Of a stretch of 64,000 nucleotides of DNA, positions 1 through 64,000 are shown in pieces. The DNA comes from Candidatus Bathyarchaeota archaeon (GTDB taxonomy: Archaea > Thermoproteota > Bathyarchaeia > Bathyarchaeales > Bathycorpusculaceae). How positions within the stretch are numbered: the stretch's first letter is position 1; each line of letters begins with the position of its first letter. The stretch lies in NCBI GenBank assembly GCA_963827165.1, contig CAWGZR010000010.1, positions 160,001-224,000 of the forward strand. Reading direction: 5' to 3'. The notes beneath the pieces were generated by a model. It was not told where the DNA came from. It did not search any database and saw only the letters and a program-made list of their open reading frames with translations. Made by a program: the position numbers and the translations under genes.

Positions 1-71
1 TTGTAGGCATCGCACAGTCACAACTTCTAAAGAGCCTCACTTAAATCCCATTTTAAGTTGAGGCAAAAATT

Positions 72-650
72 TTGAAGATCGCAATTATCGGAAAAGGCAA
101 CGTTGGCAGCGCGTTAGGTAAGGGTTTAGGTGGCAAACATGAAGTGAAATTTGGTCACCGAGACCCCAAGGAGCCAGTTGCTGACGCAGCAAAATGGGGA
201 GAGGTAATAATTTTGGCGGTGCAACACAACAATGCCGATGATGCGATAAAAGAAATTAAGCCTTACGCAGACGGAAAAGTGGTTATCGACGTCACGAACG
301 CCGTAGGATCAAACGGAGATCTGGGAATAAGCTGCACAACGTCCACTGGGGAGGAAACACAGAAAAAGCTGCCTAAGGCGCGGGTTGTCAAAGCGTTCAA
401 CACAGTTTTCGCAGGCAACCAAAGCACGGGCAAAGTTGGTCAAGAACAGTTGTCGGCTTTTATCGCCGGCGATGACGCGAAAGCTAAACAAACAGTCGCC
501 GAGTTAACGCGGGACATCGGGTTCGACCCAGTGGACTGCGGACCCCTCAAAGCCGCCCGGTACCTTGACGCAATGGGAATAATGATAATCCAACTGGCCT
601 ACAGCTACGGGATGGGAGCAAAAATAGGCTACAGACTGGTCAAAGCTTAA
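72..650 (+). CDS. NADPH-dependent F420 reductase family oxidoreductase (F420_oxidored)
   Basis: Rossmann GKGNVG, VVIDVTN, VVKAFNT and GFDPVDCGPL motifs. Confidence 0.85.
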   Translation: MKIAIIGKGNVGSALGKGLGGKHEVKFGHRDPKEPVADAAKWGEVIILAVQHNNADDAIKEIKPYADGKVVIDVTNAVGSNGDLGISCTTSTGEETQKKLPKARVVKAFNTVFAGNQSTGKVGQEQLSAFIAGDDAKAKQTVAELTRDIGFDPVDCGPLKAARYLDAMGIMIIQLAYSYGMGAKIGYRLVKA

Positions 651-739
651 GCTGGCGTAGAAATCGCCGAAATCAACTATCTATTTTAACCGCGTACGCC
701 ACTTTAGAGTCATCGCAGTCAACCGTATGGCGGAGTTAA

Positions 740-1255
740 ATGAGCAGTGATTTTCCGAAAACTTTCGCAGTAGCCGCGCTTATTGTCGTTTTGCTAGCCG
801 TCGCCGTATTTGGAATAATCGTGGGGTACAATTTGAAACCGCCGACAACTGCAGGCGGCAGCTCTACTAGCAAAACCGCAGACATCACATTGGTGGTTCA
901 AAGTGATTTAACTTTGGGTCCTGATGGCAAACTGCATGACAGCTTTGTTCCCTGTGACTTCACCGTCTACGCAAATCAAGCAGTCAACCTCACGGTCGTA
1001 AATTATGACAACGGAGAGCACTCCTTTACCAGCCCAAGCTTGGGAGTGAACTTCATTATACCACCAAGCAACGCCACAGGAGTTCCCAAAGTGTCTAATT
1101 TCCAGTTTAGCGAACCCACCGCAGGCATCTATCGCTGGTACTGCACCTTCCCATGCGACACTGATGCAGGAGGCTGGGCGATGACCACCGGCAGCGATGG
1201 CCAACCCGACCAAATCGGCTTCATGGGCGGATTCGTGACAGTCCTGCCGAGTTAG
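740..1255 (+). CDS. Membrane-anchored cupredoxin-fold protein
   Basis: N-terminal TM helix; V-N-Y-D...HSF strand; G-I-Y-R-W-Y-C-x3-C and terminal GFMGGFVTV typical of cupredoxins. Confidence 0.7.
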   Translation: MSSDFPKTFAVAALIVVLLAVAVFGIIVGYNLKPPTTAGGSSTSKTADITLVVQSDLTLGPDGKLHDSFVPCDFTVYANQAVNLTVVNYDNGEHSFTSPSLGVNFIIPPSNATGVPKVSNFQFSEPTAGIYRWYCTFPCDTDAGGWAMTTGSDGQPDQIGFMGGFVTVLPS

Positions 1256-1401
1256 GTCATTAATGCAGTTTTTTCCTAAATATCCGAGAGATTTGTAAAA
1301 GAATACCCGAAAGCGGTTTGGGATATTAGTTTTTGAGGGAAAAGTTTAAGGGTTAAAGTAAGTTATGGTTTGCCGTATTCCCAATCTTTGAGGTTTATAG
1401 T

Positions 1402-1959
1402 TTGGCAACTAAACTTGAATCAATTGAAGAGCGTAAGGCTGAAGTCCTGATTAAACTTCGAAAATACAAGCTTATTGAAAAAGAAAAAGGCAAGTATGAA
1501 GGCGCAATATCCTACATAATTGATATTCCGCAGGACAAAGAAAAAGCGTTGATCTGGTGTATTTTGGGCGAAGCGACTGTTGGCATCGCTGCAATGAACA
1601 CCCTTTATAAAGTGATGAAGGAAAAAGAAATTGATCGCGCAATAGTCGTCACAGAAGGACGTTACACGCATGCGGTGAAACTCGGCGCAAAAAAGAAAGC
1701 GGTTGAACTGCTACCCAAATCTTTCCCAGTCTTTGACATTTTCGAACACGCCCTTGTGCCGCTGCATGAAATCCTAACTGAAAAAGAAAAAACACAGCTT
1801 CTAACCCAATACAAAGTTAAGCCTTACCAAATGCCGCAGATAAAGTCAGGCGACCCAGCAGTCAAAGCGATCGGTGCGAAGCCGGGCGACATACTCAGAA
1901 TTACCAGAAAAAGCACCACCGCCGGCGAACACTTAACCTACAGGTACGTAGTAGAATAA
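1402..1959 (+). CDS. rpo5: RNA polymerase subunit Rpo5/RpoH with an extra ~105-aa N-terminal Rpb5-like domain
   Basis: C-terminal [10 protein letters not shown]...[32 protein letters not shown]...YRYVV is canonical Rpo5; 185 aa versus ~80 aa for typical archaeal Rpo5. Confidence 0.9.
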
Positions 1960-2027
1960 AAAATAATCCCACAATCCCATTTTATTGGGCTATAAAATCT
2001 TGTGCATCTACAGATTCTTTGTTATAA

Positions 2028-3583
2028 CCGTAACTCTGCAAATTTACCCCTAGAAAGTGGATTCTACGCTTGATTTCACCCTATTTCAGGTGTATAAGCG
2101 CAAACCTTAAATTCTATTACCCCTATATTTACCCCTATGCAAGGCGCGCCAGAACCAATACTTCAAACATTTCAGGAAATAAAAGCCAAAGAAAACACGC
2201 GCCTAGAACTAAGAAGAATAAACGGCTACTACTACCTATACAAAGCACGCAACGTATGGAACAAGCAACAGAAAAAGCAAACAAAAATCACACAGATCAT
2301 AGGCTCAATAACCCAAGACGGAACCTTCAAACCTAAACGACAAAAAACCAAGGTCTCAACTACGCAAATCTACGAATACGGCAACGCAGAACTCTGCCTA
2401 AAACTCAGCCAAGACGTCCAGAACGCCACCGCCAACCTGCCCTTAAAAAACGAGCTATTAGCGCTCTCAATCATTCGAGCAATCAACCCCGGACCCATTC
2501 GCCTCGCCCAATCGGTCTGGGAAGACACCTACACCTCAAAGAAAATAGACGTTAACCTCTCACCCAAAAACGTCTCAGACACATTGTCAACCATAGGAAA
2601 CATGGTTGAAGAAACCTACGAGCTCTTCGCCAACCTCTCACCTCAAGGCGGCATGCTCTTCTACGATTTAACCTCGGTACTCTCTTACTCCAAGAAGCTC
2701 TCGCTTGCCGAACGGGGCTACAACGCAGACTGGGAGCAGGTGAGCCAGGTTAAGGTGGCTATGGCGTTCTCGACCAGCACCTGGCTACCCGTAGCCGTGG
2801 ATGTTTTCTATGGGTCGCTTAAAGAGACAAAGGTACTCAAATATTTTGTAGAGAGGTTTCCGGGAGTAGACTTGGGCTTTGTGATGGACAGAGGCTTTAA
2901 GTCTTATGAGCTGCTGGCGGATTTGAAAAAGGAACATATCCACTACATCGCGGCGTTGATGAAGAATTCTAAGCTGCTTCCAACCTCCGCCAAGATGACT
3001 GGGACTTTTGAGTATGGGAAGAAGAGAATGATCGCTTTTTGCAAGAAAAGCAACAGGCCATATGGTTTTCTGTATCTTTTCGAGGATCCTGTGTTGCGTG
3101 AAGAGGGAGAGGAGTTTTTGCTGGGTCAGGTGAATAGGGGCGAGTTGACTATGGACGAGTATCGGTTGGAGCGGCGTATGGCTGGGGTTTTCGGTATCGT
3201 GTCTGATCTGGATGTTGAGGCGCAGGTTGTTTATGAGCAGTATAAGGAGCGGGAGGAGATTGAGCAGGCGTTTGATTTTATGAAGAATGATTTGGAGGCT
3301 GACAAGACCTATCTGAGCAGGGACGAGGCGGTTAGGGGGTATTTTGTGGTTGTGTTTTTGGCTATGAGGATCTATTTCAAGATTCTGAAGAGGTTGCGAG
3401 AGAAGGGTTTGGTTGGCAAGGTTTCTGTTAGGGAAGTATTGTTTGCTCTTTCCAAGATGAGGATGATTGTTGAGAAGAGCGGAAATGAATATTTGTGTGC
3501 TCTTCCAAAGAAGACTGAGCAGATTCTTGAAGTTTTTTCAGACTTAATTACCGTTACCTAGGGGTAAAACGGTGAAGTTACGG
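2028..3583 (+). mobile_element. IS1634-family insertion sequence (1556 bp)
   Basis: Imperfect 26-bp terminal inverted repeats (2028-2053 and 3558-3583, 20/26 identical); 6-bp direct repeat TTATAA at 2022-2027 and 3584-3589; single transposase ORF. Confidence 0.9.
2137..3561 (+). CDS. DDE transposase, IS1634/IS4-like
   Basis: YDLTS, VMDRGF and YKEREEIEQAFDFMKN motifs; N-terminal YYYLY..RNVW. Confidence 0.9.
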   Translation: MQGAPEPILQTFQEIKAKENTRLELRRINGYYYLYKARNVWNKQQKKQTKITQIIGSITQDGTFKPKRQKTKVSTTQIYEYGNAELCLKLSQDVQNATANLPLKNELLALSIIRAINPGPIRLAQSVWEDTYTSKKIDVNLSPKNVSDTLSTIGNMVEETYELFANLSPQGGMLFYDLTSVLSYSKKLSLAERGYNADWEQVSQVKVAMAFSTSTWLPVAVDVFYGSLKETKVLKYFVERFPGVDLGFVMDRGFKSYELLADLKKEHIHYIAALMKNSKLLPTSAKMTGTFEYGKKRMIAFCKKSNRPYGFLYLFEDPVLREEGEEFLLGQVNRGELTMDEYRLERRMAGVFGIVSDLDVEAQVVYEQYKEREEIEQAFDFMKNDLEADKTYLSRDEAVRGYFVVVFLAMRIYFKILKRLREKGLVGKVSVREVLFALSKMRMIVEKSGNEYLCALPKKTEQILEVFSDLITVT

Positions 3584-3628
3584 TTATAAGATAAAAAAAA
3601 GGTCTATGGTCTTTTTTTACGGGAAAGA

Positions 3629-4186
3629 TCATTTGGCAATCATGACTTCCGTTGACTTCACGATTGCTTCTACTTCGTCACCCACTTTCAGATCTAAGTC
3701 TTCAACGGCGTCCTTGGTTATTACGGCAGTAACGGTGATGGGCATTTTCACTTCAACCTTTACTTTAGCCGTTATAACGCCTTTTTCCACTGCCACAACT
3801 TTTCCTTTAAAACGATTCCTTGCACTTAACTTCAAAGATTTCACCTCCAAACTTCCGGAATTTGACAAAACTTTCCCCAAATAGCTCTCAGCCTGTCTAT
3901 ACTCAACCAGCAAGTTCCGCCCCAAATCAGTCAGTTTCGCGCCGCCGCCTCCAGCCTTTCCGCCCTTGTAGGTTTCGACTATCGGCTGCTCAAGTGTTCC
4001 TTGGATATCGTGTAGATAATTCCAAACATAACGGTAGGACATACCTAAGGTTTCAGCGGCTTTCGAAATTGAGCTTTCTTTGTCGACGGCTTCTAAAATT
4101 TCTGCTCCGCCTTTCCCTATCAAAGGCGCATCTTTGTATTCTAACCAGACTTTGCATGAGAGCTTATGTTTCTTCTCAGTTGACAT
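3629..4186 (-). CDS. modE: ModE-family Mo/W-responsive regulator (wHTH + single TOBE)
   Basis: SISKAAETLGMSYRYVW, GGKAGGGGAKLT, SARNRFKGKV...AVITKDAVEDLDL; next to tungstate ABC genes. Confidence 0.9.
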   Translation of the reverse strand: MSTEKKHKLSCKVWLEYKDAPLIGKGGAEILEAVDKESSISKAAETLGMSYRYVWNYLHDIQGTLEQPIVETYKGGKAGGGGAKLTDLGRNLLVEYRQAESYLGKVLSNSGSLEVKSLKLSARNRFKGKVVAVEKGVITAKVKVEVKMPITVTAVITKDAVEDLDLKVGDEVEAIVKSTEVMIAK

Positions 4187-4246
4187 TCCATTTATGGATA
4201 AGTAAAAAAGACGATATAAATCTAATCGGACGCTGCAAGAAGGGTT

Positions 4247-4431
4247 TTAGAGTTTTCTTTTTGTTTTTGTTCCGCCTAAAACAATTATAATACCTGCCGC
4301 GCCTCCGCTGAGAATCGGAAGCACCTGTGAAGAAAAATTCGTGCCTTCCATAACCGTCGACAACGCAATAATCGCCGCTGCCCAAGCTAATGCAACACTA
4401 ATTATAATGACGCGAAAGTTGCCCGTTTCAA
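4247..4431 (-). CDS. Small two-TM membrane protein (~60 aa), start apparently disrupted by a 1-bp indel; not in the ORF track
   Basis: Frame ETGNFRVIIISVALAWAAAIIALSTVMEGTNFSSQVLPILSGGAAGIIIVLGGTKTKRKL*; AGGCGG plus TTG lies one base out of frame. Confidence 0.5.
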
Positions 4432-4489
4432 ACCGCCTTCTCTAAATCTGTCTTCTTTAAGATTTAAAATTTCCTAAGAAAAATGAAAA

Positions 4490-5206
4490 TTAGAATTCCA
4501 ATTCTCCGTTAATGAATTTGCGTGATATTTCGCTTTTGGGCTTTTCAAAAAAGTCCGCTGGCTTGGCGACCTCAACTATTTGTCCGTTGTAGATGTGGAC
4601 TATTTCATCCGCAAGTCTTCTTGCCTGCGTGAGGTCATGAGTCGCCATCATTATGATGCGCTGCGCATTTTTTCTACTGACAATTGCTTTTTCGATAATG
4701 ACTGCGTTGTTAGGGTCCAAATTAGCTGTCGGCTCATCCAAAAGCATAACATAAGGTTCAACAAGAAAAGCTCGGGCTAAAGCGATCCTCTGCTGTTCAC
4801 CGCCTGAAGTCTTCCTTGCCCTACGCTTCTCAAACCCTGAAAGCCTCACAGACTGCAAAGCCTCAGACACCTTTTTTGCGATTTCATCCCGGGGTACTTT
4901 TCTTATTCGCAAGCCATAGGCTAAGTTATCGTACACGTTGCTGCTGAACATTATGCTCTTTTGGAAAACGAGCGTGGAGACCTTGCGGAGAGCTTTGCAG
5001 TCGATGAGTTGATTGTTGAGCAATAGTTGTCCCGCGTCAGCGGTTTCTAAGCCAGCTATAATCCGCATAAGCGTTGTTTTACCTGCGCCGTTCACGCCTA
5101 AGAGAACAATGATTTTGCCTCCCTGCAGGTCAAGCGACACGCAATTTAGCGCTTCAACGTCGCGATATTTCTTTTTTACGTCTATTAACTGAAGGCTGAC
5201 GCTCAA
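4490..5206 (-). CDS. tupC: Tungstate ABC transporter ATP-binding subunit
   Basis: Walker A GVNGAGKT, SGGEQQR signature, LLDEPT; operon context. Confidence 0.85.
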   Translation of the reverse strand: MSVSLQLIDVKKKYRDVEALNCVSLDLQGGKIIVLLGVNGAGKTTLMRIIAGLETADAGQLLLNNQLIDCKALRKVSTLVFQKSIMFSSNVYDNLAYGLRIRKVPRDEIAKKVSEALQSVRLSGFEKRRARKTSGGEQQRIALARAFLVEPYVMLLDEPTANLDPNNAVIIEKAIVSRKNAQRIIMMATHDLTQARRLADEIVHIYNGQIVEVAKPADFFEKPKSEISRKFINGELEF

Positions 5207-5210
5207 GTCC

Positions 5211-5966
5211 TTAATTCCCGCCTAACCCTCGCCACAAAATGAATTTTCTCCGATCGCCTTCATCGTTTCTTAAGCGTTCTACAAGGCTGATAGTTAGTGC
5301 CAGAGCGATAACTATTGCCATGAGTAATATGGCGTATGCCATGGCGATATCGAAGTAGCCGAAGTCTATCTCGGTTGCAATTGCGGTAGTCAAAACTCTA
5401 GTTTCTCCGAGTAAGTTTCCGCCTACGATTGTGGCGATGCCGAGCTCGCCAAAACCCCTGTTAAACGAGGCGGTTATAGAAAGTACAATTGACCAGATTG
5501 TTTCCCGAATAAGCGTTAGGTTAGTTCTGAACCCTGATGCGCCAAGCGTTTTAGCTAAATCTCTCAGTTGAGTATCTGCTGTGCCTAAAGCGTTGGCTGT
5601 AAAACTTATTATGATTGGGGAAACGAGAATTGCCTCGCCGATCGCGATACCATTTAGAGTGTAGAGTAAGTGGAAAGATCCAAATTCTCCGTCCCTGACG
5701 AACAACAAGAACAGAAGCAATCCCAATGCAACAGTGGGGATGCCTATTAACGCGTTGAATACGCCTTTGACAAACCATTTTCCCCTAAAATTATACAAGC
5801 CTAAAGCTACAGCAATTGGAATACTCCAGATACATGACAATAAAGTTCCAATTCCAGCAACGTATATTGATCTGTAGACTGTTGCATAAACTTCAGGGTT
5901 GCCACTTACGATTAGTTTTAGGGCTTCCTCAAAGGCTTTTACGATAATATCAGCCATGCATATCAC
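5211..5966 (-). CDS. tupB: Tungstate ABC transporter permease
   Basis: FRGK..V...NALIGIPTVALGL and GELG...IVGGNL.G.TRVLTTAI, typical of TupB. Confidence 0.88.
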   Translation of the reverse strand: MICMADIIVKAFEEALKLIVSGNPEVYATVYRSIYVAGIGTLLSCIWSIPIAVALGLYNFRGKWFVKGVFNALIGIPTVALGLLLFLLFVRDGEFGSFHLLYTLNGIAIGEAILVSPIIISFTANALGTADTQLRDLAKTLGASGFRTNLTLIRETIWSIVLSITASFNRGFGELGIATIVGGNLLGETRVLTTAIATEIDFGYFDIAMAYAILLMAIVIALALTISLVERLRNDEGDRRKFILWRGLGGN

Positions 5967-6007
5967 AAAAAGAAATAAGGGAAATTTTATTTGAGCTTTT
6001 CCATGCG

Positions 6008-7402
6008 CTACTGTTCTAATGTTTTGCCTTTGCTTTGACTGTAGGTTAAGAGTTGTGTATTAATGGGTTTTTGGATGTCCACGTAGAGGTAGCTCGCGTC
6101 GCTTAGAGAGGAATTTGGAATCATGTTAGCCATTTGCACGTCGTATGAAGCTGTATAGAGGTTGCCTGCGTCATACCGGTATTGTGGTGGACATTCGGTT
6201 CCATTTGCATTGATGACGGGAACTGAATTGATGTAAGCGTAACTTTGGATCCATCCGTATAAAGTGGTGTTTATAGCAGGGTTAGTTGCTAAGGCCACGA
6301 ATGGATTGAACAGTGTTTGGTTATAGCTTGCCACACCGTAGTTTGCTATTGTCTGTTGACCTGCATCAGAGACTAGCCAATTGACAAAAGTCATTGAAGC
6401 GTTGAAGTTTGTATTTGCCAATTTAGAGTTTTGCGGGTTATCTATTATTGCGCTGTACACGTTGAGAAGTGATTGCTGAGCTTGAATTTGGATTTGCGAT
6501 TGTATGTCCCCGCGATCATAGTAAGCATAATAGGTTCCTGTGTCTGAAAGGGTGTATCCGCCAATGTTACCGTAGTAGTTTGCTGCCAGAAGAGTTGGCC
6601 CCATGCCAGTGCCTGTCGATTTGAACCATGAGGTTTGGGTTAGAAGCTGAGTATAATTGTAGCCTGCGGATGTCCATAGGGAAATCTCTTTGGTGTTTGT
6701 CCCTGAAGCATCGTCTCTTGAGAACCATAGCACGTTGCTGTTTGGAACCTGAGCCGCGTTGTAGATATCTATCATAGCTTGAGTAACATTGGTTAAGCCT
6801 CTGATGTGTGCGGGATCACTTGCGGGCCCAACTATAACGAAGAAATTGTATGCAACGATTTTGCGGTCAACCCCGTATCCTCCGGTTAGGAAAGGCAGTT
6901 CCTGTGAGGGGGAATGGACTAGTAACATGTCAGCCGAACCTGATTCTGCATCAGTAATGGCGACTCCTGTCCCTACAGCGACAAAGTTGATGGTTATCCA
7001 TGGATAGGTAGCTTGGAACGTGTCTTTTATGTCGTCTTTTAATGTCGTTCCATTGGCTAAAACTTCTGGAGTATCTTCCAGTCCCGTTTGATAAAGGCTT
7101 GTGGTTGTTGCTACTGTCAGTGTAGTGGGGGTTGGTGTTGGAGTCGGAGATGGGGAGGGTGTTGGAGATGGCGTAGGGCTCGCGGTCGCCATCTGTGTTG
7201 GCGTGGGTGTTGCGGTTGGTTTGGTAGTTGGTGTGGGGGAAGAAGTTGGAGACGGTGATGAAGTAGCTGTTGGAGCAGGGGATGGAGTAGGTGTGGTTTT
7301 TGGTGAACCTGAGAGGGATATGTAGGCGAAAACTCCGCCTATTATTATGACGATTACTACGATTGCTGCGATAATTGCATAAGTACTTTTCATCTTTTTC
7401 AC
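6008..7402 (-). CDS. tupA: Tungstate-binding protein with N-terminal TM anchor and Pro/Thr linker
   Basis: [44 protein letters not shown] motifs. Confidence 0.9.
7110..7300 (-). repeat. Low-complexity Pro/Thr/Ser linker coding repeat in tupA
   Basis: (T/S)P dipeptide repeats. Confidence 0.85.
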
Positions 7403-7417
7403 TGTTTTTAGGGAAAA

Positions 7418-7441
7418 CGATATGCATATTTAAACATGACG
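7418..7441. promoter_or_regulatory. Putative ModE box overlapping the tupA TATA box
   Basis: CGATATGCA-N6-AACATGACG resembles the ModE palindrome CGnTATATA-N6-TATATAnCG; contains minus-strand TTTAAATA ~25 nt upstream of the tupA start. Confidence 0.6.
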
Positions 7442-7507
7442 ACAACTAAGCGCTCTAAACAATGTATCGCTCAAGAAAAGCAACCAAATCCTTACAAGCA
7501 TGGGCGG

Positions 7508-7738
7508 CTAAACGGGCAATTTGCGTTCTTCCGTCAACTCGCCCAGAATTACTAGTGCTTCTCCTAGTGGCATGCCGAGCCTTTCAGCAAGCTCAGGCGC
7601 AGTTATGTCCGCTTTCTGAGGCAAAATGTTGGATCGGGTGTAAGCCTTATGGGTTGGATACATAACTGAAGCGTGAACTGCTTCAACAAGCAGTTGCCAA
7701 AGCTTCTCCTTTGAATAATCTTCCAAAGCCATGTGCAA
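7508..7738 (-). CDS. Small hypothetical protein with HTH-like C-terminus
   Basis: ITAPELAERLGMPLGEALVIL. Confidence 0.6.
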   Translation of the reverse strand: MHMALEDYSKEKLWQLLVEAVHASVMYPTHKAYTRSNILPQKADITAPELAERLGMPLGEALVILGELTEERKLPV

Positions 7739-7854
7739 TCAAACATGCATTAGGGTATTACGATTATTAACCTAGCGTATAGGGCCCGGAAAAAAAGATT
7801 ACGACAAACTTAATACTTTGCCGTTGCTGCTTGATTCATAGAGGAGGATTTTTT

Positions 7855-8826
7855 TTGAAGGCTGTTGTTTATCGTGGACCCCACGAGATCAAGGTTGAAC
7901 AGGTTCCTGAGCCGCAGTTGAAAGGCAACAGGGTTCTTGTTCATTTCAAAGCTGGAAGCATCTGCGGTACCGACATGCACCTGTATAGGGGTGAATGGAA
8001 ATGGATGAGGAAAGGCATGATTCTGGGACATGACGCATGGGGAGTCCGCGAAGACACTGGCGAACGCGTCGTCATGGTTCCCATAGTCAACTGCGGGCAC
8101 TGTTATTTTTGCTTGCGGGGGTTACCTACTTATTGCACAAAAGGAAAATTCTACGGGTTGACACGCGACGGCTTCTTCGCTGAGTCTAAAGCAATGTTGC
8201 CCCGAAGCTTAATTCCAATTCCCGCAAGTGTCTCTGATGAGGAAGCGGCGATAGTGGAGCCTGTTGCCCTAGCGCTTCGCGTACTCGATTACATGAAGCC
8301 TAATCTAGGCGATTGGGTGACGATAATTGGGCAAGGACCCATTGGCTTGCTTATGACGCGGGTGGCTCAGTTGAAAGGATGCCGCGTTATCGCAGTTGAT
8401 CTTGAGGATTACAGACTTGAATTCAGCCTAAAGTATGGAGCAAATGCAGTTATCAACGCGAAGAAAGAAGACGTAATCAAAACTGTACGGAAACTGACGA
8501 AGCATGGGTCAGACTTGGTCATTGAAGCAGCTGGAACAAGTAAAACGGTTGAACAAACGCCTTTTCTGGTTAGGAAGGCGGGCAAAGTTGCTTTGGTCGG
8601 CGAGTCAAAAGGTTACTTGAACTTAGAAGATGCGGATGAAGCGTTGTTTTTCACAATTTACATTTCGCCTGTCGAATACCCGTCGGCCGTAGAGTTAATC
8701 GCTAGAAAACTGGTTGACGTGAAAGGCCTGATAACGCACAGGTTTAAGTTTGATGAATTCGAGAAAGCGCTGCAAACCGTTGACAATCCGGCAGAGAAAC
8801 CTTTGAAAGTCATAATCACAGCGTAG
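7855..8826 (+). CDS. Zinc-dependent medium-chain alcohol/polyol dehydrogenase
   Basis: ICGTD, GH, CGHCYFC...C structural Zn, GQGPIG; probable TTG start at 7855 after GAGGAGG. Confidence 0.9.
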   Translation: MKAVVYRGPHEIKVEQVPEPQLKGNRVLVHFKAGSICGTDMHLYRGEWKWMRKGMILGHDAWGVREDTGERVVMVPIVNCGHCYFCLRGLPTYCTKGKFYGLTRDGFFAESKAMLPRSLIPIPASVSDEEAAIVEPVALALRVLDYMKPNLGDWVTIIGQGPIGLLMTRVAQLKGCRVIAVDLEDYRLEFSLKYGANAVINAKKEDVIKTVRKLTKHGSDLVIEAAGTSKTVEQTPFLVRKAGKVALVGESKGYLNLEDADEALFFTIYISPVEYPSAVELIARKLVDVKGLITHRFKFDEFEKALQTVDNPAEKPLKVIITA

Positions 8827-8973
8827 GCCTCTTCGACCAAAGTTTTTTTCTTTAAAAGAACAACAACAACCTTGGAATTGCAATTGTTGTTTTCTTGGTG
8901 TTCTAAACGGTCTTTGCCGGAAAATCAAGGTTTTATAATAGAATCAGGTAAATTATGAGGAGAAGGGTCGCTT

Positions 8974-9771
8974 GTGTGGGAAGCGTTCTTGCCCATTATA
9001 GGATTTCTAATCGGGCTGGTTTCGGTGATGGTTGGCCTTGGAGGCGGATTTCTAGTCGTGCCTCTCTTGACTTTGGTCTACGCCTTTTCCCCAGCGAATG
9101 CCGTTGGAACCAGCTTAGCAACAATTCTAATGACGACAGCTGTTGCCTCTGCATACTATTCAAAACAAAAGCAAACCTACTATAAAATGGGCTTAATTTT
9201 ATCTGCAGCCTCAGTGCCCGGCGCAATATTCGGAAGCTACTTAACAACAGAAATACCTGGAAAGGCAATAGGATTGCTTATCGGTATTTTCTTAGTTTTT
9301 GTAGCTTGGCAAATAGTCTATAAAAAAGGCACCCAAAATAACTGTGAAAATTCAGAAGAGGATTCAGGGTTTTCTGAAAAAGAATTGCTGTCTCAACAGA
9401 GAACCGTTTTGCTGGGGGTCGTTCTCTGTTTTTTTGCTGGTTTAATTGGGGGTTTGCTTAGCATTCCAGGGGTGCTGTTGGTGCCGATTATGGCTTTGGT
9501 TTTACACATGCCTTTTAAAACCGTCGCAGCAACTTCGGTTTTCACAATGGTTTTCATTTCTTTGGCATGTACGGTTCAACACATCAGTTTCGGCAACATA
9601 AATGTTAACTATGCATTGCTGATAGGATCTGGCTCTGTGTTTGGAGGATTGCTTGGTGCTTATCTTTGCTCTATCACCAAAAACCAAACGTTGCGTTGGG
9701 TTTTGTTCGGATTACTTCTCTTTATTAGTTTACAGATGTTTTTAAAGTTCGGTTTGGGTGTTAATTATTAG
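8974..9771 (+). CDS. TauE/SafE sulfite exporter family membrane protein
   Basis: GLGGGFLVVP and AVGTSL motifs, duplicated multi-TM halves. Confidence 0.85.
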   Translation: MWEAFLPIIGFLIGLVSVMVGLGGGFLVVPLLTLVYAFSPANAVGTSLATILMTTAVASAYYSKQKQTYYKMGLILSAASVPGAIFGSYLTTEIPGKAIGLLIGIFLVFVAWQIVYKKGTQNNCENSEEDSGFSEKELLSQQRTVLLGVVLCFFAGLIGGLLSIPGVLLVPIMALVLHMPFKTVAATSVFTMVFISLACTVQHISFGNINVNYALLIGSGSVFGGLLGAYLCSITKNQTLRWVLFGLLLFISLQMFLKFGLGVNY

Positions 9772-9898
9772 CAGACAAATCAATTAGAAAATCTCCAGAG
9801 CAAACTACCATCTTCAAGATTTTTTCAGTTAATTCAGAAACGCTTTTTAGTTAAGAAAAGACAGGATATACAAATTCGACCCAATCAGGGGATTATAA

Positions 9899-12706
9899 AT
9901 GGAATCTTATATTGATGCTTCTCTTCGAAAATTCGGCATTGACCTTGTTGGTTCGGTTCCATGGGGAACGCATCTTTGCCAATTTTATGAGTCAAAACAA
10001 GATTTAATCGAAATTCTGGTGCCTTACTTCAAGGAAGGCTTACACAATAATGAGTTTTGCATGTGGGTTACATCCCCGCCTCTGGAAGTTGCAGAGGCTA
10101 AAGAGGCATTAAGAAAAGCAGTTCCCGACTTACAGAGGTACTTGCAGAATGGTCAAATTGAGATAGTTTCTTACACTGACTGGTACCTATTAGGAGGCAA
10201 GTTTGATTCAGATCGGGTGCTTCAAAGCTGGGTGAAAAAAGAGACCCAAGCCTTAAGTCATGGTTTTGATGGGCTTCGGCTGACTGGAAACACTTTTTGG
10301 GTTGAACGCAGCCTTTGGAAAAGCTTTGTGGATTACGAAGAAGCAGTTAATGCAGTTATAGGTCAACATAGGATGCTGGCGTTATGCACTTATTGCCTCA
10401 AAAACGCAAGTGGAACAGACGTTGTTGACGTTGTCAGAAATCATGTTGGTACCTTGCTTAAGCAAGGCAAAGAATGGGTTTTGGTTGAGAATGCAGTAGA
10501 ACGCAAGAAAGAGCAAGATGCCTTAAAAGAACGAGAACAAAGCTGGCAAACCACTTTAGGCAGCATCGGCGACGCCGTTATAGCGACTGACACGGCTGGC
10601 AAAATAACCTTCATGAACAATGTAGCGGAAACGTTAACAGGATGGGCTCTGAATGAGGCATCAAGGAAACCTTTGGAAAAAGTCTTCCATATAGTTAACG
10701 AACAAACTCGTAAAGAAGTTGTGAACCCAGTCACGCGCGTGCTCAAAGAAGGCGCGACGGTGGGGTTAGCCAACCATACAATACTGATAACAAAAGACGG
10801 AAACGAGATTCCTATTGACGACAGCGGAGCACCCATAAAACATAAAGATGGAAAAACTTCAGGCGTAGTGCTAGTATTCCGTGACATAACAGAACGCAAA
10901 AAGGCAGAAAAGGATCTGTTTAATCTCGCAAAGTTTCCATCAGAGAATCCTTTTGCCGTGCTTCGAATCGACAAGGACGGAACCGTTATGTATGCTAATG
11001 CAGAAAGTCAGCGACTGCCGAAATCAATTAGCGCAGAAATCGGTCACGTCGTCAGTCCGCATTGGCTTAAGCATGTATCAGAATCCTTTACGTCTAACCG
11101 CAGGTTGGATTTTGAGGAAAACGATGAAGGACGCTGGTTTGAGTTTAAATTAGCACCAGTTCTTTCAGAAGGGTATGTCAATATTTATGGGTCGGAAATC
11201 ACTGAACGTAAGAAAGCTGAAGAGGCACTTAGAGAAAGTGAAATCAAGTTTAGAACGGTAGCCAATTTCCTTTATGATTGGGAGTATTGGTTGGCTCCAG
11301 ATGGGAGCTTAGTTTATGTTTCACGGTCTTGCGAAAGAATAACAGGCTACAAGGCTGAGAAATTTATCGAAAACCCAACGCTGGTCACCAGCATCATCCA
11401 CCCAGAAGATAAACACCTTTTTGATTCTCATTTCAAGCTTACGAGTATCGATAAGACACACGAAATTGACTTTCGCATAATTACACGGAAAGGAGAAACA
11501 AAATGGCTAGCGCACACCTGTCAACCTGCTTTTGATGATCAAGGAAAGTGGCTGGGTCGTCGTGTCAGCAACCGAGACATCACAGACCGCAAAAAAGCTG
11601 AAGAAAAAGCCAGAAAAAGCGAGGCTGAAAATATCGCTTCAAAATATGCCAGAAGTCTTCTTGAAGCCAGCTTAGACCCACTGGTAACCATTGATGATGA
11701 AGGAAAAATCACAGATGTAAACCAAGCTACTGAAATAGTGACTGGTATTTCCAGGGAGCAACTCATCGGGACTGAATTCTCAGATTACTTCACCGAACCA
11801 GAAAGAGCCAAAGCAGGATACGAAAAAGTGTTCAAAGACGGCTTCGTGAAAGATTACCCGTTAGCGATAACGAACAAATCTGGAAAAATAACCGACGTCA
11901 TATACAACGCATCAATATTTAGAAATACCCAAGGACAAATCCAAGGCGTCTTCGCGGCAGCAAGAGACATCACACAGCGAAAAGCTATGGAGAACGAGCT
12001 TAGGGAAACACTGGAGAAACTAAGGCAATCTAACGCTGAGTTGGAGCAATTTGCCTATGTTGCGTCCCATGACCTGCAGGAACCGTTGCGAATGGTTGCA
12101 AGCTATGTACAGTTACTTCAACGCAGATATCAAGGAAAACTTGACCAAGAAGCTGATGAATTCATCGGCTTCGCGGTGGACGGCGCCAATCGAATGCGGG
12201 GATTAATTGACGATCTTCTAACCTATTCACGGGTTGGAAGGCTTGGCAAACCGTTTGAGCGGACAAACTTGGAATCAACGTTGGACATTGTACTTAAAAA
12301 TTTGCAGGCATCAATCACGGAAAACAACGCGACCGTAACCCACGACAAACTCCCAGTTATCAGTGCTGACGGAGGGCAGCTTGTACAGTTATTCCAGAAT
12401 TTAATCGCTAACGCCATCAAATTCCACGGCAAAGATCCGCCCAGCGTGCATGTGTCAGCTAAAGATAATGGGGCGGAGATCCAGTTTGCTATATGCGACA
12501 ATGGCATCGGCATAGATCCACAGTACTTCGACCGCCTCTTTAAGATTTTCCAGCGCTTGCACACGAGAGAAGAATATTCAGGGTCGGGAATCGGCTTGGC
12601 AGTGTGCAAAAAAATCGTGGAGCGGCATGGGGGACGCATTTGGATTGAGTCTGAGCTGGGGAAAGGTTCAACTATTTATTTCACACTCAGTAAAAGGAAG
12701 CAGTGA
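9899..12706 (+). CDS. MEDS-PAS(x4)-HisKA-HATPase sensor histidine kinase
   Basis: VPWGTHLCQFY (MEDS), repeated DITERKKAE PAC ends, FAYVASHDLQEPLR H-box, NAIKF, DNGIGI, GIGLAVC. Confidence 0.93.
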   Translation: MESYIDASLRKFGIDLVGSVPWGTHLCQFYESKQDLIEILVPYFKEGLHNNEFCMWVTSPPLEVAEAKEALRKAVPDLQRYLQNGQIEIVSYTDWYLLGGKFDSDRVLQSWVKKETQALSHGFDGLRLTGNTFWVERSLWKSFVDYEEAVNAVIGQHRMLALCTYCLKNASGTDVVDVVRNHVGTLLKQGKEWVLVENAVERKKEQDALKEREQSWQTTLGSIGDAVIATDTAGKITFMNNVAETLTGWALNEASRKPLEKVFHIVNEQTRKEVVNPVTRVLKEGATVGLANHTILITKDGNEIPIDDSGAPIKHKDGKTSGVVLVFRDITERKKAEKDLFNLAKFPSENPFAVLRIDKDGTVMYANAESQRLPKSISAEIGHVVSPHWLKHVSESFTSNRRLDFEENDEGRWFEFKLAPVLSEGYVNIYGSEITERKKAEEALRESEIKFRTVANFLYDWEYWLAPDGSLVYVSRSCERITGYKAEKFIENPTLVTSIIHPEDKHLFDSHFKLTSIDKTHEIDFRIITRKGETKWLAHTCQPAFDDQGKWLGRRVSNRDITDRKKAEEKARKSEAENIASKYARSLLEASLDPLVTIDDEGKITDVNQATEIVTGISREQLIGTEFSDYFTEPERAKAGYEKVFKDGFVKDYPLAITNKSGKITDVIYNASIFRNTQGQIQGVFAAARDITQRKAMENELRETLEKLRQSNAELEQFAYVASHDLQEPLRMVASYVQLLQRRYQGKLDQEADEFIGFAVDGANRMRGLIDDLLTYSRVGRLGKPFERTNLESTLDIVLKNLQASITENNATVTHDKLPVISADGGQLVQLFQNLIANAIKFHGKDPPSVHVSAKDNGAEIQFAICDNGIGIDPQYFDRLFKIFQRLHTREEYSGSGIGLAVCKKIVERHGGRIWIESELGKGSTIYFTLSKRKQ

Positions 12707-12710
12707 TATT

Positions 12711-13151
12711 ATGAATGAAGTTAGACCTGTGGACATATTGCTTGTTGAAGATAATCCTGGAGACGTGCGCCTAACAAAAGAGGCTCTAAAAGACGCAAAA
12801 GTGCTGAATGAAATCTTCATTGCGAGAGACGGGGTTGAAGCAATGGAGTTCCTGCATAGAAAAGGCCAGTTTTCAAATGTACCTCTGCCAGACTTAATAC
12901 TGCTTGACCTGAACTTGCCAAGAAAAGATGGCCGTCAAGTGCTAGCTGAAATCAAAGAAGACCCAATTCTGAAGCATATACCAGTTGTTGTTTTGACGAC
13001 CTCCAAAGCTGACGAAGACATAATTAAAACATATAACCTGCATGCCAATGCTTACATCACGAAGCCGGTTGACCTGAACCGATTCGCAGAAATCATACAT
13101 ATTTTAAACGAATTTTGGTTCACAATAGTTAAACTTCCGCCAAAGGAGTAA
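12711..13151 (+). CDS. Single-domain response regulator (Rcp1-like)
   Basis: ILLVEDNPGD, LLDLNLP, TTS, ANAYITKP; ATG at 12711. Confidence 0.93.
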   Translation: MNEVRPVDILLVEDNPGDVRLTKEALKDAKVLNEIFIARDGVEAMEFLHRKGQFSNVPLPDLILLDLNLPRKDGRQVLAEIKEDPILKHIPVVVLTTSKADEDIIKTYNLHANAYITKPVDLNRFAEIIHILNEFWFTIVKLPPKE

Positions 13152-13153
13152 GA

Positions 13154-14569
13154 ATCATCAAAATTCTCTTAATTGAAGATAATCCTGGCGATGCTCGCCT
13201 AATTTTGGAAATGCTTAAAGAAGAAAAATTCTCAGTGGAAAACGTAGAGCACGTCGACAGGCTTACAAAGGGACGAAACCGCTTATCCGAAGGCGCCGTT
13301 GATGCCATATTGCTCGATCTTGGTTTACCTGACAGCCAAGGACTCGAAACTTTTGAAAAAATACATGCTGCAGCCCCGCAAGTACCCATCGTTATTTTGA
13401 CTGGGTTCAAAGATGACGCGCAAGGTGTCGAAGCCGTCCGCAGAGGGGCACAGGATTACTTAAACAAAGGAAAAATAGAAGGACCTCTCTTAGCCCGCGC
13501 CGTAACCTACGCGGTTGAACGAAAAAAACTAGATGAAGCGGTCCAGAGGCAAGCTGCGCTCATCGACCTCAGCCCAGACGCAATTATAACAAAAAAACTT
13601 GATGACACCATAACCTTCTGGAGTTTAGGCGCAGAAAAAGTGTACGGTTACACAAAAGAAGAAGCCATTGGGAAAAAATCTCGGACGCTTTTTAAAACAA
13701 AATTTGCTTCTCCATTTGAAAACATAGAAGAACAGCTCAAAAAAGAGGGGAAATGGTCCGGTGAGCTCTACCATGAAACCAAATCTGGGCGTGAACTGTC
13801 AATTCAAAGTTATTGGCTTGCCAAGTTTGACGAGAACTGTAGAATGGTTGAAATTTTCGAGTCCGACGTGGACATAACTGAACGCAAAAATGCTGAGCGT
13901 CTAGCTGCAATTGGAGCTACCGCAGGCATGGTTGGACATGACATTCGTAATCCGCTGCAAACAATTGCGGGCGAAGTTTATTTGGCAAAGGGCGTATTGG
14001 ATGATTTACCGGATGGGGAACCTCGTAGAAGTTTGAGTGAGAGTCTTGATACTATCGAGCGTCAAATAGATTATGTTAACAAAATAGTCCAAGACCTTCA
14101 GGATTTTGCAAAGCCAATCAAGCCGTTACTAAAAGAAATCGACTTAGACAATGTATGCAGGGAGTTGTTATCGAAAACTCATGTCCCAGAAAATATTGTT
14201 GTCTCCTGCAAAATACAACCTGACGTCAAAGCGCTGTTTTCTGATCCTGATATTTTAAAGAGGGTAATGATTAATTTAGTAACTAATGCGGTTCAGGCTA
14301 TGCCTAAAGGCGGAAAGCTTTGCATAAGTGCGTTCCCTGACGCAGGGGACACAGTGCTGACCGTTGATGATACAGGATGCGGGATTCCGAAGGATGCATC
14401 CACTAAACTTTTCACGCCTTTGTTTACTACTAAATCTAAAGGCCAAGGTTTTGGGTTAGCCGTGGTCAAACGCATGACCGACGCGTTAGGCGGCACCGTT
14501 ACATTTGAAAGCGAAGTGGGGAAAGGCACAAAATTCTTCATACGCATCCCCAAGACAAAAAATAATTGA
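13154..14569 (+). CDS. Hybrid REC-PAS-histidine kinase
   Basis: In-frame IIKILLIEDNPGDARLI upstream of the track start; LLDLGLPDS; PAS; GHDIRNPL; NAVQAM; GFGLAV. Start codon uncertain. Confidence 0.9.
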   Translation: MIKILLIEDNPGDARLILEMLKEEKFSVENVEHVDRLTKGRNRLSEGAVDAILLDLGLPDSQGLETFEKIHAAAPQVPIVILTGFKDDAQGVEAVRRGAQDYLNKGKIEGPLLARAVTYAVERKKLDEAVQRQAALIDLSPDAIITKKLDDTITFWSLGAEKVYGYTKEEAIGKKSRTLFKTKFASPFENIEEQLKKEGKWSGELYHETKSGRELSIQSYWLAKFDENCRMVEIFESDVDITERKNAERLAAIGATAGMVGHDIRNPLQTIAGEVYLAKGVLDDLPDGEPRRSLSESLDTIERQIDYVNKIVQDLQDFAKPIKPLLKEIDLDNVCRELLSKTHVPENIVVSCKIQPDVKALFSDPDILKRVMINLVTNAVQAMPKGGKLCISAFPDAGDTVLTVDDTGCGIPKDASTKLFTPLFTTKSKGQGFGLAVVKRMTDALGGTVTFESEVGKGTKFFIRIPKTKNN

Positions 14570-14866
14570 AAACTTATTTTTTTCAATTCAAATTATGGAA
14601 CCTTAACGAAACTATGCGAGATTGCGCAGCCAAAATTTTACCGCAAAGTATCCCGTGTGACGTGGGTATAACATTGTACTTTCTTTTCTTAACTACTTGC
14701 ATAGTTGTCACACTCTTCACTCATTCTATGGCGACTACTAAATAACTTTTGGGTAGGATAGCGTCTGTGGAAGACCTTTAGCGAGTTTTAAGTCCTATTG
14801 CGGTGTTTCAGAATTTGTATGTCACTTTAATGCGTCTATTATAGACTATGTTTTTGAGGTTAATTT

Positions 14867-15052
14867 ATGGAAAATGAAGAACCTGAAACTAAAGAAGAGT
14901 GCATGAAAGCATTTTACCGTATACTGCCAAAAGAAATGGTGGAGTATTGTAAAAAGGACTTGTATGTTTCAGACGGTGAAGAATGGGGTTACCAAGTGGG
15001 TTTCGTAGTTGGCGTTAAATATGTCATAGAAAAATTCCTAAACCCTACTTAG
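14867..15052 (+). CDS. Hypothetical protein (61 aa)
   Basis: GAGGT RBS plus ATG; no recognisable motif. Confidence 0.55.
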   Translation: MENEEPETKEECMKAFYRILPKEMVEYCKKDLYVSDGEEWGYQVGFVVGVKYVIEKFLNPT

Positions 15053-15237
15053 AAAGGGTGGATGACCATCTGAACGGTAAAGATTCAGTTCACTAAAATG
15101 AACAGCGACCGACTGAAGAATCTCCCTTCTTTTCACTTTTATCAACGTCTTCCCTGTTGTGAGTGAATTTTCTATCATAATTGAAACAGTGCAATCATTT
15201 TAAGCAAAAACAACAAATAGTCTCCGTAGGTGTGAAT

Positions 15238-15462
15238 ATGGGGAGCACGCACACAGACAAGAAGGGTTACAAAAGATACGGTGATAGTGGGTTGTTGGAG
15301 CATAGGGTTATAGCATCGAAAAAGATTGGTGGTCCAATAGGAAGAGGCAGAGTTGTTCACCACGTTAATGGAGACAGGAGCGACAACAGAGGGAGCAATT
15401 TGCGTGTTATGAGTGGAAGTAACCATTCTTCGCTTGAGGCTAAGAAGCGCAGAAGGTACTGA
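15238..15462 (+). CDS. Small HNH endonuclease (HNH_3-like)
   Basis: EHRVIA...VVHHVNGDRSDNRGSNLRVMS..NH. Confidence 0.8.
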   Translation: MGSTHTDKKGYKRYGDSGLLEHRVIASKKIGGPIGRGRVVHHVNGDRSDNRGSNLRVMSGSNHSSLEAKKRRRY

Positions 15463-15844
15463 AAGTAATCATTTCAATACCCTTTTGCAAAAGAAGCTTG
15501 TGAATTGCACATGTTCATTACAGTTCTATGGAAGTTGATTTATCTCAACTTTGAGATGCTTATGGTCGCACTCCTGTCGGTGTTGGAGCATGCTGCCTAA
15601 AATGCAACATCTACTTTGCTTCAGAAATATAGTTGAACAATCTATTGCAAAAGAAACTACCTTTGAAGTGTCCTATGTGCAATGTAAGTTTCCGTCAGAA
15701 CTACTCTTTTATTTTCAACCATCATGTTGTAGAAAAAGCGCCTATGTGATTAGTTGAAGCACTTTTCTCTACTAAACGCATTGTTTGTTCAGGCATAAGT
15801 CAAGAAAAGCATAGAGTAAGCGAACTGCTAATTCACCTTCTTGA

Positions 15845-16153
15845 TTAGAACTTGCAGAAAAGCTCCCACAGCAAATCAACAAGGAAGCATTTATCTTCTC
15901 CACATCTGCAAATACTGAAAACGCACCCAAATTCCACTCGCTTCTTAGGGAAAAACTCCAATCAAGAGGATATACGATTGTTGACGAATTTAATTGTGCT
16001 GGATTCAACTGGTGGGGTCCATTAAAACTGGTGGGTGGCACTAAGAAAGATAGACCAAACATTGAAGATCTCAAACATGCTGAAGAGTTCGCTTTGAAAA
16101 TAAAAGATAAACCACAAAAGACTAATGAAATGACTATTACTGTCCACAGTTAA
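15845..16153 (+). pseudogene. 5'-truncated flavodoxin-family gene (C-terminal half); not in the ORF track
   Basis: Start-less frame LELAEKLPQQINKEAFIFSTSA...FHSLLREKLQSRGYTIVDEFNCAGF..GPLKLVGG.KKDRPNIEDLKHAEEFA, preceded by in-frame TGA. Confidence 0.75.
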
Positions 16154-16325
16154 ATTTTGTTCCAAACCACTTGGTAAACCATTTAAAACTTCCACATTCA
16201 TCTCTCGAAGCGCATGTTAAGCAAGGAAATTCCTTACCAGCAACGTCTATTACACTTGATATTCTTTCGACAGTGGCTTTTTCATTTACGATTTCTTCGA
16301 CTTGTTTTTCTATTTCACCTGACAT
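16137..16325 (-). CDS. Small Cys-rich hypothetical protein
   Basis: CLTC..RDEC motif; GGTG RBS. Confidence 0.55.
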   Translation of the reverse strand: MSGEIEKQVEEIVNEKATVERISSVIDVAGKEFPCLTCASRDECGSFKWFTKWFGTKFNCGQ

Positions 16326-16404
16326 CTCAAATCACCTAAATATTGAACCTAAAATAGACAACAAAAAGAAAAAAGTGTTTGAGAGTTTTGTAAAACGTTT
16401 GCAT

Positions 16405-16806
16405 CTATGCTAGTTTTTTGCTACCTTGTCCGGGCGAAGCGGAGAAGACTTCAGTGACTTTTATTATTCCAACACTTTTTATTTTCATTTTCGAGGTTTC
16501 CATACTCTTCTTTGCGAAGTTATCGAAAATTGGTCCGTTTGTTTGGAAACCACTGAATGTTCCCTTTAGTTGGTAGCCTGTCATTGGTCCTTTGAACACT
16601 GCAATAGCAACTTGCTTGTTTTTTTCAAGGTTTTCTTTTGTTTTTATGATGAAAACTTCTGCGAACGCAATAGTTTCGGGGTCTACTGCTACAAAGCTCC
16701 ATAATGGAACTACGTTTGGAATGCCTTTAGCGTCTACTGTTGCAATCATTTTCGCTGAATCACTTGCACTTAAAACATCCATTACTTCTTTAGGTATACT
16801 TACCAA
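16405..16806 (-). CDS. Pyridoxamine 5'-phosphate oxidase-related FMN-binding protein
   Basis: IATVDAKGIPNV, KTKENLEKNKQVAI, GYQLKG, SASPG. Confidence 0.85.
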   Translation of the reverse strand: MVSIPKEVMDVLSASDSAKMIATVDAKGIPNVVPLWSFVAVDPETIAFAEVFIIKTKENLEKNKQVAIAVFKGPMTGYQLKGTFSGFQTNGPIFDNFAKKSMETSKMKIKSVGIIKVTEVFSASPGQGSKKLA

Positions 16807-16841
16807 AATTCACACTTCCTACTAATGGAAACATAACTGCA

Positions 16842-16874
16842 ATACTCTAATATACTTTTAGGGAATTAGAATAT
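16842..16874. promoter_or_regulatory. Inverted repeat in the divergent promoter, possible ArsR operator
   Basis: ATACTCTAAT-N13-ATTAGAATAT (9/10 complementary). Confidence 0.4.
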
Positions 16875-16903
16875 ACTCAGCAAATGCAAGGGAAGTACAG
16901 TAT

Positions 16904-17668
16904 TTGGCTAACACAGGCAAGGATTCATCATCCGATTACCTAATTGGTGCAATCGCTGAGTTGAAGATGGAGATTAAAGGCTTAAGAGCAGACATGAACA
17001 GGGTAGAAGAAACCGTTTTGAAGGAACGTCTTCGTGCAATTGAAGATACTCTTATACAAAATCACCTATTGGTCTATGCTGGTCAGAGGTCGCAATCTCT
17101 AAATCAAGACATTGCAACGTTGCTCAAAGAAGATTGCCAAAACAGAGACAAATGTCTTGAGCATTACAAAAACACAATAGAAGAAAACACGCAAGTTATC
17201 AAACAGTCTGGAACAAAAGAAGCTCTTGCAGACTTTGATGATAAAATAGCTGAAACCGAGTTAATGGTTGAAAAGACCAAAGGTCAGCAATGCGGAAACT
17301 GTTTCTCCAACTTTGATAAGAAGCTAAAGCGTGAAAAAAGAGCGTTCCAAGAAATACTCTTGGTCAAAGACGTTAACAACGATAAAATAGTTAACAATCG
17401 GTCTTTGGATATTCCATTTCTTTTGCAAAACTTGTTTGAACCTTTAGGAAATGATTCACGGCTCAAAATCTTAGCTATTGTATATGAGGGAAAAAAGAGT
17501 TTCTCAGAGTTGTCAAAAATAGTAGACCTCAAAGCTGGTCATCTCACATTTCACTTAAAAAAACTGGTTAATGCGAAGTTGATTGCTCAAGAAGCATCGA
17601 AAGGAGATTACATCATAACTCAAAAAGGCTTGGCTCTTGTTAAGGAGATGCTTAACCTTCAAAAATAA
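16904..17668 (+). CDS. ArsR-family wHTH regulator with Cys-containing N-terminal extension
   Basis: EPLGNDSRLKIL...SFSELSKIVDLKAGHLTFHLKKL...YIITQKG; CGNC. Confidence 0.8.
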   Translation: MANTGKDSSSDYLIGAIAELKMEIKGLRADMNRVEETVLKERLRAIEDTLIQNHLLVYAGQRSQSLNQDIATLLKEDCQNRDKCLEHYKNTIEENTQVIKQSGTKEALADFDDKIAETELMVEKTKGQQCGNCFSNFDKKLKREKRAFQEILLVKDVNNDKIVNNRSLDIPFLLQNLFEPLGNDSRLKILAIVYEGKKSFSELSKIVDLKAGHLTFHLKKLVNAKLIAQEASKGDYIITQKGLALVKEMLNLQK

Positions 17669-17692
17669 AGCTAACAGATTAAAGGTGATTAG

Positions 17693-18295
17693 ATGAAGAT
17701 AAAAATCAGGATGTATTCAGATTATATCTGTCCTTTCTGTTATCTCGGTGAAGCAATAATTGAAAAACTCAAAAACAGATACGCCATTGAAATGGAACAT
17801 ATCGGCATAGAAATCCACCCTGAGACACCAGAAGAAGGAGTAGACCTGAGAGGAAGAATCTACGGAATAGAAGAGATGTATGAGAATTTGAGGTGTAGAG
17901 GAAAAGAGTATGGTCTTAACTTCTGTGATGTTGGACTCCTCTCGAATTCAAGAGGAGCACTCATAGTCGGTGAATATGCTAGAACTGTCGGCAAGAATGC
18001 AGAATTCACCCATGAGGTATTCAAAGCCTACTTTGAAGGTTGCTTAGATATTGGGAAAGAAGCAGTTATTTTGGAAATTGCACAGAAAGTTGGTTTATTT
18101 AAGAAAGAAGTCGAAGACTGCTTGAAAAACCCGTTGTATCAAAATAGTTTTGCGGATAACTGTGCTGAAGCTAGAAAACACGATGTTAGCGGTGTACCAA
18201 CATTCATTGTAAATGGCAAATACAGAATCACGGGAGCACAGTCAGAGGAAACATTTGTGGAGTTCTTTGAAAAGATTAACAAGGAATGCTCCTGA
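17693..18295 (+). CDS. DsbA/FrnE-family thiol-disulfide oxidoreductase
   Basis: YSDYICPFCY and GVPTFIVNG...GAQ. Confidence 0.9.
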   Translation: MKIKIRMYSDYICPFCYLGEAIIEKLKNRYAIEMEHIGIEIHPETPEEGVDLRGRIYGIEEMYENLRCRGKEYGLNFCDVGLLSNSRGALIVGEYARTVGKNAEFTHEVFKAYFEGCLDIGKEAVILEIAQKVGLFKKEVEDCLKNPLYQNSFADNCAEARKHDVSGVPTFIVNGKYRITGAQSEETFVEFFEKINKECS

Positions 18296-18547
18296 AGTTA
18301 CAAAAAGACTTGGAAGAGTTCGCTTCAAAAAACTGAAGAAGTGAAATCAAGAGACATGAATGGAAAACTATTGTCTTCATAGTCTATGTACAGTTGCTTT
18401 ATCTCCACCTTTGACTTTTCTCTGTTTGCCGAGCAAATCCTTTTGGGTCACTAGCAGGTAAGAGCACCAACACTCCAGCAACTCCTATTTTTTCACCTGC
18501 CAGTGACCAATTCGAAACTCTCAAACATCAAATAGTATGTCCGCGTT

Positions 18548-18607
18548 GCCTCTCTTGTATGTGCTTTTAGTGGTCTTTTTGTTGAGCCTATTGAGGAATA
18601 CTTCCAT
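18548..18607 (-). pseudogene. Possible 5' stub of a tyrosine integrase
   Basis: MEVFLNRLNKKTTKSTYKRG resembles integrase N-termini (FL..L...T...Y); starts ~40 nt inside the island right arm and points inward. Confidence 0.4.
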
Positions 18608-18731
18608 GTTGGTAAGTGCTTTTTGTTCTGTACATTTAGGTTTCTAAGATATACCCATGTTGTGCGGAACACCGCAAAGTATATTGCTCATAGAGTTAGT
18701 TCTAACCCAGTTTTAGTTTGACCATGAGCCG

Positions 18732-19424
18732 ATGAGTATGGCTGTAGAAGCGGTAATATTCGATTTAGACGGGACAATTGCGCATTTCAACTTGGACTAC
18801 AAAGCCCTGCGCGCTGAAATCAGAGGCTTCCTTATGAGAGCAGGAGTTCCCGCTTCGGTTTTAAACATTAACGAAAGCATTTTTGAAATGCTGGGAAAAG
18901 CCGAGATTTTCTTCAAGAACGGTGACAAATCAAATTCGGCCAACGTGTTTGGAGCGGTTCGCGCAGAAGCTTTAGCTATCGCTGAAAAATACGAGATGGA
19001 AGCTGCTTCTACAACAAGTTTGCAGACAGGAGCCGTTGAGACGCTGAAAGAGCTCAAAGCGATGAATCTAAAGATGGGTTTATGCACCATTAACAATGAA
19101 AAAGCAGTAAAGTACATTCTTCAACGCTTCAAAATTGAAGAATTCTTCGCCGCAGTTGTTCCACGAGAAAAAGTTAAGTACGTCAAGCCACATACGGAAC
19201 AGTTTGAAATGACGCTTAAAGTGCTGGGAATCCAAGCTCAATCGACCGTCGTCGTCGGAGATAGCGTTGCTGACATGCAAAGCGCCAAAGAACTCAAAGC
19301 AATCGCGGTTGGAATCCCGACTGGAACAGCTACAATGGATCAACTTAAAAAGAATTCAGCGAATTACATCATAACTTCGCTAAGTGACCTACCGCATCTC
19401 ATCAAAGAAATAAATAAGCCTTAA
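18732..19424 (+). CDS. HAD-family hydrolase (phosphoglycolate phosphatase-like)
   Basis: FDLDGT, KP and VGDS..D motifs. Confidence 0.9.
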   Translation: MSMAVEAVIFDLDGTIAHFNLDYKALRAEIRGFLMRAGVPASVLNINESIFEMLGKAEIFFKNGDKSNSANVFGAVRAEALAIAEKYEMEAASTTSLQTGAVETLKELKAMNLKMGLCTINNEKAVKYILQRFKIEEFFAAVVPREKVKYVKPHTEQFEMTLKVLGIQAQSTVVVGDSVADMQSAKELKAIAVGIPTGTATMDQLKKNSANYIITSLSDLPHLIKEINKP

Positions 19425-22400
19425 GCAGCCGTAACTACATCGTCTTTTAAGACAAGTTTTCTATCTCTTACCAGCCGCTTGAGGATTTCCGAAAACACCT
19501 CTTCCGTGCCTTCCGCCGAATGGTTAAGCCCAAAAACCTTAGCCGTTTCCCAAATCAACGATTCCCGACTGATGCCCAGCGCATACCGCGTGACAAGCAA
19601 CATAGCCGCTTCCACTTCCTCAGGGGCGATGTATTCGGGTTTGCGTTTAGTTTCGGGGATGCCTTGCACGGGAACCCTTATCGGAGTTTCCTTAAGAGTG
19701 GGAGACCAAAGGAAGCTTCCTTTAAGAACGACTTTCTGTTCCTTTAACAAATTGTTTAGGGCTCCTTTCACTGCATGTCTTATCTGCGGGGTCACCTGTT
19801 TGGTTCCCCACGCGGCTGCCAAACGTTCCGTTGCGTATTCAAAGTGAATTGGCCCTTCATTTTGCACAAGCTCAGATAGGAGTTTGGTTTGGTTTTCCCT
19901 ATTTTCAGGAAAGTGGAACTCGTTTTTTTGTTTAGAATCAACTGAGCCACGAGCCCCTGCGACCATTATGTACGGGTTGAACATTGCCTTGAGCGCGTAG
20001 GTTTTGTAGGGAACTCCGATTTTTTCGACTCCTGCAAACTCGTTTCTCTGCACATCAGTTTTCGGAGCCATCCCTTCCTTGACCTCAATCACCGGTTTCT
20101 GTGAATCCTTGTCCAACTGCTGTTTACTTGCTTGTTCCAAGTCTTCCTTCAGGCGCCGAATTTCAGAGTCGCGTCTTGCAACCCAAGCAGGAGACCAAAC
20201 GCGGTGAATCCGCCAACCAAGTTGCCGCAATACCTGTTCACGGAGGCGGTCTCTGTCCCGCGCGCTGCTGCTTGACCTATATGAGGCTCCATCGCATTCC
20301 ACGCCGAGCAAGAAATTGCCCGGGTTCACTGGGTCTAAAACGCCGATGTCAATCCTGTAGCCGCTGCACCCCACCTGCGGAACAACCTCGTAACCCATCT
20401 TCTTAATTTCCTCCGCCACATCCTCATCCAAAGCCGATTCAAACTCGCCTTCCCGCGACTTCACCGACCCCAAAGTTTCAGTCCCATGCTCAGCGTAATC
20501 TATGTAGTAACGTAGCGTTTGCACTCCAAGCGCCTTTGTTTCAGCGTCGATATCAGTTGCCTTAATCGATGTTACAAGAACCACTTTTTCCCGGGCTCTG
20601 GTAACTGCAACGTTTAGACGCCGCTCACCGCCAGGCTTGTTAAGTGGACCAAAATTCATAGCCATCTGCTTGCCCTCGTCGAAGCCGTAGCCGACGCTAA
20701 AGAAGATGACGTCCCGTTCGTCACCTTGAACGTTCTCTAAGTTCTTCACGAAGAAGCCTTCCAAACGATCCTCTTTAAAGAATGGTTCGAAGTCAGGCTG
20801 CATTTTTAGTCGGTTATCTATGGCTTCTTCAACAGCTTCCATCTGGGCTATGCTGAACGTTACTACGCCGAGGGTTTTCTTCGGGTAGAGACGGAAATGT
20901 TCGAAGACAAGATCAGCCACTTTTTCTGCTTCCTTGATGTTGTTTCTTTTTCCGCCTCGGACGTAGACGCCGTCTGGGACGTAAACCAATTTTACGCCTA
21001 AAGCGTCGTCTTGGGCTCTTGCAGCGGGAAAAGTGACGAGTTCATCTTCGTAGAAGCGGTGGTTCGAGAAAGCAATTAACCCTTCATGCTTGCTGCGGTA
21101 GTGCCAACGCAGCGTTTTGACTGGTAACCCGATGCCGAGGCACTCGTCAAGGATGCTGTCGAAAACTTCAACGTCTTCGTCGTTGAGTTCATCCCAATCT
21201 ACATCGTCGAAGAGGCTTTTCTGGAAAAACGACGTGGGTGGCAACTGCTTGTTATCGCCTGCAACGACTAGTGTTTTTCCGCGGTAAATCGAGCCAATGG
21301 CGTCTTCAGGAACAATTTGTGAAGCCTCATCAAACAAAACCAAGTCAAACTTCATGTCAGGAGGCAGGAACTGGCTTACGCTTATGGGGCTCATCAATAG
21401 GCAAGGCTTGAGTTTACCAAGTAAGTTAGGGATTTTTTGGAAAAGCACCCTGATCGGCATCAGCTGCCTCTTTTTTGAGGCTTCTTTTTGTAGAACGGCT
21501 ACTTCAGAGTCGGCTGCTTGAATTAGGATGTCTTGGGGTTTGCGGCTGTTCGCCTGTTCGATAACCATGCTGGAGCTCAGCTTAATGAGGTCCTGATCCA
21601 ATTTTTTGAAGTCTGCGATCAGTTGCTCTTGGTTTTCCCATCTGAACCTGCCCAGCTTGGGGTCTTCATTATACAGGTTATTTATCCATTCTTGATACAC
21701 GCCTCTTCGAAAAACATCCACCAAGTCTGCTGCTGAAAGTTTCTGCTCGGCTAAGTGGTTGAAGAACTGGTCAAAGCCGCGGAGCGCAAAGCGGTTTTTG
21801 ATGTCTTTAAAGTCAACCCAAACCTGAATGTCGTCAACACGGTTTCGTAATGCATGGATTCGTTCACCGATCACACTTATTTCTAAATCTTTCAGGAGAT
21901 TGTTTTTGTATTTCATCGGCGCTTCAAAATGAGCCTCAAAATCGCTAAGAACTTTTAAGGATGCATCGCGTTTTTGTGTTAGCTCCCTGCTTGATGGAGC
22001 CGCAGTTGGTCCTTGAGCCGCGATTTGCGCGAAAGCAAATGGAACAGGAATATCAAGGAATGCTGCCTGAACCTTTTTCACCCATTCAATAACCTCAACG
22101 ATGTCTTGCCAGTTTGTATCAAGCTCGTTGAAGCGTGAGCCAAACTTCTCTTGAAGCTGCGCCTTTTCACCGATGATAGCCGCTTCTTTCTTGCGTATTT
22201 CTTCCGCGTTTTGAAGGTCATCTATAAGCTGCTTGTAGTTTGATGGTTCCTCCTTGCTGACTGCAAGAGTTTCCCTTGTCAATCCTTTAAGCGGGGTCAG
22301 TTGCCTTTCTGTTTCGTTCAGCCATTCCTCAACCATCGGGATCGGTGTCCAAGTAATTGCGGCGCTAGATTTGGTCATGCTTGCCGGGATAAGTGACTCG

Positions 22401-25121
22401 ACGTCTTTGAGCAGCTGCTCCCACTTAACCACCGACTCTTGAAGCTCCATACCCAAATTCTTAATCATTGGCGACGGAGTGGAATTGTTAGTTACGAGTT
22501 TGAGCAGGTTTTCGGGGATGGTTGTTGCCCAAGAAAGCTTGCGGATTTCCGCGGCTATTAACAAGGCCTTTTCAGCGCCGTTGAAGTCTGTTTTGGATTT
22601 GTGATAGTAGTGGCCAAGCAAGGTTCGGACGGTTTCAGTTGATTCATCAATTTCTGTCTCTAACTTCTTGACTTTCCGAGCGCCAACAAGGTCGGTCAAC
22701 ACGGTTTTGGGAACTTTGCCGTCGACGGTGACCGCAGCGATTTGTTTTTGGTCGTTGCGGTAGCTTGAGTTGAAAATCTTAAGCGAGGCTTGACTGTACT
22801 CATTATACCTCGCGATCAAACCGTCGAGGTCCAGCTTGTAGAGCCCCTCATTGTAGGTTCCGTCCAAGCGGCTTTTTAGAAGACTGTGGTCTTGATATAG
22901 CCGTTTGGCTTTCGGCAATATTTCCTCAACTTGCTCGAAGTACTTGCTGTCAAACCACAGCGGTTCAGGCTTGTCTTGGCTGAAGCAAAGCAAAGCGATA
23001 CGGGCTAATTCTTTTACTTGCGTAATCGTCAACCCGTCGCTGTCCAACCCCAAGGTTGGAGCAAGCGCCTGCGAGGTTTCACGCCATTTCCGTGCAGCCA
23101 TCTCGGTGTTCTTTATGAAAGTCAAAAGTTTTTCGCGTTTGGAATAGAATTCGTTCTCTTCCAACCGGACCCCAGGCATCAAATTGTTTAACGCATCGAG
23201 TTGCCGTTTTAATTCTGTTGACGCGTTAAGAGCCAAGTTGAACAGGGAAGGTTGGTAGCGTTCCATGAGGCTTATTCGGGTTTCTTTTATCCATAGAGTT
23301 GTTTCATTGTAGCTTTTGGCTTCATTGTAGAGTTTTCCGGTTTCTGAGTTAGTCATCCAATAAGCTTCAGGCTTGGGGCTTTCAGTTAAGAACTTGCTAA
23401 CTTCTAAAAGCCAATTGATGCGCGAAAATGTTTTAGGCGGAAAAACATCCAGTTTAGCGGAGAAATCTTCCGTTTCAAGCTTCAAATCCCCCAGGGTTTC
23501 GTTGATGTTTTCGAGCGACGTCAGCACTTCTGAGCGGAGCTCCAAATTGTAGAAGTCAGCGCGGTAGCCTAGCCACGGAAAGTCGGGTTCTTCTATCACT
23601 TGCCAGACCTTGCTTAGTTGAGAAACGAGAGCTTCCAACTCATGCATTTTCTGAGGGGTCAGAGTTCCCAAATCAGTTAACCCGACGGGCACGAAGGGAA
23701 CCCGCTCAAGGCTGGAAATCAAACTTAAAACTTCGTAGGCACTCCTCTGCAGGAACGGTCGCGTCTCATGCAAAGCGGCAACATAACCGTTTAGTGTTTC
23801 CCGATATTCAGTCATTCTTTCAAATTCGTGGACGGAGGGCAATTTTCGTGGGATCAGGTTTTCGTCAAGGCTACGTTTCAACTCGGCAACAACTTGTTGT
23901 TTGTTGGCTTTGCTGCTGTGAAGTTCAAGGCAAAAATGAGCCAACCCAACTTCGCTGAGCCGTTTGTAAACGACTTCTAGGGCTGCCATTTTGTCGCTGA
24001 CGAAAAGCACAGATTTCCCATTTGCAATGCATTCTGCTATTATGTTCGCTATTGTTTGGCTTTTTCCAGTGCCAGGCGGACCCTTCATGACGAAGCTTTG
24101 TCCGCGCAATGCGTATTCTATGGAGACTCGTTGGCTGCTGTCGGCATCTAGAACCTGGTGAGTTTTGTCTGGCGGCTCGATTTTGTCAACGTCTTTCTCG
24201 TCGGGCAACCCGTCTAAGAATCAGGTTGTTTTCTTTGATGCCTGCGATTGCCCTTATGATAGGGTGCTGCGTAACTAACGCGGAGTTCGACTCTAAATCT
24301 TTGTAAATAACCAGTTTTTGGAAGGAGAAAAGCCCAAGGTCAGTTGACGACTCAACTTTCCAGCCCAGTTCAGCAACCGCCAGATTGACCTTGTCGAAGT
24401 AATCTTGCAGAGTAAGGTTTTCCCATTCTTCAGGCAAAGATGGCAAATCGATTTTGTAGTCGTTTTTCAGTTTGACCTGCAGGGCTGGGTTCAAAACCTC
24501 TTCGTCCTCAACAGGCGGCAAGCCCACACTGTATGGTTGACGTACAGTGTCTCTCGTAAGTTCTAGGGGCACAAGAATCAAAGGAGACTGAACTTGCTCT
24601 TTTGTCTCCGAATCAACCCAGTTAAGAGTACCAAAAGCCGCATGCAAAATGCGAACACCCCGTTCACGGTAATCCAGAAGCGAACGCCACTGCAGGCCTT
24701 TGAGGTTCCTTTCAAGTTCTGTGCGTGACATTTTTCCGCAAACCAACTGGTTTACCTTAGGACGTTGAGGTGCCTCAGGCACTGCTAGTGCATCTTTGAC
24801 AGAGGCTTTAAAATCGGCTTTCGCGGTTTTGGCGGCTTTGCCCTTAGCTTTTCCTTTCGGCTTTTCGCCTTCTGCCAGTTTTTGCGCTTCCTCAGGTGGT
24901 ATCCAGAATTCCAATTTTTTCTTTTTCAAAACCAACGAGTTAAAAACCATTTGCATGTCAGGTTGGGTAATCGGTAGGCTTCCTCGCTTGTTTTTATGGA
25001 AGTATAGAAGGTTGTTTCTTCTTGAAAGGTCAATTAATCTTGACTTCCAATCTTCCACTCTTTTCATAGGCTGGGAAGCAAAAGTTTGCGTCATAGCCAC
25101 ATCTACACCCACTGGTTCCAT
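19421..25121 (-). CDS. DUF4011 / SF1 (Upf1-DNA2-like) helicase / restriction-endonuclease-fold / DUF3320 protein, Hhe-like; split by a +1 frameshift near 24216
   Basis: WKSRLIDLSRRNNLL (DUF4011), GPPGTGKSQTI, FDEASQ, GDNKQLPP, HYRS, ENVQGDERD, RRLNVAVTRAR, QVG...RIDIGV..ECDG...RDRDRLR; removing one base gives NNLILDGLPDEKD. Confidence 0.88.
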
Positions 25122-25305
25122 AATTACGCGGATGCTTCTTTAATATTTGCGCTATCTCCATAACCCATCAAGCAATCAATTACTCAACTTTCAAGCCGTA
25201 AAAGTGTCACTTGGCGCGTACCAATTGCATAAATGCATCAAAAAACAAACGTCAATATTTTCTAACCCCTAAATCGATTTCCACACTCTTAATAATTTCA
25301 GACGT

Positions 25306-25932
25306 TTAGGTTTGGTCGTTGCTCTTGTTGATTGCCTCATCAACTACCCGTAGCACGTTTTCAAGTCCCACCGCTTTAACCTCAAGAATAGGAAGACCCA
25401 AGCCTGAAGCTTGTAGCTCTTCGAGGCATTTTTTGGCGTTGCCGCATGTATCTAAAAGCACGATGCCTTTGATTCCACTGAACATGCCTGCAAAAGCCGC
25501 TTCGTCGACTCCCTGCCGCAGCATTTTCTCTTTCATGCCCTTGAAGAACTCGATCATGCCTGGACCCATAAACAGCAGGTTGTGTTCAGGGTCTACTTCA
25601 AAGAATTTTCCTCCGCCACCCAGTTGGCAATCGACGCAGTTTGCCGCGTCAACCTTTGCGACACCGTATGCGTCAGTCAGTTTTTTCATTTCGCCGTTTT
25701 GTCCAAGGCAGAGGTCGCCATAAACCACCACTATTTTGCCGGTGAATCGCTTGAGGGTTGCTTCGAGGACTTTTCGAAGGTTTTTTTCCACCTCTTCGTA
25801 GTCGACATGGAAATATTTGCTGACGAAAACAAGCTCCGCATCAAGGCGACCTTCTCGGACTAGACATTGGAGTTCGTCTTTTAAGACACTACAGGAAACA
25901 AGACAAACCTTACTCTTTCCACTAATAACCAA
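25306..25932 (-). CDS. DUF1638 family protein
   Basis: VSCSVLKDEL, YFH, YGDLC, ANCVDCQLGG. Confidence 0.75.
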   Translation of the reverse strand: MVISGKSKVCLVSCSVLKDELQCLVREGRLDAELVFVSKYFHVDYEEVEKNLRKVLEATLKRFTGKIVVVYGDLCLGQNGEMKKLTDAYGVAKVDAANCVDCQLGGGGKFFEVDPEHNLLFMGPGMIEFFKGMKEKMLRQGVDEAAFAGMFSGIKGIVLLDTCGNAKKCLEELQASGLGLPILEVKAVGLENVLRVVDEAINKSNDQT

Positions 25933-26168
25933 GCACCTTCAAGTAAGCATAAACCTTGAATCCGAAAAAGCTTTGCTTATTTCTGTTCAAGGCAAACAAA
26001 GATGGTTTGTTGCGAAGCTTTTGGATCTTTTCCAAAGGTTTTCGATCCCTTTTTGAACCAAGGAGCCACAAGCGTCAAACCTAAAAGCAGCCCAAAAACA
26101 AAAAACGGAATGGGACAACTATTTACAACTAAACAATAGTGGTGAATAGCAAAATTAAGAAAAAAAGC

Positions 26169-27035
26169 TTATGCGGCTTTGGGTTTGGCTTTGTCGACTG
26201 CGCCACTGAGGCTTGTCATTTCTGCGTTGGCTTTCCGTAGCAAATCGCCGATGGTGTCTTTTGTGGGGATGGCTCCTGCGACGGCTAATGCGATGGCTTT
26301 CTGGTGGGCTAGTTGAAGTAGCGGTTTGATTGTGTCTTTGGTGGGGTAAGCGATTTCCAAGGCCAATGCGAAGGCTTGCCGGTGGCTTTGCTCAACGCTT
26401 TTTCTCGTTGCGTCGACGTCGACTTTGAGTTGGTCACCGACGATTATTATCCCGTTGTCGAATACTGCTCGCATTGAAATGCCGAGTTCAACGGCTTTAA
26501 TGTTCAGTTTAGAGAGGACACCTGCGAGGCGTTCGTTGATTTCTTCGCCTTTGCGAACAACAAGCGTGTCTTTGCTGACCCAGACGCTGCCTGATTCGAT
26601 ACGGGTCGGCAAACCGACGCTGTTAAGCTGGCTGATGATTGGCCCTGGAGGCTGACCTGTATTACCTGTGGGAACAATAACGTCCATCGCGGCTGTGTCG
26701 CCTGCCTTCGCAGTTGTCTTAACTTTGCCCCGTTCGAGAAGCAAAGCCAATTTGAAGGGGTTAAGGTCGGTGAACATGTAAACGTTTGAACCATCCAAGT
26801 AATCCTCAAGCTTCTTGAGGTCTTCCTGCGCAAGTTCGTCAATAGCTATCCTCATAAGGGTATTCTTTAAAACTCGAAGGTACACTTTGCCCTGCATCGT
26901 TTTCTTTAGTTCTTGAAGTTGGGAAGCGCGAACCTTCTTGAGGCTAGCGATGCCAATGGACTTGTACTCTTTAAGTATGTCCTTTATCGCGTCTACTTCG
27001 CTGGACTTTTCCTCTAACACTTGTTGGGACGGCAT
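26169..27035 (-). CDS. rpl10: 50S ribosomal protein L10 (P0)
   Basis: KNTLM, NPFKL, AKAGD.A, TGQPPGP, LPTRIESG. Confidence 0.95.
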   Translation of the reverse strand: MPSQQVLEEKSSEVDAIKDILKEYKSIGIASLKKVRASQLQELKKTMQGKVYLRVLKNTLMRIAIDELAQEDLKKLEDYLDGSNVYMFTDLNPFKLALLLERGKVKTTAKAGDTAAMDVIVPTGNTGQPPGPIISQLNSVGLPTRIESGSVWVSKDTLVVRKGEEINERLAGVLSKLNIKAVELGISMRAVFDNGIIIVGDQLKVDVDATRKSVEQSHRQAFALALEIAYPTKDTIKPLLQLAHQKAIALAVAGAIPTKDTIGDLLRKANAEMTSLSGAVDKAKPKAA

Positions 27036-27050
27036 GATTTCTCAAACTCA

Positions 27051-27701
27051 TTACGGTTTAATTTTAACTGGCTCACCCATAGATGTCTTGATGAAAGCGT
27101 ACTTTACGTTTTTGAGCCCACGCTTAAGCTTCCCATCTAAAACACGGAGAACAGTCATGGTGTTATCGACAAGATCTTCATCCTTCATCTGCTGCGAACC
27201 AACTGAAACCTGAATAATCGGTTGATTACGCATTCTCACAACCACCGTTTTACGATGCTTATTGACCAAGGCTGCAATATCGGCGTTAGGTGCAACCGGA
27301 ATAGGCATTTTTCCTCTCGGACCCAATACGGGACCAAGAATCCTGCCTACAAGCGGCATGAGAGGAGCTTCAGAAATGAAAACATCATATTCCTCAGCAA
27401 GTTTACGCAGATCCTTCTTTTTCCCGTTTAAACCATCTAACTCTGCTCGTTCAACAACGTAATCTGCATTAGCGTTTTTGGCTTTATAAGCAAATTCTCC
27501 AGAAGCAATAACGCATACCTTGTTCGGTTTACCCGTCTCGTGTGGAAGCTCAACGATCTCCTGGATTTTACCTTCCGGGGACTTCATATCGATCTCTGTG
27601 ATGTCTAAGATCAAATCTACCGTCTGGTTGAATTTTTTATCGCCAGACTTCGTCTTTGCCTGTTTAATTGCTTCCATTATCGTCTTGTTGTCTAGGGGCA
27701 T
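27051..27701 (-). CDS. rpl1: 50S ribosomal protein L1
   Basis: KFNQTVDL, LGPVLGPRGKMP, KTSMG. Confidence 0.96.
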   Translation of the reverse strand: MPLDNKTIMEAIKQAKTKSGDKKFNQTVDLILDITEIDMKSPEGKIQEIVELPHETGKPNKVCVIASGEFAYKAKNANADYVVERAELDGLNGKKKDLRKLAEEYDVFISEAPLMPLVGRILGPVLGPRGKMPIPVAPNADIAALVNKHRKTVVVRMRNQPIIQVSVGSQQMKDEDLVDNTMTVLRVLDGKLKRGLKNVKYAFIKTSMGEPVKIKP

Positions 27702-27759
27702 TTTTAAGCCTCGTGCCAATGAGGGATTGGAAACCCATTATAAAAATATTCGCTTATCA

Positions 27760-28248
27760 TTATTCGTTACCAAACAGTTGTTCGTAGTTTCCCGCATCGA
27801 TGTCTTTTTGGACTTCCCGCGGATCTTTACCTTCAACAGTGACGCCTAAACTGACGCATGTGCCAAGCATCTCCTTCGTCGCCTTCTTAAGAGTCGGCGC
27901 TAAAAGTTCATGGCGCTTAATTTTGGCGATGCGCACCATCTGCTCCAGTGATAAGTCGCCGATTTTAACGGTGTTAGGTGTTCCTGAACCCTTTTCCACC
28001 TTTAACTCAGCAACAATCAAAGCCGAAGCAGTCGGGGTACCTACGGTAACCTCGAAAGTTTTATCTTCAGTGTCAACGCTAATTTTTACTGGAACCTTCA
28101 TTCCAGCGTAGTCTTTCGTAAGTTCGTTAATTTTAGTGACAATAGCCATGATGTTGACGCCTAAAGGCCCAAGAGCTGGCCCTAAAGGAGGACCTGCATT
28201 GGCTTGTCCGCCGTTAACGAGTAGTTCAACAGATTTCTTTTCACTCAT
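27760..28248 (-). CDS. rpl11: 50S ribosomal protein L11
   Basis: GGQANAGPPLGPALGPLGVN, GTCVSLGV. Confidence 0.97.
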   Translation of the reverse strand: MSEKKSVELLVNGGQANAGPPLGPALGPLGVNIMAIVTKINELTKDYAGMKVPVKISVDTEDKTFEVTVGTPTASALIVAELKVEKGSGTPNTVKIGDLSLEQMVRIAKIKRHELLAPTLKKATKEMLGTCVSLGVTVEGKDPREVQKDIDAGNYEQLFGNE

Positions 28249-28269
28249 AATTTCACCAGTTTTGTTTGT

Positions 28270-28740
28270 TTATTTTGCTTTTTCCACTAGTTTTACATAA
28301 TCTGAATGTACCGTGATTGGCAAAGTGAATGTTGCCTCAAGCAGTTCAAGGGTAACTTCGCCCTTTGCTTTGTCGAGTCTTGTGATTTTAGCTCGCATGC
28401 CCTTGAAGGGTCCGCCTGTGATTTCAACGACGTCATCTTCGTCAAGATCTTCCATAACGGGTTTGCGAACGATGTACCGTTCTATCTCTGCGAAACTGAC
28501 TAGACCAGGGATTCTGGAGCGTACATGCCTTAACCCTGAAATGGCTTCTTCGACTAAATGTGGTCCATCAGCCTCAACGAACACGTATCCTTTCAACGTA
28601 TCAGGTACCAGAAGAGCTTTGATGGGAATGTGGTTCATCTCAACTTTTGAAGCGATTAACCGGGCCACGTTTCTCTCTTGCCCAGTGGTTGTTTTAACCA
28701 CAAAAATTTTGATGTCCATCTGCTCTTCTTTCTTATCCAT
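28270..28740 (-). CDS. spt5: Transcription elongation factor Spt5/NusG
   Basis: KTTTGQE, LKGYVFVEA, KOW GPFKG. Confidence 0.96.
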   Translation of the reverse strand: MDKKEEQMDIKIFVVKTTTGQERNVARLIASKVEMNHIPIKALLVPDTLKGYVFVEADGPHLVEEAISGLRHVRSRIPGLVSFAEIERYIVRKPVMEDLDEDDVVEITGGPFKGMRAKITRLDKAKGEVTLELLEATFTLPITVHSDYVKLVEKAK

Positions 28741-28752
28741 CAGCTAATCCTT

Positions 28753-28944
28753 CTAAGTTGTAGCGCTTGATGCAGCTGAGGATCCTAGAGCCCACGACAG
28801 AAGTTTAATGATATAGCCGATTACGCCGACTATGCCTATGCCGAGAAGACTGATTTTTATTGAAAGCCATAGCTCTTCGCGCCCAGGCTTCTGGGATAAT
28901 TTTAAGGTTCTTCCAGCTTGCGTTAACCAAGATTTCATACCCAT
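28753..28944 (-). CDS. secE: Protein translocase SecE/Sec61 gamma
   Basis: KPGREE...KISLLG...GVIGYII; position upstream of spt5. Confidence 0.92.
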   Translation of the reverse strand: MGMKSWLTQAGRTLKLSQKPGREELWLSIKISLLGIGIVGVIGYIIKLLSWALGSSAASSATT

Positions 28945-29199
28945 ATCTATCGCACACTCAACATTTCATTATTCAATAATAAACGTTACTGTGAATTGAA
29001 GTTTAAAAACAAGCTCCTTAAGCCTTTTAAAGTTTCCTTAAAAAAATGACGCGCCTTTTTGGTTGATATCAATTAGCGGCATTTACCGTGGGCTTTTTCA
29101 TTACATTTGCCGCATATGAAAGGTTACATTTTTTGTCGTTTTTAAATGTACCATTAAACATAATACCTCTGCACAAGTCACTGGTTAAGAGGCAAACTC

Positions 29200-29799
29200 G
29201 TGAACGTTGACACTGTAAAAGAAAGCTTATTGTTTGCTCATCGAAGATTAGATGAGTTAAAGACGCTTAATAACGGAAATTTGGCAAATGCAAAACCTGA
29301 AGATCGACAAATGCTTACTCAAGAGTTTTTATTTCACCTTGTCGGCGCAATCGAGATTCTTGCACAAGTAATTAATAAACAAAGAAACCTTGGCTTGGAC
29401 CCAGAAAGAGCGGGGGTAAGGTCAGTTTTCTGTCGATTGGAAATGAATGACCCAATCAGATCTTTGTTAAGTCAGTTATATCCAACTACTAGGTCAAAAG
29501 ACCAACGGTGGCTGCCTCTTCCACGTGACCCCTACGCTCACGAAGGAAGATATTTTAGAATTGTAATTCTTACACATTGGGTTAATCACTGCGGAGAGAA
29601 CCCTTTCCATCCTCGACGGGGAGCTGAAGCTAAAGTCAGTTTGATTTTAGATCCAAGAAATCCCTCCGCGGGGGATTCGAAACTTGACGCAATAGACGAG
29701 CTTGAGACGTTTTGGAGCTTGGTTAACCAAAAATGTCAACAAATCACCGCGATCTTAGCTTCTGAAACAACAGTGGCATCTTCGAAGAATTCCGCATAA
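29200..29799 (+). CDS. Hypothetical protein, possibly Cthe_2314-like HEPN
   Basis: QEFLFHLVGAIEILAQVIN...LGL pattern; degenerate R-x-H region. Confidence 0.45.
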   Translation: MNVDTVKESLLFAHRRLDELKTLNNGNLANAKPEDRQMLTQEFLFHLVGAIEILAQVINKQRNLGLDPERAGVRSVFCRLEMNDPIRSLLSQLYPTTRSKDQRWLPLPRDPYAHEGRYFRIVILTHWVNHCGENPFHPRRGAEAKVSLILDPRNPSAGDSKLDAIDELETFWSLVNQKCQQITAILASETTVASSKNSA

Positions 29800-29827
29800 T
29801 TTAGTAAAAAAAAAGTTTATCCTTTTT

Positions 29828-30652
29828 TTAGGCTTTCCTGAAAAGCAAACCAGCTTCCTGCAGGGCAGCCAGCAGCTTAGGTTTGTCATGGCTCAGGATT
29901 CCCTTCCAGTCAAGTATCGCAAGTGAAACCTTTTCCAAAGTCTTCTTGACACACTGCGATATCATTTCGGAATCAACGCTGGAAACGGCGTACTTTGGTA
30001 TCATATGTCCAAACGCGGCTTCGCCAGCCAGAGCCATGCGAGTGAACTTTTGGTTGTAATGCGGTCCTCCGATGCCCAGAACAGCTTCATCGTTTGAAGT
30101 TGAAAAATTGGAGATCGTAGTCATCGCGGCGTCCCCTACGACTTGTGCAGCCGCTGAATCGTTCCACTGAGGTTCTGAACTACCCAACTCAACAAACATA
30201 ACGGGCACATCAAGAGTTGGACCATGATGCGTCCCTTCATAGGCAACCTCGTAACCAAGCTTCATTCCCATATTTTGACGGCTTAGTTCTTTGAGGGCAA
30301 TCTGCATGGCCGTGGCAGGTGCGACGGATAATGTGCGAGGCAATCCGCCCAAACCTGCTTCGCCGAAATTTCCCGTCGTGTGAACGGAAAGGGTTGGTTT
30401 GCCGCTTTGGCTGCTATGGCGTGAAATGAAAACAACCAGCTCTGCGTTTGGAAAGTCCTCTCCGAGGTACTGAGCGTTGACTGCTTCTTGCACAAGCGTT
30501 AGGAAATCGATCTGCTTACCGTTGATTTCAAATCTGTAGATTTGGTTTCCATGATACGTATGGGTTGTTTTTGCAAATGGGTAACGCTGAAAGATGCTTT
30601 TAGCTATGTTGACGCCGGCCACATCGCGAGCTGAGTGAACAAGCAGGATCAT
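29828..30652 (-). CDS. dtdA: Archaeal D-aminoacyl-tRNA deacylase
   Basis: SRHSS, SVHTTGN, EGTHHGP, FVELGS, GGPHY, GHMIPKY. Confidence 0.93.
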   Translation of the reverse strand: MILLVHSARDVAGVNIAKSIFQRYPFAKTTHTYHGNQIYRFEINGKQIDFLTLVQEAVNAQYLGEDFPNAELVVFISRHSSQSGKPTLSVHTTGNFGEAGLGGLPRTLSVAPATAMQIALKELSRQNMGMKLGYEVAYEGTHHGPTLDVPVMFVELGSSEPQWNDSAAAQVVGDAAMTTISNFSTSNDEAVLGIGGPHYNQKFTRMALAGEAAFGHMIPKYAVSSVDSEMISQCVKKTLEKVSLAILDWKGILSHDKPKLLAALQEAGLLFRKA

Positions 30653-30804
30653 ATAAACAACTCCGCTTACCTCTTGGTTTATTCCCTCTTAAAACGTTGT
30701 TAAACTACCAAAGCAAATTAATGAAAGGATTTGGCTTTCGCCAGTTAGGTTATCCATAAAGCTTATTATTTGTGGCTCGGTTCAGCGTACTGGGTAAGCG
30801 AAAA

Positions 30805-31716
30805 ATGCACCTAATCAACTTCAAAGAGCTATCAGCCAAAGATCTTAACGCACTCGTTGATCTAGGATTAGAAGTCAAGCATGAACCCAAAAAGTACCGA
30901 AAAGGTTTTGAGGAAAAATCCGCGGCGTTGATTTTCCAGAAAACCTCAACTCGGACAAGAGTTGCCTTCGAAGTTGCTACGACTCAGCTTGGCGGTCACG
31001 GCTTGTTCATTGACTGGCGAACAACCAATTTCACATTGGCAGATATCTCGGATGAGGTCCGCTATTTGTCCCGGAATGTTGATTGCATCATGGCTCGATT
31101 GCTTTTCAATACGGATTTGATGAAGATGGCGAATGCCTCGCGTGTTCCAGTGATCAATGGTTGCGACGAAAAGTATCATCCAAGCCAGGCTTTAGCAGAT
31201 TTAATAACGATAAAAGAAAAGAATGGCACGTTAAAAGGCTCCAAACTAGTTTACATCGGCGTGCACAATAATGTATGCAATTCCCTGATTGAAGGCTGCA
31301 CCAAAACCGGAGTAAAACTTACCACAGTGACGCCGTGTTTCAATGAAGCCGCAAGGGACGATGAGTTGTTGGCTGAAGCAAAGAAAACGGGTCTTTGGCA
31401 ATCAACTTTGGATGCGACGAAAGCAGTTAAAGACGCTGATTTCGTTTACACCGATACCTGGATTGATATGGAGTTTTTCACCGACCCAAAGTTTGCAGAT
31501 GAAAAAGAGAAGAGGATTAAACTTATGATGCCCTATCAAATTAACGCTGAACTGCTCAAAGGAAGCAACTCATACATTATGCATGACATGCCGATCCACC
31601 GCGGTTACGAGATAAGCGCAGAAGCCATCGAGAACCCGAAGTCAGTGATTTATGAACAAGCTGAGAACCGCTTGTACTCAGCAAAGGCAATATTGCTCAC
31701 GCTCATGAAGGCTTGA
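30805..31716 (+). CDS. argF: Ornithine carbamoyltransferase family
   Basis: FQKTSTRT, HPSQ, YTDTW, QAENR; non-canonical DME and HDMP motifs. Confidence 0.82.
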   Translation: MHLINFKELSAKDLNALVDLGLEVKHEPKKYRKGFEEKSAALIFQKTSTRTRVAFEVATTQLGGHGLFIDWRTTNFTLADISDEVRYLSRNVDCIMARLLFNTDLMKMANASRVPVINGCDEKYHPSQALADLITIKEKNGTLKGSKLVYIGVHNNVCNSLIEGCTKTGVKLTTVTPCFNEAARDDELLAEAKKTGLWQSTLDATKAVKDADFVYTDTWIDMEFFTDPKFADEKEKRIKLMMPYQINAELLKGSNSYIMHDMPIHRGYEISAEAIENPKSVIYEQAENRLYSAKAILLTLMKA

Positions 31717-31801
31717 CCATTTTGGCTTGCCTTCGTAGCTTTCTTGGTGAATGTTTAGTTTAGGGGAAAATTTATTATTAATCCAAAACCCAATACCATT
31801 T

Positions 31802-32344
31802 ATGACTCTGCTTGTGGCTTTCCTACGAGGAATAAACGTTGGCGGGCACGTTGTCAAGAAGGAGCAACTTCAAGAAGCCTTCAAGTCGTTGGGGTTTCAA
31901 AACGTAATTACTTTTCGGCAGAGCGGCAACGTAGTTTTCGAAACGCAAACAACAAGGCCGGAAGAATTCGAAAAGACAATTGGTGAAAAACTTCGCACAT
32001 TGCTCGGTTATGACGTCGCAGTCTTTGTTCGTACAATTCCCGAGCTTAAGGACATTATTGGTTCAGACCCATTTAAGGGGCTGCCAAAAGAAGGTACCAG
32101 CTTCTTGGTCACTTTATTGCCAAATTCGCCCGACAGGTTCCCTTTGCAGTTACCCGTAATTATTCCCAAATCAACCGCGCAAATCATTTCAGTTAAGGGC
32201 TTGGAGGTTTTCAGCGTAACTCATGGCGGCGGAGAAGGCGCATTGCCCAACCCTTATGTGGAGTCAAAGCTAAAAGTTAAAACGACCACTCGCAACATGA
32301 ACATAATAAAAGAAATCGTGGAAAAATACGGCGGAAGCCACTGA
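31802..32344 (+). CDS. DUF1697 family protein
   Basis: AFLRGINVGG, QSGNVVF, TTRN. Confidence 0.9.
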   Translation: MTLLVAFLRGINVGGHVVKKEQLQEAFKSLGFQNVITFRQSGNVVFETQTTRPEEFEKTIGEKLRTLLGYDVAVFVRTIPELKDIIGSDPFKGLPKEGTSFLVTLLPNSPDRFPLQLPVIIPKSTAQIISVKGLEVFSVTHGGGEGALPNPYVESKLKVKTTTRNMNIIKEIVEKYGGSH

Positions 32345-32533
32345 AAAACGGCAGTAAAGAACGTTGAAGCATTAGCGGTTAAACGTCATAAGCGATTAGC
32401 GGCAGGCTTGCCATAAGTTGTTATTGCATAATCATAAAAGCACAAAATAATTAATATAGTTAAACCAGTGCTTCACGATGAATCTATGAAAAGTCAAAAA
32501 CAGAGACCTTTCGATGTAAGATCCTATTTATGC

Positions 32534-32965
32534 TTACACCGACTTTTTGATATAGCCGCAGTCGTAGCATTTTCCATTGTGGACACAAACCACGCCGCCG
32601 CAGGTTGGGCATCGAAACTTCTCTACCTGATCCTTCAGAAACACGTCCATTCCTTTGGTTTTCAACATTTTCAGGTTTTCAACCATGCTCATCCCGTAGC
32701 GTTCCCGATAACGATTGTCAAGGTGGCTTAGTTTTTCGCATGGCATCGAATTACATTCGCTGCAGCTTTTGATATCATGGTGGGTTAGTTGTTTGCAGTT
32801 TCTTTTTATGTAGCAGTTTTTGGCTCTGGGCATGCAGCCTGCACAATGGGTGACTTGGCCTCTCTTTCGCGGAAGACCATACGTGAAAGCTATGTAGCCT
32901 TTGCATGAGGCACAGTTCATGCCGCATGGAGCAACTAATTCGGAATCAAACGGCTCTTTGTTCAT
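32534..32965 (-). CDS. DUF3795 Cys-rich protein
   Basis: APCGMNCASC, CAGC, CSEC..MPC, CPTCGG..CVH..C..CG. Confidence 0.85.
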   Translation of the reverse strand: MNKEPFDSELVAPCGMNCASCKGYIAFTYGLPRKRGQVTHCAGCMPRAKNCYIKRNCKQLTHHDIKSCSECNSMPCEKLSHLDNRYRERYGMSMVENLKMLKTKGMDVFLKDQVEKFRCPTCGGVVCVHNGKCYDCGYIKKSV

Positions 32966-33271
32966 AGCTTAGCATTAGATCAGACAGGACTTAACATTTT
33001 TGTCGTTTTCTTCTTTAGGCGATTTGCCATCATAATAAATTAGAATTGACCCCGACAGACTCAGAAAGCACTCATGGAACTAACAAAATCCAATCATTAC
33101 CGTAAAAATACTGAGAGGCTAAATTGGATAACAATGGACGAATTTAAGAAGAGGTAAAACAGAAGATAACAACTGAAATTAGGAGTTTTATCGTGTACGA
33201 TTTTCTTTTTGAATTTCTTTTTTAACCTTTGGCGTCAGCTTTCTTGGAAAAAACTTTACGAGTTCAATTTG

Positions 33272-34967
33272 TTAGGCGCCTTTGCGCCAACGAATCAAGC
33301 GTTTTCTAGTCACCAAGATAATTAACGCTAACAGAACTACTACGAAAAGAATTGTTGCAGTCGCAATCTCAAGGTTTTTGTTTGACGCCGGTGGCGTTGG
33401 GATCGGTGAATTTGAGGGTGAAATTATAGGCGAAGGCGAAAGAGTTGGAGTAGGCGTTGAGGTTGGTACGTAAGTTGGAAGCGGAGAAGCGGTAGGCGGG
33501 TATGTTGGGTGATAAGTCGGCCCCGGGGTTTCTGGATGTACTGAAGTAGGAATAGGCGTGGGCGTTGGAGTTGCTTCTGGAGGTTGAGCGACGAAATCTG
33601 CTGGTTCAATAAGTGTAGATTGAGGCGTTTGACTGAAATCAAAGGAAGCATTCATGTCGTTGGAGATAGCGTCCCTAGCATGTAAAGTTGGAACGTTGAA
33701 TGTGTGTTCCGCTAGAGCAAGCATGGACGAAAATTCGTACTGGGTATTATCGATGAAATTATGTTTTGCCCACGGAGAAATAACCAGCGCTGGTACCCTG
33801 AAGCCTAAGCCACTCGAATCTATTTGCGGAGGCGCCACATGATCGTAGAAACCTCCATAATCATCCCAAGTTACCACGATTGCCGTAGATTGCCAATACG
33901 AACTAGACATTACTTGATTTACAAGGTAGGAAACGTAATCCATTCCGGCGTCAGGACGCGCAGGTGGATGTTCGCTCACAGACTGATTGACGAATGCTGA
34001 TGGAAAGCCAGGAGGCTGCCACATCCCAGGCATTATCCAGCTCACCGCTGGTAAACTATCATTTGCGATATCTGAGACAAAAGTCCGAGGTGCTTTTCAC
34101 GTGCTCAGTAAGTTGGTCTGGGTTTTGTTGGAAGTAACTGAATAATGGAAGAACATCCCAAATCGTCGGCGTCGTCGGATTTGCATTGCCGTCGTACCAT
34201 GTCCAAGTTTGATTTGCAAGAGAAAGCTCTTCAGCAAGAGTAGTCCAGGTCAGGCTAGCACCGGGCCATTCGACTTCAAGTTGGTTAGGAGAGTCTAATG
34301 GACCGCTGGGAGGGTTTTCTATAATGTTTCCATTTGAGACCCAAGGTTCACTTGAGTTGATCGGGCCGTCAGCGCCTGAGGCAATGTAAAGATGATTTGG
34401 AAAACTGGGACCCATTTCCGAAGAAAAGAAGTTGTCATCAAGAACATAGTTGTCTGCGTAGTCCCAATAGTAAGGGATGTCGCTTCTATCATAGTACCCC
34501 ATTGTTAAGCTGTCTCCTTCGGCTTGGACGAAACCATCCATTTTTCCATTGTCATAATCTTCTTGCGCCACTTCTGCGGAGTGATCAAGATTGGCGGTCG
34601 ACTGGGCGCTCAGATGAAAGGGCGAGACCGAATCGAAAGCTTCCTGCGGAAGATCATCTGGGTCAGCTACACCGGGCGGAAGCTCGTCACCAACTATTGA
34701 TACAGGAACAGTGGCGCTGAGATGATATGGCTGTACGTACCCCATAGACGTGTCAGAGAGGCTAACTGGAAGGGAAGTACCGGGTGGAATGCCGTTGGCT
34801 CCGGGATAAGTTCCGAAGTAATTGTCAAAGGAGTGGTTTTCCTGAACTATGAATATTAAATGCTGAATTTTCGACGTTTGCCCGCTCGAAAGATGAATGG
34901 GAGTCGTCACTCCTGCAACCAAGAAAAAAGTCAAGATTAAAAAAACGGCTAAAATCTTTAATTTCAT
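33272..34967 (-). CDS. Secreted, C-terminally anchored phosphoesterase / phospholipase C family; split by a +1 frameshift at the A4 run 34079-34082
   Basis: [37 protein letters not shown]; repaired junction [16 protein letters not shown]; PT linker and TM tail. Confidence 0.88.
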
Positions 34968-35271
34968 GACCTACTAGCACTTCGCTCCCAAAAATAAAGC
35001 ATACTAAAACATTTTGGATAAGCCTGAAGCGTTTTATAAACTCAGCGGTCGCGACGGCGAAACAACGGGTTATCATAAAGTCGGCGGTTGTTTAGAGGTC
35101 CGATATCCATTCTTTTTTAGCAAACTTTGCGGCTTATAGCTGCAAAGATATTGATTTGAGCATTTTGGGGAAAAGCGTAAAAGGAAGTTTAATCTAGACT
35201 TATGTTAGGAGGAGTTCTCAATTTTTAGGAAAAGCAGAGGCTTAGTCGTTTTTGTCTGTATAACACTTATC

Positions 35272-36801
35272 GTGATTCTTGTCCTTGCTATGGGGTTTTT
35301 TAAACCTCAAAAAAACGTGATTGAAACACTCCCTCCCGAAAATTCAGCCTTGCCCTATACGGTTGACACTTACGGAAATGCTTGGGATGGGCCCATAGCT
35401 TTTGGATTATCAGGACCTAACGGAATAAACTATCTGGTTATAATGGATACAAACGGAACGTTGCTGGATCTTCGAACCTCAACTGGCGGTTATGGAGCCG
35501 TAAAAAACATTGCTCAGAACACTTTTCTATTTCAAGGCGAACCACAGCTAAGCGGAGGGGCACAAATCGCACCTAATTGGGCAACACACATCTGGAACGT
35601 CGCCTCAAACACAACACAGGATTTTCCAAACGTGATTTCGCATCACGATGTCGATTACAACCCGATCAACAACACATTTCTCACGTTGCAGGATTACGTC
35701 AGGCAAGTTGGAAACAATTTTTATCTGATAGACAAAATACTAAAGGTTGATGCCCAAGGCAACGTCCTGTGGACTTGGGACGCGTATAATTATTTGCCTC
35801 TGAGCGACGCCGATCCCTTCAATAACACATCGGTCTACAACGGACAGCCAGTCATAGATTTCACCCACACTAACGCTCTTCTCTGGGATTACAACAACGA
35901 CATAATCTATCTGAACGTTCGGAACACCAACACATTTTACAAAATAAACGAGACCACTGGAAACATAATTTGGGGATGCGGTCAATTTGGCAACTTTACG
36001 CTTGTGGATGCCAACGGTTCTGTGCTTCCAAACGGACAAAGCCTTTGGTATCACAGTCATGATCTTGAACAGGTTGCGCCAAACGTTTTCACGATGTTTA
36101 ACGACGATTTCGACAACGTAACAAACTACAACGACGCAAACAGCCAGATGATAGAGTTTACGTTAAACGAGAAGAACATGACAGCCACAATGATTCGAAG
36201 TTGGACTGCGCCAGAACAGTATTACTCATCATACTTGGGGGCAACAGACTTGCTACCAAATGGAGACTGGCTAGGCGACTTCGGAACACCAACCCACCAA
36301 TTTGCCGAAAACCAACCTTGGAACTTCAACGATACTGGAGCTGTTTTGATCGATGTGAACGCAGCCGGACAAATAGTGAGGACCATAACGTTCCCAACAG
36401 GCTGGGCAATCTACAGAAATCAGATAGTGACAAACATAACCAGTGACGCTCTTAGTCCAATACCGACACCAACTCTGACCACACCAACCACCTCAACGCC
36501 GTCAGCATCGACGGGGCAGATGTTTCCATTCCCATATCAATCAACCACTGCGACTCCCGCGCCGACCGCAACCGCAACAAAAACAACAGCTCCAACCAGC
36601 ACCGCGAGACCGACACCCAAACCATCAGCTAACGTCTTATCCAAATCGCCAAGTTCGATCGATTCAATAATCATCACGATTGCTGTAATTGTTATTGTGA
36701 TCGTAGCTGTAAGTCTTGCTTACTTGAAAAAAATAAGGCCAAAAAATAGCATCACAAGTGATACAGGTAACTATCTTAGGATTTCACGACATAATTCTTA
36801 A
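35272..36801 (+). CDS. Arylsulfotransferase (ASST)-like surface protein
   Basis: SHHD, DFTHTNAL, WYHSHD, LPNG motifs; Thr/Pro linker and C-terminal TM. Confidence 0.75.
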   Translation: MILVLAMGFFKPQKNVIETLPPENSALPYTVDTYGNAWDGPIAFGLSGPNGINYLVIMDTNGTLLDLRTSTGGYGAVKNIAQNTFLFQGEPQLSGGAQIAPNWATHIWNVASNTTQDFPNVISHHDVDYNPINNTFLTLQDYVRQVGNNFYLIDKILKVDAQGNVLWTWDAYNYLPLSDADPFNNTSVYNGQPVIDFTHTNALLWDYNNDIIYLNVRNTNTFYKINETTGNIIWGCGQFGNFTLVDANGSVLPNGQSLWYHSHDLEQVAPNVFTMFNDDFDNVTNYNDANSQMIEFTLNEKNMTATMIRSWTAPEQYYSSYLGATDLLPNGDWLGDFGTPTHQFAENQPWNFNDTGAVLIDVNAAGQIVRTITFPTGWAIYRNQIVTNITSDALSPIPTPTLTTPTTSTPSASTGQMFPFPYQSTTATPAPTATATKTTAPTSTARPTPKPSANVLSKSPSSIDSIIITIAVIVIVIVAVSLAYLKKIRPKNSITSDTGNYLRISRHNS

Positions 36802-37011
36802 TAAGAAATGTAAATGCCTGAAAACAAAAGAATTCCGCATTTAAATGGACATCAAACAAGGTGTTCCATAATAAAATTGCAGAAGCAACGAGGATCGATA
36901 GTTTGGATGATTGAAATAGTTTTTGCGCTGCGCCTCGGTTGTTAAGCGACTAACACGGTTACGCTCATCTTTAAACAGAGAGAAACATAAGATTCAGATG
37001 GAGACAAATTA

Positions 37012-37179
37012 TTGAAGAAAAAAGAAAGCGTAGAAGTAAATGAGGCAGAAACTTTTGAGTCCTACAACGAGAAAATGAGAAAGAAATATGGTGACAACTG
37101 GCTAGGAAAAGGCAAATGCACGGGACTAAAGTTTAAACGTTGGTTAGCTCTACGCGATAATAAAACGGAGATTCCGTGA
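37012..37179 (+). CDS. Small hypothetical protein (55 aa), below the track cutoff
   Basis: GGAG RBS plus TTG; MKKKESVEVNEAETFESYNEKMRKKYGDNWLGKGKC... Confidence 0.4.
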   Translation: MKKKESVEVNEAETFESYNEKMRKKYGDNWLGKGKCTGLKFKRWLALRDNKTEIP

Positions 37180-37348
37180 AGAAAGCGAAGAATCTCGTTC
37201 GGCATAGTAACTATTCAGGGTCCCGATGGGGTCATTTAATAGCCAAATTGGCGAATAATTATTTTAAATATGTTTTCTAGGTTAATACATCTTTTAAGCA
37301 CCATTGAATCTTTAGTTCAGTCAACAAGAATCACGTGATTCTTAAGAG

Positions 37349-38305
37349 ATGCCAATTAAGATGCTGACGAAGCCAAACGCCCACATAGAAGAAATGGCAT
37401 GTTTCACCACCGACTCCTGTTATAAAGGAAAAGTCTCAGTTAATTCAAAAATAAAACTGAAAGACTTAGATACTGGGTGGGCGCAAAATGAGGAAGCCAA
37501 ATTCTTAGGAAAAGGCAAACTAAAGAAAATGGCAAGCAGACTGTTAGAACAGAACTGCCGAGAATTGTCGAAAGCGCAGGAGTTACTTTATGCAAGCAAT
37601 TCTTACTCTTTACTGGTCATATTGCAAGGTATGGATGCAGCTGGCAAAGACGGCATTATCAAACATGTAATGTCAGGAGTTAACCCGCAAGGTTGTCAAG
37701 TGACAAGTTTCAAGCAGCCATCAACTAGAGAGTTGGAGCATGATTTTCTATGGCGACAAATCGTATCTTTACCTGAAAAAGGCGACATAGGCATTTTTAA
37801 CAGATCATACTACGAAGAAGTTTTGATTGTTAAAGTTCATAGAAATCTTTTAGAAAAACAAAATCTTCCGACGAGAAAATACGACAACGAGTTTTGGAAA
37901 AACCGCTATGAGGACATATCAAATTTTGAACATCATCTTGTTCGAAACGGAACACTAGTTTTAAAGTTTTTTTTACATATTTCAAAAGAAGAGCAGGAAA
38001 AACGTTTTGCTGAACGTTTATACGACACTGACAAATGTTGGAAATTTTCGGATGCTGACATTAAAGAAAGAGATTATTGGGATGATTACATGAAAGCATA
38101 CGAGGACATGATAAACAATACAAGCACACAATGGGCTCCTTGGTATATCATTCCAGCAGACTACAAATGGCTATCTCGTTCTCTTGTTGCCGATATAATC
38201 ACCACAAGCATATTGTCTTTGAATATCAAATTTCCGGTCTTAAGTGAGCAGAAACTTGAAGCGATTGAAAAAGCCAAAAGAAAACTTGAATGCACAACAA
38301 AATAG
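37349..38305 (+). CDS. ppk2: Polyphosphate kinase 2 family
   Basis: QGMDAAGKDG, SFKQPS, FNRSYYE, KFFLHISK, APWYIIPAD. Confidence 0.93.
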   Translation: MPIKMLTKPNAHIEEMACFTTDSCYKGKVSVNSKIKLKDLDTGWAQNEEAKFLGKGKLKKMASRLLEQNCRELSKAQELLYASNSYSLLVILQGMDAAGKDGIIKHVMSGVNPQGCQVTSFKQPSTRELEHDFLWRQIVSLPEKGDIGIFNRSYYEEVLIVKVHRNLLEKQNLPTRKYDNEFWKNRYEDISNFEHHLVRNGTLVLKFFLHISKEEQEKRFAERLYDTDKCWKFSDADIKERDYWDDYMKAYEDMINNTSTQWAPWYIIPADYKWLSRSLVADIITTSILSLNIKFPVLSEQKLEAIEKAKRKLECTTK

Positions 38306-38647
38306 CAGACCATGATAAGTTATCTTTCGAAGCAAGCATGTTTCACTATTGACATATTCAAGCGGTTCGTTGGCTTGAAATTTAATACTCTAATAATTAG
38401 ATCAACTGTGAGTTTGGGCATTGTAACATAATCATTGCTGAAGTTTCTAACATAATTCTAAATATGAAATCAATGATGATTCGTGATTATTTAAGCAATT
38501 TAAAGACGGTACGGCAAACTGAAAAGGTCATTGCTTCAAGTTAACGGTTTTTCGATGCCTCATCATCACCACGACTGAGAACAAAGAAAGAAGCGGCGTC
38601 ACAGCAACTTACTCCAAAACGTAATGAAGGGACGCGTCAGCGCGCAT

Positions 38648-38935
38648 TTAGAACACACTATTTTTCAATTCAATTAAAGTTTTTAGCACCAGTTTAAGCG
38701 CAGAGTCGTAGCCGCCGTAGTATTCTGTGCTTTGGTCTGGGTCCGCATACGCTCGCTCCACCATCTCTTTTTCAATACCTTCGTTAGTCAGCTGGATTGA
38801 ACCTTCTTTTAGCCATATCAAAGCATCCACATACCCGTGTTCTGAGTCTGAAAGCTCATCTGTTTCAGATGATTCTGCCTTCCGCCTGATTATTTCATCA
38901 ATCTTTTCTTTTAACTTGTTCTCAACTTTGCTCAC
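38648..38935 (-). CDS. Hypothetical protein with an internal two-fold repeat
   Basis: GYVDALIWL and GYDSALKLVL segments. Confidence 0.55.
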   Translation of the reverse strand: MSKVENKLKEKIDEIIRRKAESSETDELSDSEHGYVDALIWLKEGSIQLTNEGIEKEMVERAYADPDQSTEYYGGYDSALKLVLKTLIELKNSVF

Positions 38936-39216
38936 TTCTTTCCACCCGTTCGATTACTGCCTTGTTATGGAGTTAAATATTTGTTTGCTCATTTGCGATG
39001 CTTTTTTGGGTCTTAATGAAAAAAACATTGGTTAGCAGTCTGTTCTTTTCTTTCAGCCTTCAGCAAACAAGGTGAAGCGCAAACTGTCTTAAGATATTTA
39101 TAGCGGAATTATCGCAAGAAATCCCCCACATAATGCAAAGGCAGTAATTCCCGAATACATAAGGGATAAAGTTAACTTATCGGCTCAGGCATTCTGTACT
39201 TGTTGAGTTGATTTTT

Positions 39217-39651
39217 ATGTCCTGGTTAAAAGGTATGCGAGAAAAAGAGCCACCAGAACCCGTGAATCCGATCGGAACAGTTGTGCTAGGTACGCTTCAT
39301 CCGGATATTATGGATACTGCTAAAGAAATGGTTAGAAAATCGCTCAAAGCAGCACAATTCAAAACCATTGACGCGGGAAAAGGCATTTCTCCGGATGCTT
39401 TCGTGGCTAAGGCGAAACAAGCAAACGCTGACATTCTCGTGGTGACGGTTGGTCTAACAGCAGCCAAAGAAAACTTACCTAAACTAATCGCGGAGATAGA
39501 GAATGAGGGTTTGAAGGGAAAAATCACGGTAATGATAGGCGGAGCTGCGGTCACAAAGGAAGACGCAGATAAGATAGGCACATTGTTTGGCAAAACTCGG
39601 GAAGAAGCAGTGGTTCTCGCTAAGAAAGTAATTCAGAATAAAAAAACCTAA
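39217..39651 (+). CDS. Stand-alone cobalamin (B12)-binding domain protein with a degenerate DxHxxG motif
   Basis: VVLGTL..DIMDTAK, DAGKGI, VMIGGAAVT match the corrinoid-protein fold. Confidence 0.75.
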   Translation: MSWLKGMREKEPPEPVNPIGTVVLGTLHPDIMDTAKEMVRKSLKAAQFKTIDAGKGISPDAFVAKAKQANADILVVTVGLTAAKENLPKLIAEIENEGLKGKITVMIGGAAVTKEDADKIGTLFGKTREEAVVLAKKVIQNKKT

Positions 39652-39906
39652 CTTCCTTGCAAGTCGAAACGTGGCCTTGAAATCCAAGGATCAATGTCAC
39701 TTCCAATAAGTAGTTATAAGCTATGCTCGATTGCCATAAAACGCAGCTTATATCTTTGGTAATTGTCGTTGGGATGGAAGAGGTCATTGCTAAAAGATAG
39801 CAATTTTTTCTATGTCTAACTGTGACACCCAAAATGAATACGGAAAAAGGCAAAAGCAGAATGACAAGACATGATAGCTCTGGACTTTTTTGGAAACAAG
39901 CTCTCA

Positions 39907-40335
39907 TTAAACGATGTTGTAAATATGTATAATCAATCCGAGAACCAATGCGAAAATCCAAATCACGAAAGCTGGTAACATTAGCCTCCACGCTCTTGAA
40001 CAACCGAGCTCCCCCAAAGGATGACTTATCCACGTAACAATAATGCCAAAACCTAACGCTATGGCAGCGATTCCAAAGGCAGCATGAAGCCAAACAATTG
40101 CTGATTGAACAATTGATAATTTGCCGATGAGAGCTAAATTACTGCTTAGAACAGGAATCATTACGTAGAATACGGTGGCAAGGTTTAATGCAAGCGCCAA
40201 GATGCTGAGAAATCCATGCATTATGAGGTTTCTATTCTTGGTTCTTATTCTGTAAGGATAAACTCCTACAGTAAGCAATAGTAATGCCACTATTTGAATG
40301 ATAGAAACTACATTACCTTCAAAGTCAAGCACCAT
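39907..40335 (-). CDS. Four-TM membrane protein (DUF420-like)
   Basis: Four TM helices with conserved-looking His (MHG, WLH). Confidence 0.55.
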   Translation of the reverse strand: MVLDFEGNVVSIIQIVALLLLTVGVYPYRIRTKNRNLIMHGFLSILALALNLATVFYVMIPVLSSNLALIGKLSIVQSAIVWLHAAFGIAAIALGFGIIVTWISHPLGELGCSRAWRLMLPAFVIWIFALVLGLIIHIYNIV

Positions 40336-40791
40336 AAACTAACACCGCAATGCAGATATAGTAATCATACAGCAACCGCTTAATTGGCAGTTACATCGGA
40401 AAAGGTCAGTCATACTAAATAAACAGCTCTATATTCGAGAAAACGAAATTTGGGGCAACTAAAGAAGGGATCAGTTAAATCCCGGGTATGTTGGCGATAA
40501 GTCAATGCAATATAGCGCACGCTATGACGAATCGAAAAATTCATTGCTTCACTAGAGTTTTTTTGATATGAACTATTACAGCGACAGATAAGACGGAAAG
40601 AAGCAAAGGAACAATCCCAACCAAGAGGGGGCGGCAGAGGTTAAGGTTAGTACCTTGCGGCAGAAAAACAGGCAAAATGTTAAATGGCGATAATATTAAA
40701 TAGCGTTAACTAGAGAACTGGAAGCAACCAAGAAGGGGCGCATTCTGGGTAGAGAGATCGTAAAACGAGAAAAAGTTTTCCTGGATTATGT

Positions 40792-41001
40792 GTGTTGCTT
40801 GGACTGTTATGCTTGTTTTATTTAGTTGGAGCAGCCCATGCTGATGCAATTCCGACTAGTCCTATAGTATACTATGGTTTATTTTTCGGAATTCTGTTGA
40901 GTGTAGTCATTGTTTTAGCTATTGTAGGCTGGTTGATTTTGAGAAGGATCCCTCAACAAAAAACAGGGCTAGCAAACTATTTCCTTTCTGACGGCGAATA
41001 A
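40792..41001 (+). CDS. Small membrane protein
   Basis: Signal-like AHAD plus TM. Confidence 0.45.
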   Translation: MLLGLLCLFYLVGAAHADAIPTSPIVYYGLFFGILLSVVIVLAIVGWLILRRIPQQKTGLANYFLSDGE

Positions 41002-41017
41002 CTGGGTTGCTTTCAAG

Positions 41018-41368
41018 ATGTTTGCAGGCTTTTTTGATTTCGCCATCGCTTTGTCTTTGACAATCGTCATAGAATGTAGTGTTGCCTTCGCCTTTGGATT
41101 AAGAACAAGAAACGCTTTGTTAGCCGTTTTTGCAATAAATCTAATAACCAATCCCATTCTCAACTGCTTCATCACTATTACAAAGATTCTTAATCTGTTT
41201 CAAATCAATACTTTCATTCTATTGCTCCTAGAGTTACTTGTCGTGTTCGTTGAGTGGAGAATGCTGGTTTATTCTATAGACGGAAGCCTCAAAAAACTGC
41301 TAATACTCTCATTTGTCATGAATACGTGCTCTTTTGTTTCAGGCTTGATTCTTTTCAGTTTATTTTAG
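41018..41368 (+). CDS. Four-TM hypothetical membrane protein
   Basis: LTIVIE, INLITNP, ELLVVFVE, NTCSF..G pattern. Confidence 0.65.
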   Translation: MFAGFFDFAIALSLTIVIECSVAFAFGLRTRNALLAVFAINLITNPILNCFITITKILNLFQINTFILLLLELLVVFVEWRMLVYSIDGSLKKLLILSFVMNTCSFVSGLILFSLF

Positions 41369-41580
41369 TGCTTATGGTTTCATCTTAAGTGGATGGCTTA
41401 TATTTTGGCGGGCATAATTATCGCTCGTTTAACCAACATAATTCTTAAATTCATTAATTTGGGAGCAGAAATATCTCTTTTTTTGCTACTCTCTGGGAGT
41501 AGAGATATTTCCTTTGGCATTTTGAGGTCACTGAGTAGAGGGTACTTGAAAGTTGCTTAAAAATATTATTTCTATTAAAT

Positions 41581-42008
41581 TCAAAGGTTGATTTCTTCGG
41601 GTTTCAAACTTGTTTTCTTGTTCCATAGGTCTTTTCTCATAGCGATTACCGTTTTTGCATAAGTGGCATTTTTCAGGTTTTTGAATAAATTCCTTTAGTG
41701 ATTTGATAACATCATCTGAAGCAAAAAGTAATAAGTTAAACCATTCTGTCACGTACTTCATTCTTCCAGTCTTCAAGGGTTACCAAGTCGGGTCTAAGGT
41801 GTTTAAAATACTTCATTTGGTCGGGTTCGACCACTGATTCGCATCTGAATAACTATAGCCAAATACCTTTTTTCTATTCTCTTTCTGTTCGCTAAATTTG
41901 ATTTGTTTTCTCTTATCAAAATAGTAAGTTAAAGAAGCCGCCAATGATACCAGCACTATCCCAATAAAAGCGACAATCGAAAGCGATTATCTCGTCATAG
42001 CCTACCAT
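41581..42008 (-). pseudogene. Frameshifted N-terminal-TM hypothetical cargo gene
   Basis: Pieces SIVAFIGIVLVSLAASLTYYFDKRKQ, TEWFNLLLFASDDVIKSLKEFIQ and AMRKDLWNKK in different frames. Confidence 0.5.
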
Positions 42009-42108
42009 GTTTAACAAATCTCTCCAGCTTTGCAGATTTAAGACTTGTCTACTCTAAATAGCGAAGTTACTAACCCTTGAATGTACTTAATGATAGCTCT
42101 AACCATTT

Positions 42109-42318
42109 CTATAGTAGTGGAGATTTACGCCTTATCTCATCTAATTCTCTTAAATCATTAGCGTTAAGAATACCCCTCTTGAAAAGTTCCTTTATTATTG
42201 CGCCAAGTATAAAGTAGTTTTTTCGATAAGATACTTCCAGCTTTTTAACTTCAAGCCTCAAAGAAGCTATTCTACTTTCAAGTTCAAGTTCCTTAATCTC
42301 TAATTCTTCATTAGACAC
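42109..42318 (-). CDS. Small coiled-coil protein
   Basis: Heptad-like LELESRIASLRLEVKKLE. Confidence 0.55.
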   Translation of the reverse strand: MSNEELEIKELELESRIASLRLEVKKLEVSYRKNYFILGAIIKELFKRGILNANDLRELDEIRRKSPLL

Positions 42319-42444
42319 TGTTTAACCTTCATGTACTCGGTAATAGCCCTTAGAAACTTAGCTAAATAGTCCTTTCTTCTACAGCTTCGGCTAATGCTTC
42401 AAAGAGGACGTTAACCACGACACTCTAACTTTTCTCGCCCTGAA

Positions 42445-42585
42445 TCACTCGTATTTAGATACGTACCTCTTTTCAAGTGGTAATTCATAGCCAAATTCCT
42501 TTTTAATCACTTTCTTAATTATTTCTCGGTTAGCTTCAATGCGTATTTTCTTAGTTTTTAATTGCTTTAAAATCTCGTTGTCCAC
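42445..42585 (-). CDS. Small basic hypothetical protein (46 aa)
   Basis: GTG start after GGTG, own promoter-like repeat upstream. Confidence 0.4.
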   Translation of the reverse strand: MDNEILKQLKTKKIRIEANREIIKKVIKKEFGYELPLEKRYVSKYE

Positions 42586-42720
42586 ACATCATTTTTTCAC
42601 CTTAATTCTATTTCAGGCTATACAGATTTAAGACTTATTATGAAAATAACTTACCAGAAATTCATAAATCTTATTTCTTTTTTAGAAAATAACAATTGGT
42701 TATCTGACGTCTGTTAGTAG

Positions 42721-42987
42721 ATGATAGGTATGGACATAGACAAGAAAGAAACTAAACAAGTTTTGAAAGTAGAATTTTTAAAAGAGTTACTTAAAGAAAT
42801 GGCTAACTCTGAAGAATTTAAAGATGACAAAGATTTAATTGAAAACTATTTAATAGTAGAGAATAACGCAAAAATATCCTTTAGTTGGCGTTATTGGATT
42901 CAATCACATGGTGTTCCCGATAAAAGAGTTGAAGAAACCTTAACAAGAATAATTAATTGGTTGGCTTCTAAATTGAGTGACCAATAG
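42721..42987 (+). CDS. Hypothetical protein
   Basis: Clean ORF with upstream promoter-like repeat. Confidence 0.55.
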   Translation: MIGMDIDKKETKQVLKVEFLKELLKEMANSEEFKDDKDLIENYLIVENNAKISFSWRYWIQSHGVPDKRVEETLTRIINWLASKLSDQ

Positions 42988-43132
42988 CTTAAAACACAAT
43001 CAGCCGAACAAAAACATTCTTAGTAAGAAAATTGTCTATTATTTACCCGTCAACATTTCAAATTCATAAATCGTAAATATGCTTAGAAATAGCCTTGAAA
43101 GTAAAGAAGCACCTAACCTCGGTCACAGTAAC

Positions 43133-44211
43133 ATGCCAATTGAACCTTTAAGATGTAAAGTATGCGGTGGATTATTAGATGACAGACTTAAGTGTCAACA
43201 CTGCGGAACGCTTCACGAGAGAGTAGAAAATAGGCTTGAAATCATTAGAGTTTGTCCTAAACATTTGATTGGATATTCCGTTTCTGAGTGCCCTAAATGC
43301 ATAGAAGAGCAACAAGCACTAATACTCTATAATCAAGAGCAAGCAAGATTATCTGCTGAAAAAGAAGGGGCACTTAGAAAAGAAAGAGAGGCATTTGAAA
43401 AAGAAAAGTTAAGAAGAATAGAACAAGCAAGACTCGAACATGAACAATGGAAGAAAAGCGCTTACCCCAAACTAAAGAAACTTAGTGTTGTAGCTCTCTT
43501 ATGCTTGATAATTGGGGTTGCTGGTATTTGCTTATCAACAGAGAATTACATATCTCATAATGTTAATGTTGTATCTCATACATCTACTTCGTATGAGCTA
43601 CCTGTTCCAAGTCCCACTCCAACATCAGTAGCACCAACTTCACCGATAACAGTAATTAGTAATAATGGCTTGTTATGATTTCAACCTTTGGGATGGTGAA
43701 CTTAGCGGTATTGATGTTTCTGCTCAACATTTACTGTTCTTCCGTTTCAGTCTATTTGAATAATGGAGAAGCATCTAATTTTCTGTGGACAGACGATTTT
43801 GGTGGTCTTGGTTTACCTAATGGTATTGATGTTATTAGTTTCTCTAAATTGGTTTCTGGTGACACTTATTTTATTTCCGCTACTTATGCTACTGAATATG
43901 ATGGACCAGAATCTTGGGTTACACTGAATGCTACAATAATGATTAATTATATTCCAACAGCCACCCAATTAAATGAATTAGTTAATGGAATGCCTACACC
44001 ACAACCAACTTCACAACCTACAGGGAAATATGTTACTCACACAACCATACTAAATGAAACATACTCTTTCAATCAAGGAATGAGCAAAATAAGCACAAGC
44101 ACAATAGGAATTACTGAAATTCTCTTAATAGTGATTGGAGCCCTTATTCTTGTTGCTATACCGATTGTAGTATATTCAAAAAGCTGTTATGAACTTGAGC
44201 AAGCACCCTGA
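43133..44211 (+). CDS. Zn-ribbon + coiled-coil + TM + extracellular domain + TM protein; probably one gene split near 43675-43730
   Basis: CKVC/CQHC/CPKH/CPKC, TM and PT linker in the first ORF; overlapping second ORF ends in a TM. Confidence 0.5.
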
Positions 44212-44241
44212 CGTTCAATGACATAGATAAAAAAAATGATG

Positions 44242-44326
44242 TTACCGAGAACAAAAATACTCGGTAAAAGAAATTAATGATACTTGGGGTTTTTGTTCCC
44301 GTAAAGCTCTTGATAGAGTTCTACGG
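44242..44326. terminator. Two hairpins between convergent transcription units
   Basis: TTACCGAG-N10-CTCGGTAA and CCGTAAAGCTCT-TGAT-AGAGTTCTACGG followed by a T-run. Confidence 0.45.
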
Positions 44327-44405
44327 TTTTCTCTTACTTAACCCTATTTGCGTTAAGATTTCTTCTTTAGTGTCTTCTTTGTTGCTCATCAGAAGAACTT
44401 TCTTC

Positions 44406-45085
44406 TTAGTCTGAGTTGTCTGCTAATTCTTCTGGGGTTTGAAACTTTATCGTGTAAGGCTTATTTTCTACTTGTTCAGGTGCTTTGTCTTGGATAACAA
44501 CTGTCCACTTGTTGCTAATGGGGAGATTGGTTTTTGGTATCATACTTGGCTGTGTAATCTTAAGCGTCTTTGTTTTAGGGTCTATCTCTGCCATTCTGTC
44601 AGTACTGGTAAAAGCTTCCGATTGAGCCTTCTCGATAGTCAGCGTTTCCATTTCCAGTAGGAATAAGTAAACCGTATCCAGTAGTTGAAACGTAGATTGT
44701 GATAGGAACAAAAGTCATAGTGCCCATGTTTCTACCTTTTGCTAAGAATCTCTGTAAAATTGTATTGTACTCGGTTTGAAGGTCTTCTCTATACTGTACC
44801 TGATGAACGTGTTATTTGTGGGTCTAACTCGTATAGTCTGTCTAAGTCTTCTATTTGGTATTTGTCTAAGCCCTCTGTTAATTGTGCTCGCTCTGCTTCT
44901 TTTCGTCTCTGTTGTTGCTCTGCGTTTACCTTAGCTGATAATGCTAAGTTTCGGTCTCTTTGTTCTCGCTCTGCTATTCGTCTTTGTTTATCTGCTTCAA
45001 CTATTGCTTTTCTTTCTTCTATTTCCTGTTGCCTTTGCGCTTCTAATTCCTCTGGTGTTGGCTGTTTAGAATTAATCAAAATCAT
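44406..45085 (-). CDS. Hypothetical element protein(s), coiled-coil N-terminus, likely frameshift-split
   Basis: Track ORFs 44789-45085 and 44406-44711 with coding-like sequence between them. Confidence 0.4.
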
Positions 45086-46139
45086 TCACGCTACTAAGAT
45101 TGCTCACTTCGTTTATTCTCTAAGTCAACAGAGAAATTGGATAAAAACTTGCTGTTTAACTGTTGAATGCTAATCTCCTTAGCTCTCGGGAGACTTTGTT
45201 TGGTTTGGACATGCTTTTTAATAGAATAACCTCCCTATCCGTATCCTGTCTATACTGAAAACCTTTTAATTCTTTAGCCATTAGTGGCACTTCCCCGAGT
45301 TGCATTGAGCTTGAAAATATCGTTTCAGAAGTCTAATTCGCTCTTTAGCTTTAGGAGAAGGTAAACCGAATTGTAGTTAGGAGAGCTATATCTCCTTCTA
45401 ACTTTGCGATTTTAGCTAATCCTATTCTCTTCTAACTGGACACTTAGACTTATCACAGTCATTATGTCTGAAAGCGTGTTTTTTGATTGTTGACATTAGT
45501 TATACCATCCGTATTGCGAATTTATCTCTGCACTCAATTCTTTGAAAGAGAATCCAGTGTTCAATACGATGCACAAGAATAGACTATGCTGAAGACTTAG
45601 CGTCTGTTTTCTTGTCACAAGTTGGATACAGACATTTCTTACTAGATAACTGCTAAAGTGACCTAAGCTTCGACCATTTAGCAAAACTTCCCCTGAGCAT
45701 TTCTTTTTCTTGGGGTAGGATGGTCTCGGTGACATCTTTTACCACAAGAGACTTTATCAGGGTCATAAGTTCGAAAGGCTTCACCTGCACTTTGACACAA
45801 TTTCTTATGTAGAATGAGACTGGGCTAATATTGACTAAGTTAGACAATTTGACCGACCTCGTATCTCTCGGCGTTATGAAAAACTTTACATCTTAGCTTA
45901 TGAACTTCTATTTTCTCTTCTTTGTCCCGACATTTGTTTGGATTAGGATTATGTTTGCTGTATCTAAATTTAGCAAGTGGATTAGCCTTATGATACCGTT
46001 CTTTTTGAGAAATGGATTGTTCTTTTTTAAAATCTGGATGTGACTTCGAGGAGTTCTAAGATATTTTGCATGACCCTTCATTTTTTTAATTAACTTGTTT
46101 CTCAAGAATAAACTTTGTATATTCAGCTTCAATATCACT

Positions 46140-46306
46140 CTTAGTTATGTCTAGGGTGTGTTCTTGAAAAGTGTCTTAGTTGGTCAGTGTACCGTTTTCG
46201 CTCTCGTTTGCACTCTTTGCTACAACATACCACTTTTGCATCTTGGCTTCATATACTTGTTTCCAGTGAAGGGGTTCCCACAGACAACACAAATAAAATT
46301 ACTCAT
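46140..46306 (-). pseudogene. Small Zn-finger protein (frameshifted)
   Basis: MSNFICVVCGNPF followed in another frame by VVCCSKECKRERKR. Confidence 0.45.
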
Positions 46307-47309
46307 TCAGGGGTAAGCTCCTTTGGTAGTTCAATCGCTATAATAAAATAGGTTTTCTTGGTTGATAATATTTTAGACATGAAGTCTTTCGCTATGTTTT
46401 CCGCAGACGATGAGTAGTTGCTTTCCTCTTTCGTAGTATCTAATTGAAGTTGATATATCTGGTCTGGATACTTAGCTGCTAATGGATTAAATTTCTCGGC
46501 TACTTTAGAAACATCATCAACGTAGCTTTCTGCCTTAGTGTTAACAGTTTTTGGATGTTGTAGGGCTTCTATCTCTTGAGGTATCTCTTTCAATATCTTC
46601 TTAGATGCTGACTTATCCTTGTATTTCAGGGGGTCATATTTGGCTTTTATTTTCTCTTGAAGCTTTACTCGTCTATCTTTTGTTACGCTTTGATTCCAGT
46701 CTGCTCGTGTTGGGATTAACGCTATGCTTTCATCAACCACAGCAGCAGATTCTAAAAGGTCTAAAGTCTCATGCCATTTATTTTCTTCTATGCATTTCTT
46801 TTGTAATTCTGAGGCTAATTCGGGGTTGCAGGTACTCAGTACCGAGGAGGCTAAAATGAGGTTTAATTTCCTAATCTTTTTGACTGTTTCACTGCTTACT
46901 TTCCCAGTTATTTTACTTGCTACTTCTTTATCTGGAATGTCTTTTTCATAACAATCTTTCCATAAACAGCTAGTGCATGAGTAACTCTCTGGTACATGTT
47001 CGAGTGTTTTTGTTTATCGTCTATTTGAAAAGCGTATTCTTTAGCCTCTTGGATTGATACTAAAGTTTAAGACTTTAAAGGTTATTTTGTAGTCTTCTAA
47101 ACCAATACTCATGTAAAGCGTGGTAACGATGATGACCGTTAATAATGGTTTTATCGGACATAACTTCAATGTCTTCTCTTTGACCTTTACTTTTAAGGTC
47201 TGCTACGAAATCGGCGTATTCTTCTTTTGACATCTTAGGCGATAAAGCTTCAAGCTCTGGGTTAATCTTAAATGGTGCTTGCTATTAATTCTTCTGAGTA
47301 TTCTATCAT
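46303..47309 (-). pseudogene. ParB/Srx-like N-terminal domain + HTH protein, frameshifted; mostly missed by the ORF track
   Basis: INPELEALSPKMSKEEYADFVADLKSKGQREDIEVMSDKTIINGHHRYHAL (ParB GxxR box); later DKEVASKITGKVSSETVKKIRK (HTH) in frame with track ORF 46303-46740. Confidence 0.75.
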
Positions 47310-47753
47310 TCATTGTGTAGTCCATCCATTAACGGTTTTGGCTTTTTGTTTTCTATGTTGCACTCTTTTAAAATCAGAGACGTAACCGAACTTACCAAGC
47401 ACTCTCAATAAGTGCCATGCTTGTTTTCGCTCTTCTCTACCATTATTAAAAGCGTAGAGTAGACCGTCTTTTTTGTTAATATAAATCGTTGGTTTAGTCG
47501 GGTAATTGAATACTATAAATTCTTCTATATCGGAAAAGCTTGTAATGATAAAGTAAACCTTCGCTATTTCTTTCAGCGTTCTAATATCAATCGGCTTAAC
47601 TGTTCCTGTAACTTCATCGTAGAAATTTAGGTCAGTGAATTTTGCTTCTATCTTAATGAGCTTTTCAAAATTTAGACTGTCGTCTACTAAAACATCTCTT
47701 TTTAGAGAAGAATTATTAGTATTAGATAATAAAGCGGTAACCCTCTTACTCAA
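47310..47753 (-). CDS. Hypothetical protein abutting the ParB-like gene
   Basis: Intact 147-aa ORF; TGA directly followed by the next ATG. Confidence 0.6.
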   Translation of the reverse strand: MSKRVTALLSNTNNSSLKRDVLVDDSLNFEKLIKIEAKFTDLNFYDEVTGTVKPIDIRTLKEIAKVYFIITSFSDIEEFIVFNYPTKPTIYINKKDGLLYAFNNGREERKQAWHLLRVLGKFGYVSDFKRVQHRKQKAKTVNGWTTQ

Positions 47754-47765
47754 TACTTACACCTT

Positions 47766-47905
47766 CTAACGTTCTGTTGCATTGAGAGCTTTCAATGCCC
47801 TTGAAATTATAGAATCGTAGGTTTCACAGTCTACTAATTTACTCTCATCCAGAGCTTTGTTTAGTATGACTGTGTGAACTACAACAAGATGTTTGCTTGT
47901 TCCAT
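47766..47905 (-). pseudogene. Small RHH/antitoxin-like DNA-binding protein (1-bp frameshift)
   Basis: TSKHLVVVH...KALDESKLVDCETYDSIISRAL. Confidence 0.45.
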
Positions 47906-47929
47906 ACGTACTATCACTATAGCTATTAA

Positions 47930-49185
47930 GTTTTATCGTGAGTATTATCCTTCAATAGTATGGGTACCAAAGTCGTTTTATAGAAAGATTGAATCCAATG
48001 GAGATTCTTTTATCATTTCCGAATTTAAAGAAGATAACAGTCTCTGACGATGTAATGATCCCACGTCATAGAAGTAACAGTCTATATGTTTCCAAGGAGT
48101 CTTTGTTTTCCTTATAAGGATTTCGAGAACTATGTTGTCTTTGATGTATCTTATCCTAAAAGTCCTTGGTTCTCTTTGTTAATTTGCATGGTAGTTGTCT
48201 ATAGGTTTAAAATGCTTTCTTATAGAACGGTTACATTGTTTAGATATCAGCTTAATCGATCACGACTAACAATTTTTCAATTGATTTAATCATTTCCTTT
48301 AGTAGCTACATCTCTACTTAGTCTTGCCTTCCCTTTACATAATTTGAACAATATACCTTTTCCTGCTGAAGTGTGGTTTTAGCTTTCTTGCCCATAGGAC
48401 ACAATTATCTGTGTTTGTGTCTTCTTTTTTTTGCTGTTCTTTATCTATAACTTTAATTGAGGAATAGATAATTTCGTGTTTTATTAAGCCAACGGAGACT
48501 CTTTGATTAATTTTCTAAATCTTTTGAATCGATAGATTTAGCATGGAAAAGTTTCTTTATTAATGTTTCTTGTTTCTTCTTCTTTCTTACTTATTATATA
48601 GGATATGTTTAGGAGCGTGAAAAGTGGTTTTACATGTATTGACAAATGGTATTCGTTTCGTTTGGTATACAGGTACTGAAATACTCAATGCCTTTGTCTT
48701 CTTTCAATAGTCTACAGATTATTAGCTTTGAATTATTGGTTTCATTAAGAACGAAAATAATTACAAATATGCCTTTGTTGTCTCTATAGTGAATAATGTA
48801 TTTTCAAATATAAAATGAGGTCTAAAGTCTGTAAGTTCTTTCGATTTCTGTCTAAGTATATAATCTATTTCAGAGTCATCGTAACTATCAGGTCTATTCT
48901 ATGCATCTATAATGAGAATGACATCTTACTAATGAGTGAGTATCTCTGATATGACATCGTTTAACACATTCATATACAACATTGCTCGTAGGAGTGTTAG
49001 CCAATTAGAGACTGTAAATCTTGAAACTTCTTTTTCTGTACAAGTTAGAATACTCTCCATTTATGCAAATAAGTAATTGATAGCATAATCAGTTTGTGGC
49101 TCTATTAGAGGGGATCTATACTTGCTAACTGAATCCCTATCCGTTCTAAGTTCTATCAATATCGTGTTTCTTTGAGGTTATCCAT
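47930..49185 (-). pseudogene. Heavily frameshifted large ORF, function unknown (possible Rep/NTPase)
   Basis: AGGAG RBS at the 5' end, A-rich coding-like minus strand, DVILIID Walker-B-like fragment. Confidence 0.3.
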
Positions 49186-49198
49186 CAAACATTATCTC

Positions 49199-49345
49199 CT
49201 ATTTGGTTGTCTTTAGCTTCTCTTTTTCAACCTCAGAGAAAACTCTAACAATAGCTTGCTCAAAGGTTTCTCGTCCTACCATATTTCTTTCTATCAAATC
49301 CTTTGTTGATTGGTGGATTCTGATAGTGCCATTTTTGTCTATCAC
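49199..49345 (-). CDS. Small RHH/CopG-like regulator (48 aa)
   Basis: NGTIRIHQSTKDLIERNMVGRETFEQAIVRVF beta-helix-helix pattern; first gene of the minus-strand operon. Confidence 0.6.
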   Translation of the reverse strand: MIDKNGTIRIHQSTKDLIERNMVGRETFEQAIVRVFSEVEKEKLKTTK

Positions 49346-49363
49346 GTTTATCAATCCTTAATA

Positions 49364-49411
49364 TAGTAGTACAGTGTAGCACTTAATTAAGGTAGTGGTA
49401 CAGTGTGGCAC
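49364..49411. promoter_or_regulatory. 19-bp direct repeats flanking a TATA-like box (probable operators)
   Basis: TAGTAGTACAGTGTAGCAC (49364-49382) and TAGTGGTACAGTGTGGCAC (49393-49411) flank TTAATTAA. Confidence 0.65.
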
Positions 49412-49439
49412 AATTCTACATGCATGTTATATTTGTAAA

Positions 49440-50460
49440 AACAGTTTAAAATCAAAATAAAGCCCATTTTGAGCTTGTAGGTACTCAGTACCTATCGCCT
49501 CATTTTGGGGTTCTTTTTACTTAGTGGCATAAACAGCCGAGAAGAGAAACTTAACACATTATCAATAAATTTTTATGTGTATTTCCAGCCAAACATTAAA
49601 CTCTCAGGGGCACGCACTCAGAAAGTCACAGCCATAATAAAAGTAACTTAGAGACAGCGTAAGCGTAGTTATTTTTTTATTATTTTTAGTGTCAGCCATT
49701 TTCCTCAATGGCTGTCTCGTTGACCATTGATTACGGACATTATTCGTTTAGCTCTTTAGATTGGGTTCTGTTTACTGGTTGCATGTTGAAAACTTAGGTG
49801 TTTACAATCGAATAGAATTAAGGTGTTTAGTCCCTTCGCATGGAGATTATCGAGGGTAGTTCTAACGGGGTCATGGTAATGTCCATGCCAATCAGTAATT
49901 CCCATGCCAATCTCTAAGGACTAATGGCTTCTTTCAGCTAAAAGCCTTCATTTCGATAAGAACCATTTTGAGTCTCTACAGTAAAAACTAAGGCTTGAGT
50001 TTCTGCTCTGTTCGGTATTGGTACGTTATGCTCTAAGGCGTATCTGCTATGCTTTCGGTGCATGGGTGCGGTGACTACCGTCTAACCCCTTAATAGCGCA
50101 CCCTACCATCCCAGAAACTTAGCCACTTAACCAGCACTCAACATACAATCATTGGTCTGGATGTTGGCTTGATGATGAGATTAGGAGTTTTAGAACCGTG
50201 AAGGGGTAAGATGGTACAGGTGGTAAGGCGTTAGTTAACTTTAATTAAAGTTGTATTCGGGTTACTATTCTATTATAATCATTGCAAACGAGCGTAGCCT
50301 GCAAGGCGCAGCGAGAGCAGCTATGTAGTAGGTTTTACGTATCTCTTCACTCGACTTTGAGTAGCTACCTAATAATGATTAGAGTTGCTTATGTAACGAG
50401 AGCGAAGGAAAAGAGCGAAAGTGATAGTACAAACAGAAAAAGCATGAGAAATTAACGATT
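49440..50460. other. ~1-kb non-coding, hairpin- and repeat-rich region (candidate origin or ncRNA)
   Basis: No ORF of 60 aa or more; 17-bp palindrome 49478-49494, nested stems, GAGCG(A/T)A motifs. Confidence 0.45.
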
Positions 50461-50484
50461 GTTGGTAACGGTTTAGTTACCATC

Positions 50485-51697
50485 TCAAGTATTTTCTGCT
50501 TTAAGAATTTCTGCTTCTTGCTCATGCTCTTACTTCATGAATCATGTACCAATTCTTCTATACTGTAGTCTTTAGGCAGTAGTTTACGGTTTTTGAGTGA
50601 GTCCATTAAGATGTCAAACGCATAAGAAATATGGCTGATTTTCTTTTGTTGGTCCAGTTTTGTAGCCTTCAAGTTCACTTTTAATTGCTTCTGGTGTTTG
50701 GGGCAACAAGTAAGGCAATGCAATTTCATATTTAATGAAGTAAGTTCTTTAAAGTCATGGCTCGGAATAATGTGCATCTACACCCTTAACTTTGTGTGCC
50801 ATTAATGAGGACTAATTATGTTTGCGTTGAACACCAGCGTTTTCTAAAGCACTTTGGAAGAATTCCCTTAAGTCATGTGGCGAAAATCGTTTAGTTTCCA
50901 AATCTCCCCATGCGGCAAGGCTCAAATCGTCAAAGATTCCATTCATGCCTTTGATGGTTAGCTCTTGAATTTTGCCTTTCTTCCAGTATGCGATGAATAT
51001 CGGAGAATCGGGTTTCAAATCATAACCTTTCTTTTGTGCTTCCTGTTTGTATGTCATTAACTTCTCGTAAGCGAACTTATGCAAAAACGTAATTTGTTTC
51101 AAGCCTTTGTATTTACCGACTCCAGAGCCTTTTAGTCGTGCACTTTCAACTTCAATAACAAAAGGCACGTTTGGGTTTTCTGTAGGTTTCAAATCTTGCC
51201 ATTTCAATAAAACAAGTGTACCGACCCTAACTGATGTTGAGCCAAAGAACCAAATTAATGCTTTATCCCTTGCTGAATGCGAAACGCTTTCTAAAACTGT
51301 TAAATCTTCAGTTGTTGGCTTGCGCTTTTTAGATTCTAGGGGTTTCATTCTTAACGTTGCTTGCTGTTTGTGCTTCTAATGCTCTCCTGTTATGTTTGTA
51401 GAAACTGAAAACAGCGTTTCTAAGCATAAGTCGGGCTGTTGGTTTCATGTGGGTTTCAGCGAAATAATTTTCTAAAAGGTTCTCTGCTTGCCACTCTTTT
51501 TCTGTTCCTACGTTCTGCAAACCCTCAACTTTTAGTGCAATTAATTGGTCTGGGGTTTTCTGTACAGCATCACAATAAACTTTAAAATATTCTGTGAATT
51601 TCTCTTTTGTCAGTTTACAACTTAGTTTATTTTGCCATGTTTTACCGCTTGCGAAGGTATTAATCCAAGCATCTCTATCTTCATTCATCTTACTCAT
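50485..51697 (-). pseudogene. Tyrosine recombinase/integrase with several frameshifts
   Basis: RDKALIWF..STSVRVG (R), FSPHDLR (HxxR), then LMAHKVKGVDAHY (H, catalytic Y) and KYEIALPYL in shifted frames. Confidence 0.88.
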
Positions 51698-51814
51698 TAG
51701 AAACCCCCCTTGAAATCTTAACTTTTATGGATTCAAAATAATTACTTCTGCTCCCTGAATGAGTAATTCTTAATTACCTCGTCTTCTATGGGTTCTGGCT
51801 TGAGGTTACATGAA

Positions 51815-52882
51815 ATGGTGAAGATTGATTTCGGTGGCGTCAAAGAAGATGTCATCACCCGCGAAGAATTCACGGTAAAACAAGCTCAAAAAATCCTAAA
51901 AGATGAAGTCGTCGTCTCGCTTGGCTACGGCATTCAAGGTCAAGCTCAATCCCTAAACATGCGTGACAACGGCATAAAAGTAATAATTGGGCAGGAAAAA
52001 GAAGGCGTATTCAAAAAAGAATGGGACAAGGCAATTGCAGATGGCTGGAAACCTGGCGAAAACCTCTTCCCCATGGAAGAAGCATCCAAAAAAGGCACAA
52101 TCAAAATGTACCTACTTACAGACTCAGCTCAAAAATTGGTATGGCCAAAAGTAAAAGCAACACTCAAAAAAGGAGACGCATTATACTTTAGCCATGGATT
52201 TAGCATCGTTTACAAAGAACAAACTGGCGTTATACCACCCAGCGACATAGACGTAATTCTTGTTGCACCAAAAGGCTCAGGTACATCAGTGCGCAGAAAC
52301 TTTGTTGACGGTAGCGGCATAAACTGTAGCTTTGCTGTCCACCAAGACGCGACTGGCAAAGCGATGGATCGTGCAAAAGCGCTTGGCATTGCAATTGGTG
52401 CTGGATATCTGTTTCCAACTACATTTGAAAAAGAAGTTTATAGCGACCTTACAGGGGAACGGGGCACATTAATGGGTGCACTCGCAGGAATACTTGAAGC
52501 ACAGTATAACACCCTTCGCGCGCATGGTCACAGCCCGAGTGAAGCATTTAACGAAAGCGTCGAAGAACTTACCCAGAGCCTTATTCGCTTAGTAGATGAA
52601 AACGGCATGGACTGGATGTACTGCAACTGCAGCGAAACCGCACGCATCGGTGCCCTACGCTGGAGACCCCGATTCCGAGAAGCAACTCAACCTGTCTTCG
52701 ACTCACTCTACGAACTTGTCGCTGCAGGCGAAGAAACTCGGATTGTGCTAGAAAAGAGCAAAGCACCAGATTATCGCCAGAAACTCGCTGACGAACTTAA
52801 AGAAATGGGTAACAGCGAAATGTGGCGTGCAGGTGCAACCGTCCGATCGCTACGACCTGGAAAACAAAAGAAGCAAGAATAA
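51815..52882 (+). CDS. ilvC: Ketol-acid reductoisomerase
   Basis: GYGIQG, YFSHGF, VAPKGSG, SDLTGERGTLMG, AFNESVEE, CSETA. Confidence 0.95.
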   Translation: MVKIDFGGVKEDVITREEFTVKQAQKILKDEVVVSLGYGIQGQAQSLNMRDNGIKVIIGQEKEGVFKKEWDKAIADGWKPGENLFPMEEASKKGTIKMYLLTDSAQKLVWPKVKATLKKGDALYFSHGFSIVYKEQTGVIPPSDIDVILVAPKGSGTSVRRNFVDGSGINCSFAVHQDATGKAMDRAKALGIAIGAGYLFPTTFEKEVYSDLTGERGTLMGALAGILEAQYNTLRAHGHSPSEAFNESVEELTQSLIRLVDENGMDWMYCNCSETARIGALRWRPRFREATQPVFDSLYELVAAGEETRIVLEKSKAPDYRQKLADELKEMGNSEMWRAGATVRSLRPGKQKKQE

Positions 52883-52909
52883 ACTTCTTTTTTCATTTTA
52901 GTTTTTTTA

Positions 52910-53698
52910 TTACATTAAAAAATAATTCTGACTATCAGCGGCCATTTCCATGTAGTCAGTTAAAGCTTGATTCTCAGAGGTTAAATCAGCGACACCTAGC
53001 ATATAGGAGGAGTGTTTCTCTAACTCTACTTCTTTGGAGTATGGGGTTTTGGTAAAGCGTAGCACTGTGTTTGCTTTTGCAGTAGTTATTTCTTGCAGGA
53101 TGCTGTTTCTCCTGCTGCTTTCATGAGGAAGATAGGTTGCAATTATGATAATATGATGTTTTCTTGCGAAGTTTGAAAGGTAATTCATGATTTGGCTGTA
53201 GACTGTTCTTGCTTCTTGGTCATCCACGTTGTCACGTAAGAATGGACTTGCAATGTCTGAGATTACTACGAGTTTTACATCGCATTTTTCCACTACTTCC
53301 TGCAGTTTTTCCATTATTAGAGAAGTTAGCCTGTAGGCTGTGTATACGCGCATATCGTGCACTCTATCAAGTGCTGTTTTAGTGTCTAAATGTTGGTGCT
53401 GTGCGTTGTGTTCGATGTTTGAAAAAGAAGAGCTGCTTGCACAGTCGATGAAAACAACATCGCTGCCTAATCCTCCATGTTGCACTGGCAATTGGGCACG
53501 AACGCAGAATAACGAGGTCAATGAAGTTACTGATTCGGGGCCGTAGAGGATGGCGAATTCTCCTGCGCTGAATCCTGGAAAAAGATTATCGATTTCAGAT
53601 ATGTTAAAAGTAAACCGTATGGCAGTTTGCACGGTATTTTCTTTGTTCAATAACCGTTCTTGCATAATCGATGGTTTGATTATTAGGCTCTGTCGCAT
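52910..53698 (-). CDS. RadA/Rad51-like protein lacking a functional Walker A
   Basis: IDNLFPGF..GEFAILYG, VRAQLP..GGLGSDVVFID, LVVISD; GKT absent. Confidence 0.75.
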   Translation of the reverse strand: MRQSLIIKPSIMQERLLNKENTVQTAIRFTFNISEIDNLFPGFSAGEFAILYGPESVTSLTSLFCVRAQLPVQHGGLGSDVVFIDCASSSSFSNIEHNAQHQHLDTKTALDRVHDMRVYTAYRLTSLIMEKLQEVVEKCDVKLVVISDIASPFLRDNVDDQEARTVYSQIMNYLSNFARKHHIIIIATYLPHESSRRNSILQEITTAKANTVLRFTKTPYSKEVELEKHSSYMLGVADLTSENQALTDYMEMAADSQNYFLM

Positions 53699-53771
53699 GT
53701 GCTTTCACTAAAACCCGTTACGTCTGATTAGCCTATTTAAACTATCAGTTAACCAACATTACTGACTAGGG

Positions 53772-53788
53772 GAGGGTAGACTGAAAGT
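53772..53788 (-). promoter_or_regulatory. Candidate DNA-damage (ANTTTC-type) element upstream of the RadA-like gene
   Basis: Minus strand ACTTTCAGTCTACCCTC ~30 nt upstream of TTTAAATA (53734-53741). Confidence 0.45.
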
Positions 53789-54030
53789 GAAACTTAAACT
53801 TTCGTTGCGACCCATTGTCCTTACGGTTTGGCCTGTCTAAGGCATATTGAACCAACCGATTGTTGGGGAAAGACAGAAGAAGCAAGAGTAATCTTCGCTC
53901 TATTTCTTTAGTTATACTCTTGTAATTTTGGAGCAGTTTAGACTATTATTTATACTATAAAAAATAAAAAACAAAGATTTAGTCCTAAAAAATTTAGGAC
54001 CAAAAACTCTCTATTGGCTAAGCGATAGTC

Positions 54031-54249
54031 TTAGAGCCATGATTTAGAAAGGATTCTTTTGCAGGTGCTGCAAACAGTATAGATCTCTTGCTCGTTTTTT
54101 ATGAGCAGTTCGGTCTCTGCCGTTGACTTGCAATTTGGGCAAATGTCATTATGTAGCATATATTCATCTCCGATTTGTTTGAGGCAGGTCTTACATGAAC
54201 CAAAAATTTGAGTTTCAGCGTGGCTTAATGTTGTAAACAGTAAGGACAC
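54031..54249 (-). CDS. Small Cys-rich (zinc-finger-like) protein
   Basis: CKTC, CPNC, CSTC. Confidence 0.45.
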   Translation of the reverse strand: MSLLFTTLSHAETQIFGSCKTCLKQIGDEYMLHNDICPNCKSTAETELLIKNEQEIYTVCSTCKRILSKSWL

Positions 54250-54536
54250 AAAACCAGTTTTTGGGTATCTTGTTTACGCTGTCGACTGATAGGTATAACT
54301 CGCTTGGCTGGATATATCTTTTACTCATCTGAACTAAGCCTTCTCGACGTTAAATGCCAAGTTCTCCCACCCATTATGGATGTTTTTGATTGTATTTTCT
54401 GCACAGCAAGAGCTTTTTGTTAGCAACCCAAAACGTTAAAGAACAAACAAATTTAACTATGAAAGGCAACGCTGAGTATTCGCTTCAAACTGGATTAATG
54501 CGCGGCGTCAGCAACGGTGAAGGCAAGGATGAAAAA

Positions 54537-55655
54537 ATGAATCGGAAAACAACAAAAACATTGAGGGCAGGATGCATCTTTTTTGCTATCTTTTTCTGCG
54601 CTTCCGCGTTATTGACTCAACCAGCCGAAGCGGCAAACACGGTTACAGCGACCATAACTGTGGGAAGTCAACCTGACGGCGTGGCTTTTGCCCCTGATGG
54701 TACACACGCATATGTTACGCATTACGTCAACGGTTCAGTTTCGGTCATAGATACGGCAACGAAAACCGTGAAGGCGACGGTTAGCCTTGGAAGCCAACCT
54801 GGCGGCGTAGCTGTGACCCCAAACAATGAGAATATTTATGTAACCAACAGCGGGAGCAATTCGGTTTCAGTGATAAGTGCAACTTTGAATTCTGTAATTG
54901 CGACCATTTCCGTCGGAAGCTACCCAGTGGGAGTTGCAGTAACGCCTAATGGCAAATACGCGTATGTGGCGAATGAAGGTAGCAACTCAGTCTCTGTTAT
55001 CAACACAGCCACAAACTCGGTGACGGCGACGATAATGGTTCTCCTTGACCCATGGGGAGTGGCTATAACGCACAGCGGCGCATACGCCTACGTTACAGAT
55101 GCCGGAAGCAACTCGGTTTCGGTCATAAACACGGCGACCAACACAGTGACTGCCACGGTAACTGTTGGAAATGAGCCTTTCGGGGTAGCCATAACACCTA
55201 ACGGCATCGCCTACGTAGTTAATGAACTGAATGCTTCGGTCTCAGTGATAGGCACAGCAACCAACATAGTCAAAGCAACAATAGCCGTTGGAATGGGCCC
55301 AACCAACGTGGCTGTAAGCCCAAACAACAAATACGCGTATGTCACGAACGAATTCAGCCAATCCCTCTCAGTAATCGATACAACGAACAACCAAGTCTCG
55401 GGAACGGTACCGCTTGGCGCTAATCCCAGCGTTGTTGCTGTAGCTCCCAACGGCTCATACATCTATGTTGCACTCGGAGAAAGCGGTACGATAAAAGTCA
55501 TAAACACATCGACGGCACCCGCGGCGAACAAGCTTTTGAGCGCATTAGACTGGACCATATTGATCGTTGCTATCATCATCATGGTGGTCTTTCTCATAGT
55601 TTTCGCGATGTTAAGACGCGGCAGAAAAAAGATCCAGTCGACAAAGACAGCTTGA
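54537..55655 (+). CDS. YVTN beta-propeller surface protein
   Basis: Signal peptide, seven P.GVAVTP.G..AYVTN..SNSVSVI repeats, C-terminal TM plus basic tail. Confidence 0.92.
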   Translation: MNRKTTKTLRAGCIFFAIFFCASALLTQPAEAANTVTATITVGSQPDGVAFAPDGTHAYVTHYVNGSVSVIDTATKTVKATVSLGSQPGGVAVTPNNENIYVTNSGSNSVSVISATLNSVIATISVGSYPVGVAVTPNGKYAYVANEGSNSVSVINTATNSVTATIMVLLDPWGVAITHSGAYAYVTDAGSNSVSVINTATNTVTATVTVGNEPFGVAITPNGIAYVVNELNASVSVIGTATNIVKATIAVGMGPTNVAVSPNNKYAYVTNEFSQSLSVIDTTNNQVSGTVPLGANPSVVAVAPNGSYIYVALGESGTIKVINTSTAPAANKLLSALDWTILIVAIIIMVVFLIVFAMLRRGRKKIQSTKTA

Positions 55656-55740
55656 AAGATTCTCTCGATATCTTGCTTGTGGGGCAAGCTAATTTTTTAT
55701 ACTTGAAAACGACGCTTCCTAAACGACAGGGGCAAGAAAT

Positions 55741-57084
55741 TTGGATTACATCGCAGTTGCTGCAGTAGCCATCTTTGCGGTGACGCTTTTTCTTATGATT
55801 AAGCGCCCCTTCGGTTTGCGGTTGGGCTACGCAGCGGGAATCGGCGCTGCCGCCTCGCTCCTCTTAGGCACGGTTAGTTTGGGGCAGGCTGCACGGTCTT
55901 TCCTCGATATTTGGGACGCAGCATTAGCGTTCCTTGGCATAGTAGCGCTCTCCGTAACGTTGGATGCGATGGGCTTCTTTAGATGGGCTGCGCTGCGCGT
56001 AGTCAGGATTGCTGGTGGCAGCGGATTGAGACTTTTCATCTACATTTGCCTGCTCACTGCAGCCGTTAGCATTCTTTTTGCGAATGACAGCGCAGTTTTG
56101 ATTTTGATCCCAATCGTTTTGGAAATTGTAACTTGTCTGGGCATTGACTCAAAGGGTAAACTCGCGTACCTCTTCAGCGCAGGCCTAATGGCTGACACAG
56201 CTGCAATGCCGCTCATCACAAGCAATCCCATCAACATTTTAAGCGCTGACTTTTTCAAATACAGCTTCGCCGACCACCTGGTTTTAATGGGACCCGTAGC
56301 CGTAGCAACAATTCTAAGCAGCTTACTTCTGTTTTACCTGTTCTTTAGAAAACAGATTCCCAAATCCTATAACATGGAAGCTGCGGATTCACTAAATTCT
56401 GGAAAACCAGTTATTTCTCCCCTTCTTCTAAGGATAAGCTTGGCAACACTCGTTGCAATCGACATAGGTTACGTACTGACCTCTTTGAATCGGTTCCCAG
56501 TTTCAATAATCATTTGCAGCGGAACGGTTTTTCTGGTCGCAGTTTACTGGTTTACGTTGAAGTGGAATGGCTCGGTGAACGGTGAGAAAAAAGGGGTCGT
56601 TGGCTTGGCACGGGACATCAACTGGGATATCGTGCTTTTCATGTTCAGCATTTTTCTGGTCGTCCAAGGACTGGAAACCGCCGGCATCACGAATTTGATT
56701 GCGTCTGCACTTCTTGCAACAAGCAAGTTACCCTCGGTTCTTGGGATTTTTGGGCCAAGCATGGTTGTAACGATTGGAGCAAGTTTCATGAATAATTGGC
56801 CCATGACAATTCTCGGGCTACTAAGCATCCAACACATAGGAGCGACTGGATCCGAATTAACAGGACTGATTTTTAGCAATATAATCGGAAACAACTTGGG
56901 TCCGCACTTCTTCCCTCTGGGATCACTGGCGATTGTGATTTGGCTGGAAACGATGAAGCGAAAAGGAGTCACCATTAGTCTCAAAGAATATCTCAAAGTT
57001 GGCGCTGTACTGTCTATTGCACAGGTTGCAATTGCTTCGGCTGTTCTGTGGGCTGAATTAATCGCAGGCTTCCATTTGCTATAA
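55741..57084 (+). CDS. arsB: ArsB/NhaD-family anion permease (arsenite efflux-like)
   Basis: FANDSAVLILIPIV, ADTAAMPLITSNPINI, MNNWP, NIIGNNLGP...GSLA. Confidence 0.8.
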   Translation: MDYIAVAAVAIFAVTLFLMIKRPFGLRLGYAAGIGAAASLLLGTVSLGQAARSFLDIWDAALAFLGIVALSVTLDAMGFFRWAALRVVRIAGGSGLRLFIYICLLTAAVSILFANDSAVLILIPIVLEIVTCLGIDSKGKLAYLFSAGLMADTAAMPLITSNPINILSADFFKYSFADHLVLMGPVAVATILSSLLLFYLFFRKQIPKSYNMEAADSLNSGKPVISPLLLRISLATLVAIDIGYVLTSLNRFPVSIIICSGTVFLVAVYWFTLKWNGSVNGEKKGVVGLARDINWDIVLFMFSIFLVVQGLETAGITNLIASALLATSKLPSVLGIFGPSMVVTIGASFMNNWPMTILGLLSIQHIGATGSELTGLIFSNIIGNNLGPHFFPLGSLAIVIWLETMKRKGVTISLKEYLKVGAVLSIAQVAIASAVLWAELIAGFHLL

Positions 57085-57107
57085 ATTTGGATGAAAATTA
57101 TACTCGG

Positions 57108-58147
57108 TTAAGATAACTTGAGTTTGCTGAATATTTCCCTGTATACTCTTAGGGCTTCTTGCTCGCTTGAAACTTTCTTGATTAGCATTCGCCCGCCGTT
57201 GAATAAGCTAACTTCATAGTTATTATAAGTGAACATTAGAGCCAAACTTGATTTTAAACGGACATTAAACTTCTGTTTTACGGCTGGATAGATTTCTTCA
57301 AGGTTAAGTTTTAAGGGTTTTTCAGGGTTGATGTTGGCTGTGTCGCGTCCGCAAAGCCAAACTAGCCGTTCGCCGCCAGCGGCAGTGGATATTTCCCCGT
57401 GGCAAACGGGGCAACGGGTACTCTTTGAAATGTCTATGGTTGTGAAATCCATGTCTCTAAAGTCACAGACCAAAAGCTTGCCCTTCAAGGTTGGTCCCGC
57501 ATCGGCAAGAAGCTTTATGGTTTCCATTGCTTGCAGAGCGCCGATTATTCCCGGCGTAGCCCCAATAACACCCCGTGTGCTACAAGTTAGTAAATCGTTG
57601 TCGGAGAGATTTGGCAACAGACACTCTAAGCAGCCAGTTTGAGGTGGCTGAAAGACTGAGAGATTCCCTTCGATGCCGATTGCTGCCCCAAAAACGTAGG
57701 GGATCCTCATCTTTATGCAGGCTCGGTTAACTAGGTAACGGGTAACCATATTGTCTAAACCGTCAACAACGCAATCTACACCTTGCAAAAGTCTTTCCAC
57801 GTTGCCTATGTTCACGTTCTCGGTGAAAGCCTCAGCCTTAACCAACGGATTGAGTTCCTGCAAGCGTCTTGCAGCGACTTCAGCCTTTGGGTAATGCAAG
57901 TCAGCTGGCGTATAAAGGATTTGGCGGTGAAGATTCTGCATTTCAATCGTATCTTGGTCAATTAATCTGATATAACCGACACCGCTTAAAGCAAGATACA
58001 GCGAAGAAACCGCGCCCAACCCACCTACGCCGACCACTACAACTTTGGATTTGCACAGACGGCTTTGCCCTTTTTCCCTAGCTCCTTCATTGCGACTTGA
58101 CGACTGTAGAATTCTTTAGCGAAGGCGTCCTTGTCTGCTGCATCCAC
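57108..58147 (-). CDS. ThiF/MoeB/HesA E1-like adenylyltransferase; -1 frameshift at the T5 run 58071-58075
   Basis: N-terminal FYSRQ in the upstream frame; GVGGLG, NLHRQ, DGLDN, CLEC, CPVC. Confidence 0.9.
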
Positions 58148-58272
58148 TTCAATCAATCTCCAAAAAGAAGTTGTTATGCAGTCTTATATTTGCCTTTACA
58201 GCGAAGTCGAAAAAGCCTCAGGCTAAAAAAGTCGGAGGAATTTTGGGGCGCATCGATTTTGGTAACATTCAG

Positions 58273-59541
58273 CTATGGAAATAACCCTTGCTGAATGATA
58301 GGGATTGCTGAATCGTTAGAGTTCACCAAAATCTCAATGCTTTGTAGGTTTGGTAAATTCGGCGTTGAAAAATTTGGACCAGTCACAATAACGCTTTGAT
58401 TTGTGAATTGAGTGTTAATAATTTGACCATGCGAGAGAAATATGGGATTTGTTTGAAGAAAAGAGGTTTGGGCGTTCACTGCAGCGTACCCCGCCAATAT
58501 AGCGGTAGAAATAAGAATAGCCATAAGCAACGCGGTGGCAACTCGGCGATGAGATTTAATACTCTGCTTTGACGTCGCGACATTAATTTTGTTTACTCTG
58601 TGAAGGACCTGAGGATGGGCCGCAAGTATTTCGGGTCTACGAGCAAGTGGAGAAACAAGAAACAGGCTTGCTGAAAGCCTATTTGAAAACCGTTCTCTCG
58701 GGTAACCTTGAAGAACACCTTCAATCTTTGTAAGCACACTTGCCATAAGTTCAGGTTTCCTCAGCAAAGTAGCACCTTTCTCGTCCGCGAGAAACTCTCT
58801 TTCTTGCTGAGCATACGAAGATGCAAAATACGACAATGGATTAAAAAAAGAAAGCAAGTTCAAGCTGCACGAAATACTCTTGAAAAAGTAATCTCTAGCT
58901 TTAATATGCGAAAGTTCATGGGAAACAACCGCCTCCAACTCTTCTGTGTCAAGAATCTTTAAAATGCCCAAAGAGAAAACAAGCACAGTTCCCCGCCCAT
59001 AGCCCAAGGTAAAAGCGTTAGGTCTCAAATCATCAATCAACCCCACTTTCGGAGAAGAAATACTCATTTTTTGAGCGATTGCCTTCACCTTTTCCTGAAC
59101 AAGCACATATTCCTCTTGACCCATCATAACCACGTGAAAAGATCTCATCGCTATTCTTCGCCCAAAAACAAAAGTCACCGTAAAATACGCAGCGGCCGCA
59201 ACCACCCCGCCAATACATAACAAGCCAGTGATTGAAACAACACTCAAGAACGGAATTTTGCCGGCGCCCAAAACAATGCCGGCTGAAGTGTTGGCCGTAA
59301 CCGAAAGTGGGTGTGGCGGCAGCGGCAGCAGAGAAATTTGAGTTTTTGGCTGGAAGAATATTAGGCTGAAGACGGGTAAGAAAAGCGGCATCAAGTGCAG
59401 AATACTGCGAGTTTTCACGTTTAGTGAAGAACTGAACTTCAGGAAGATTTCAACGCATATGAAAGAGAGTAAGAGGAAAAACAGAGAGTAGAAAAAGTAG
59501 GGTTGATAGAACTGCGTTACAAAGTCGCCTAAACTCACCAT
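58273..59541 (-). CDS. M56/M48 (BlaR1/HtpX-like) membrane metallopeptidase
   Basis: PNAFTLG, ELEAVVSHELSH, EREFLADE, HP..RV. Confidence 0.85.
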   Translation of the reverse strand: MVSLGDFVTQFYQPYFFYSLFFLLLSFICVEIFLKFSSSLNVKTRSILHLMPLFLPVFSLIFFQPKTQISLLPLPPHPLSVTANTSAGIVLGAGKIPFLSVVSITGLLCIGGVVAAAAYFTVTFVFGRRIAMRSFHVVMMGQEEYVLVQEKVKAIAQKMSISSPKVGLIDDLRPNAFTLGYGRGTVLVFSLGILKILDTEELEAVVSHELSHIKARDYFFKSISCSLNLLSFFNPLSYFASSYAQQEREFLADEKGATLLRKPELMASVLTKIEGVLQGYPRERFSNRLSASLFLVSPLARRPEILAAHPQVLHRVNKINVATSKQSIKSHRRVATALLMAILISTAILAGYAAVNAQTSFLQTNPIFLSHGQIINTQFTNQSVIVTGPNFSTPNLPNLQSIEILVNSNDSAIPIIQQGLFP

Positions 59542-59703
59542 TTAAGTCACTGCTTCTTTTCTTTCATAATTTTTTCTTTTTGCTTCTATCTAATTTAGCG
59601 AATATTCTGGGTTTATAGTTTGTTAAGTTATTTGCTGGACAGTTTTTGGTTAAAGCCATGAGTGAACTGGGGGCAAATTGGAAAAAAGTTTATACGCTTT
59701 AGT

Positions 59704-59720
59704 TACTATCGTCAATAGTA
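59704..59720. promoter_or_regulatory. Perfect inverted repeat TACTAT-N5-ATAGTA (BlaI/CopY-type operator candidate)
   Basis: Directly downstream of BRE/TATA GAAAAAAGTTTATA (59681-59694); neighbour is an M56-like peptidase. Confidence 0.55.
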
Positions 59721-59742
59721 GCCAAGGAAAGAAAGGAGGCAA

Positions 59743-59817
59743 ATGAACCGGCGAAAAACCACAAAAAAAGACAAAACCGCCAAAATAGCATTTACCCTAA
59801 AGCCGCCGCTAGCATAA
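59743..59817 (+). CDS. 24-aa basic peptide ORF
   Basis: GGAGG RBS plus ATG; MNRRKTTKKDKTAKIAFTLKPPLA. Confidence 0.4.
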   Translation: MNRRKTTKKDKTAKIAFTLKPPLA

Positions 59818-59909
59818 CAGCCCTTTACCCAAGACCCTAACAAAACTCTTCTTCTCCTTTTAAGAGTTGAACTCCCTGCCCAATGGGAGCTTCAATGCTG
59901 GCGGCGGCT
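59801..59909 (+). ncRNA. Structured RNA candidate (15-bp closing stem with two inner hairpins)
   Basis: AGCCGCCGCTAGCAT/ATGCTGGCGGCGGCT (one U-G on +); AACTCTT/AAGAGTT; TGAACTCCC/GGGAGCTTCA. Confidence 0.5.
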
Positions 59910-59949
59910 GCAAAATCAGTGGGTTAGAAAAACCGTTGTTTCGGTTGAG

Positions 59950-61651
59950 TTACCGCGGATTTTCCGCGTATTTTCCTTTTTTCAGGAATTGTTTTTCATA
60001 GATTTCCTTGACTTTGTCGATGGTATCTGCCTCTTGCGGCGTCTTGTCATCTCGGATGCGGCTTATGCGAGCGAACCTTAACGCCATTTGGCTTTGGTAT
60101 TTGGGGCTTCTTCTGAACCTCGTTGTACACCACTTCCACCACGATTTTGGGTATAACAATAACCCGATGACCTTCTTCCGCGACGACGGATTCTTTTAGT
60201 CTCCGTGTCATCTCGATTATTTCAGCGTCCGTTAGCCCCTTGAAAGTTTTTCCCAACTCCAAATACCCGCCCGTCTCTGTGTCTCTCGCTGCAAGGTAAT
60301 AGTCTGAAAGCCAACCTTTACGTCGCCCGTAGCCGTATTCTGCAGCTGTTATTACGAGGTCTAAGGGTTCAAGGGCGGTTTTGATTTTCAACCATTTTTT
60401 TCCTCTCCTCCCAGGAGTGTACGGACTGTCGAGTTTCTTCGCCATCAATCCTTCATGACCCGCCGCCATGGCATCTTTGAAGAAAGACTCAGCTTCACCA
60501 GCTTTTTCGGTGACTATTTGCTTGCTCAACGGTACTTGGCCTGCGGTTTCCACTAGGATTTGCCTGCGCTTGGCATAGGGTACTGCGATTAGGCTTTCGC
60601 CGTTGAGGTAGAGTATATCGAAAAGGTACAGGGTTAAAGGGATTTTCTTGGCCGCCCCAGACACATCGCGGATCCGCTTGAATCGTCGCATCAGATGCTG
60701 AAAAGCTATCGGGAACCCACCGCTGTTGAGCGCGACCACTTCGCCTTCAATTATAGCTGACTGAGCTTTGACATTGAACTTTACGGTTTCAACGATTTCA
60801 GGGAGGCTCTCTGTCACGTTGGTTAGTCTCCTACTGAAAACCGCTACCTCACCGTTTTGCAGGTGAATCTGAACCCTAGCGCCGTCATACTTGAATTCAA
60901 AAGCAGATTTGCAATCCTGCGCGTCCAACGCTTCTTTCACGGTTTGGGCAGTCTGGGCAAGCATAAGTTTGACAGGTCTAAAAACGTTGAAGCCTGCTTT
61001 TGCTAAACCCTCAGCCCCTTCGGTTTTCAACTTTAACGCGACTTCGCCGATGTCACCCAAAAGCATGTTTGCTTTCTGAATCTGTTTCACTGAAACTTGG
61101 AACGCCTTCGCAACAGCCTGCTCCATCAATCCTTCCTGAAGACCGGTGCGCATCTCACCAGTGAAGATTTTAACGAGATATTTGGCTTCAACTGGAGCGG
61201 CTTGGCTTAACAAAGCGGTTATTAGACGTTCTTTTCGGGTTCTTGAGCCTGCGCCGCCAGTTTGAGCAATGGCTGCTAGCGACCGCCTTACTTCGGTTAT
61301 GGTAAGCGAGGTTTCGGTTAGCTGCGTTTGTTTTTTTGTCTTTGCTTGTTCAAGAACGGTTTTTGTTGCTGAGCCTATGTCGCCTGTGGCTACCATGGCT
61401 TGACGAAAAAGACTCCAGTCAAATTCGCTTACGCACTCCAACACGCGCGTCAGAGTTGACCAATTCACGTCAAGCGTTTTTTGGCTATACTTTGGGAATG
61501 CTCTGCCAACCATCATGTTCGTGGCAGGTTCAATCTCCACCCAATCGAGCGTCTTTAGGTAGTTTGCAGTCAAATCTATGATTTCCAGCCGTTTCCTTGT
61601 GGCTTCGACTTTTTCCAGCAGTTCCGACAGCGATCTAAAAGACGCGGGCAT
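59950..61651 (-). CDS. lig: ATP-dependent DNA ligase; +1 frameshift near 60108
   Basis: EFKYDGAR, IIEGE, YLFD, EGLMAK, WLKIK; repaired C-terminus QKSPKYQSQMALRFARISRIRDDK. Confidence 0.95.
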
Positions 61652-61951
61652 AATTTGAACCTAAAAATGGACTATCAAAAGAAGACGTCTCGCACCTTAT
61701 TTATTTGCTTATTTTTAGCATTTCTTGTTAGTTTCGTTTGCTTCTAAGGATAACTAAGAGGATTATAGAGCATATACCCAAAAACGGCACAATTCGTCTA
61801 TGCAAAAGAGCGAGAGCTTAACTAGGGCGCAGGTCATTTCGGCGAGCTCTCAGAATTTTCGCGATTTTGAAAATTTAGAAGCCTATAAAATAAAGTTGAC
61901 AAAAGACTAAACCGCAAAACTAATAACTCAACACGAATGCCTACAAGCTGA

Positions 61952-62563
61952 ATGGGAAAAACTACAAAGGCTGGACGATTAAGAGAAAAAACGCTTGCTG
62001 ATGTGCAACTATCCAAGCAAACCACATTTGACAGCTTGCCCGTTGAACGGGAAAAGCCAACAGAAAAAGCTGATCTAAGCCACATTAAGAGAATATTGAT
62101 CACCGAAGTGTGCAGTGAAACAAAGGAAGATGACTTGGAGCTCAAAGTTGGGTTCAGATTGATTCCTTCTAAGTCTTCCTTTTCGAGGGTAGTTGAAGAA
62201 CTGTTTTTTGACGGGCAAAAACTGAATAGCTGCGTAGTCCGAATTCCTCAAGGTCCACTTTCAGCTGACGATTTGGAGTTACCTGTTTCCTCTTTAGACA
62301 TGAAAGGAATAATCGCTGGGCAGCACGTTATCCGAGTTGAAATGTATGAGTTGTGGAACTCCAAGGAAAAACTCTCTTGCACTTCTAAAGAAGTAACCGT
62401 GAACTATGTTCCAGTACGAAGGCAAGATAGGTACATAAAAATTCCGATAGTGAAAAACCTCTCGACAGAGATCGATGTGATTTTGGGCTCTGAAAAGAGG
62501 CTCTATGAAGAGATGGGAAAGGATCTTGAAAAAGAACGCGTAGGTAAACGGGACGAGTGGTAA
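61952..62563 (+). CDS. Hypothetical protein (beta-rich)
   Basis: Intact 203-aa ORF, no motif recognised. Confidence 0.6.
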   Translation: MGKTTKAGRLREKTLADVQLSKQTTFDSLPVEREKPTEKADLSHIKRILITEVCSETKEDDLELKVGFRLIPSKSSFSRVVEELFFDGQKLNSCVVRIPQGPLSADDLELPVSSLDMKGIIAGQHVIRVEMYELWNSKEKLSCTSKEVTVNYVPVRRQDRYIKIPIVKNLSTEIDVILGSEKRLYEEMGKDLEKERVGKRDEW

Positions 62564-62652
62564 GTTATGTGGTTAATTCGTGAATCTTCGGCATGGCAAA
62601 ATATAATATGCACTTTATTTGAAAAGAGTTCGAGTTCTCTGAGGGGATAAAG

Positions 62653-62898
62653 ATGAAGCCGCTAAACCAAAAAACCAAAGATCAGTTGGTAGTCATCGGA
62701 TTGCTAGCTTTAGAATCAGGTTTCGTTTACAATGTGGTGATCAATTTTTACAATTACGCTGTCAAAGGAAGGTGGTACTTTTTGGTTCTCGGCATTTTAG
62801 CGACAATCGGAACAATCATCCTTATTGTTTATTTGCTTGTGATTCTCTTCACTTTTTTAGATAAAAGAAAGGTCCTAAAAGAATTCCAAACGACTTAA
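62653..62898 (+). CDS. Small two-TM membrane protein
   Basis: GAGGGG RBS; two hydrophobic helices. Confidence 0.6.
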   Translation: MKPLNQKTKDQLVVIGLLALESGFVYNVVINFYNYAVKGRWYFLVLGILATIGTIILIVYLLVILFTFLDKRKVLKEFQTT

Positions 62899-62952
62899 AA
62901 ACTGGGACGAGAAATCAAAGAAAGAAAAAATCTGATTGACAACTCTGAACAA

Positions 62953-63354
62953 TCAGGAAAATATTGAGAACGATGATTCGCCTTCGGGTTCCTTTTGTTT
63001 GTCGTTGATTTCTTTGATTTTCTTGTTAAGTTCCTCTACTTCTTTGGTGTTGCCTAAAGCGTTCTGACTGTCTCTCGCCTGTTCAAGCGCGCTGACCCCG
63101 TATCGGTCAAATCCCTTGCTGAAGGCTACGTCAGCCGATTTCATGAAGAACTCAACCGCTTTCGGATAATCTTTTAGTTGGAAGCTGCATTCGCCGGCTT
63201 TGTAGTTCATTTCGGCTGAGCCAAAATAGTTTTGGCTTTTGTAGTACATTTCTGCTACTTTCATGAAAAGGTCGCGGGCTTCGGCGTAGTTGCCATTTTC
63301 CATCATCGCGTTAGCGTCTTTGTGAAGTTTAATCGGATCTTCTTTTACGCTCAT
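62953..63354 (-). CDS. TPR / SNAP-like helical repeat protein
   Basis: A..LF.K.AE.Y and KAGEC...KDY.KAVEFF.KSA repeats. Confidence 0.7.
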   Translation of the reverse strand: MSVKEDPIKLHKDANAMMENGNYAEARDLFMKVAEMYYKSQNYFGSAEMNYKAGECSFQLKDYPKAVEFFMKSADVAFSKGFDRYGVSALEQARDSQNALGNTKEVEELNKKIKEINDKQKEPEGESSFSIFS

Positions 63355-63552
63355 GACTTATCACAGGCAATATTCTGCGAGAACTCCAATTTAGATTTTC
63401 CCCTTTCGCGATGCTACCAAGTTATCTGTGAACGCCCATTTTCGGCTAGTGAATTAAGCTTTGATCTAACTTTCCCGGAAGACTTCTATTGAAACGTTTA
63501 TTAAAAGCTTCAAACTCTGAATTAATTGTCAATTTTTAGGTTTTGATAGAAA

Positions 63553-63942
63553 ATGCTAGAGCCTAAGAACATTATTTTGGAATATCTCAAATTATTGGGT
63601 TCGGGAAAATTTAAAGAAGGGCTGCGTTTTTTTGCGCCCGATTGCATAACGCATAATCCATTCATTTCTGGCAACATAGAAACGTTAACCGATGCAATGA
63701 TCGCGGCAAGTAAAGATATGAATACAAATAGCACAGATTCTGAATTTGTAGTCAAAAATGTCCTCGCTGACGGAAACCTTGTTGCAGCCCACACTGAATT
63801 TCTGAACTCCAAATCTAGACCCAGCGAAGGTGGTTTGAGGCAAGTTCATCTTTTCAAGTTCAAAGATGACAAAATCGTTGAGTACTGGGATATTACACAA
63901 CAAGTAATGCCGAACATGCCTAATGCCGCAGGGGCTTTCTAA
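63553..63942 (+). CDS. SnoaL/NTF2-like protein
   Basis: FAPDCITHNP, ADGNLVAAH, FKFKDDKIVEYWD. Confidence 0.88.
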   Translation: MLEPKNIILEYLKLLGSGKFKEGLRFFAPDCITHNPFISGNIETLTDAMIAASKDMNTNSTDSEFVVKNVLADGNLVAAHTEFLNSKSRPSEGGLRQVHLFKFKDDKIVEYWDITQQVMPNMPNAAGAF

Positions 63943-64000
63943 ACCAAGAATCTTTAATGGGATGATGACTTGAGAAATCTTGTTGTTTTATCTTTCGTGA

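Follow-up and report, generated by a model that had tools for sequence, protein, structure and literature searches.

A probable site-specific integrative cassette without its own recombinase beside a HAD hydrolase gene in Bathyarchaeota

The island and its gene content

The window is the whole 64,000-nucleotide stretch analysed here from the genome of a soil archaeon of the Bathyarchaeota (G000). Within it, a small island separates a hybrid histidine kinase gene from a HAD-family hydrolase gene, with the following features (window positions).

13205..14569, + strand: hybrid histidine kinase of 454 aa with Pfam HATPase_c, Response_reg, PAS and HisKA domains; left flank, outside the element
14640..14651, + strand: left repeat copy, putative attL core; its first 9 bases, ACCGCAAAG, are common to all three elements described below
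14652..14690, + strand: left arm (conserved left end of the element), which includes the outer box ACGTGGGTATAACAT; homologous to the left ends of G003 and G051
14867..15052, + strand: small ORF of 61 aa, possibly decaying; no Pfam match above the cut-off
15181..15462, + strand: HNH endonuclease-like ORF, 93 aa (PF13392, E 5.5e-10)
15532..15680, + strand: pseudogene of a small zinc-ribbon protein with an in-frame stop, 83% identical to an intact 66-aa gene of G079
15845..16153, + strand: flavodoxin-domain gene, 5'-truncated, 89-94% identical to G101, G064, G081 and G130
16405..16806, - strand: cargo, PNPOx-family flavoprotein, 133 aa (PF01243)
16904..17668, + strand: cargo, ArsR-type winged-helix regulator, 254 aa, a long N-terminal part followed by a wHTH domain at residues 176-253 (PF14947, PF24038, PF01022)
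17693..18295, + strand: cargo, DsbA-like thioredoxin-fold protein, 200 aa (PF01323, E 2.5e-32)
18521..18607, - strand: ORF of 28 aa, previously called an integrase stub, with no assignable function
18650..18670, + strand: right arm, TATACCCATGTTGTGCGGAAC, in inverted orientation to its left counterpart; homologous to the right end of G051
18671..18682, + strand: right repeat copy, putative attB core, with which the conserved promoter-like block ahead of the HAD gene also starts
18732..19424, + strand: right flank, HAD-family hydrolase gene (PF13419, PF00702), outside the element

The HNH-like ORF matched 17 PHROG families, 15 of which are named HNH endonuclease; it has 2 extra bases after 15301 in contigs of runs X1 and X3, and the 61-aa ORF shows a 1-base deletion at 14929 in contigs of X1 and X2. 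The flavodoxin fragment alone gave no Pfam match, and its full 152-aa homologue in G101 matched PF12724. The block 16083-18354 is 81-90% identical to sequences of four other species, in which it lies in unrelated contexts. For parts of the cargo, identity to distant species is 90-94%, although the backbones agree at only about 70%; a recent transfer therefore seems to have taken place. The G+C content is 0.380 within the island compared with about 0.44-0.46 in the flanks.

Boundaries and the empty site

The end repeat reported in the first-pass annotation was confirmed, as the 12-mer ACCGCAAAGTAT lies at both 14640-14651 and 18671-18682 and identity stops at its ends. By itself such a repeat is at chance level: exact direct repeats of at least 12 bases spaced 1-10 kb apart number 65 in the 64-kb window and 2,996 genome-wide, and among the latter 14 pairs reach a junction palindrome of at least 16/23, the value found for the island. 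Both counts favor the reading that nothing mobile is present and that a chance repeat and a chance palindrome surround ordinary variable DNA. This reading is refuted by an empty site that falls exactly at the repeat and by homologous ends at the same site in two further species (G003 and G051), leaving it a negligible probability.

The empty site was the decisive test of the island's reality. Scanning of a metagenome collection with the target-site pattern yielded a 3,000-base contig (L040) from a relative 93-94% identical, which aligns at 94.4% to window positions 14225-14651, including the 3' end of the histidine kinase gene and the next 70 bases, and at 93.0% to 18671-21255. Both flanks meet in a single copy of the 12-mer. 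Because L040 aligns to both flanks sharing this one copy, the boundaries are exact and the insert measures 4,031 bases; the empty site predicted earlier thus exists, and the island is a discrete insertion. Homology to relatives starts precisely at 18671. Assembled contigs of 4 runs cross each of the two occupied junctions. Of the four joints listed for these contigs, which cannot show rare forms, none is the end-to-end joint of the island.

Related elements at the same target

The target comprises the opening 12 bases of a promoter-like block that is conserved ahead of the HAD hydrolase gene; this block precedes the HAD gene in 16/16 relatives displayed. Two other Bathyarchaeota species carry elements there, each of which opens with ACCGCAAAG, continues into a homologous left end and stops at the 12-mer of the HAD promoter.

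G003, C1:1398046-1402117: element of 4,072 bases
G051, C1:113154-114307: element of 1,154 bases

On its left, the G003 element is bordered by the stop of an ADH-like gene, which in empty relatives adjoins the HAD promoter. The left end of G000 is 82-84% identical over 51-56 bases to those of both relatives, and its right arm plus core is 91% identical over 33 bases to G051, which alone of the two keeps the right arm. The two repeat copies agree at 12/12 positions in G000, 11/12 in G051 and 10/12 in G003. In both relatives the left and right copies differ at positions 10-11, the left copies having A at position 10 and all target sites T; the common core is therefore 9 bases long, as would be expected of an att core adjoining element-derived sequence. 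The cargo of the three elements is unrelated, with blastn matches confined to the ends. G003 carries a solute-binding protein gene (PF13531) and genes reading as an ABC transporter, and G051 carries two orphan ORFs, one of them present in 1/120 genomes. One cassette per site and no tandem array were seen in the elements examined.

The left-end motif occurs in 3 and the right-arm pattern in 2 of 120 genus genomes, always at the same site. A scan of a collection of 185,579 species, which may omit records of G000 itself, matched the left-end motif only in the two relatives, and the arm box occurs once in G000 with up to 1 mismatch allowed. Such rarity would be expected if each genome offers one target site. 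In partial agreement with the first-pass annotation, the arms recur in other genomes; none was found beside a full-length integrase.

A tree built from the neighbouring 3-kb locus groups every carrier in a single clade (support 1.00), where the carriers are interleaved with clean empty sites: the carrier G000 with the empty L040, and the carrier G003 with the empty G019 and G016. At least three precise gains or losses are therefore required. A further clean empty site is found in G013.

The confinement of the carriers to one clade accords with a single ancient insertion in the clade ancestor, now immobile, with relic ends, cargo swapped by ordinary recombination and spontaneous deletions between the short repeats. 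The arms of G000 and G051 are 82% (left) and 91% (right) identical and the flanks 81%; with arm divergence about that of the flanks, the ends could simply be inherited. The right arm lost in G003 (4/23) and the decay of the small ORFs and two gene fragments in G000 point the same way. Such a history is nevertheless unlikely, given that it needs three independent and perfectly precise deletions (L040, G019 plus G016, and G013) over repeats of 9-12 bases, that the cargo differs entirely among the three elements, that the 90-94% identical cargo of G000 speaks for recent transfer, and that the first insertion would still require a site-specific mechanism.

Symmetry of the ends

Joining the ends of the G000 element places two 23-base arms, 16/23 complementary, around the 6-base spacer CGCAAA. 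Transitions account for all 7 mismatches; read on the top strand, 5 are G-T and 2 are A-C. The 23-6-23 junction is thus reproduced as first noted. Arms of 23 bases are long for the core site of a tyrosine recombinase. The best arm register reaches into the 12-mer, and the axis of symmetry is displaced by 1 base from the centre of the 12-mer. Paired in the register used for G000, the G051 arms match at 14/23 (18/30), and their outer boxes are spaced identically; 3 mismatches there are of the transversion type, and positions 10-12 differ from G000 without compensation. The target itself has little dyad symmetry in the empty sites (10/23 in L040, 5/23 in G019 and 8/23 in G016).

The inverted arms are an outlier among the repeat pairs of the genome, for complete purine/pyrimidine symmetry (23/23) is shared by only 2 of the 2,996 pairs, the next best reaching 21. 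The other pair belongs to a true insertion sequence, which encodes a 312-aa transposase, has inverted ends and carries a duplication of 15 bases. That the same statistic flags a genuine IS of G000 argues for a non-autonomous cut-and-paste transposon, whose terminal inverted repeats would be the arms, whose target-site duplication would be the 12 (or 9) bases and whose DDE transposase would act in trans. Inverted ends adjoining a direct repeat are the classic anatomy of such an element, the repeat of G000 is perfect (12/12), and long duplications do occur in G000, as that of the flagged IS is 15 bases long. A transposon is, however, difficult to reconcile with three family members at one identical nucleotide position, with the lack of further arm copies in 120 genus genomes and of any IS with these ends in G000, with arms that extend into the repeat and an axis off the 12-mer centre, and with empty sites that are clean and free of a footprint. 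This explanation is accordingly rated quite improbable.

A folded single-strand att site, as once proposed for the junction, received no specific support. Although the junction folds better than shuffled sequences on both strands in G000 and G051, any imperfect palindrome would be expected to do so, and the 3 transversion-type mismatches of G051 and the uncompensated positions 10-12 gave folding no particular backing. The z scores of top and bottom strand are -3.95 vs -2.43 in G000 and -4.46 vs -3.17 in G051.

Elements such as the CTX-type IMEX have no recombinase of their own and exploit Xer recombination at dif. In the archaeal dif site, as described, a 6-nt spacer separates two inverted repeats of 11 nt each (PMC8371274). 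The island shares with IMEX the missing recombinase, which none of the three members encodes, and a 6-base central region as in archaeal dif; with the somewhat better folding of the top strand in G000 and G051, these traits favor use of a host Xer-type housekeeping recombinase, possibly via a folded single strand. Unlike IMEX, however, the island targets no dif-like dyad, the inner 11-base arms of the empty sites pairing at just 6/11, 4/11 and 4/11, and its target lies in a promoter-like block fixed beside one specific gene in the 16/16 relatives displayed. Together with arm changes between G000 and G051 that are not compensatory, this makes the Xer route very unlikely.

Search for a recombinase

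Six-frame scans of the island (C10:174640-178682) gave no match to tyrosine recombinases (PF00589) or serine recombinases (PF00239), in line with the original view that it has none of its own, and neither profile matched inside the G003 and G051 elements. The 28-aa ORF taken for an integrase stub does exist and faces inward, but it is not supported as an integrase remnant. It has no Pfam match at E<=1 and no PHROG match, and tblastn of the genome's eight tyrosine recombinases against the island gave a best E of 0.29, away from the stub. Its region is not conserved in the G051 element, where right-end homology covers just the last 33 bases.

The likeness drawn by the first-pass annotation to the element at 41-51 kb of the window was not borne out: the integrase of that element shares nothing detectable with the island, and no repeat of more than 11 bases was found at the right border of that element. 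The nearest PF00589 match lies about 32 kb off, in another element. No integrase is common to G000, G003 and G051 at high identity, neither arm pattern is present in viral contigs, and no autonomous helper with the same att specificity was found in the 120 genus genomes, the 185,579-species collection or the viral contigs.

Proposed mechanism

The comparisons show directly where the element begins and ends, that its site is empty in a relative, that two further species have homologous ends around unrelated cargo at the same target, and that no recombinase gene is present. Window positions 14652-18682 probably constitute a non-autonomous, att-flanked, site-specific integrative cassette whose recombinase is supplied in trans; we infer a circular intermediate, the enzyme class, this supply in trans and the crossover position from the sequence comparisons. 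The circular form would recombine conservatively with the chromosome through the short core ACCGCAAAG, the chromosomal copy of which would sit at the upstream end of the HAD gene's promoter-like block. Integration would leave one core copy at each end, 12 bases long in the case of G000. Both ends would act as inverted, putatively protein-binding arms, each with an inner box adjoining the core and an outer GGGTATA box, and in the circle these arms would flank a crossover region of 6-9 bases. The recombinase would come from a helper element or the host and would most likely be a tyrosine or, less likely, a large serine recombinase. The cargo probably represents chromosomal DNA acquired within the genus, namely the PNPOx, ArsR-type regulator and DsbA-like cluster and two gene fragments. 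Several observations count against the cassette reading: no recombinase could be linked to the arms, viral contigs showed neither arm pattern, the arms of G000 and G051 have diverged about as much as the flanks, G003 has no right arm left, the target shows little dyad symmetry, and arms of 23 bases are long for a tyrosine recombinase.

A bolder extension, offered tentatively and more doubtful than the cassette itself, is that two arms and a 9-base core suffice for mobility and that the single promoter-edge slot is a one-cassette exchange platform served by an outside recombinase, from either the host or a helper. Such a helper would never reside at the site, and the slot would be filled with chromosomal DNA of other species of the genus and cleanly emptied again, all within one Bathyarchaeota clade.

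Comparison with known systems

Judged by its organisation, the cassette resembles bacterial cis-mobilizable elements (CIMEs), which one account of Firmicutes defines by the loss of integration and transfer genes with attL and attR kept (PMC5704250). Both att-like ends are likewise retained here without a recombinase gene. CIMEs are decayed bacterial ICEs or IMEs, usually at the 3' ends of tRNA or protein genes, and are mobilised once a related ICE integrates alongside, whereas neither a helper nor a tandem array was seen here, the host is archaeal, the target is intergenic and promoter-proximal, and the smallest member measures 1.15 kb.

The cryptic integrated elements (CIE) of Thaumarchaeota and other archaeal integrative elements are described as having short direct repeats, sometimes intergenic, and cargo of unclear function (PMC6563490), and the island is similar in host domain, short direct repeats and intergenic target. 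In that report, however, an integrase is the conserved protein of CIE by definition and the sizes given have a median of 17 kb and extremes of 2.6 and 98 kb (PMC6563490), while the present elements have no integrase and span 1.15-4.07 kb.

Integron cassettes are comparable in small size, promoter-adjacent position, interchangeable cargo, an imperfect palindrome and a recombinase encoded off the cassette. The present site differs in having no IntI-type gene, attI platform or array beside it, in holding one cassette with several cargo genes in mixed orientation, and in giving no indication that a folded strand is conserved. Like non-autonomous transposons, whether MITE-like or carrying cargo, the island has inverted ends, a direct repeat and no transposase, but its target is single and fixed and there is one copy per genome; no autonomous partner with the same ends was present in 120 genomes.

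Significance

For Bathyarchaeota, as for the other soil archaea that are uncultured, catalogues of mobile DNA have mostly been compiled via integrase or capsid genes, and since such searches rely on those genes, elements without them escape the catalogues. The present family of integrase-less cassettes of 1.15 to 4 kb is defined instead by an empty site, a shared target, homologous ends and swapped cargo. If a trans-acting recombinase were matched to the arms, about 60 bases of ends and one enzyme would form a compact natural insertion system for a lineage without genetic tools. Such a match would also explain how chromosomal gene clusters move within the genus, for example the thiol/redox-type cluster, which has 81-90% identity between species with a backbone divergence of about 30%. 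Should the exchange platform be real, archaea would have a functional counterpart to the cassette traffic of integrons or IMEX, operating without the known components of either.

Boundaries of the island and its empty site

The window (C10:160001-224000) belongs to an archaeal genome of 3.13 Mb, in which neither mcrA nor amoA gave a match, the amoA control likewise matching nowhere. The observation of the first-pass annotation that a 12-mer repeat bounds the island was confirmed: ACCGCAAAGTAT stands at 14640-14651 and at 18671-18682, identity ends at the repeat edges, and the insert measures 4,031 bases (14652-18682), with a G+C content of 0.380 versus roughly 0.44-0.46 around it. Further copies of ACCGCAAAGTAT at C10:138224 and C10:274731 lie in unrelated contexts, and the sole Rfam match on the island was a sub-threshold microRNA.

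A block starting with the 12-mer lies upstream of the conserved HAD hydrolase gene (18732..19424, plus strand) in 16/16 displayed relatives (of 17; G005 was not displayed), and the similarity of relatives to the window begins exactly at 18671, so the right copy is native sequence. It looks like the upstream edge of a putative BRE/TATA promoter of the HAD gene. The 17 species-level relatives first examined were rejected as a source of the empty site, being too diverged, and synteny with every one of them breaks at the HAD promoter; in G016, G014, G010 and G023 the histidine-kinase cluster occupies another place and is followed by unrelated DNA. Scanning of metagenome contigs with 25 bases across the right copy yielded one 3,000-base contig (L040) of a close relative, which aligns to 14225-14651 (94.4%) and 18671-21255 (93.0%), the two alignments sharing one copy of the 12-mer. 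The empty site that had been predicted was thereby found with the predicted breakpoints, its junction with both window flanks coming from this metagenome contig only.

In Logan contigs of four public sequencing runs (X1-X4), the left junction was bridged in X1 and X2 and the right junction in X1, X2 and X3. The four joints listed from these contigs involve kinase paralogues or 16962/16681 and none connects the element ends; since such contigs drop rare forms, the absent end-to-end joint is uninformative on excision.

Chance level of the repeat and the palindrome

Exact repeats of at least 12 bases lying 1-10 kb apart number 65 in the window and 2,996 in the genome, so that a 12-base repeat by itself is not beyond chance. 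When the circle junction was built for each pair and 23-base arms were scored on either side of a spacer within the repeat, a score of at least 16/23 was reached by 14 of the 2,996 pairs, from which about 0.3 pairs are expected per window of this size. The claim that all seven arm mismatches are transitions was borne out and singles the pair out: a score of 23/23 at the purine/pyrimidine level occurs in 2/2,996 pairs (next best 21), a statistic that was chosen after the fact and serves as a pointer only. The second of these pairs belongs to a real insertion sequence, which encodes a 312-aa transposase, has inverted ends and is flanked by a 15-base target duplication. This complete element lies outside the window at G000:C1:39070-40136, its inverted ends spanning about 23 bases, and its transposase ORF can be read as a putative HTH plus rve-like protein. 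Two 14-base repeat pairs, 46830/49479 (within the 41-51 kb region) and 59263/67001 (the latter beyond the window), form palindromes at their junctions that score 16/23 and 17/23.

A family of elements at one site

Querying 120 genomes of the genus with the leftmost 1.5 kb of the island recovered its first 54-56 bases in G003 and G051, both times just upstream of the HAD promoter. In G003, ACCGCAAAGAGT and ACCGCAAAGTAT enclose 4,072 bases, and to the left of the element come the stop codon of an ADH-like gene and 21 further bases. In 9/17 relatives the 3' end of this gene is about 21-35 bases from the HAD promoter, on its upstream side; in a tenth (G023) it is about 250 bases further upstream. 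In G051, ACCGCAAAGAAT and ACCGCAAAGTAT enclose 1,154 bases, and the right arm is present as well, with 91% identity to the window over 33 bases. Within the genus, 3/120 genomes have the left-end motif and 2/120 the right arm; among 185,579 species genomes the left-end motif matched in the two relatives only, and viral contigs gave 0 matches to either arm pattern. The family surfaced only via the blastn-type search. The exact left arm, allowing up to 3 mismatches, was blind to it and found 1/101 genomes (its own only), the arm being too diverged in the middle. A transposon, with the arms as terminal inverted repeats and the core as target duplication, would account for such ends, yet there is a single target, and neither another copy nor a partner was found, which makes this improbable.

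Comparison of the three carriers reduces the common repeat to 9 bases and assigns positions 10-12 of the left copy to the element itself. The arms pair in the same register at 16/23 in G000, 14/23 (18/30) in G051 and 4/23 in G003, which has lost the right arm. Action of a host Xer-type enzyme, or recombination through a folded strand, is very unlikely, given that the target is not dif-like and that the arm changes occur without compensation.

Cargo

The interiors of the three elements share no sequence. G003 carries a solute-binding protein (PF13531) and further cargo that may be read as two permeases plus an ABC ATPase, and G051 carries two orphan ORFs. The island in the window contains the following module:

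16083-18354 (cluster 16405-18295): PNPOx-family protein, ArsR-type winged-helix regulator and DsbA-like protein

This segment is 81-90% identical in DNA to G010, G014, G001 and G023, where the neighbourhoods are unrelated, whereas the backbone genes of these genomes are merely 66-70% identical. The cluster has the look of a redox module that was exchanged not long ago. Weaker paralogues are located on contig C3 of the same genome (31029-32104 and 293511-294107). Left of the cluster, the island contains a flavodoxin-domain gene that is truncated at its 5' end and shares 89-94% identity with four species, a small zinc-ribbon pseudogene, an HNH endonuclease ORF and an ORF of 61 aa. In contigs from other runs the latter two are hit by frameshifting indels: the 61-aa ORF has a 1-base deletion at 14929 (part of X1, and X2), the HNH ORF a 2-base insertion at 15301 (X1, X3), and the small ORFs of the island do not keep their frame across populations. 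From the cluster, the gene fragment, the pseudogene and the small ORFs, it follows that the island is a patchwork of chromosomal DNA that has been captured. The surroundings of the three-gene cluster in G010, G014, G001 and G023 and of the HNH homologue in G072 contain no recombinase.

Search for a recombinase

Six-frame scans with PF00589 and PF00239 gave 0 matches within the elements of G000, G003 and G051. The 28-aa ORF near the right arm (18521..18607, minus strand), previously taken for an integrase stub, has no Pfam or PHROG match, no similarity to the eight tyrosine recombinases of the genome and no counterpart in G051, and that identification is unsupported. An all-against-all comparison of these eight with 11 of the 12 PF00589 matches of G003 and G051 (excluding the weak match G003:C1:1589423, which has an internal stop) revealed no recombinase orthologue common to all three carriers. 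Serine recombinases are present as fragments in G000, number 2 in G003 and 0 in G051.

An integrase-like ORF 11 kb off in G051 was rejected as a candidate, as it is part of another, extra insertion of G051 (L061, G051:C1:124007-127336, syntenic to about 29045 of the window). This ORF starts next to a tRNA-like sequence and had no counterpart in G000 by tblastn. In the low-G+C region at 41-51 kb, the integrase (50535-51697) is split into two ORFs on the minus strand (51329..51697 and 50812..51348), with a weak PF00589 match only and an apparent early end; the right border of that element yielded no direct repeat above 11 bases.

History of the locus

The nearest species genome to G000 is G051, with 81% identity across the HAD/helicase region. 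In a single-locus, midpoint-rooted tree built from the neighbouring 3 kb (G009 left out for its short contig), the empty-site contig groups with the carriers in one clade, which has support of 1.00 and the topology (G051+, (G000+, L040-)), (G013-, (G003+, (G019-, G016-))), where + marks an occupied and - an empty site. This topology calls for no fewer than three precise events at one nucleotide position, either a single gain with three clean losses or three gains. A purely inherited relic would fit the restriction to one clade and the divergence of the arms; it would require three perfect deletions and leave the recently transferred cargo unexplained, and we consider it unlikely, if a little less so than a transposon.

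In G000 the site is separated from the ADH-like gene (7831..8826) by an extra stretch of about 5.8 kb:

8827-14639: TauE-like gene, 935-aa PAS kinase, response regulator and 454-aa hybrid kinase

Because L040 has the same arrangement, it is older than the cassette polymorphism, and it represents a second, older rearrangement at the HAD-promoter junction. Compared with the window, all four runs have an additional C after position 8891. The helicase/nuclease gene beside HAD (19421-25121), one 1,897-aa ORF in G051, is split in the window into ORFs of 1,595 and 311 aa overlapping at 24186-24208, which is a frameshift or an assembly error.

Mechanism and relation to known systems

The clean empty site, the one fixed target, the 9-base core beside element-specific sequence, the inverted arms with conserved spacing and the single copy per genome together argue for conservative site-specific recombination by an enzyme acting in trans, which we regard as reasonably probable. 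A recombinase would be provided in trans, and crossover would take place inside ACCGCAAAG in an arm-dependent manner. The earlier interpretation of a cassette mobilised in trans is therefore supported in part: its empty site exists, its integrase stub is unsupported, and no recombinase accompanies it.

In the cryptic integrated elements of Thaumarchaeota, as outlined in PMC6563490, the integrase is the defining conserved protein. Literature searches on integrase-less or trans-mobilised integrative elements in archaea brought up no paper on such a family. The closest described kind, going by the outline in PMC5704250, is the bacterial cis-mobilizable element, in which att sites are present and integration genes absent. 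The island is a member of a real, modestly novel family of mobile elements.

Follow-up and report, generated by a model that had tools for sequence, protein, structure and literature searches.

Two unrelated, decayed integrative elements of a Candidatus Bathyarchaeota genome and the putative promoter-proximal boxes in which they probably landed

Introduction

Where, other than in tRNA genes, do integrative elements land in an archaeal genome? The question is raised by a 64-kb stretch of a Candidatus Bathyarchaeota genome (64,000 nucleotides; hereafter, the window), in which no tRNA gene was found. Archaeal integrases are described as tRNA-gene specialists, with intergenic sites as scattered exceptions, in the sections of PMC8371274 and PMC6563490 considered here. 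An earlier note on the window had proposed two integrative elements that target promoter boxes. In this study, the ends, contents, and relatives of these elements were analyzed. Both insertions are real, and the targets of both lie outside tRNA genes. The joint explanation that we favor, and consider likely, is that two unrelated, decayed elements used putative promoter-proximal boxes as landing sites. Landing in a promoter box would be unusual for archaeal integrases.

Results

Element 1 occupies 14640-18682 (4.0 kb) upstream of a gene for a HAD-family hydrolase (18732-19424, + strand; PF13419, PF00702), which has orthologues in congeners. Its ends carry a 12-nt direct repeat, ACCGCAAAGTAT, with four occurrences in the 3.13-Mb genome. 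The left copy (attL core, 14640-14651, +) forms a junction shared with genomes G035 and G003, and the right copy (attR core, 18671-18682) lies inside the conserved HAD upstream box ACCGCAAAGTATATT (18671-18685, +). Terminal inverted repeats are located further inward: ACGTGGGTATAAC on the left (14660-14672, +) and ACATGGGTATATC, as read on the - strand, on the right (18648-18660), with a matching right end in G035. Their common motif, AC[GA]TGGGTATA[AT]C, has just two occurrences in the genome, namely these two inner element ends, in inverted orientation. The left repeat is kept in G003, G035 (one change), and G021.

All 20 congeners carry the HAD box, ACC[GA][CT]AA[AG]GTATAT, approximately 50 nt ahead of the HAD start. 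The site is empty in 13 of them, where the stop codon of the orthologue of the gene at 7831-8826 is found just upstream of a single-copy box; the empty site that the earlier note had reconstructed, about 50 nt upstream of the gene, is thereby confirmed. G035 and G003 carry homologous element ends at the HAD site with different cargo. In these two genomes, attL and attR are identical over only 9 nt, beyond which one side is element and the other is host; the core of identity measures 9-12 nt. Among the 120 genus genomes, three carry the left end of element 1, all at a single locus.

The body of element 1 (14652-18670) has a GC content of 0.38, compared with 0.44 and 0.475 in the flanks. It encodes a 61-aa ORF, an HNH endonuclease (15181-15462, +), a PNPOx-like protein (16405-16806, -), a winged-helix regulator (16904-17668, +), and a DsbA-like protein (17693-18295, +). 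None of the cargo genes was found within 10 kb upstream of HAD in the 20 congeners. A 28-codon ORF (18524-18607, -; MEVFLNRLNKK..) resembles the start of the G021 integrase and is suggestive of a remnant of an integrase N-terminus. Its best match in the genus aligns to an integrase N-terminus with an E value of 0.047, not significant alone; the stub is read as an integrase remnant because this match falls on the G021 integrase, and the terminal repeats of the G021 element are those of element 1. The G021 integrase itself matches phrog_216 (E 9.5e-11). Its element, the one intact member of the element 1 family found, has the same inverted repeats as element 1, and its 20-nt repeat covers the last codons and the stop of a protein gene. 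Since this member targets a gene 3' end, promoter use is no property of the element 1 family, which is not promoter-specific.

Element 2 spans 41439-51773 (10,325 bp, by the joint in metagenome contigs) upstream of ilvC (ketol-acid reductoisomerase; 51815-52882, +). The ilvC ORF opens at 51788, but the start in congeners is the MVK codon at 51815. In two metagenome runs, contigs whose flanks are the same as those of the window connect 41438 directly with 51764 and skip 10,325 nt; 10 letters at the joint fit both sides, with zero mismatches in 351 + 749 nt of flank. A third run contains a loose end at 41448 that continues into the sequence on the ilvC side. The earlier note had given element 2 as 36790-51777. 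Its right end (51762-51777) and its reconstructed empty-site sequence (..CATAATTCTTAATTAC..) were correct; its left boundary is wrong, as the contigs give 41439. The sequence at 36790 is an additional ilvC-box-like copy (36768-36805, +) that overlaps the stop of an arylsulfotransferase-like gene and has a right flank conserved in G013, G035, and G012. A further copy of the ilvC upstream arm and core (CATAATCATT..AACATAATTCTAAAT; 38427-38463, +) is probably the scar of an earlier event.

At the left end of element 2, an ancestral ilvC upstream arm (CATAATTATC-N-AACA), which matches the region upstream of ilvC in many congeners, is followed by the attL core TAATTCTTAA at 41439-41448 (arm and core, 41413-41448, +). 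The attR core, also TAATTCTTAA (51764-51773), lies within the conserved ilvC upstream box (51764-51777, +). This 10-nt core has 22 occurrences in the genome. All 28 readable congeners have the ilvC box, 38-51 nt ahead of the ilvC start; in nine of them, the sequence upstream diverges from the majority form precisely at the left edge of TAATTC. The inverted repeats are GGGAGCAGAA (41461-41470, +; six genome occurrences, both strands counted) and TTCTGCTCCC (51746-51755, +). An element in G087, the left end of which matches window positions 41449-41474, has GGAAGTAGAA and TTCTACTCCC at the corresponding positions; the change is mirrored at both ends, and the inverted repeats thus covary between the window and G087.

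The body of element 2 (41449-51763) is absent from the population contigs and has a GC content of 0.356, compared with 0.443 in the flanks. Its ORFs gave no match to known families, and the region of 47.8-50.5 kb is almost without ORFs. A tyrosine integrase pseudogene (50668-51697, -) starts 66 nt from attR. Its fragment at 50812-51348 scores 29.2 bits against PF00589 (cut-off 27.1), and the catalytic motifs are still readable. The frame is broken by one frameshift near 51330-51348 and three stop codons (one TGA, one TAG, and one TAA); judged from this frame, the integrase is dead. Intact homologues adjoin ilvC in G022 (at least 355 aa; PF00589, 38.6 bits; phrog_1 integrase, E 8.8e-16) and G087 (392 aa). 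The int ORFs of these integrated copies are uninterrupted, and in the window 66 nt separate the core from the int start downstream of it; this differs from SSV-type 'suicidal' integrases, the att site of which is inside int, which is split on integration. The presence of element 2 is polymorphic among near-identical strains, which is not explained by its own enzyme because both window integrases are dead.

Element 1 and element 2 are site-specific integrative elements. In both, a conserved AT-rich box encloses the att core at a distance of 38-58 nt from the start codon of the downstream host gene. As the earlier note had it, the integrase (element 2) or stub (element 1) is the neighbour of the host gene and points away from it, and the host gene retains the box. 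The direct repeats at the ends pre-exist singly at the empty site, also for the thermosome and leuA-like elements described below.

Homologues of the element 2 integrase (E ≤ 1e-10) were found in 55 of 120 genus genomes. Across 33 species loci, the integrases sit 100-220 nt from a divergent host gene. A script detected a divergent host ORF at 26 of the loci, with 99-296 nt between its start and the first integrase residue in the match. Six of the remaining seven have a divergent gene or tRNA (by eye or other evidence), and one has none. This collection of homologous integrases, a check that had been proposed beforehand, involves about 20 different neighbouring genes; related genomes are non-independent, and many loci share a target by descent. 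The neighbours include thermosome, leuA-like, TFS, and tRNA-Asn genes; those checked by Pfam encode thermosome, LeuA-like, HD, ferredoxin, ACT, TFS, molybdopterin-binding, and wHTH proteins. Orientation relative to the host gene is constant over the approximately 20 targets, and each integrase clade has one target. The catalytic residues of tyrosine recombinases (R..K..HxxR..H/W..Y) are represented by R157, K189, R277, H300, and Y309, none of which varies among the 19 intact family members aligned. Similarity of the family to solved integrases is marginal (best PDB match, E 0.047).

The direct repeats of family members, where definable, cover TATA-like sequence; several consist of just 10-12 nt of AT-rich DNA and are backed mainly by context. 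The clearest is 20 nt long (AAAAATTTATATTTAAATAT). The 20-mer of the thermosome box is single-copy in 36 genomes and doubled on one contig in exactly three, the same three in which an integrase stands beside the thermosome gene. For the leuA-like target, G000 has an empty site that corresponds to the two flanks of the G114 element. In G015, a 15-nt repeat is located 40 nt upstream of tRNA-Asn, outside the tRNA gene; neither there nor in the window does a core lie within a tRNA gene. The survey shows a Bathyarchaeia-restricted integrase family with a consistent rule: a core in a TATA-like box, a divergent integrase, and a regenerated box, at about 20 putative housekeeping promoters. The general pattern suggested in the earlier note applies to the element 2 integrase family and does not extend to that of element 1, with its use of a gene 3' end in G021.

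From their position, AT-rich motif, and conservation at a fixed distance (HAD, 20/20; ilvC, 28/28 readable congeners), we infer that the boxes are core promoters (BRE/TATA). Across 600 intergenic upstream regions of G000, TATA-like hexamers were most frequent between 60 and 30 nt ahead of start codons, with TATATT peaking at -60 to -51. A self-trained TATA matrix gave the consensus AAAG-YTTAAAT; it was hand-seeded and trained on crude gene starts, and reached at least 6 bits in 39% of real upstream windows compared with 14% of control windows. The ilvC core scored 7.4 bits on this matrix (51765, -50) and the HAD box 1.5-2.8 bits, a poor fit. The latter score would suit a reading in which integration is site-specific and the boxes are another conserved non-coding element (operator or leader), chosen solely as the most conserved AT-rich DNA beside conserved genes, with no link to transcription. 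Consistent with that reading, two operator-like CATAATT half-sites lie about 24 nt apart upstream of ilvC in many congeners, the G021 relative of element 1 uses a gene 3' end, and intergenic att sites are already reported for archaea (PMC8371274; PMC6563490, where they serve 15 of 68 elements). However, the family cores of different targets end in ..TTAA(A)(T), which fits the TATA-like consensus of this genome and corresponds to its top-enriched upstream hexamers. The cores also sit where TATA-like words peak, those of the thermosome and leuA-like targets are textbook-like TATA strings, and orientation to the host gene is constant over about 20 targets. We regard boxes without a transcriptional role as unlikely, but as an alternative to be taken seriously.

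The description of the elements as 'transposon-like' in the earlier note did not hold. Transposons (tyrosine-recombinase or other) that enter many AT-rich promoters, with the repeats as target-site duplications, would account for the terminal inverted repeats, the short direct repeats, and the remnants of related elements at several G000 promoters; they would not account for an element 1 end motif found just once per end in the genome, a left end confined to a single locus, a single target for each integrase clade, a repeat that pre-exists in single copy, or attL and attR of G035 and G003 that differ beyond 9 nt. The last three points argue for conservative recombination and not for target-site duplication. 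No transposase was found, nor were insertions at many sites with duplications made on insertion. We consider transposition very improbable. That there are no mobile elements at all, and that the regions upstream of HAD and ilvC are rearrangement hot spots with chance or regulon motifs in AT-rich DNA as repeats, is hardly credible. In favor of it, gene content there is highly variable among congeners, 10-12-nt repeats such as TAATTCTTAA are common by chance, and ilvC-box-like copies recur at 36790 and 38451, but the precise deletion form exists in population contigs, the element 1 inverted repeats are genome-unique, homologous integrases occupy the same sites in other species, and a doubled thermosome box always goes with an integrase.

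Discussion

In the reading that we favor, with putative promoter-proximal boxes as landing sites, each element would have been inserted by a tyrosine recombinase via conservative site-specific recombination. The core of identity (9-12 nt in element 1, 10 nt in element 2) lies inside the box upstream of a housekeeping gene. The common layout runs from host flank, core, 8-12-nt spacer, inverted-repeat integrase site, and cargo to an inward-reading integrase gene, a second inverted-repeat site, spacer, core, and host gene. After integration, the box would be kept by the host gene, and the DNA upstream of it would be exchanged for the element arm and the integrase promoter, placed back to back with the host promoter. 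At the far side of the element, the original upstream arm would be left together with a second box copy. The element 2 family would have spread in this manner over about 20 promoter-proximal boxes, always in the divergent geometry. Conservation and harmlessness of the sites may drive target choice.

The closest known systems appear to be the classical non-suicidal archaeal tyrosine integrases of the SNJ2 Int and Methanococcales pT26-2 families, as described in PMC8371274, in which att lies outside int and int is intact when integrated. Short direct repeats, int beside one att, and tandem or successive site use are shared with these systems (PMC8371274). They use tRNA genes in most of the cases described there, whereas the sites here are TATA-like boxes upstream of protein genes; the one core near a tRNA gene lies upstream of it and not within it, and orientation to the host gene is fixed. 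An AT-rich intergenic core that disrupts no gene is found, likewise, in lambda, archaeal prophage PsiM100, and the 15 of 68 thaumarchaeal elements (PMC6563490). The sections considered do not link these sites to promoters, and the word 'promoter' does not occur in the main text of PMC6563490; here, one family shows a shared promoter-proximal, divergent geometry at about 20 genes. In Thermococcales, suicidal integrases of the pTN3 type are directed to the 5' half of a tRNA gene, and the tRNA is then transcribed from the integrase promoter (PMC8371274). They resemble the present elements in their position at the 5' side of the host gene, the adjacent int, and the transcription signals touched; unlike them, the int genes here are unsplit and the host box is regenerated, while integration by pTN3 integrases, as described in that source, splits the int gene itself and supplants the promoter of the host gene. 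In the literature searched, we found no statement of promoter targeting by archaeal integrases; supplementary tables (Table S2 of PMC6563490, intergenic sites) might hold similar cases.

Outside archaea, bacterial islands integrate at the dusA 5' end, inside the coding 5' end, and the eukaryotic retroelement Ty3 aims at Pol III start sites with a different enzyme and mechanism. As in the present case, the 5' or promoter side is chosen in both.

A more far-reaching proposal is that promoter architecture is what the element 2 family reads. In this view, the TATA box would correspond to the core ..YTTAAWT, the fixed polarity relative to the host gene would come from the directional BRE/TATA or from TBP/TFB-bent DNA, and pre-initiation factors would serve as cofactor, in the way that IHF is an architectural cofactor for lambda integration. 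We consider this proposal doubtful and rather improbable. If it were true, the integrases would hop from promoter to promoter and rewire the upstream control of housekeeping genes.

If the boxes are promoters, conserved promoters would form a second class of safe and durable landing sites, and each integration or decayed scar would replace the upstream control DNA of the host gene. The regions just upstream of ilvC and HAD would then be expected to be gene-content hot spots in the genus, which matches the observation. For a lineage without genetic tools, the element 2 family is, in addition, a natural source of compact att/integrase pairs. In G000, remnants of related elements are present at several putative promoters, and a solo right end beside the thermosome gene is a scar.

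Materials and methods

The HAD locus was compared across 20 congeners. For ilvC, the upstream regions of 29 congener loci were collected; 28 were readable and one was truncated at the edge of its contig. Contigs from four soil metagenome runs (X1 to X4) were aligned to window positions 34000-53500. Neighbours of integrase genes were scored with a script that accepted divergent ORFs of at least 70 codons and counted the distance from the first matched integrase residue. Promoter-like words were counted in 600 upstream regions of the window's own genome (G000), picked by crude rules.

Results

Element 2 is a mobile unit inserted upstream of ilvC

The window spans G000:C10:160001-224000 and holds no tRNA gene. 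It has two low-GC stretches, at 14.6-18.7 kb (GC 0.38, with 0.44 and 0.475 on the two sides) and at 41.4-51.8 kb (GC 0.356, against 0.443 flanking). The host genes next to them had been named correctly in the earlier note, as a HAD hydrolase (18732-19424) and ketol-acid reductoisomerase, ilvC (51788/51815-52882).

The boundary of the element upstream of ilvC (element 2) was set by contig joints in the metagenomes. A joint from 41438 to 51764, which skips 10,325 nt and leaves 10 letters fitting either side, was seen in X1 at a contig depth of 11.3. The joint contig of X2 (1,092 nt) does not differ in any letter over 41088-41438; over 51764-52512 it shows no substitutions and eight gap letters. 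A loose end at 41448 in X3 reads on as TTACCTCGTCTTCTATG, the ilvC side. In X1 the contig depth, a rough guide only, fell from about 11 in the flanks to 0-6 within the element. These joints place the mobile unit at 41439-51773, with TAATTCTTAA as its core. A single element of 36790-51777 had been proposed before, with 36790 paired with 51762; the population joint moves its left end to 41439.

The sequence [AT]AAT..TTAATTA lies 38-51 nt before the MVK start of ilvC in all 28 readable congeners, and 19 of them have the form ACATAA[TA]TCTTAAT; many of these also have an arm, GCATAATTATC-N13. The whole ilvC arm is found in the window at 41413-41448. It is followed by ATTCATTAATTTGGGAGCAGAAATAT, which agrees with the left terminus of an element of 8.3 kb in a relative (G087). 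This element encodes an intact integrase of 392 aa adjoining ilvC and has only the integrase end in common with element 2. Inverted repeats lie inside both ends of element 2, GGGAGCAGAA at 41461-41470 (12 nt from the core) and TTCTGCTCCC at 51746-51755 (8 nt from the core), and this sequence occurs six times in the genome, both strands counted. The same C-to-T change is present at both repeats of the G087 element relative to the window, and this covariation suggests that the repeats are integrase sites.

The tyrosine integrase gene of element 2 (50668-51697, minus strand) is interrupted by one frameshift and by three stop codons (TGA, TAG, and TAA, once each); Pfam matched a PF00589 fragment at 50812-51348 on the minus strand. 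An intact homologue in G022, at least 355 aa long and 72% identical, lies in the same place and orientation. An X4 contig over 51143-51525 in the integrase region shows no substitutions and one gap relative to the window, possibly near the frameshift site. No family was matched by the cargo ORFs searched with Pfam (11 ORFs) or PHROGs (8 ORFs), and an Rfam search of 36000-52000 gave no match at E<=0.1. The 2.7 kb at 47800-50500 contain one ORF of at least 60 aa and are probably degraded genes.

Extra copies of the ilvC-like arm and core lie at 36768-36805 and 38427-38463. The right flank of the copy at 36790 (AAG..ATGTAAAATGCCTGA) is conserved in G013, G035, and G012, and the left flank differs in each. 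Arm and core copies were also found in G013 (locus L130) at 9114, 10001, and 11947; two 38-nt copies bound a 1.9-kb segment, and the ORF between the box copies encodes a 403-aa secreted-looking protein (not PPK2). In our reading, the extra copies would be remnants of previous events at the same site. Upstream of ilvC (51730-51777), two CATAATT half-sites about 24 nt apart are kept in many congeners, and the element 2 arm carries AATAATTAC at the same distance. The half-sites may represent an operator or arm sites of the integrase.

Element 1 probably belongs to an integrase family that also uses a gene 3' end

Element 1, upstream of the HAD gene, is bounded by the direct repeat ACCGCAAAGTAT at 14640-14651 and 18671-18682. 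Taken alone, this 12-mer is weak evidence for the ends. The motif AC[GA]TGGGTATA[AT]C stands inverted 8 and 10 nt inside the two copies and has no further occurrence in the 3.13-Mb genome. In all 20 congeners, ACC[GA][CT]AA[AG]GTATAT lies about 50 nt upstream of the HAD start and is followed by a conserved GTTAACCC. In 13 of the 20, a single HAD box stands directly downstream of the stop codon of an alcohol-dehydrogenase-like gene (orthologue of window 7831-8826), and this arrangement is the empty site of element 1. Nine window proteins from 9899-18295 were searched for in the 10 kb upstream of HAD in the 20 congeners, and none was present there.

The stretch between the alcohol-dehydrogenase-like gene and the HAD box (8827-14600) holds a TauE-like membrane gene, a 935-aa gene, a response regulator, and a PAS histidine kinase. 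That gene and the box are adjacent in 13/20 congeners. The stretch is an insertion separate from element 1. A candidate third HAD box copy at 8830-8860 was dropped because the match was weak.

A 78-nt left-end query of element 1 found relatives in G003 and G035, and the left end had no other occurrence in the 120 genus genomes. The left junction common to the three is TTTACCGCAAAG, then TCCC..ACGTGGGTATA.CATT.TA.TTTCT; the right end is also present in G035. The cargo of the G035 and G003 elements is wholly unlike that of element 1 (1.1 kb with two small ORFs; 4 kb with ABC-transporter genes). A search for the end motif in the genus gave 39 matches and a similar number for the reversed control, and by context only the G003 match was real. 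Three weak left-end matches were rejected: L080 and L081 lack the inverted-repeat motif, and in L083 the motif lies in what appears to be coding sequence and has no ACCGCAAAG core close by.

The elements had been described earlier as transposon-like. In this comparison, attL and attR of the G035 and G003 elements are identical over ACCGCAAAG only, and beyond it the sequence is that of the element or the host. This pattern points to attP x attB recombination rather than target duplication, and the elements are site-specific integrative elements, not transposon-like ones.

A putative integrase stub of 28 codons, MEVFLNRLNKKTTKSTYKRGNADILFDV, then a stop, was found at 18524-18607 on the minus strand. 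Its best genus match (E 0.047 per genome) is not significant alone. The match is to the N-terminus (MEAFLNSYPKKNTRRLYKRG..) of a 472-aa ORF in G021, which is an integrase according to PHROGs (phrog_216, 9.5e-11) and has no Pfam match. The element 1 end motif, as GTTATACCTATGT, lies about 60 nt upstream of the G021 integrase gene. The G021 element is 8.3 kb long and has inverted copies of the end motif and a 20-nt direct repeat, TCTATTGTGTTACGGAATGG, which extends over the final codons and the stop codon of a 366-aa gene. Judged from the stub match and the common end motif, element 1 appears to belong to a real integrase family of the G021 type, and since the G021 repeat lies at a gene 3' end, this family is not promoter-restricted. 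No significant pairwise similarity was found between the integrase families of elements 1 and 2.

The element 2 integrase family lies beside divergent host genes

Homologues of the G022 integrase were detected in 55 of the 120 genus genomes (E<=1e-10). A collection-wide pattern scan gave 33 loci, 30 on Bathyarchaeia/Bathyarchaeota contigs, two labelled 'uncultured archaeon', and one in a 'Limnocylindrales bacterium' MAG. In the last (L206), the integrase adjoins the winged-helix gene that is also its neighbour in six Bathyarchaeia genomes, and the bacterial label is probably a binning error. R157, K189, R277, H300, and Y309 are conserved among 19 aligned intact members.

At 26 of the 33 loci, the script found a divergent host ORF with its start 99-296 nt away from the first matched integrase residue. 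A divergent gene or tRNA was recognized by eye or from other evidence at six more (L197, L208, L217, L221, L222, and L225), and one locus (L218) has no divergent neighbour. About 20 different genes serve as neighbours. The ten checked with Pfam comprise thermosome, a LeuA-like synthase, an HD-domain protein, ferredoxin, an ACT-domain protein, a TFS-like zinc ribbon, a molybdopterin-binding protein, a winged-helix protein, and two without a Pfam family. Most neighbours have orthologues in G000 and are therefore host genes.

Direct repeats were recovered at several of these targets, and the cores, read on the host gene strand, end in ..TTAA(A)(T). At thermosome, the 20-nt repeat AAAAATTTATATTTAAATAT bounds elements of 6.4, 8.5, and 15.3 kb in G138, G084, and G086. 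With at most one mismatch, this 20-mer is present in 40/120 genomes (reversed control, 0 matches), and it is doubled on one contig only in those three. At the LeuA-like gene of G114, the repeat is TTTATATTTAA; the unoccupied site in G000 agrees with the sequence to the left of attL and with that to the right of attR. In G015, GAGTTATGCTTAAAT lies 40 nt upstream of tRNA-Asn. G097 has a 22-nt repeat, and the molybdopterin-binding gene is a weaker case with a repeat of 11-12 nt.

The boxes resemble promoters in position and conservation

TAAATA, TTAAAT, TTTAAA, TATATT, and TTATAT are concentrated 60-30 nt before start codons in the 600 upstream regions. A matrix that was seeded with TTTAAATA settled on AAAG-YTTAAAT, and most of its sites begin at -60..-45. 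The ilvC core scored 7.4 bits at -50; a site of at least 6 bits was present in 39% of real and 14% of control windows. The HAD box scored only 1.5-2.8 bits with the same matrix. Conservation and position fit BRE/TATA boxes, and a promoter function is inferred from them.

Comparison with known integrases

In the part of the literature consulted, archaeal att sites lie mostly within tRNA genes, and some are intergenic (PsiM100) or in protein genes (PMC8371274). The integrases of the pTN3-like type are described there as taking the 5' half of a tRNA gene, which is then read from the integrase promoter. Among 68 thaumarchaeal elements, 39 tRNA, 15 intergenic, and 14 gene 3'-end sites are listed, with tandem reuse of sites; the word 'promoter' is absent from the main text of that paper (PMC6563490). 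Our literature search found no paper in which archaeal integrases are said to target promoters; similar intergenic cases may be listed in supplementary tables. The elements are classical tyrosine-integrase elements; their target class is unusual and systematic. The earlier note's observation was largely right, the boundary of element 2 aside. Its central inference, promoter-box targeting, held better than expected for the element 2 family; the element 1 family also uses a gene 3' end.

Other observations

At G000:C5:767480-767608 (L191), beside the single thermosome box of G000, approximately 100 nt share homology with the right end of the elements that target thermosome, and the shared part takes in sequence just upstream of their integrase start; no integrase is present there. 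This site is a solo scar in which the promoter's upstream DNA was replaced. At G000:C11:76205-76350 (L192), the orthologue of the gene neighbouring the G088 integrase is preceded by sequence resembling the promoter region and first codons of that integrase, a further stub; the integrase itself was not found there by PF00589 or tblastn.

In G015 (L174, 13026 and 19691 in flipped coordinates), the tRNA-Asn 3' half recurs as a 40-nt copy 6.7 kb from the gene, within the stretch bounded by the 15-nt promoter-box repeat, as if a tRNA-targeting and a promoter-targeting element overlapped. The TATA-like box and the LeuA-like gene are separated by a conserved mini-ORF, MGY[CR]FIQP[FL]P followed by a stop, in G114 (L173/L220), in G020 (L157/L224), and at about G000:C10:376000.
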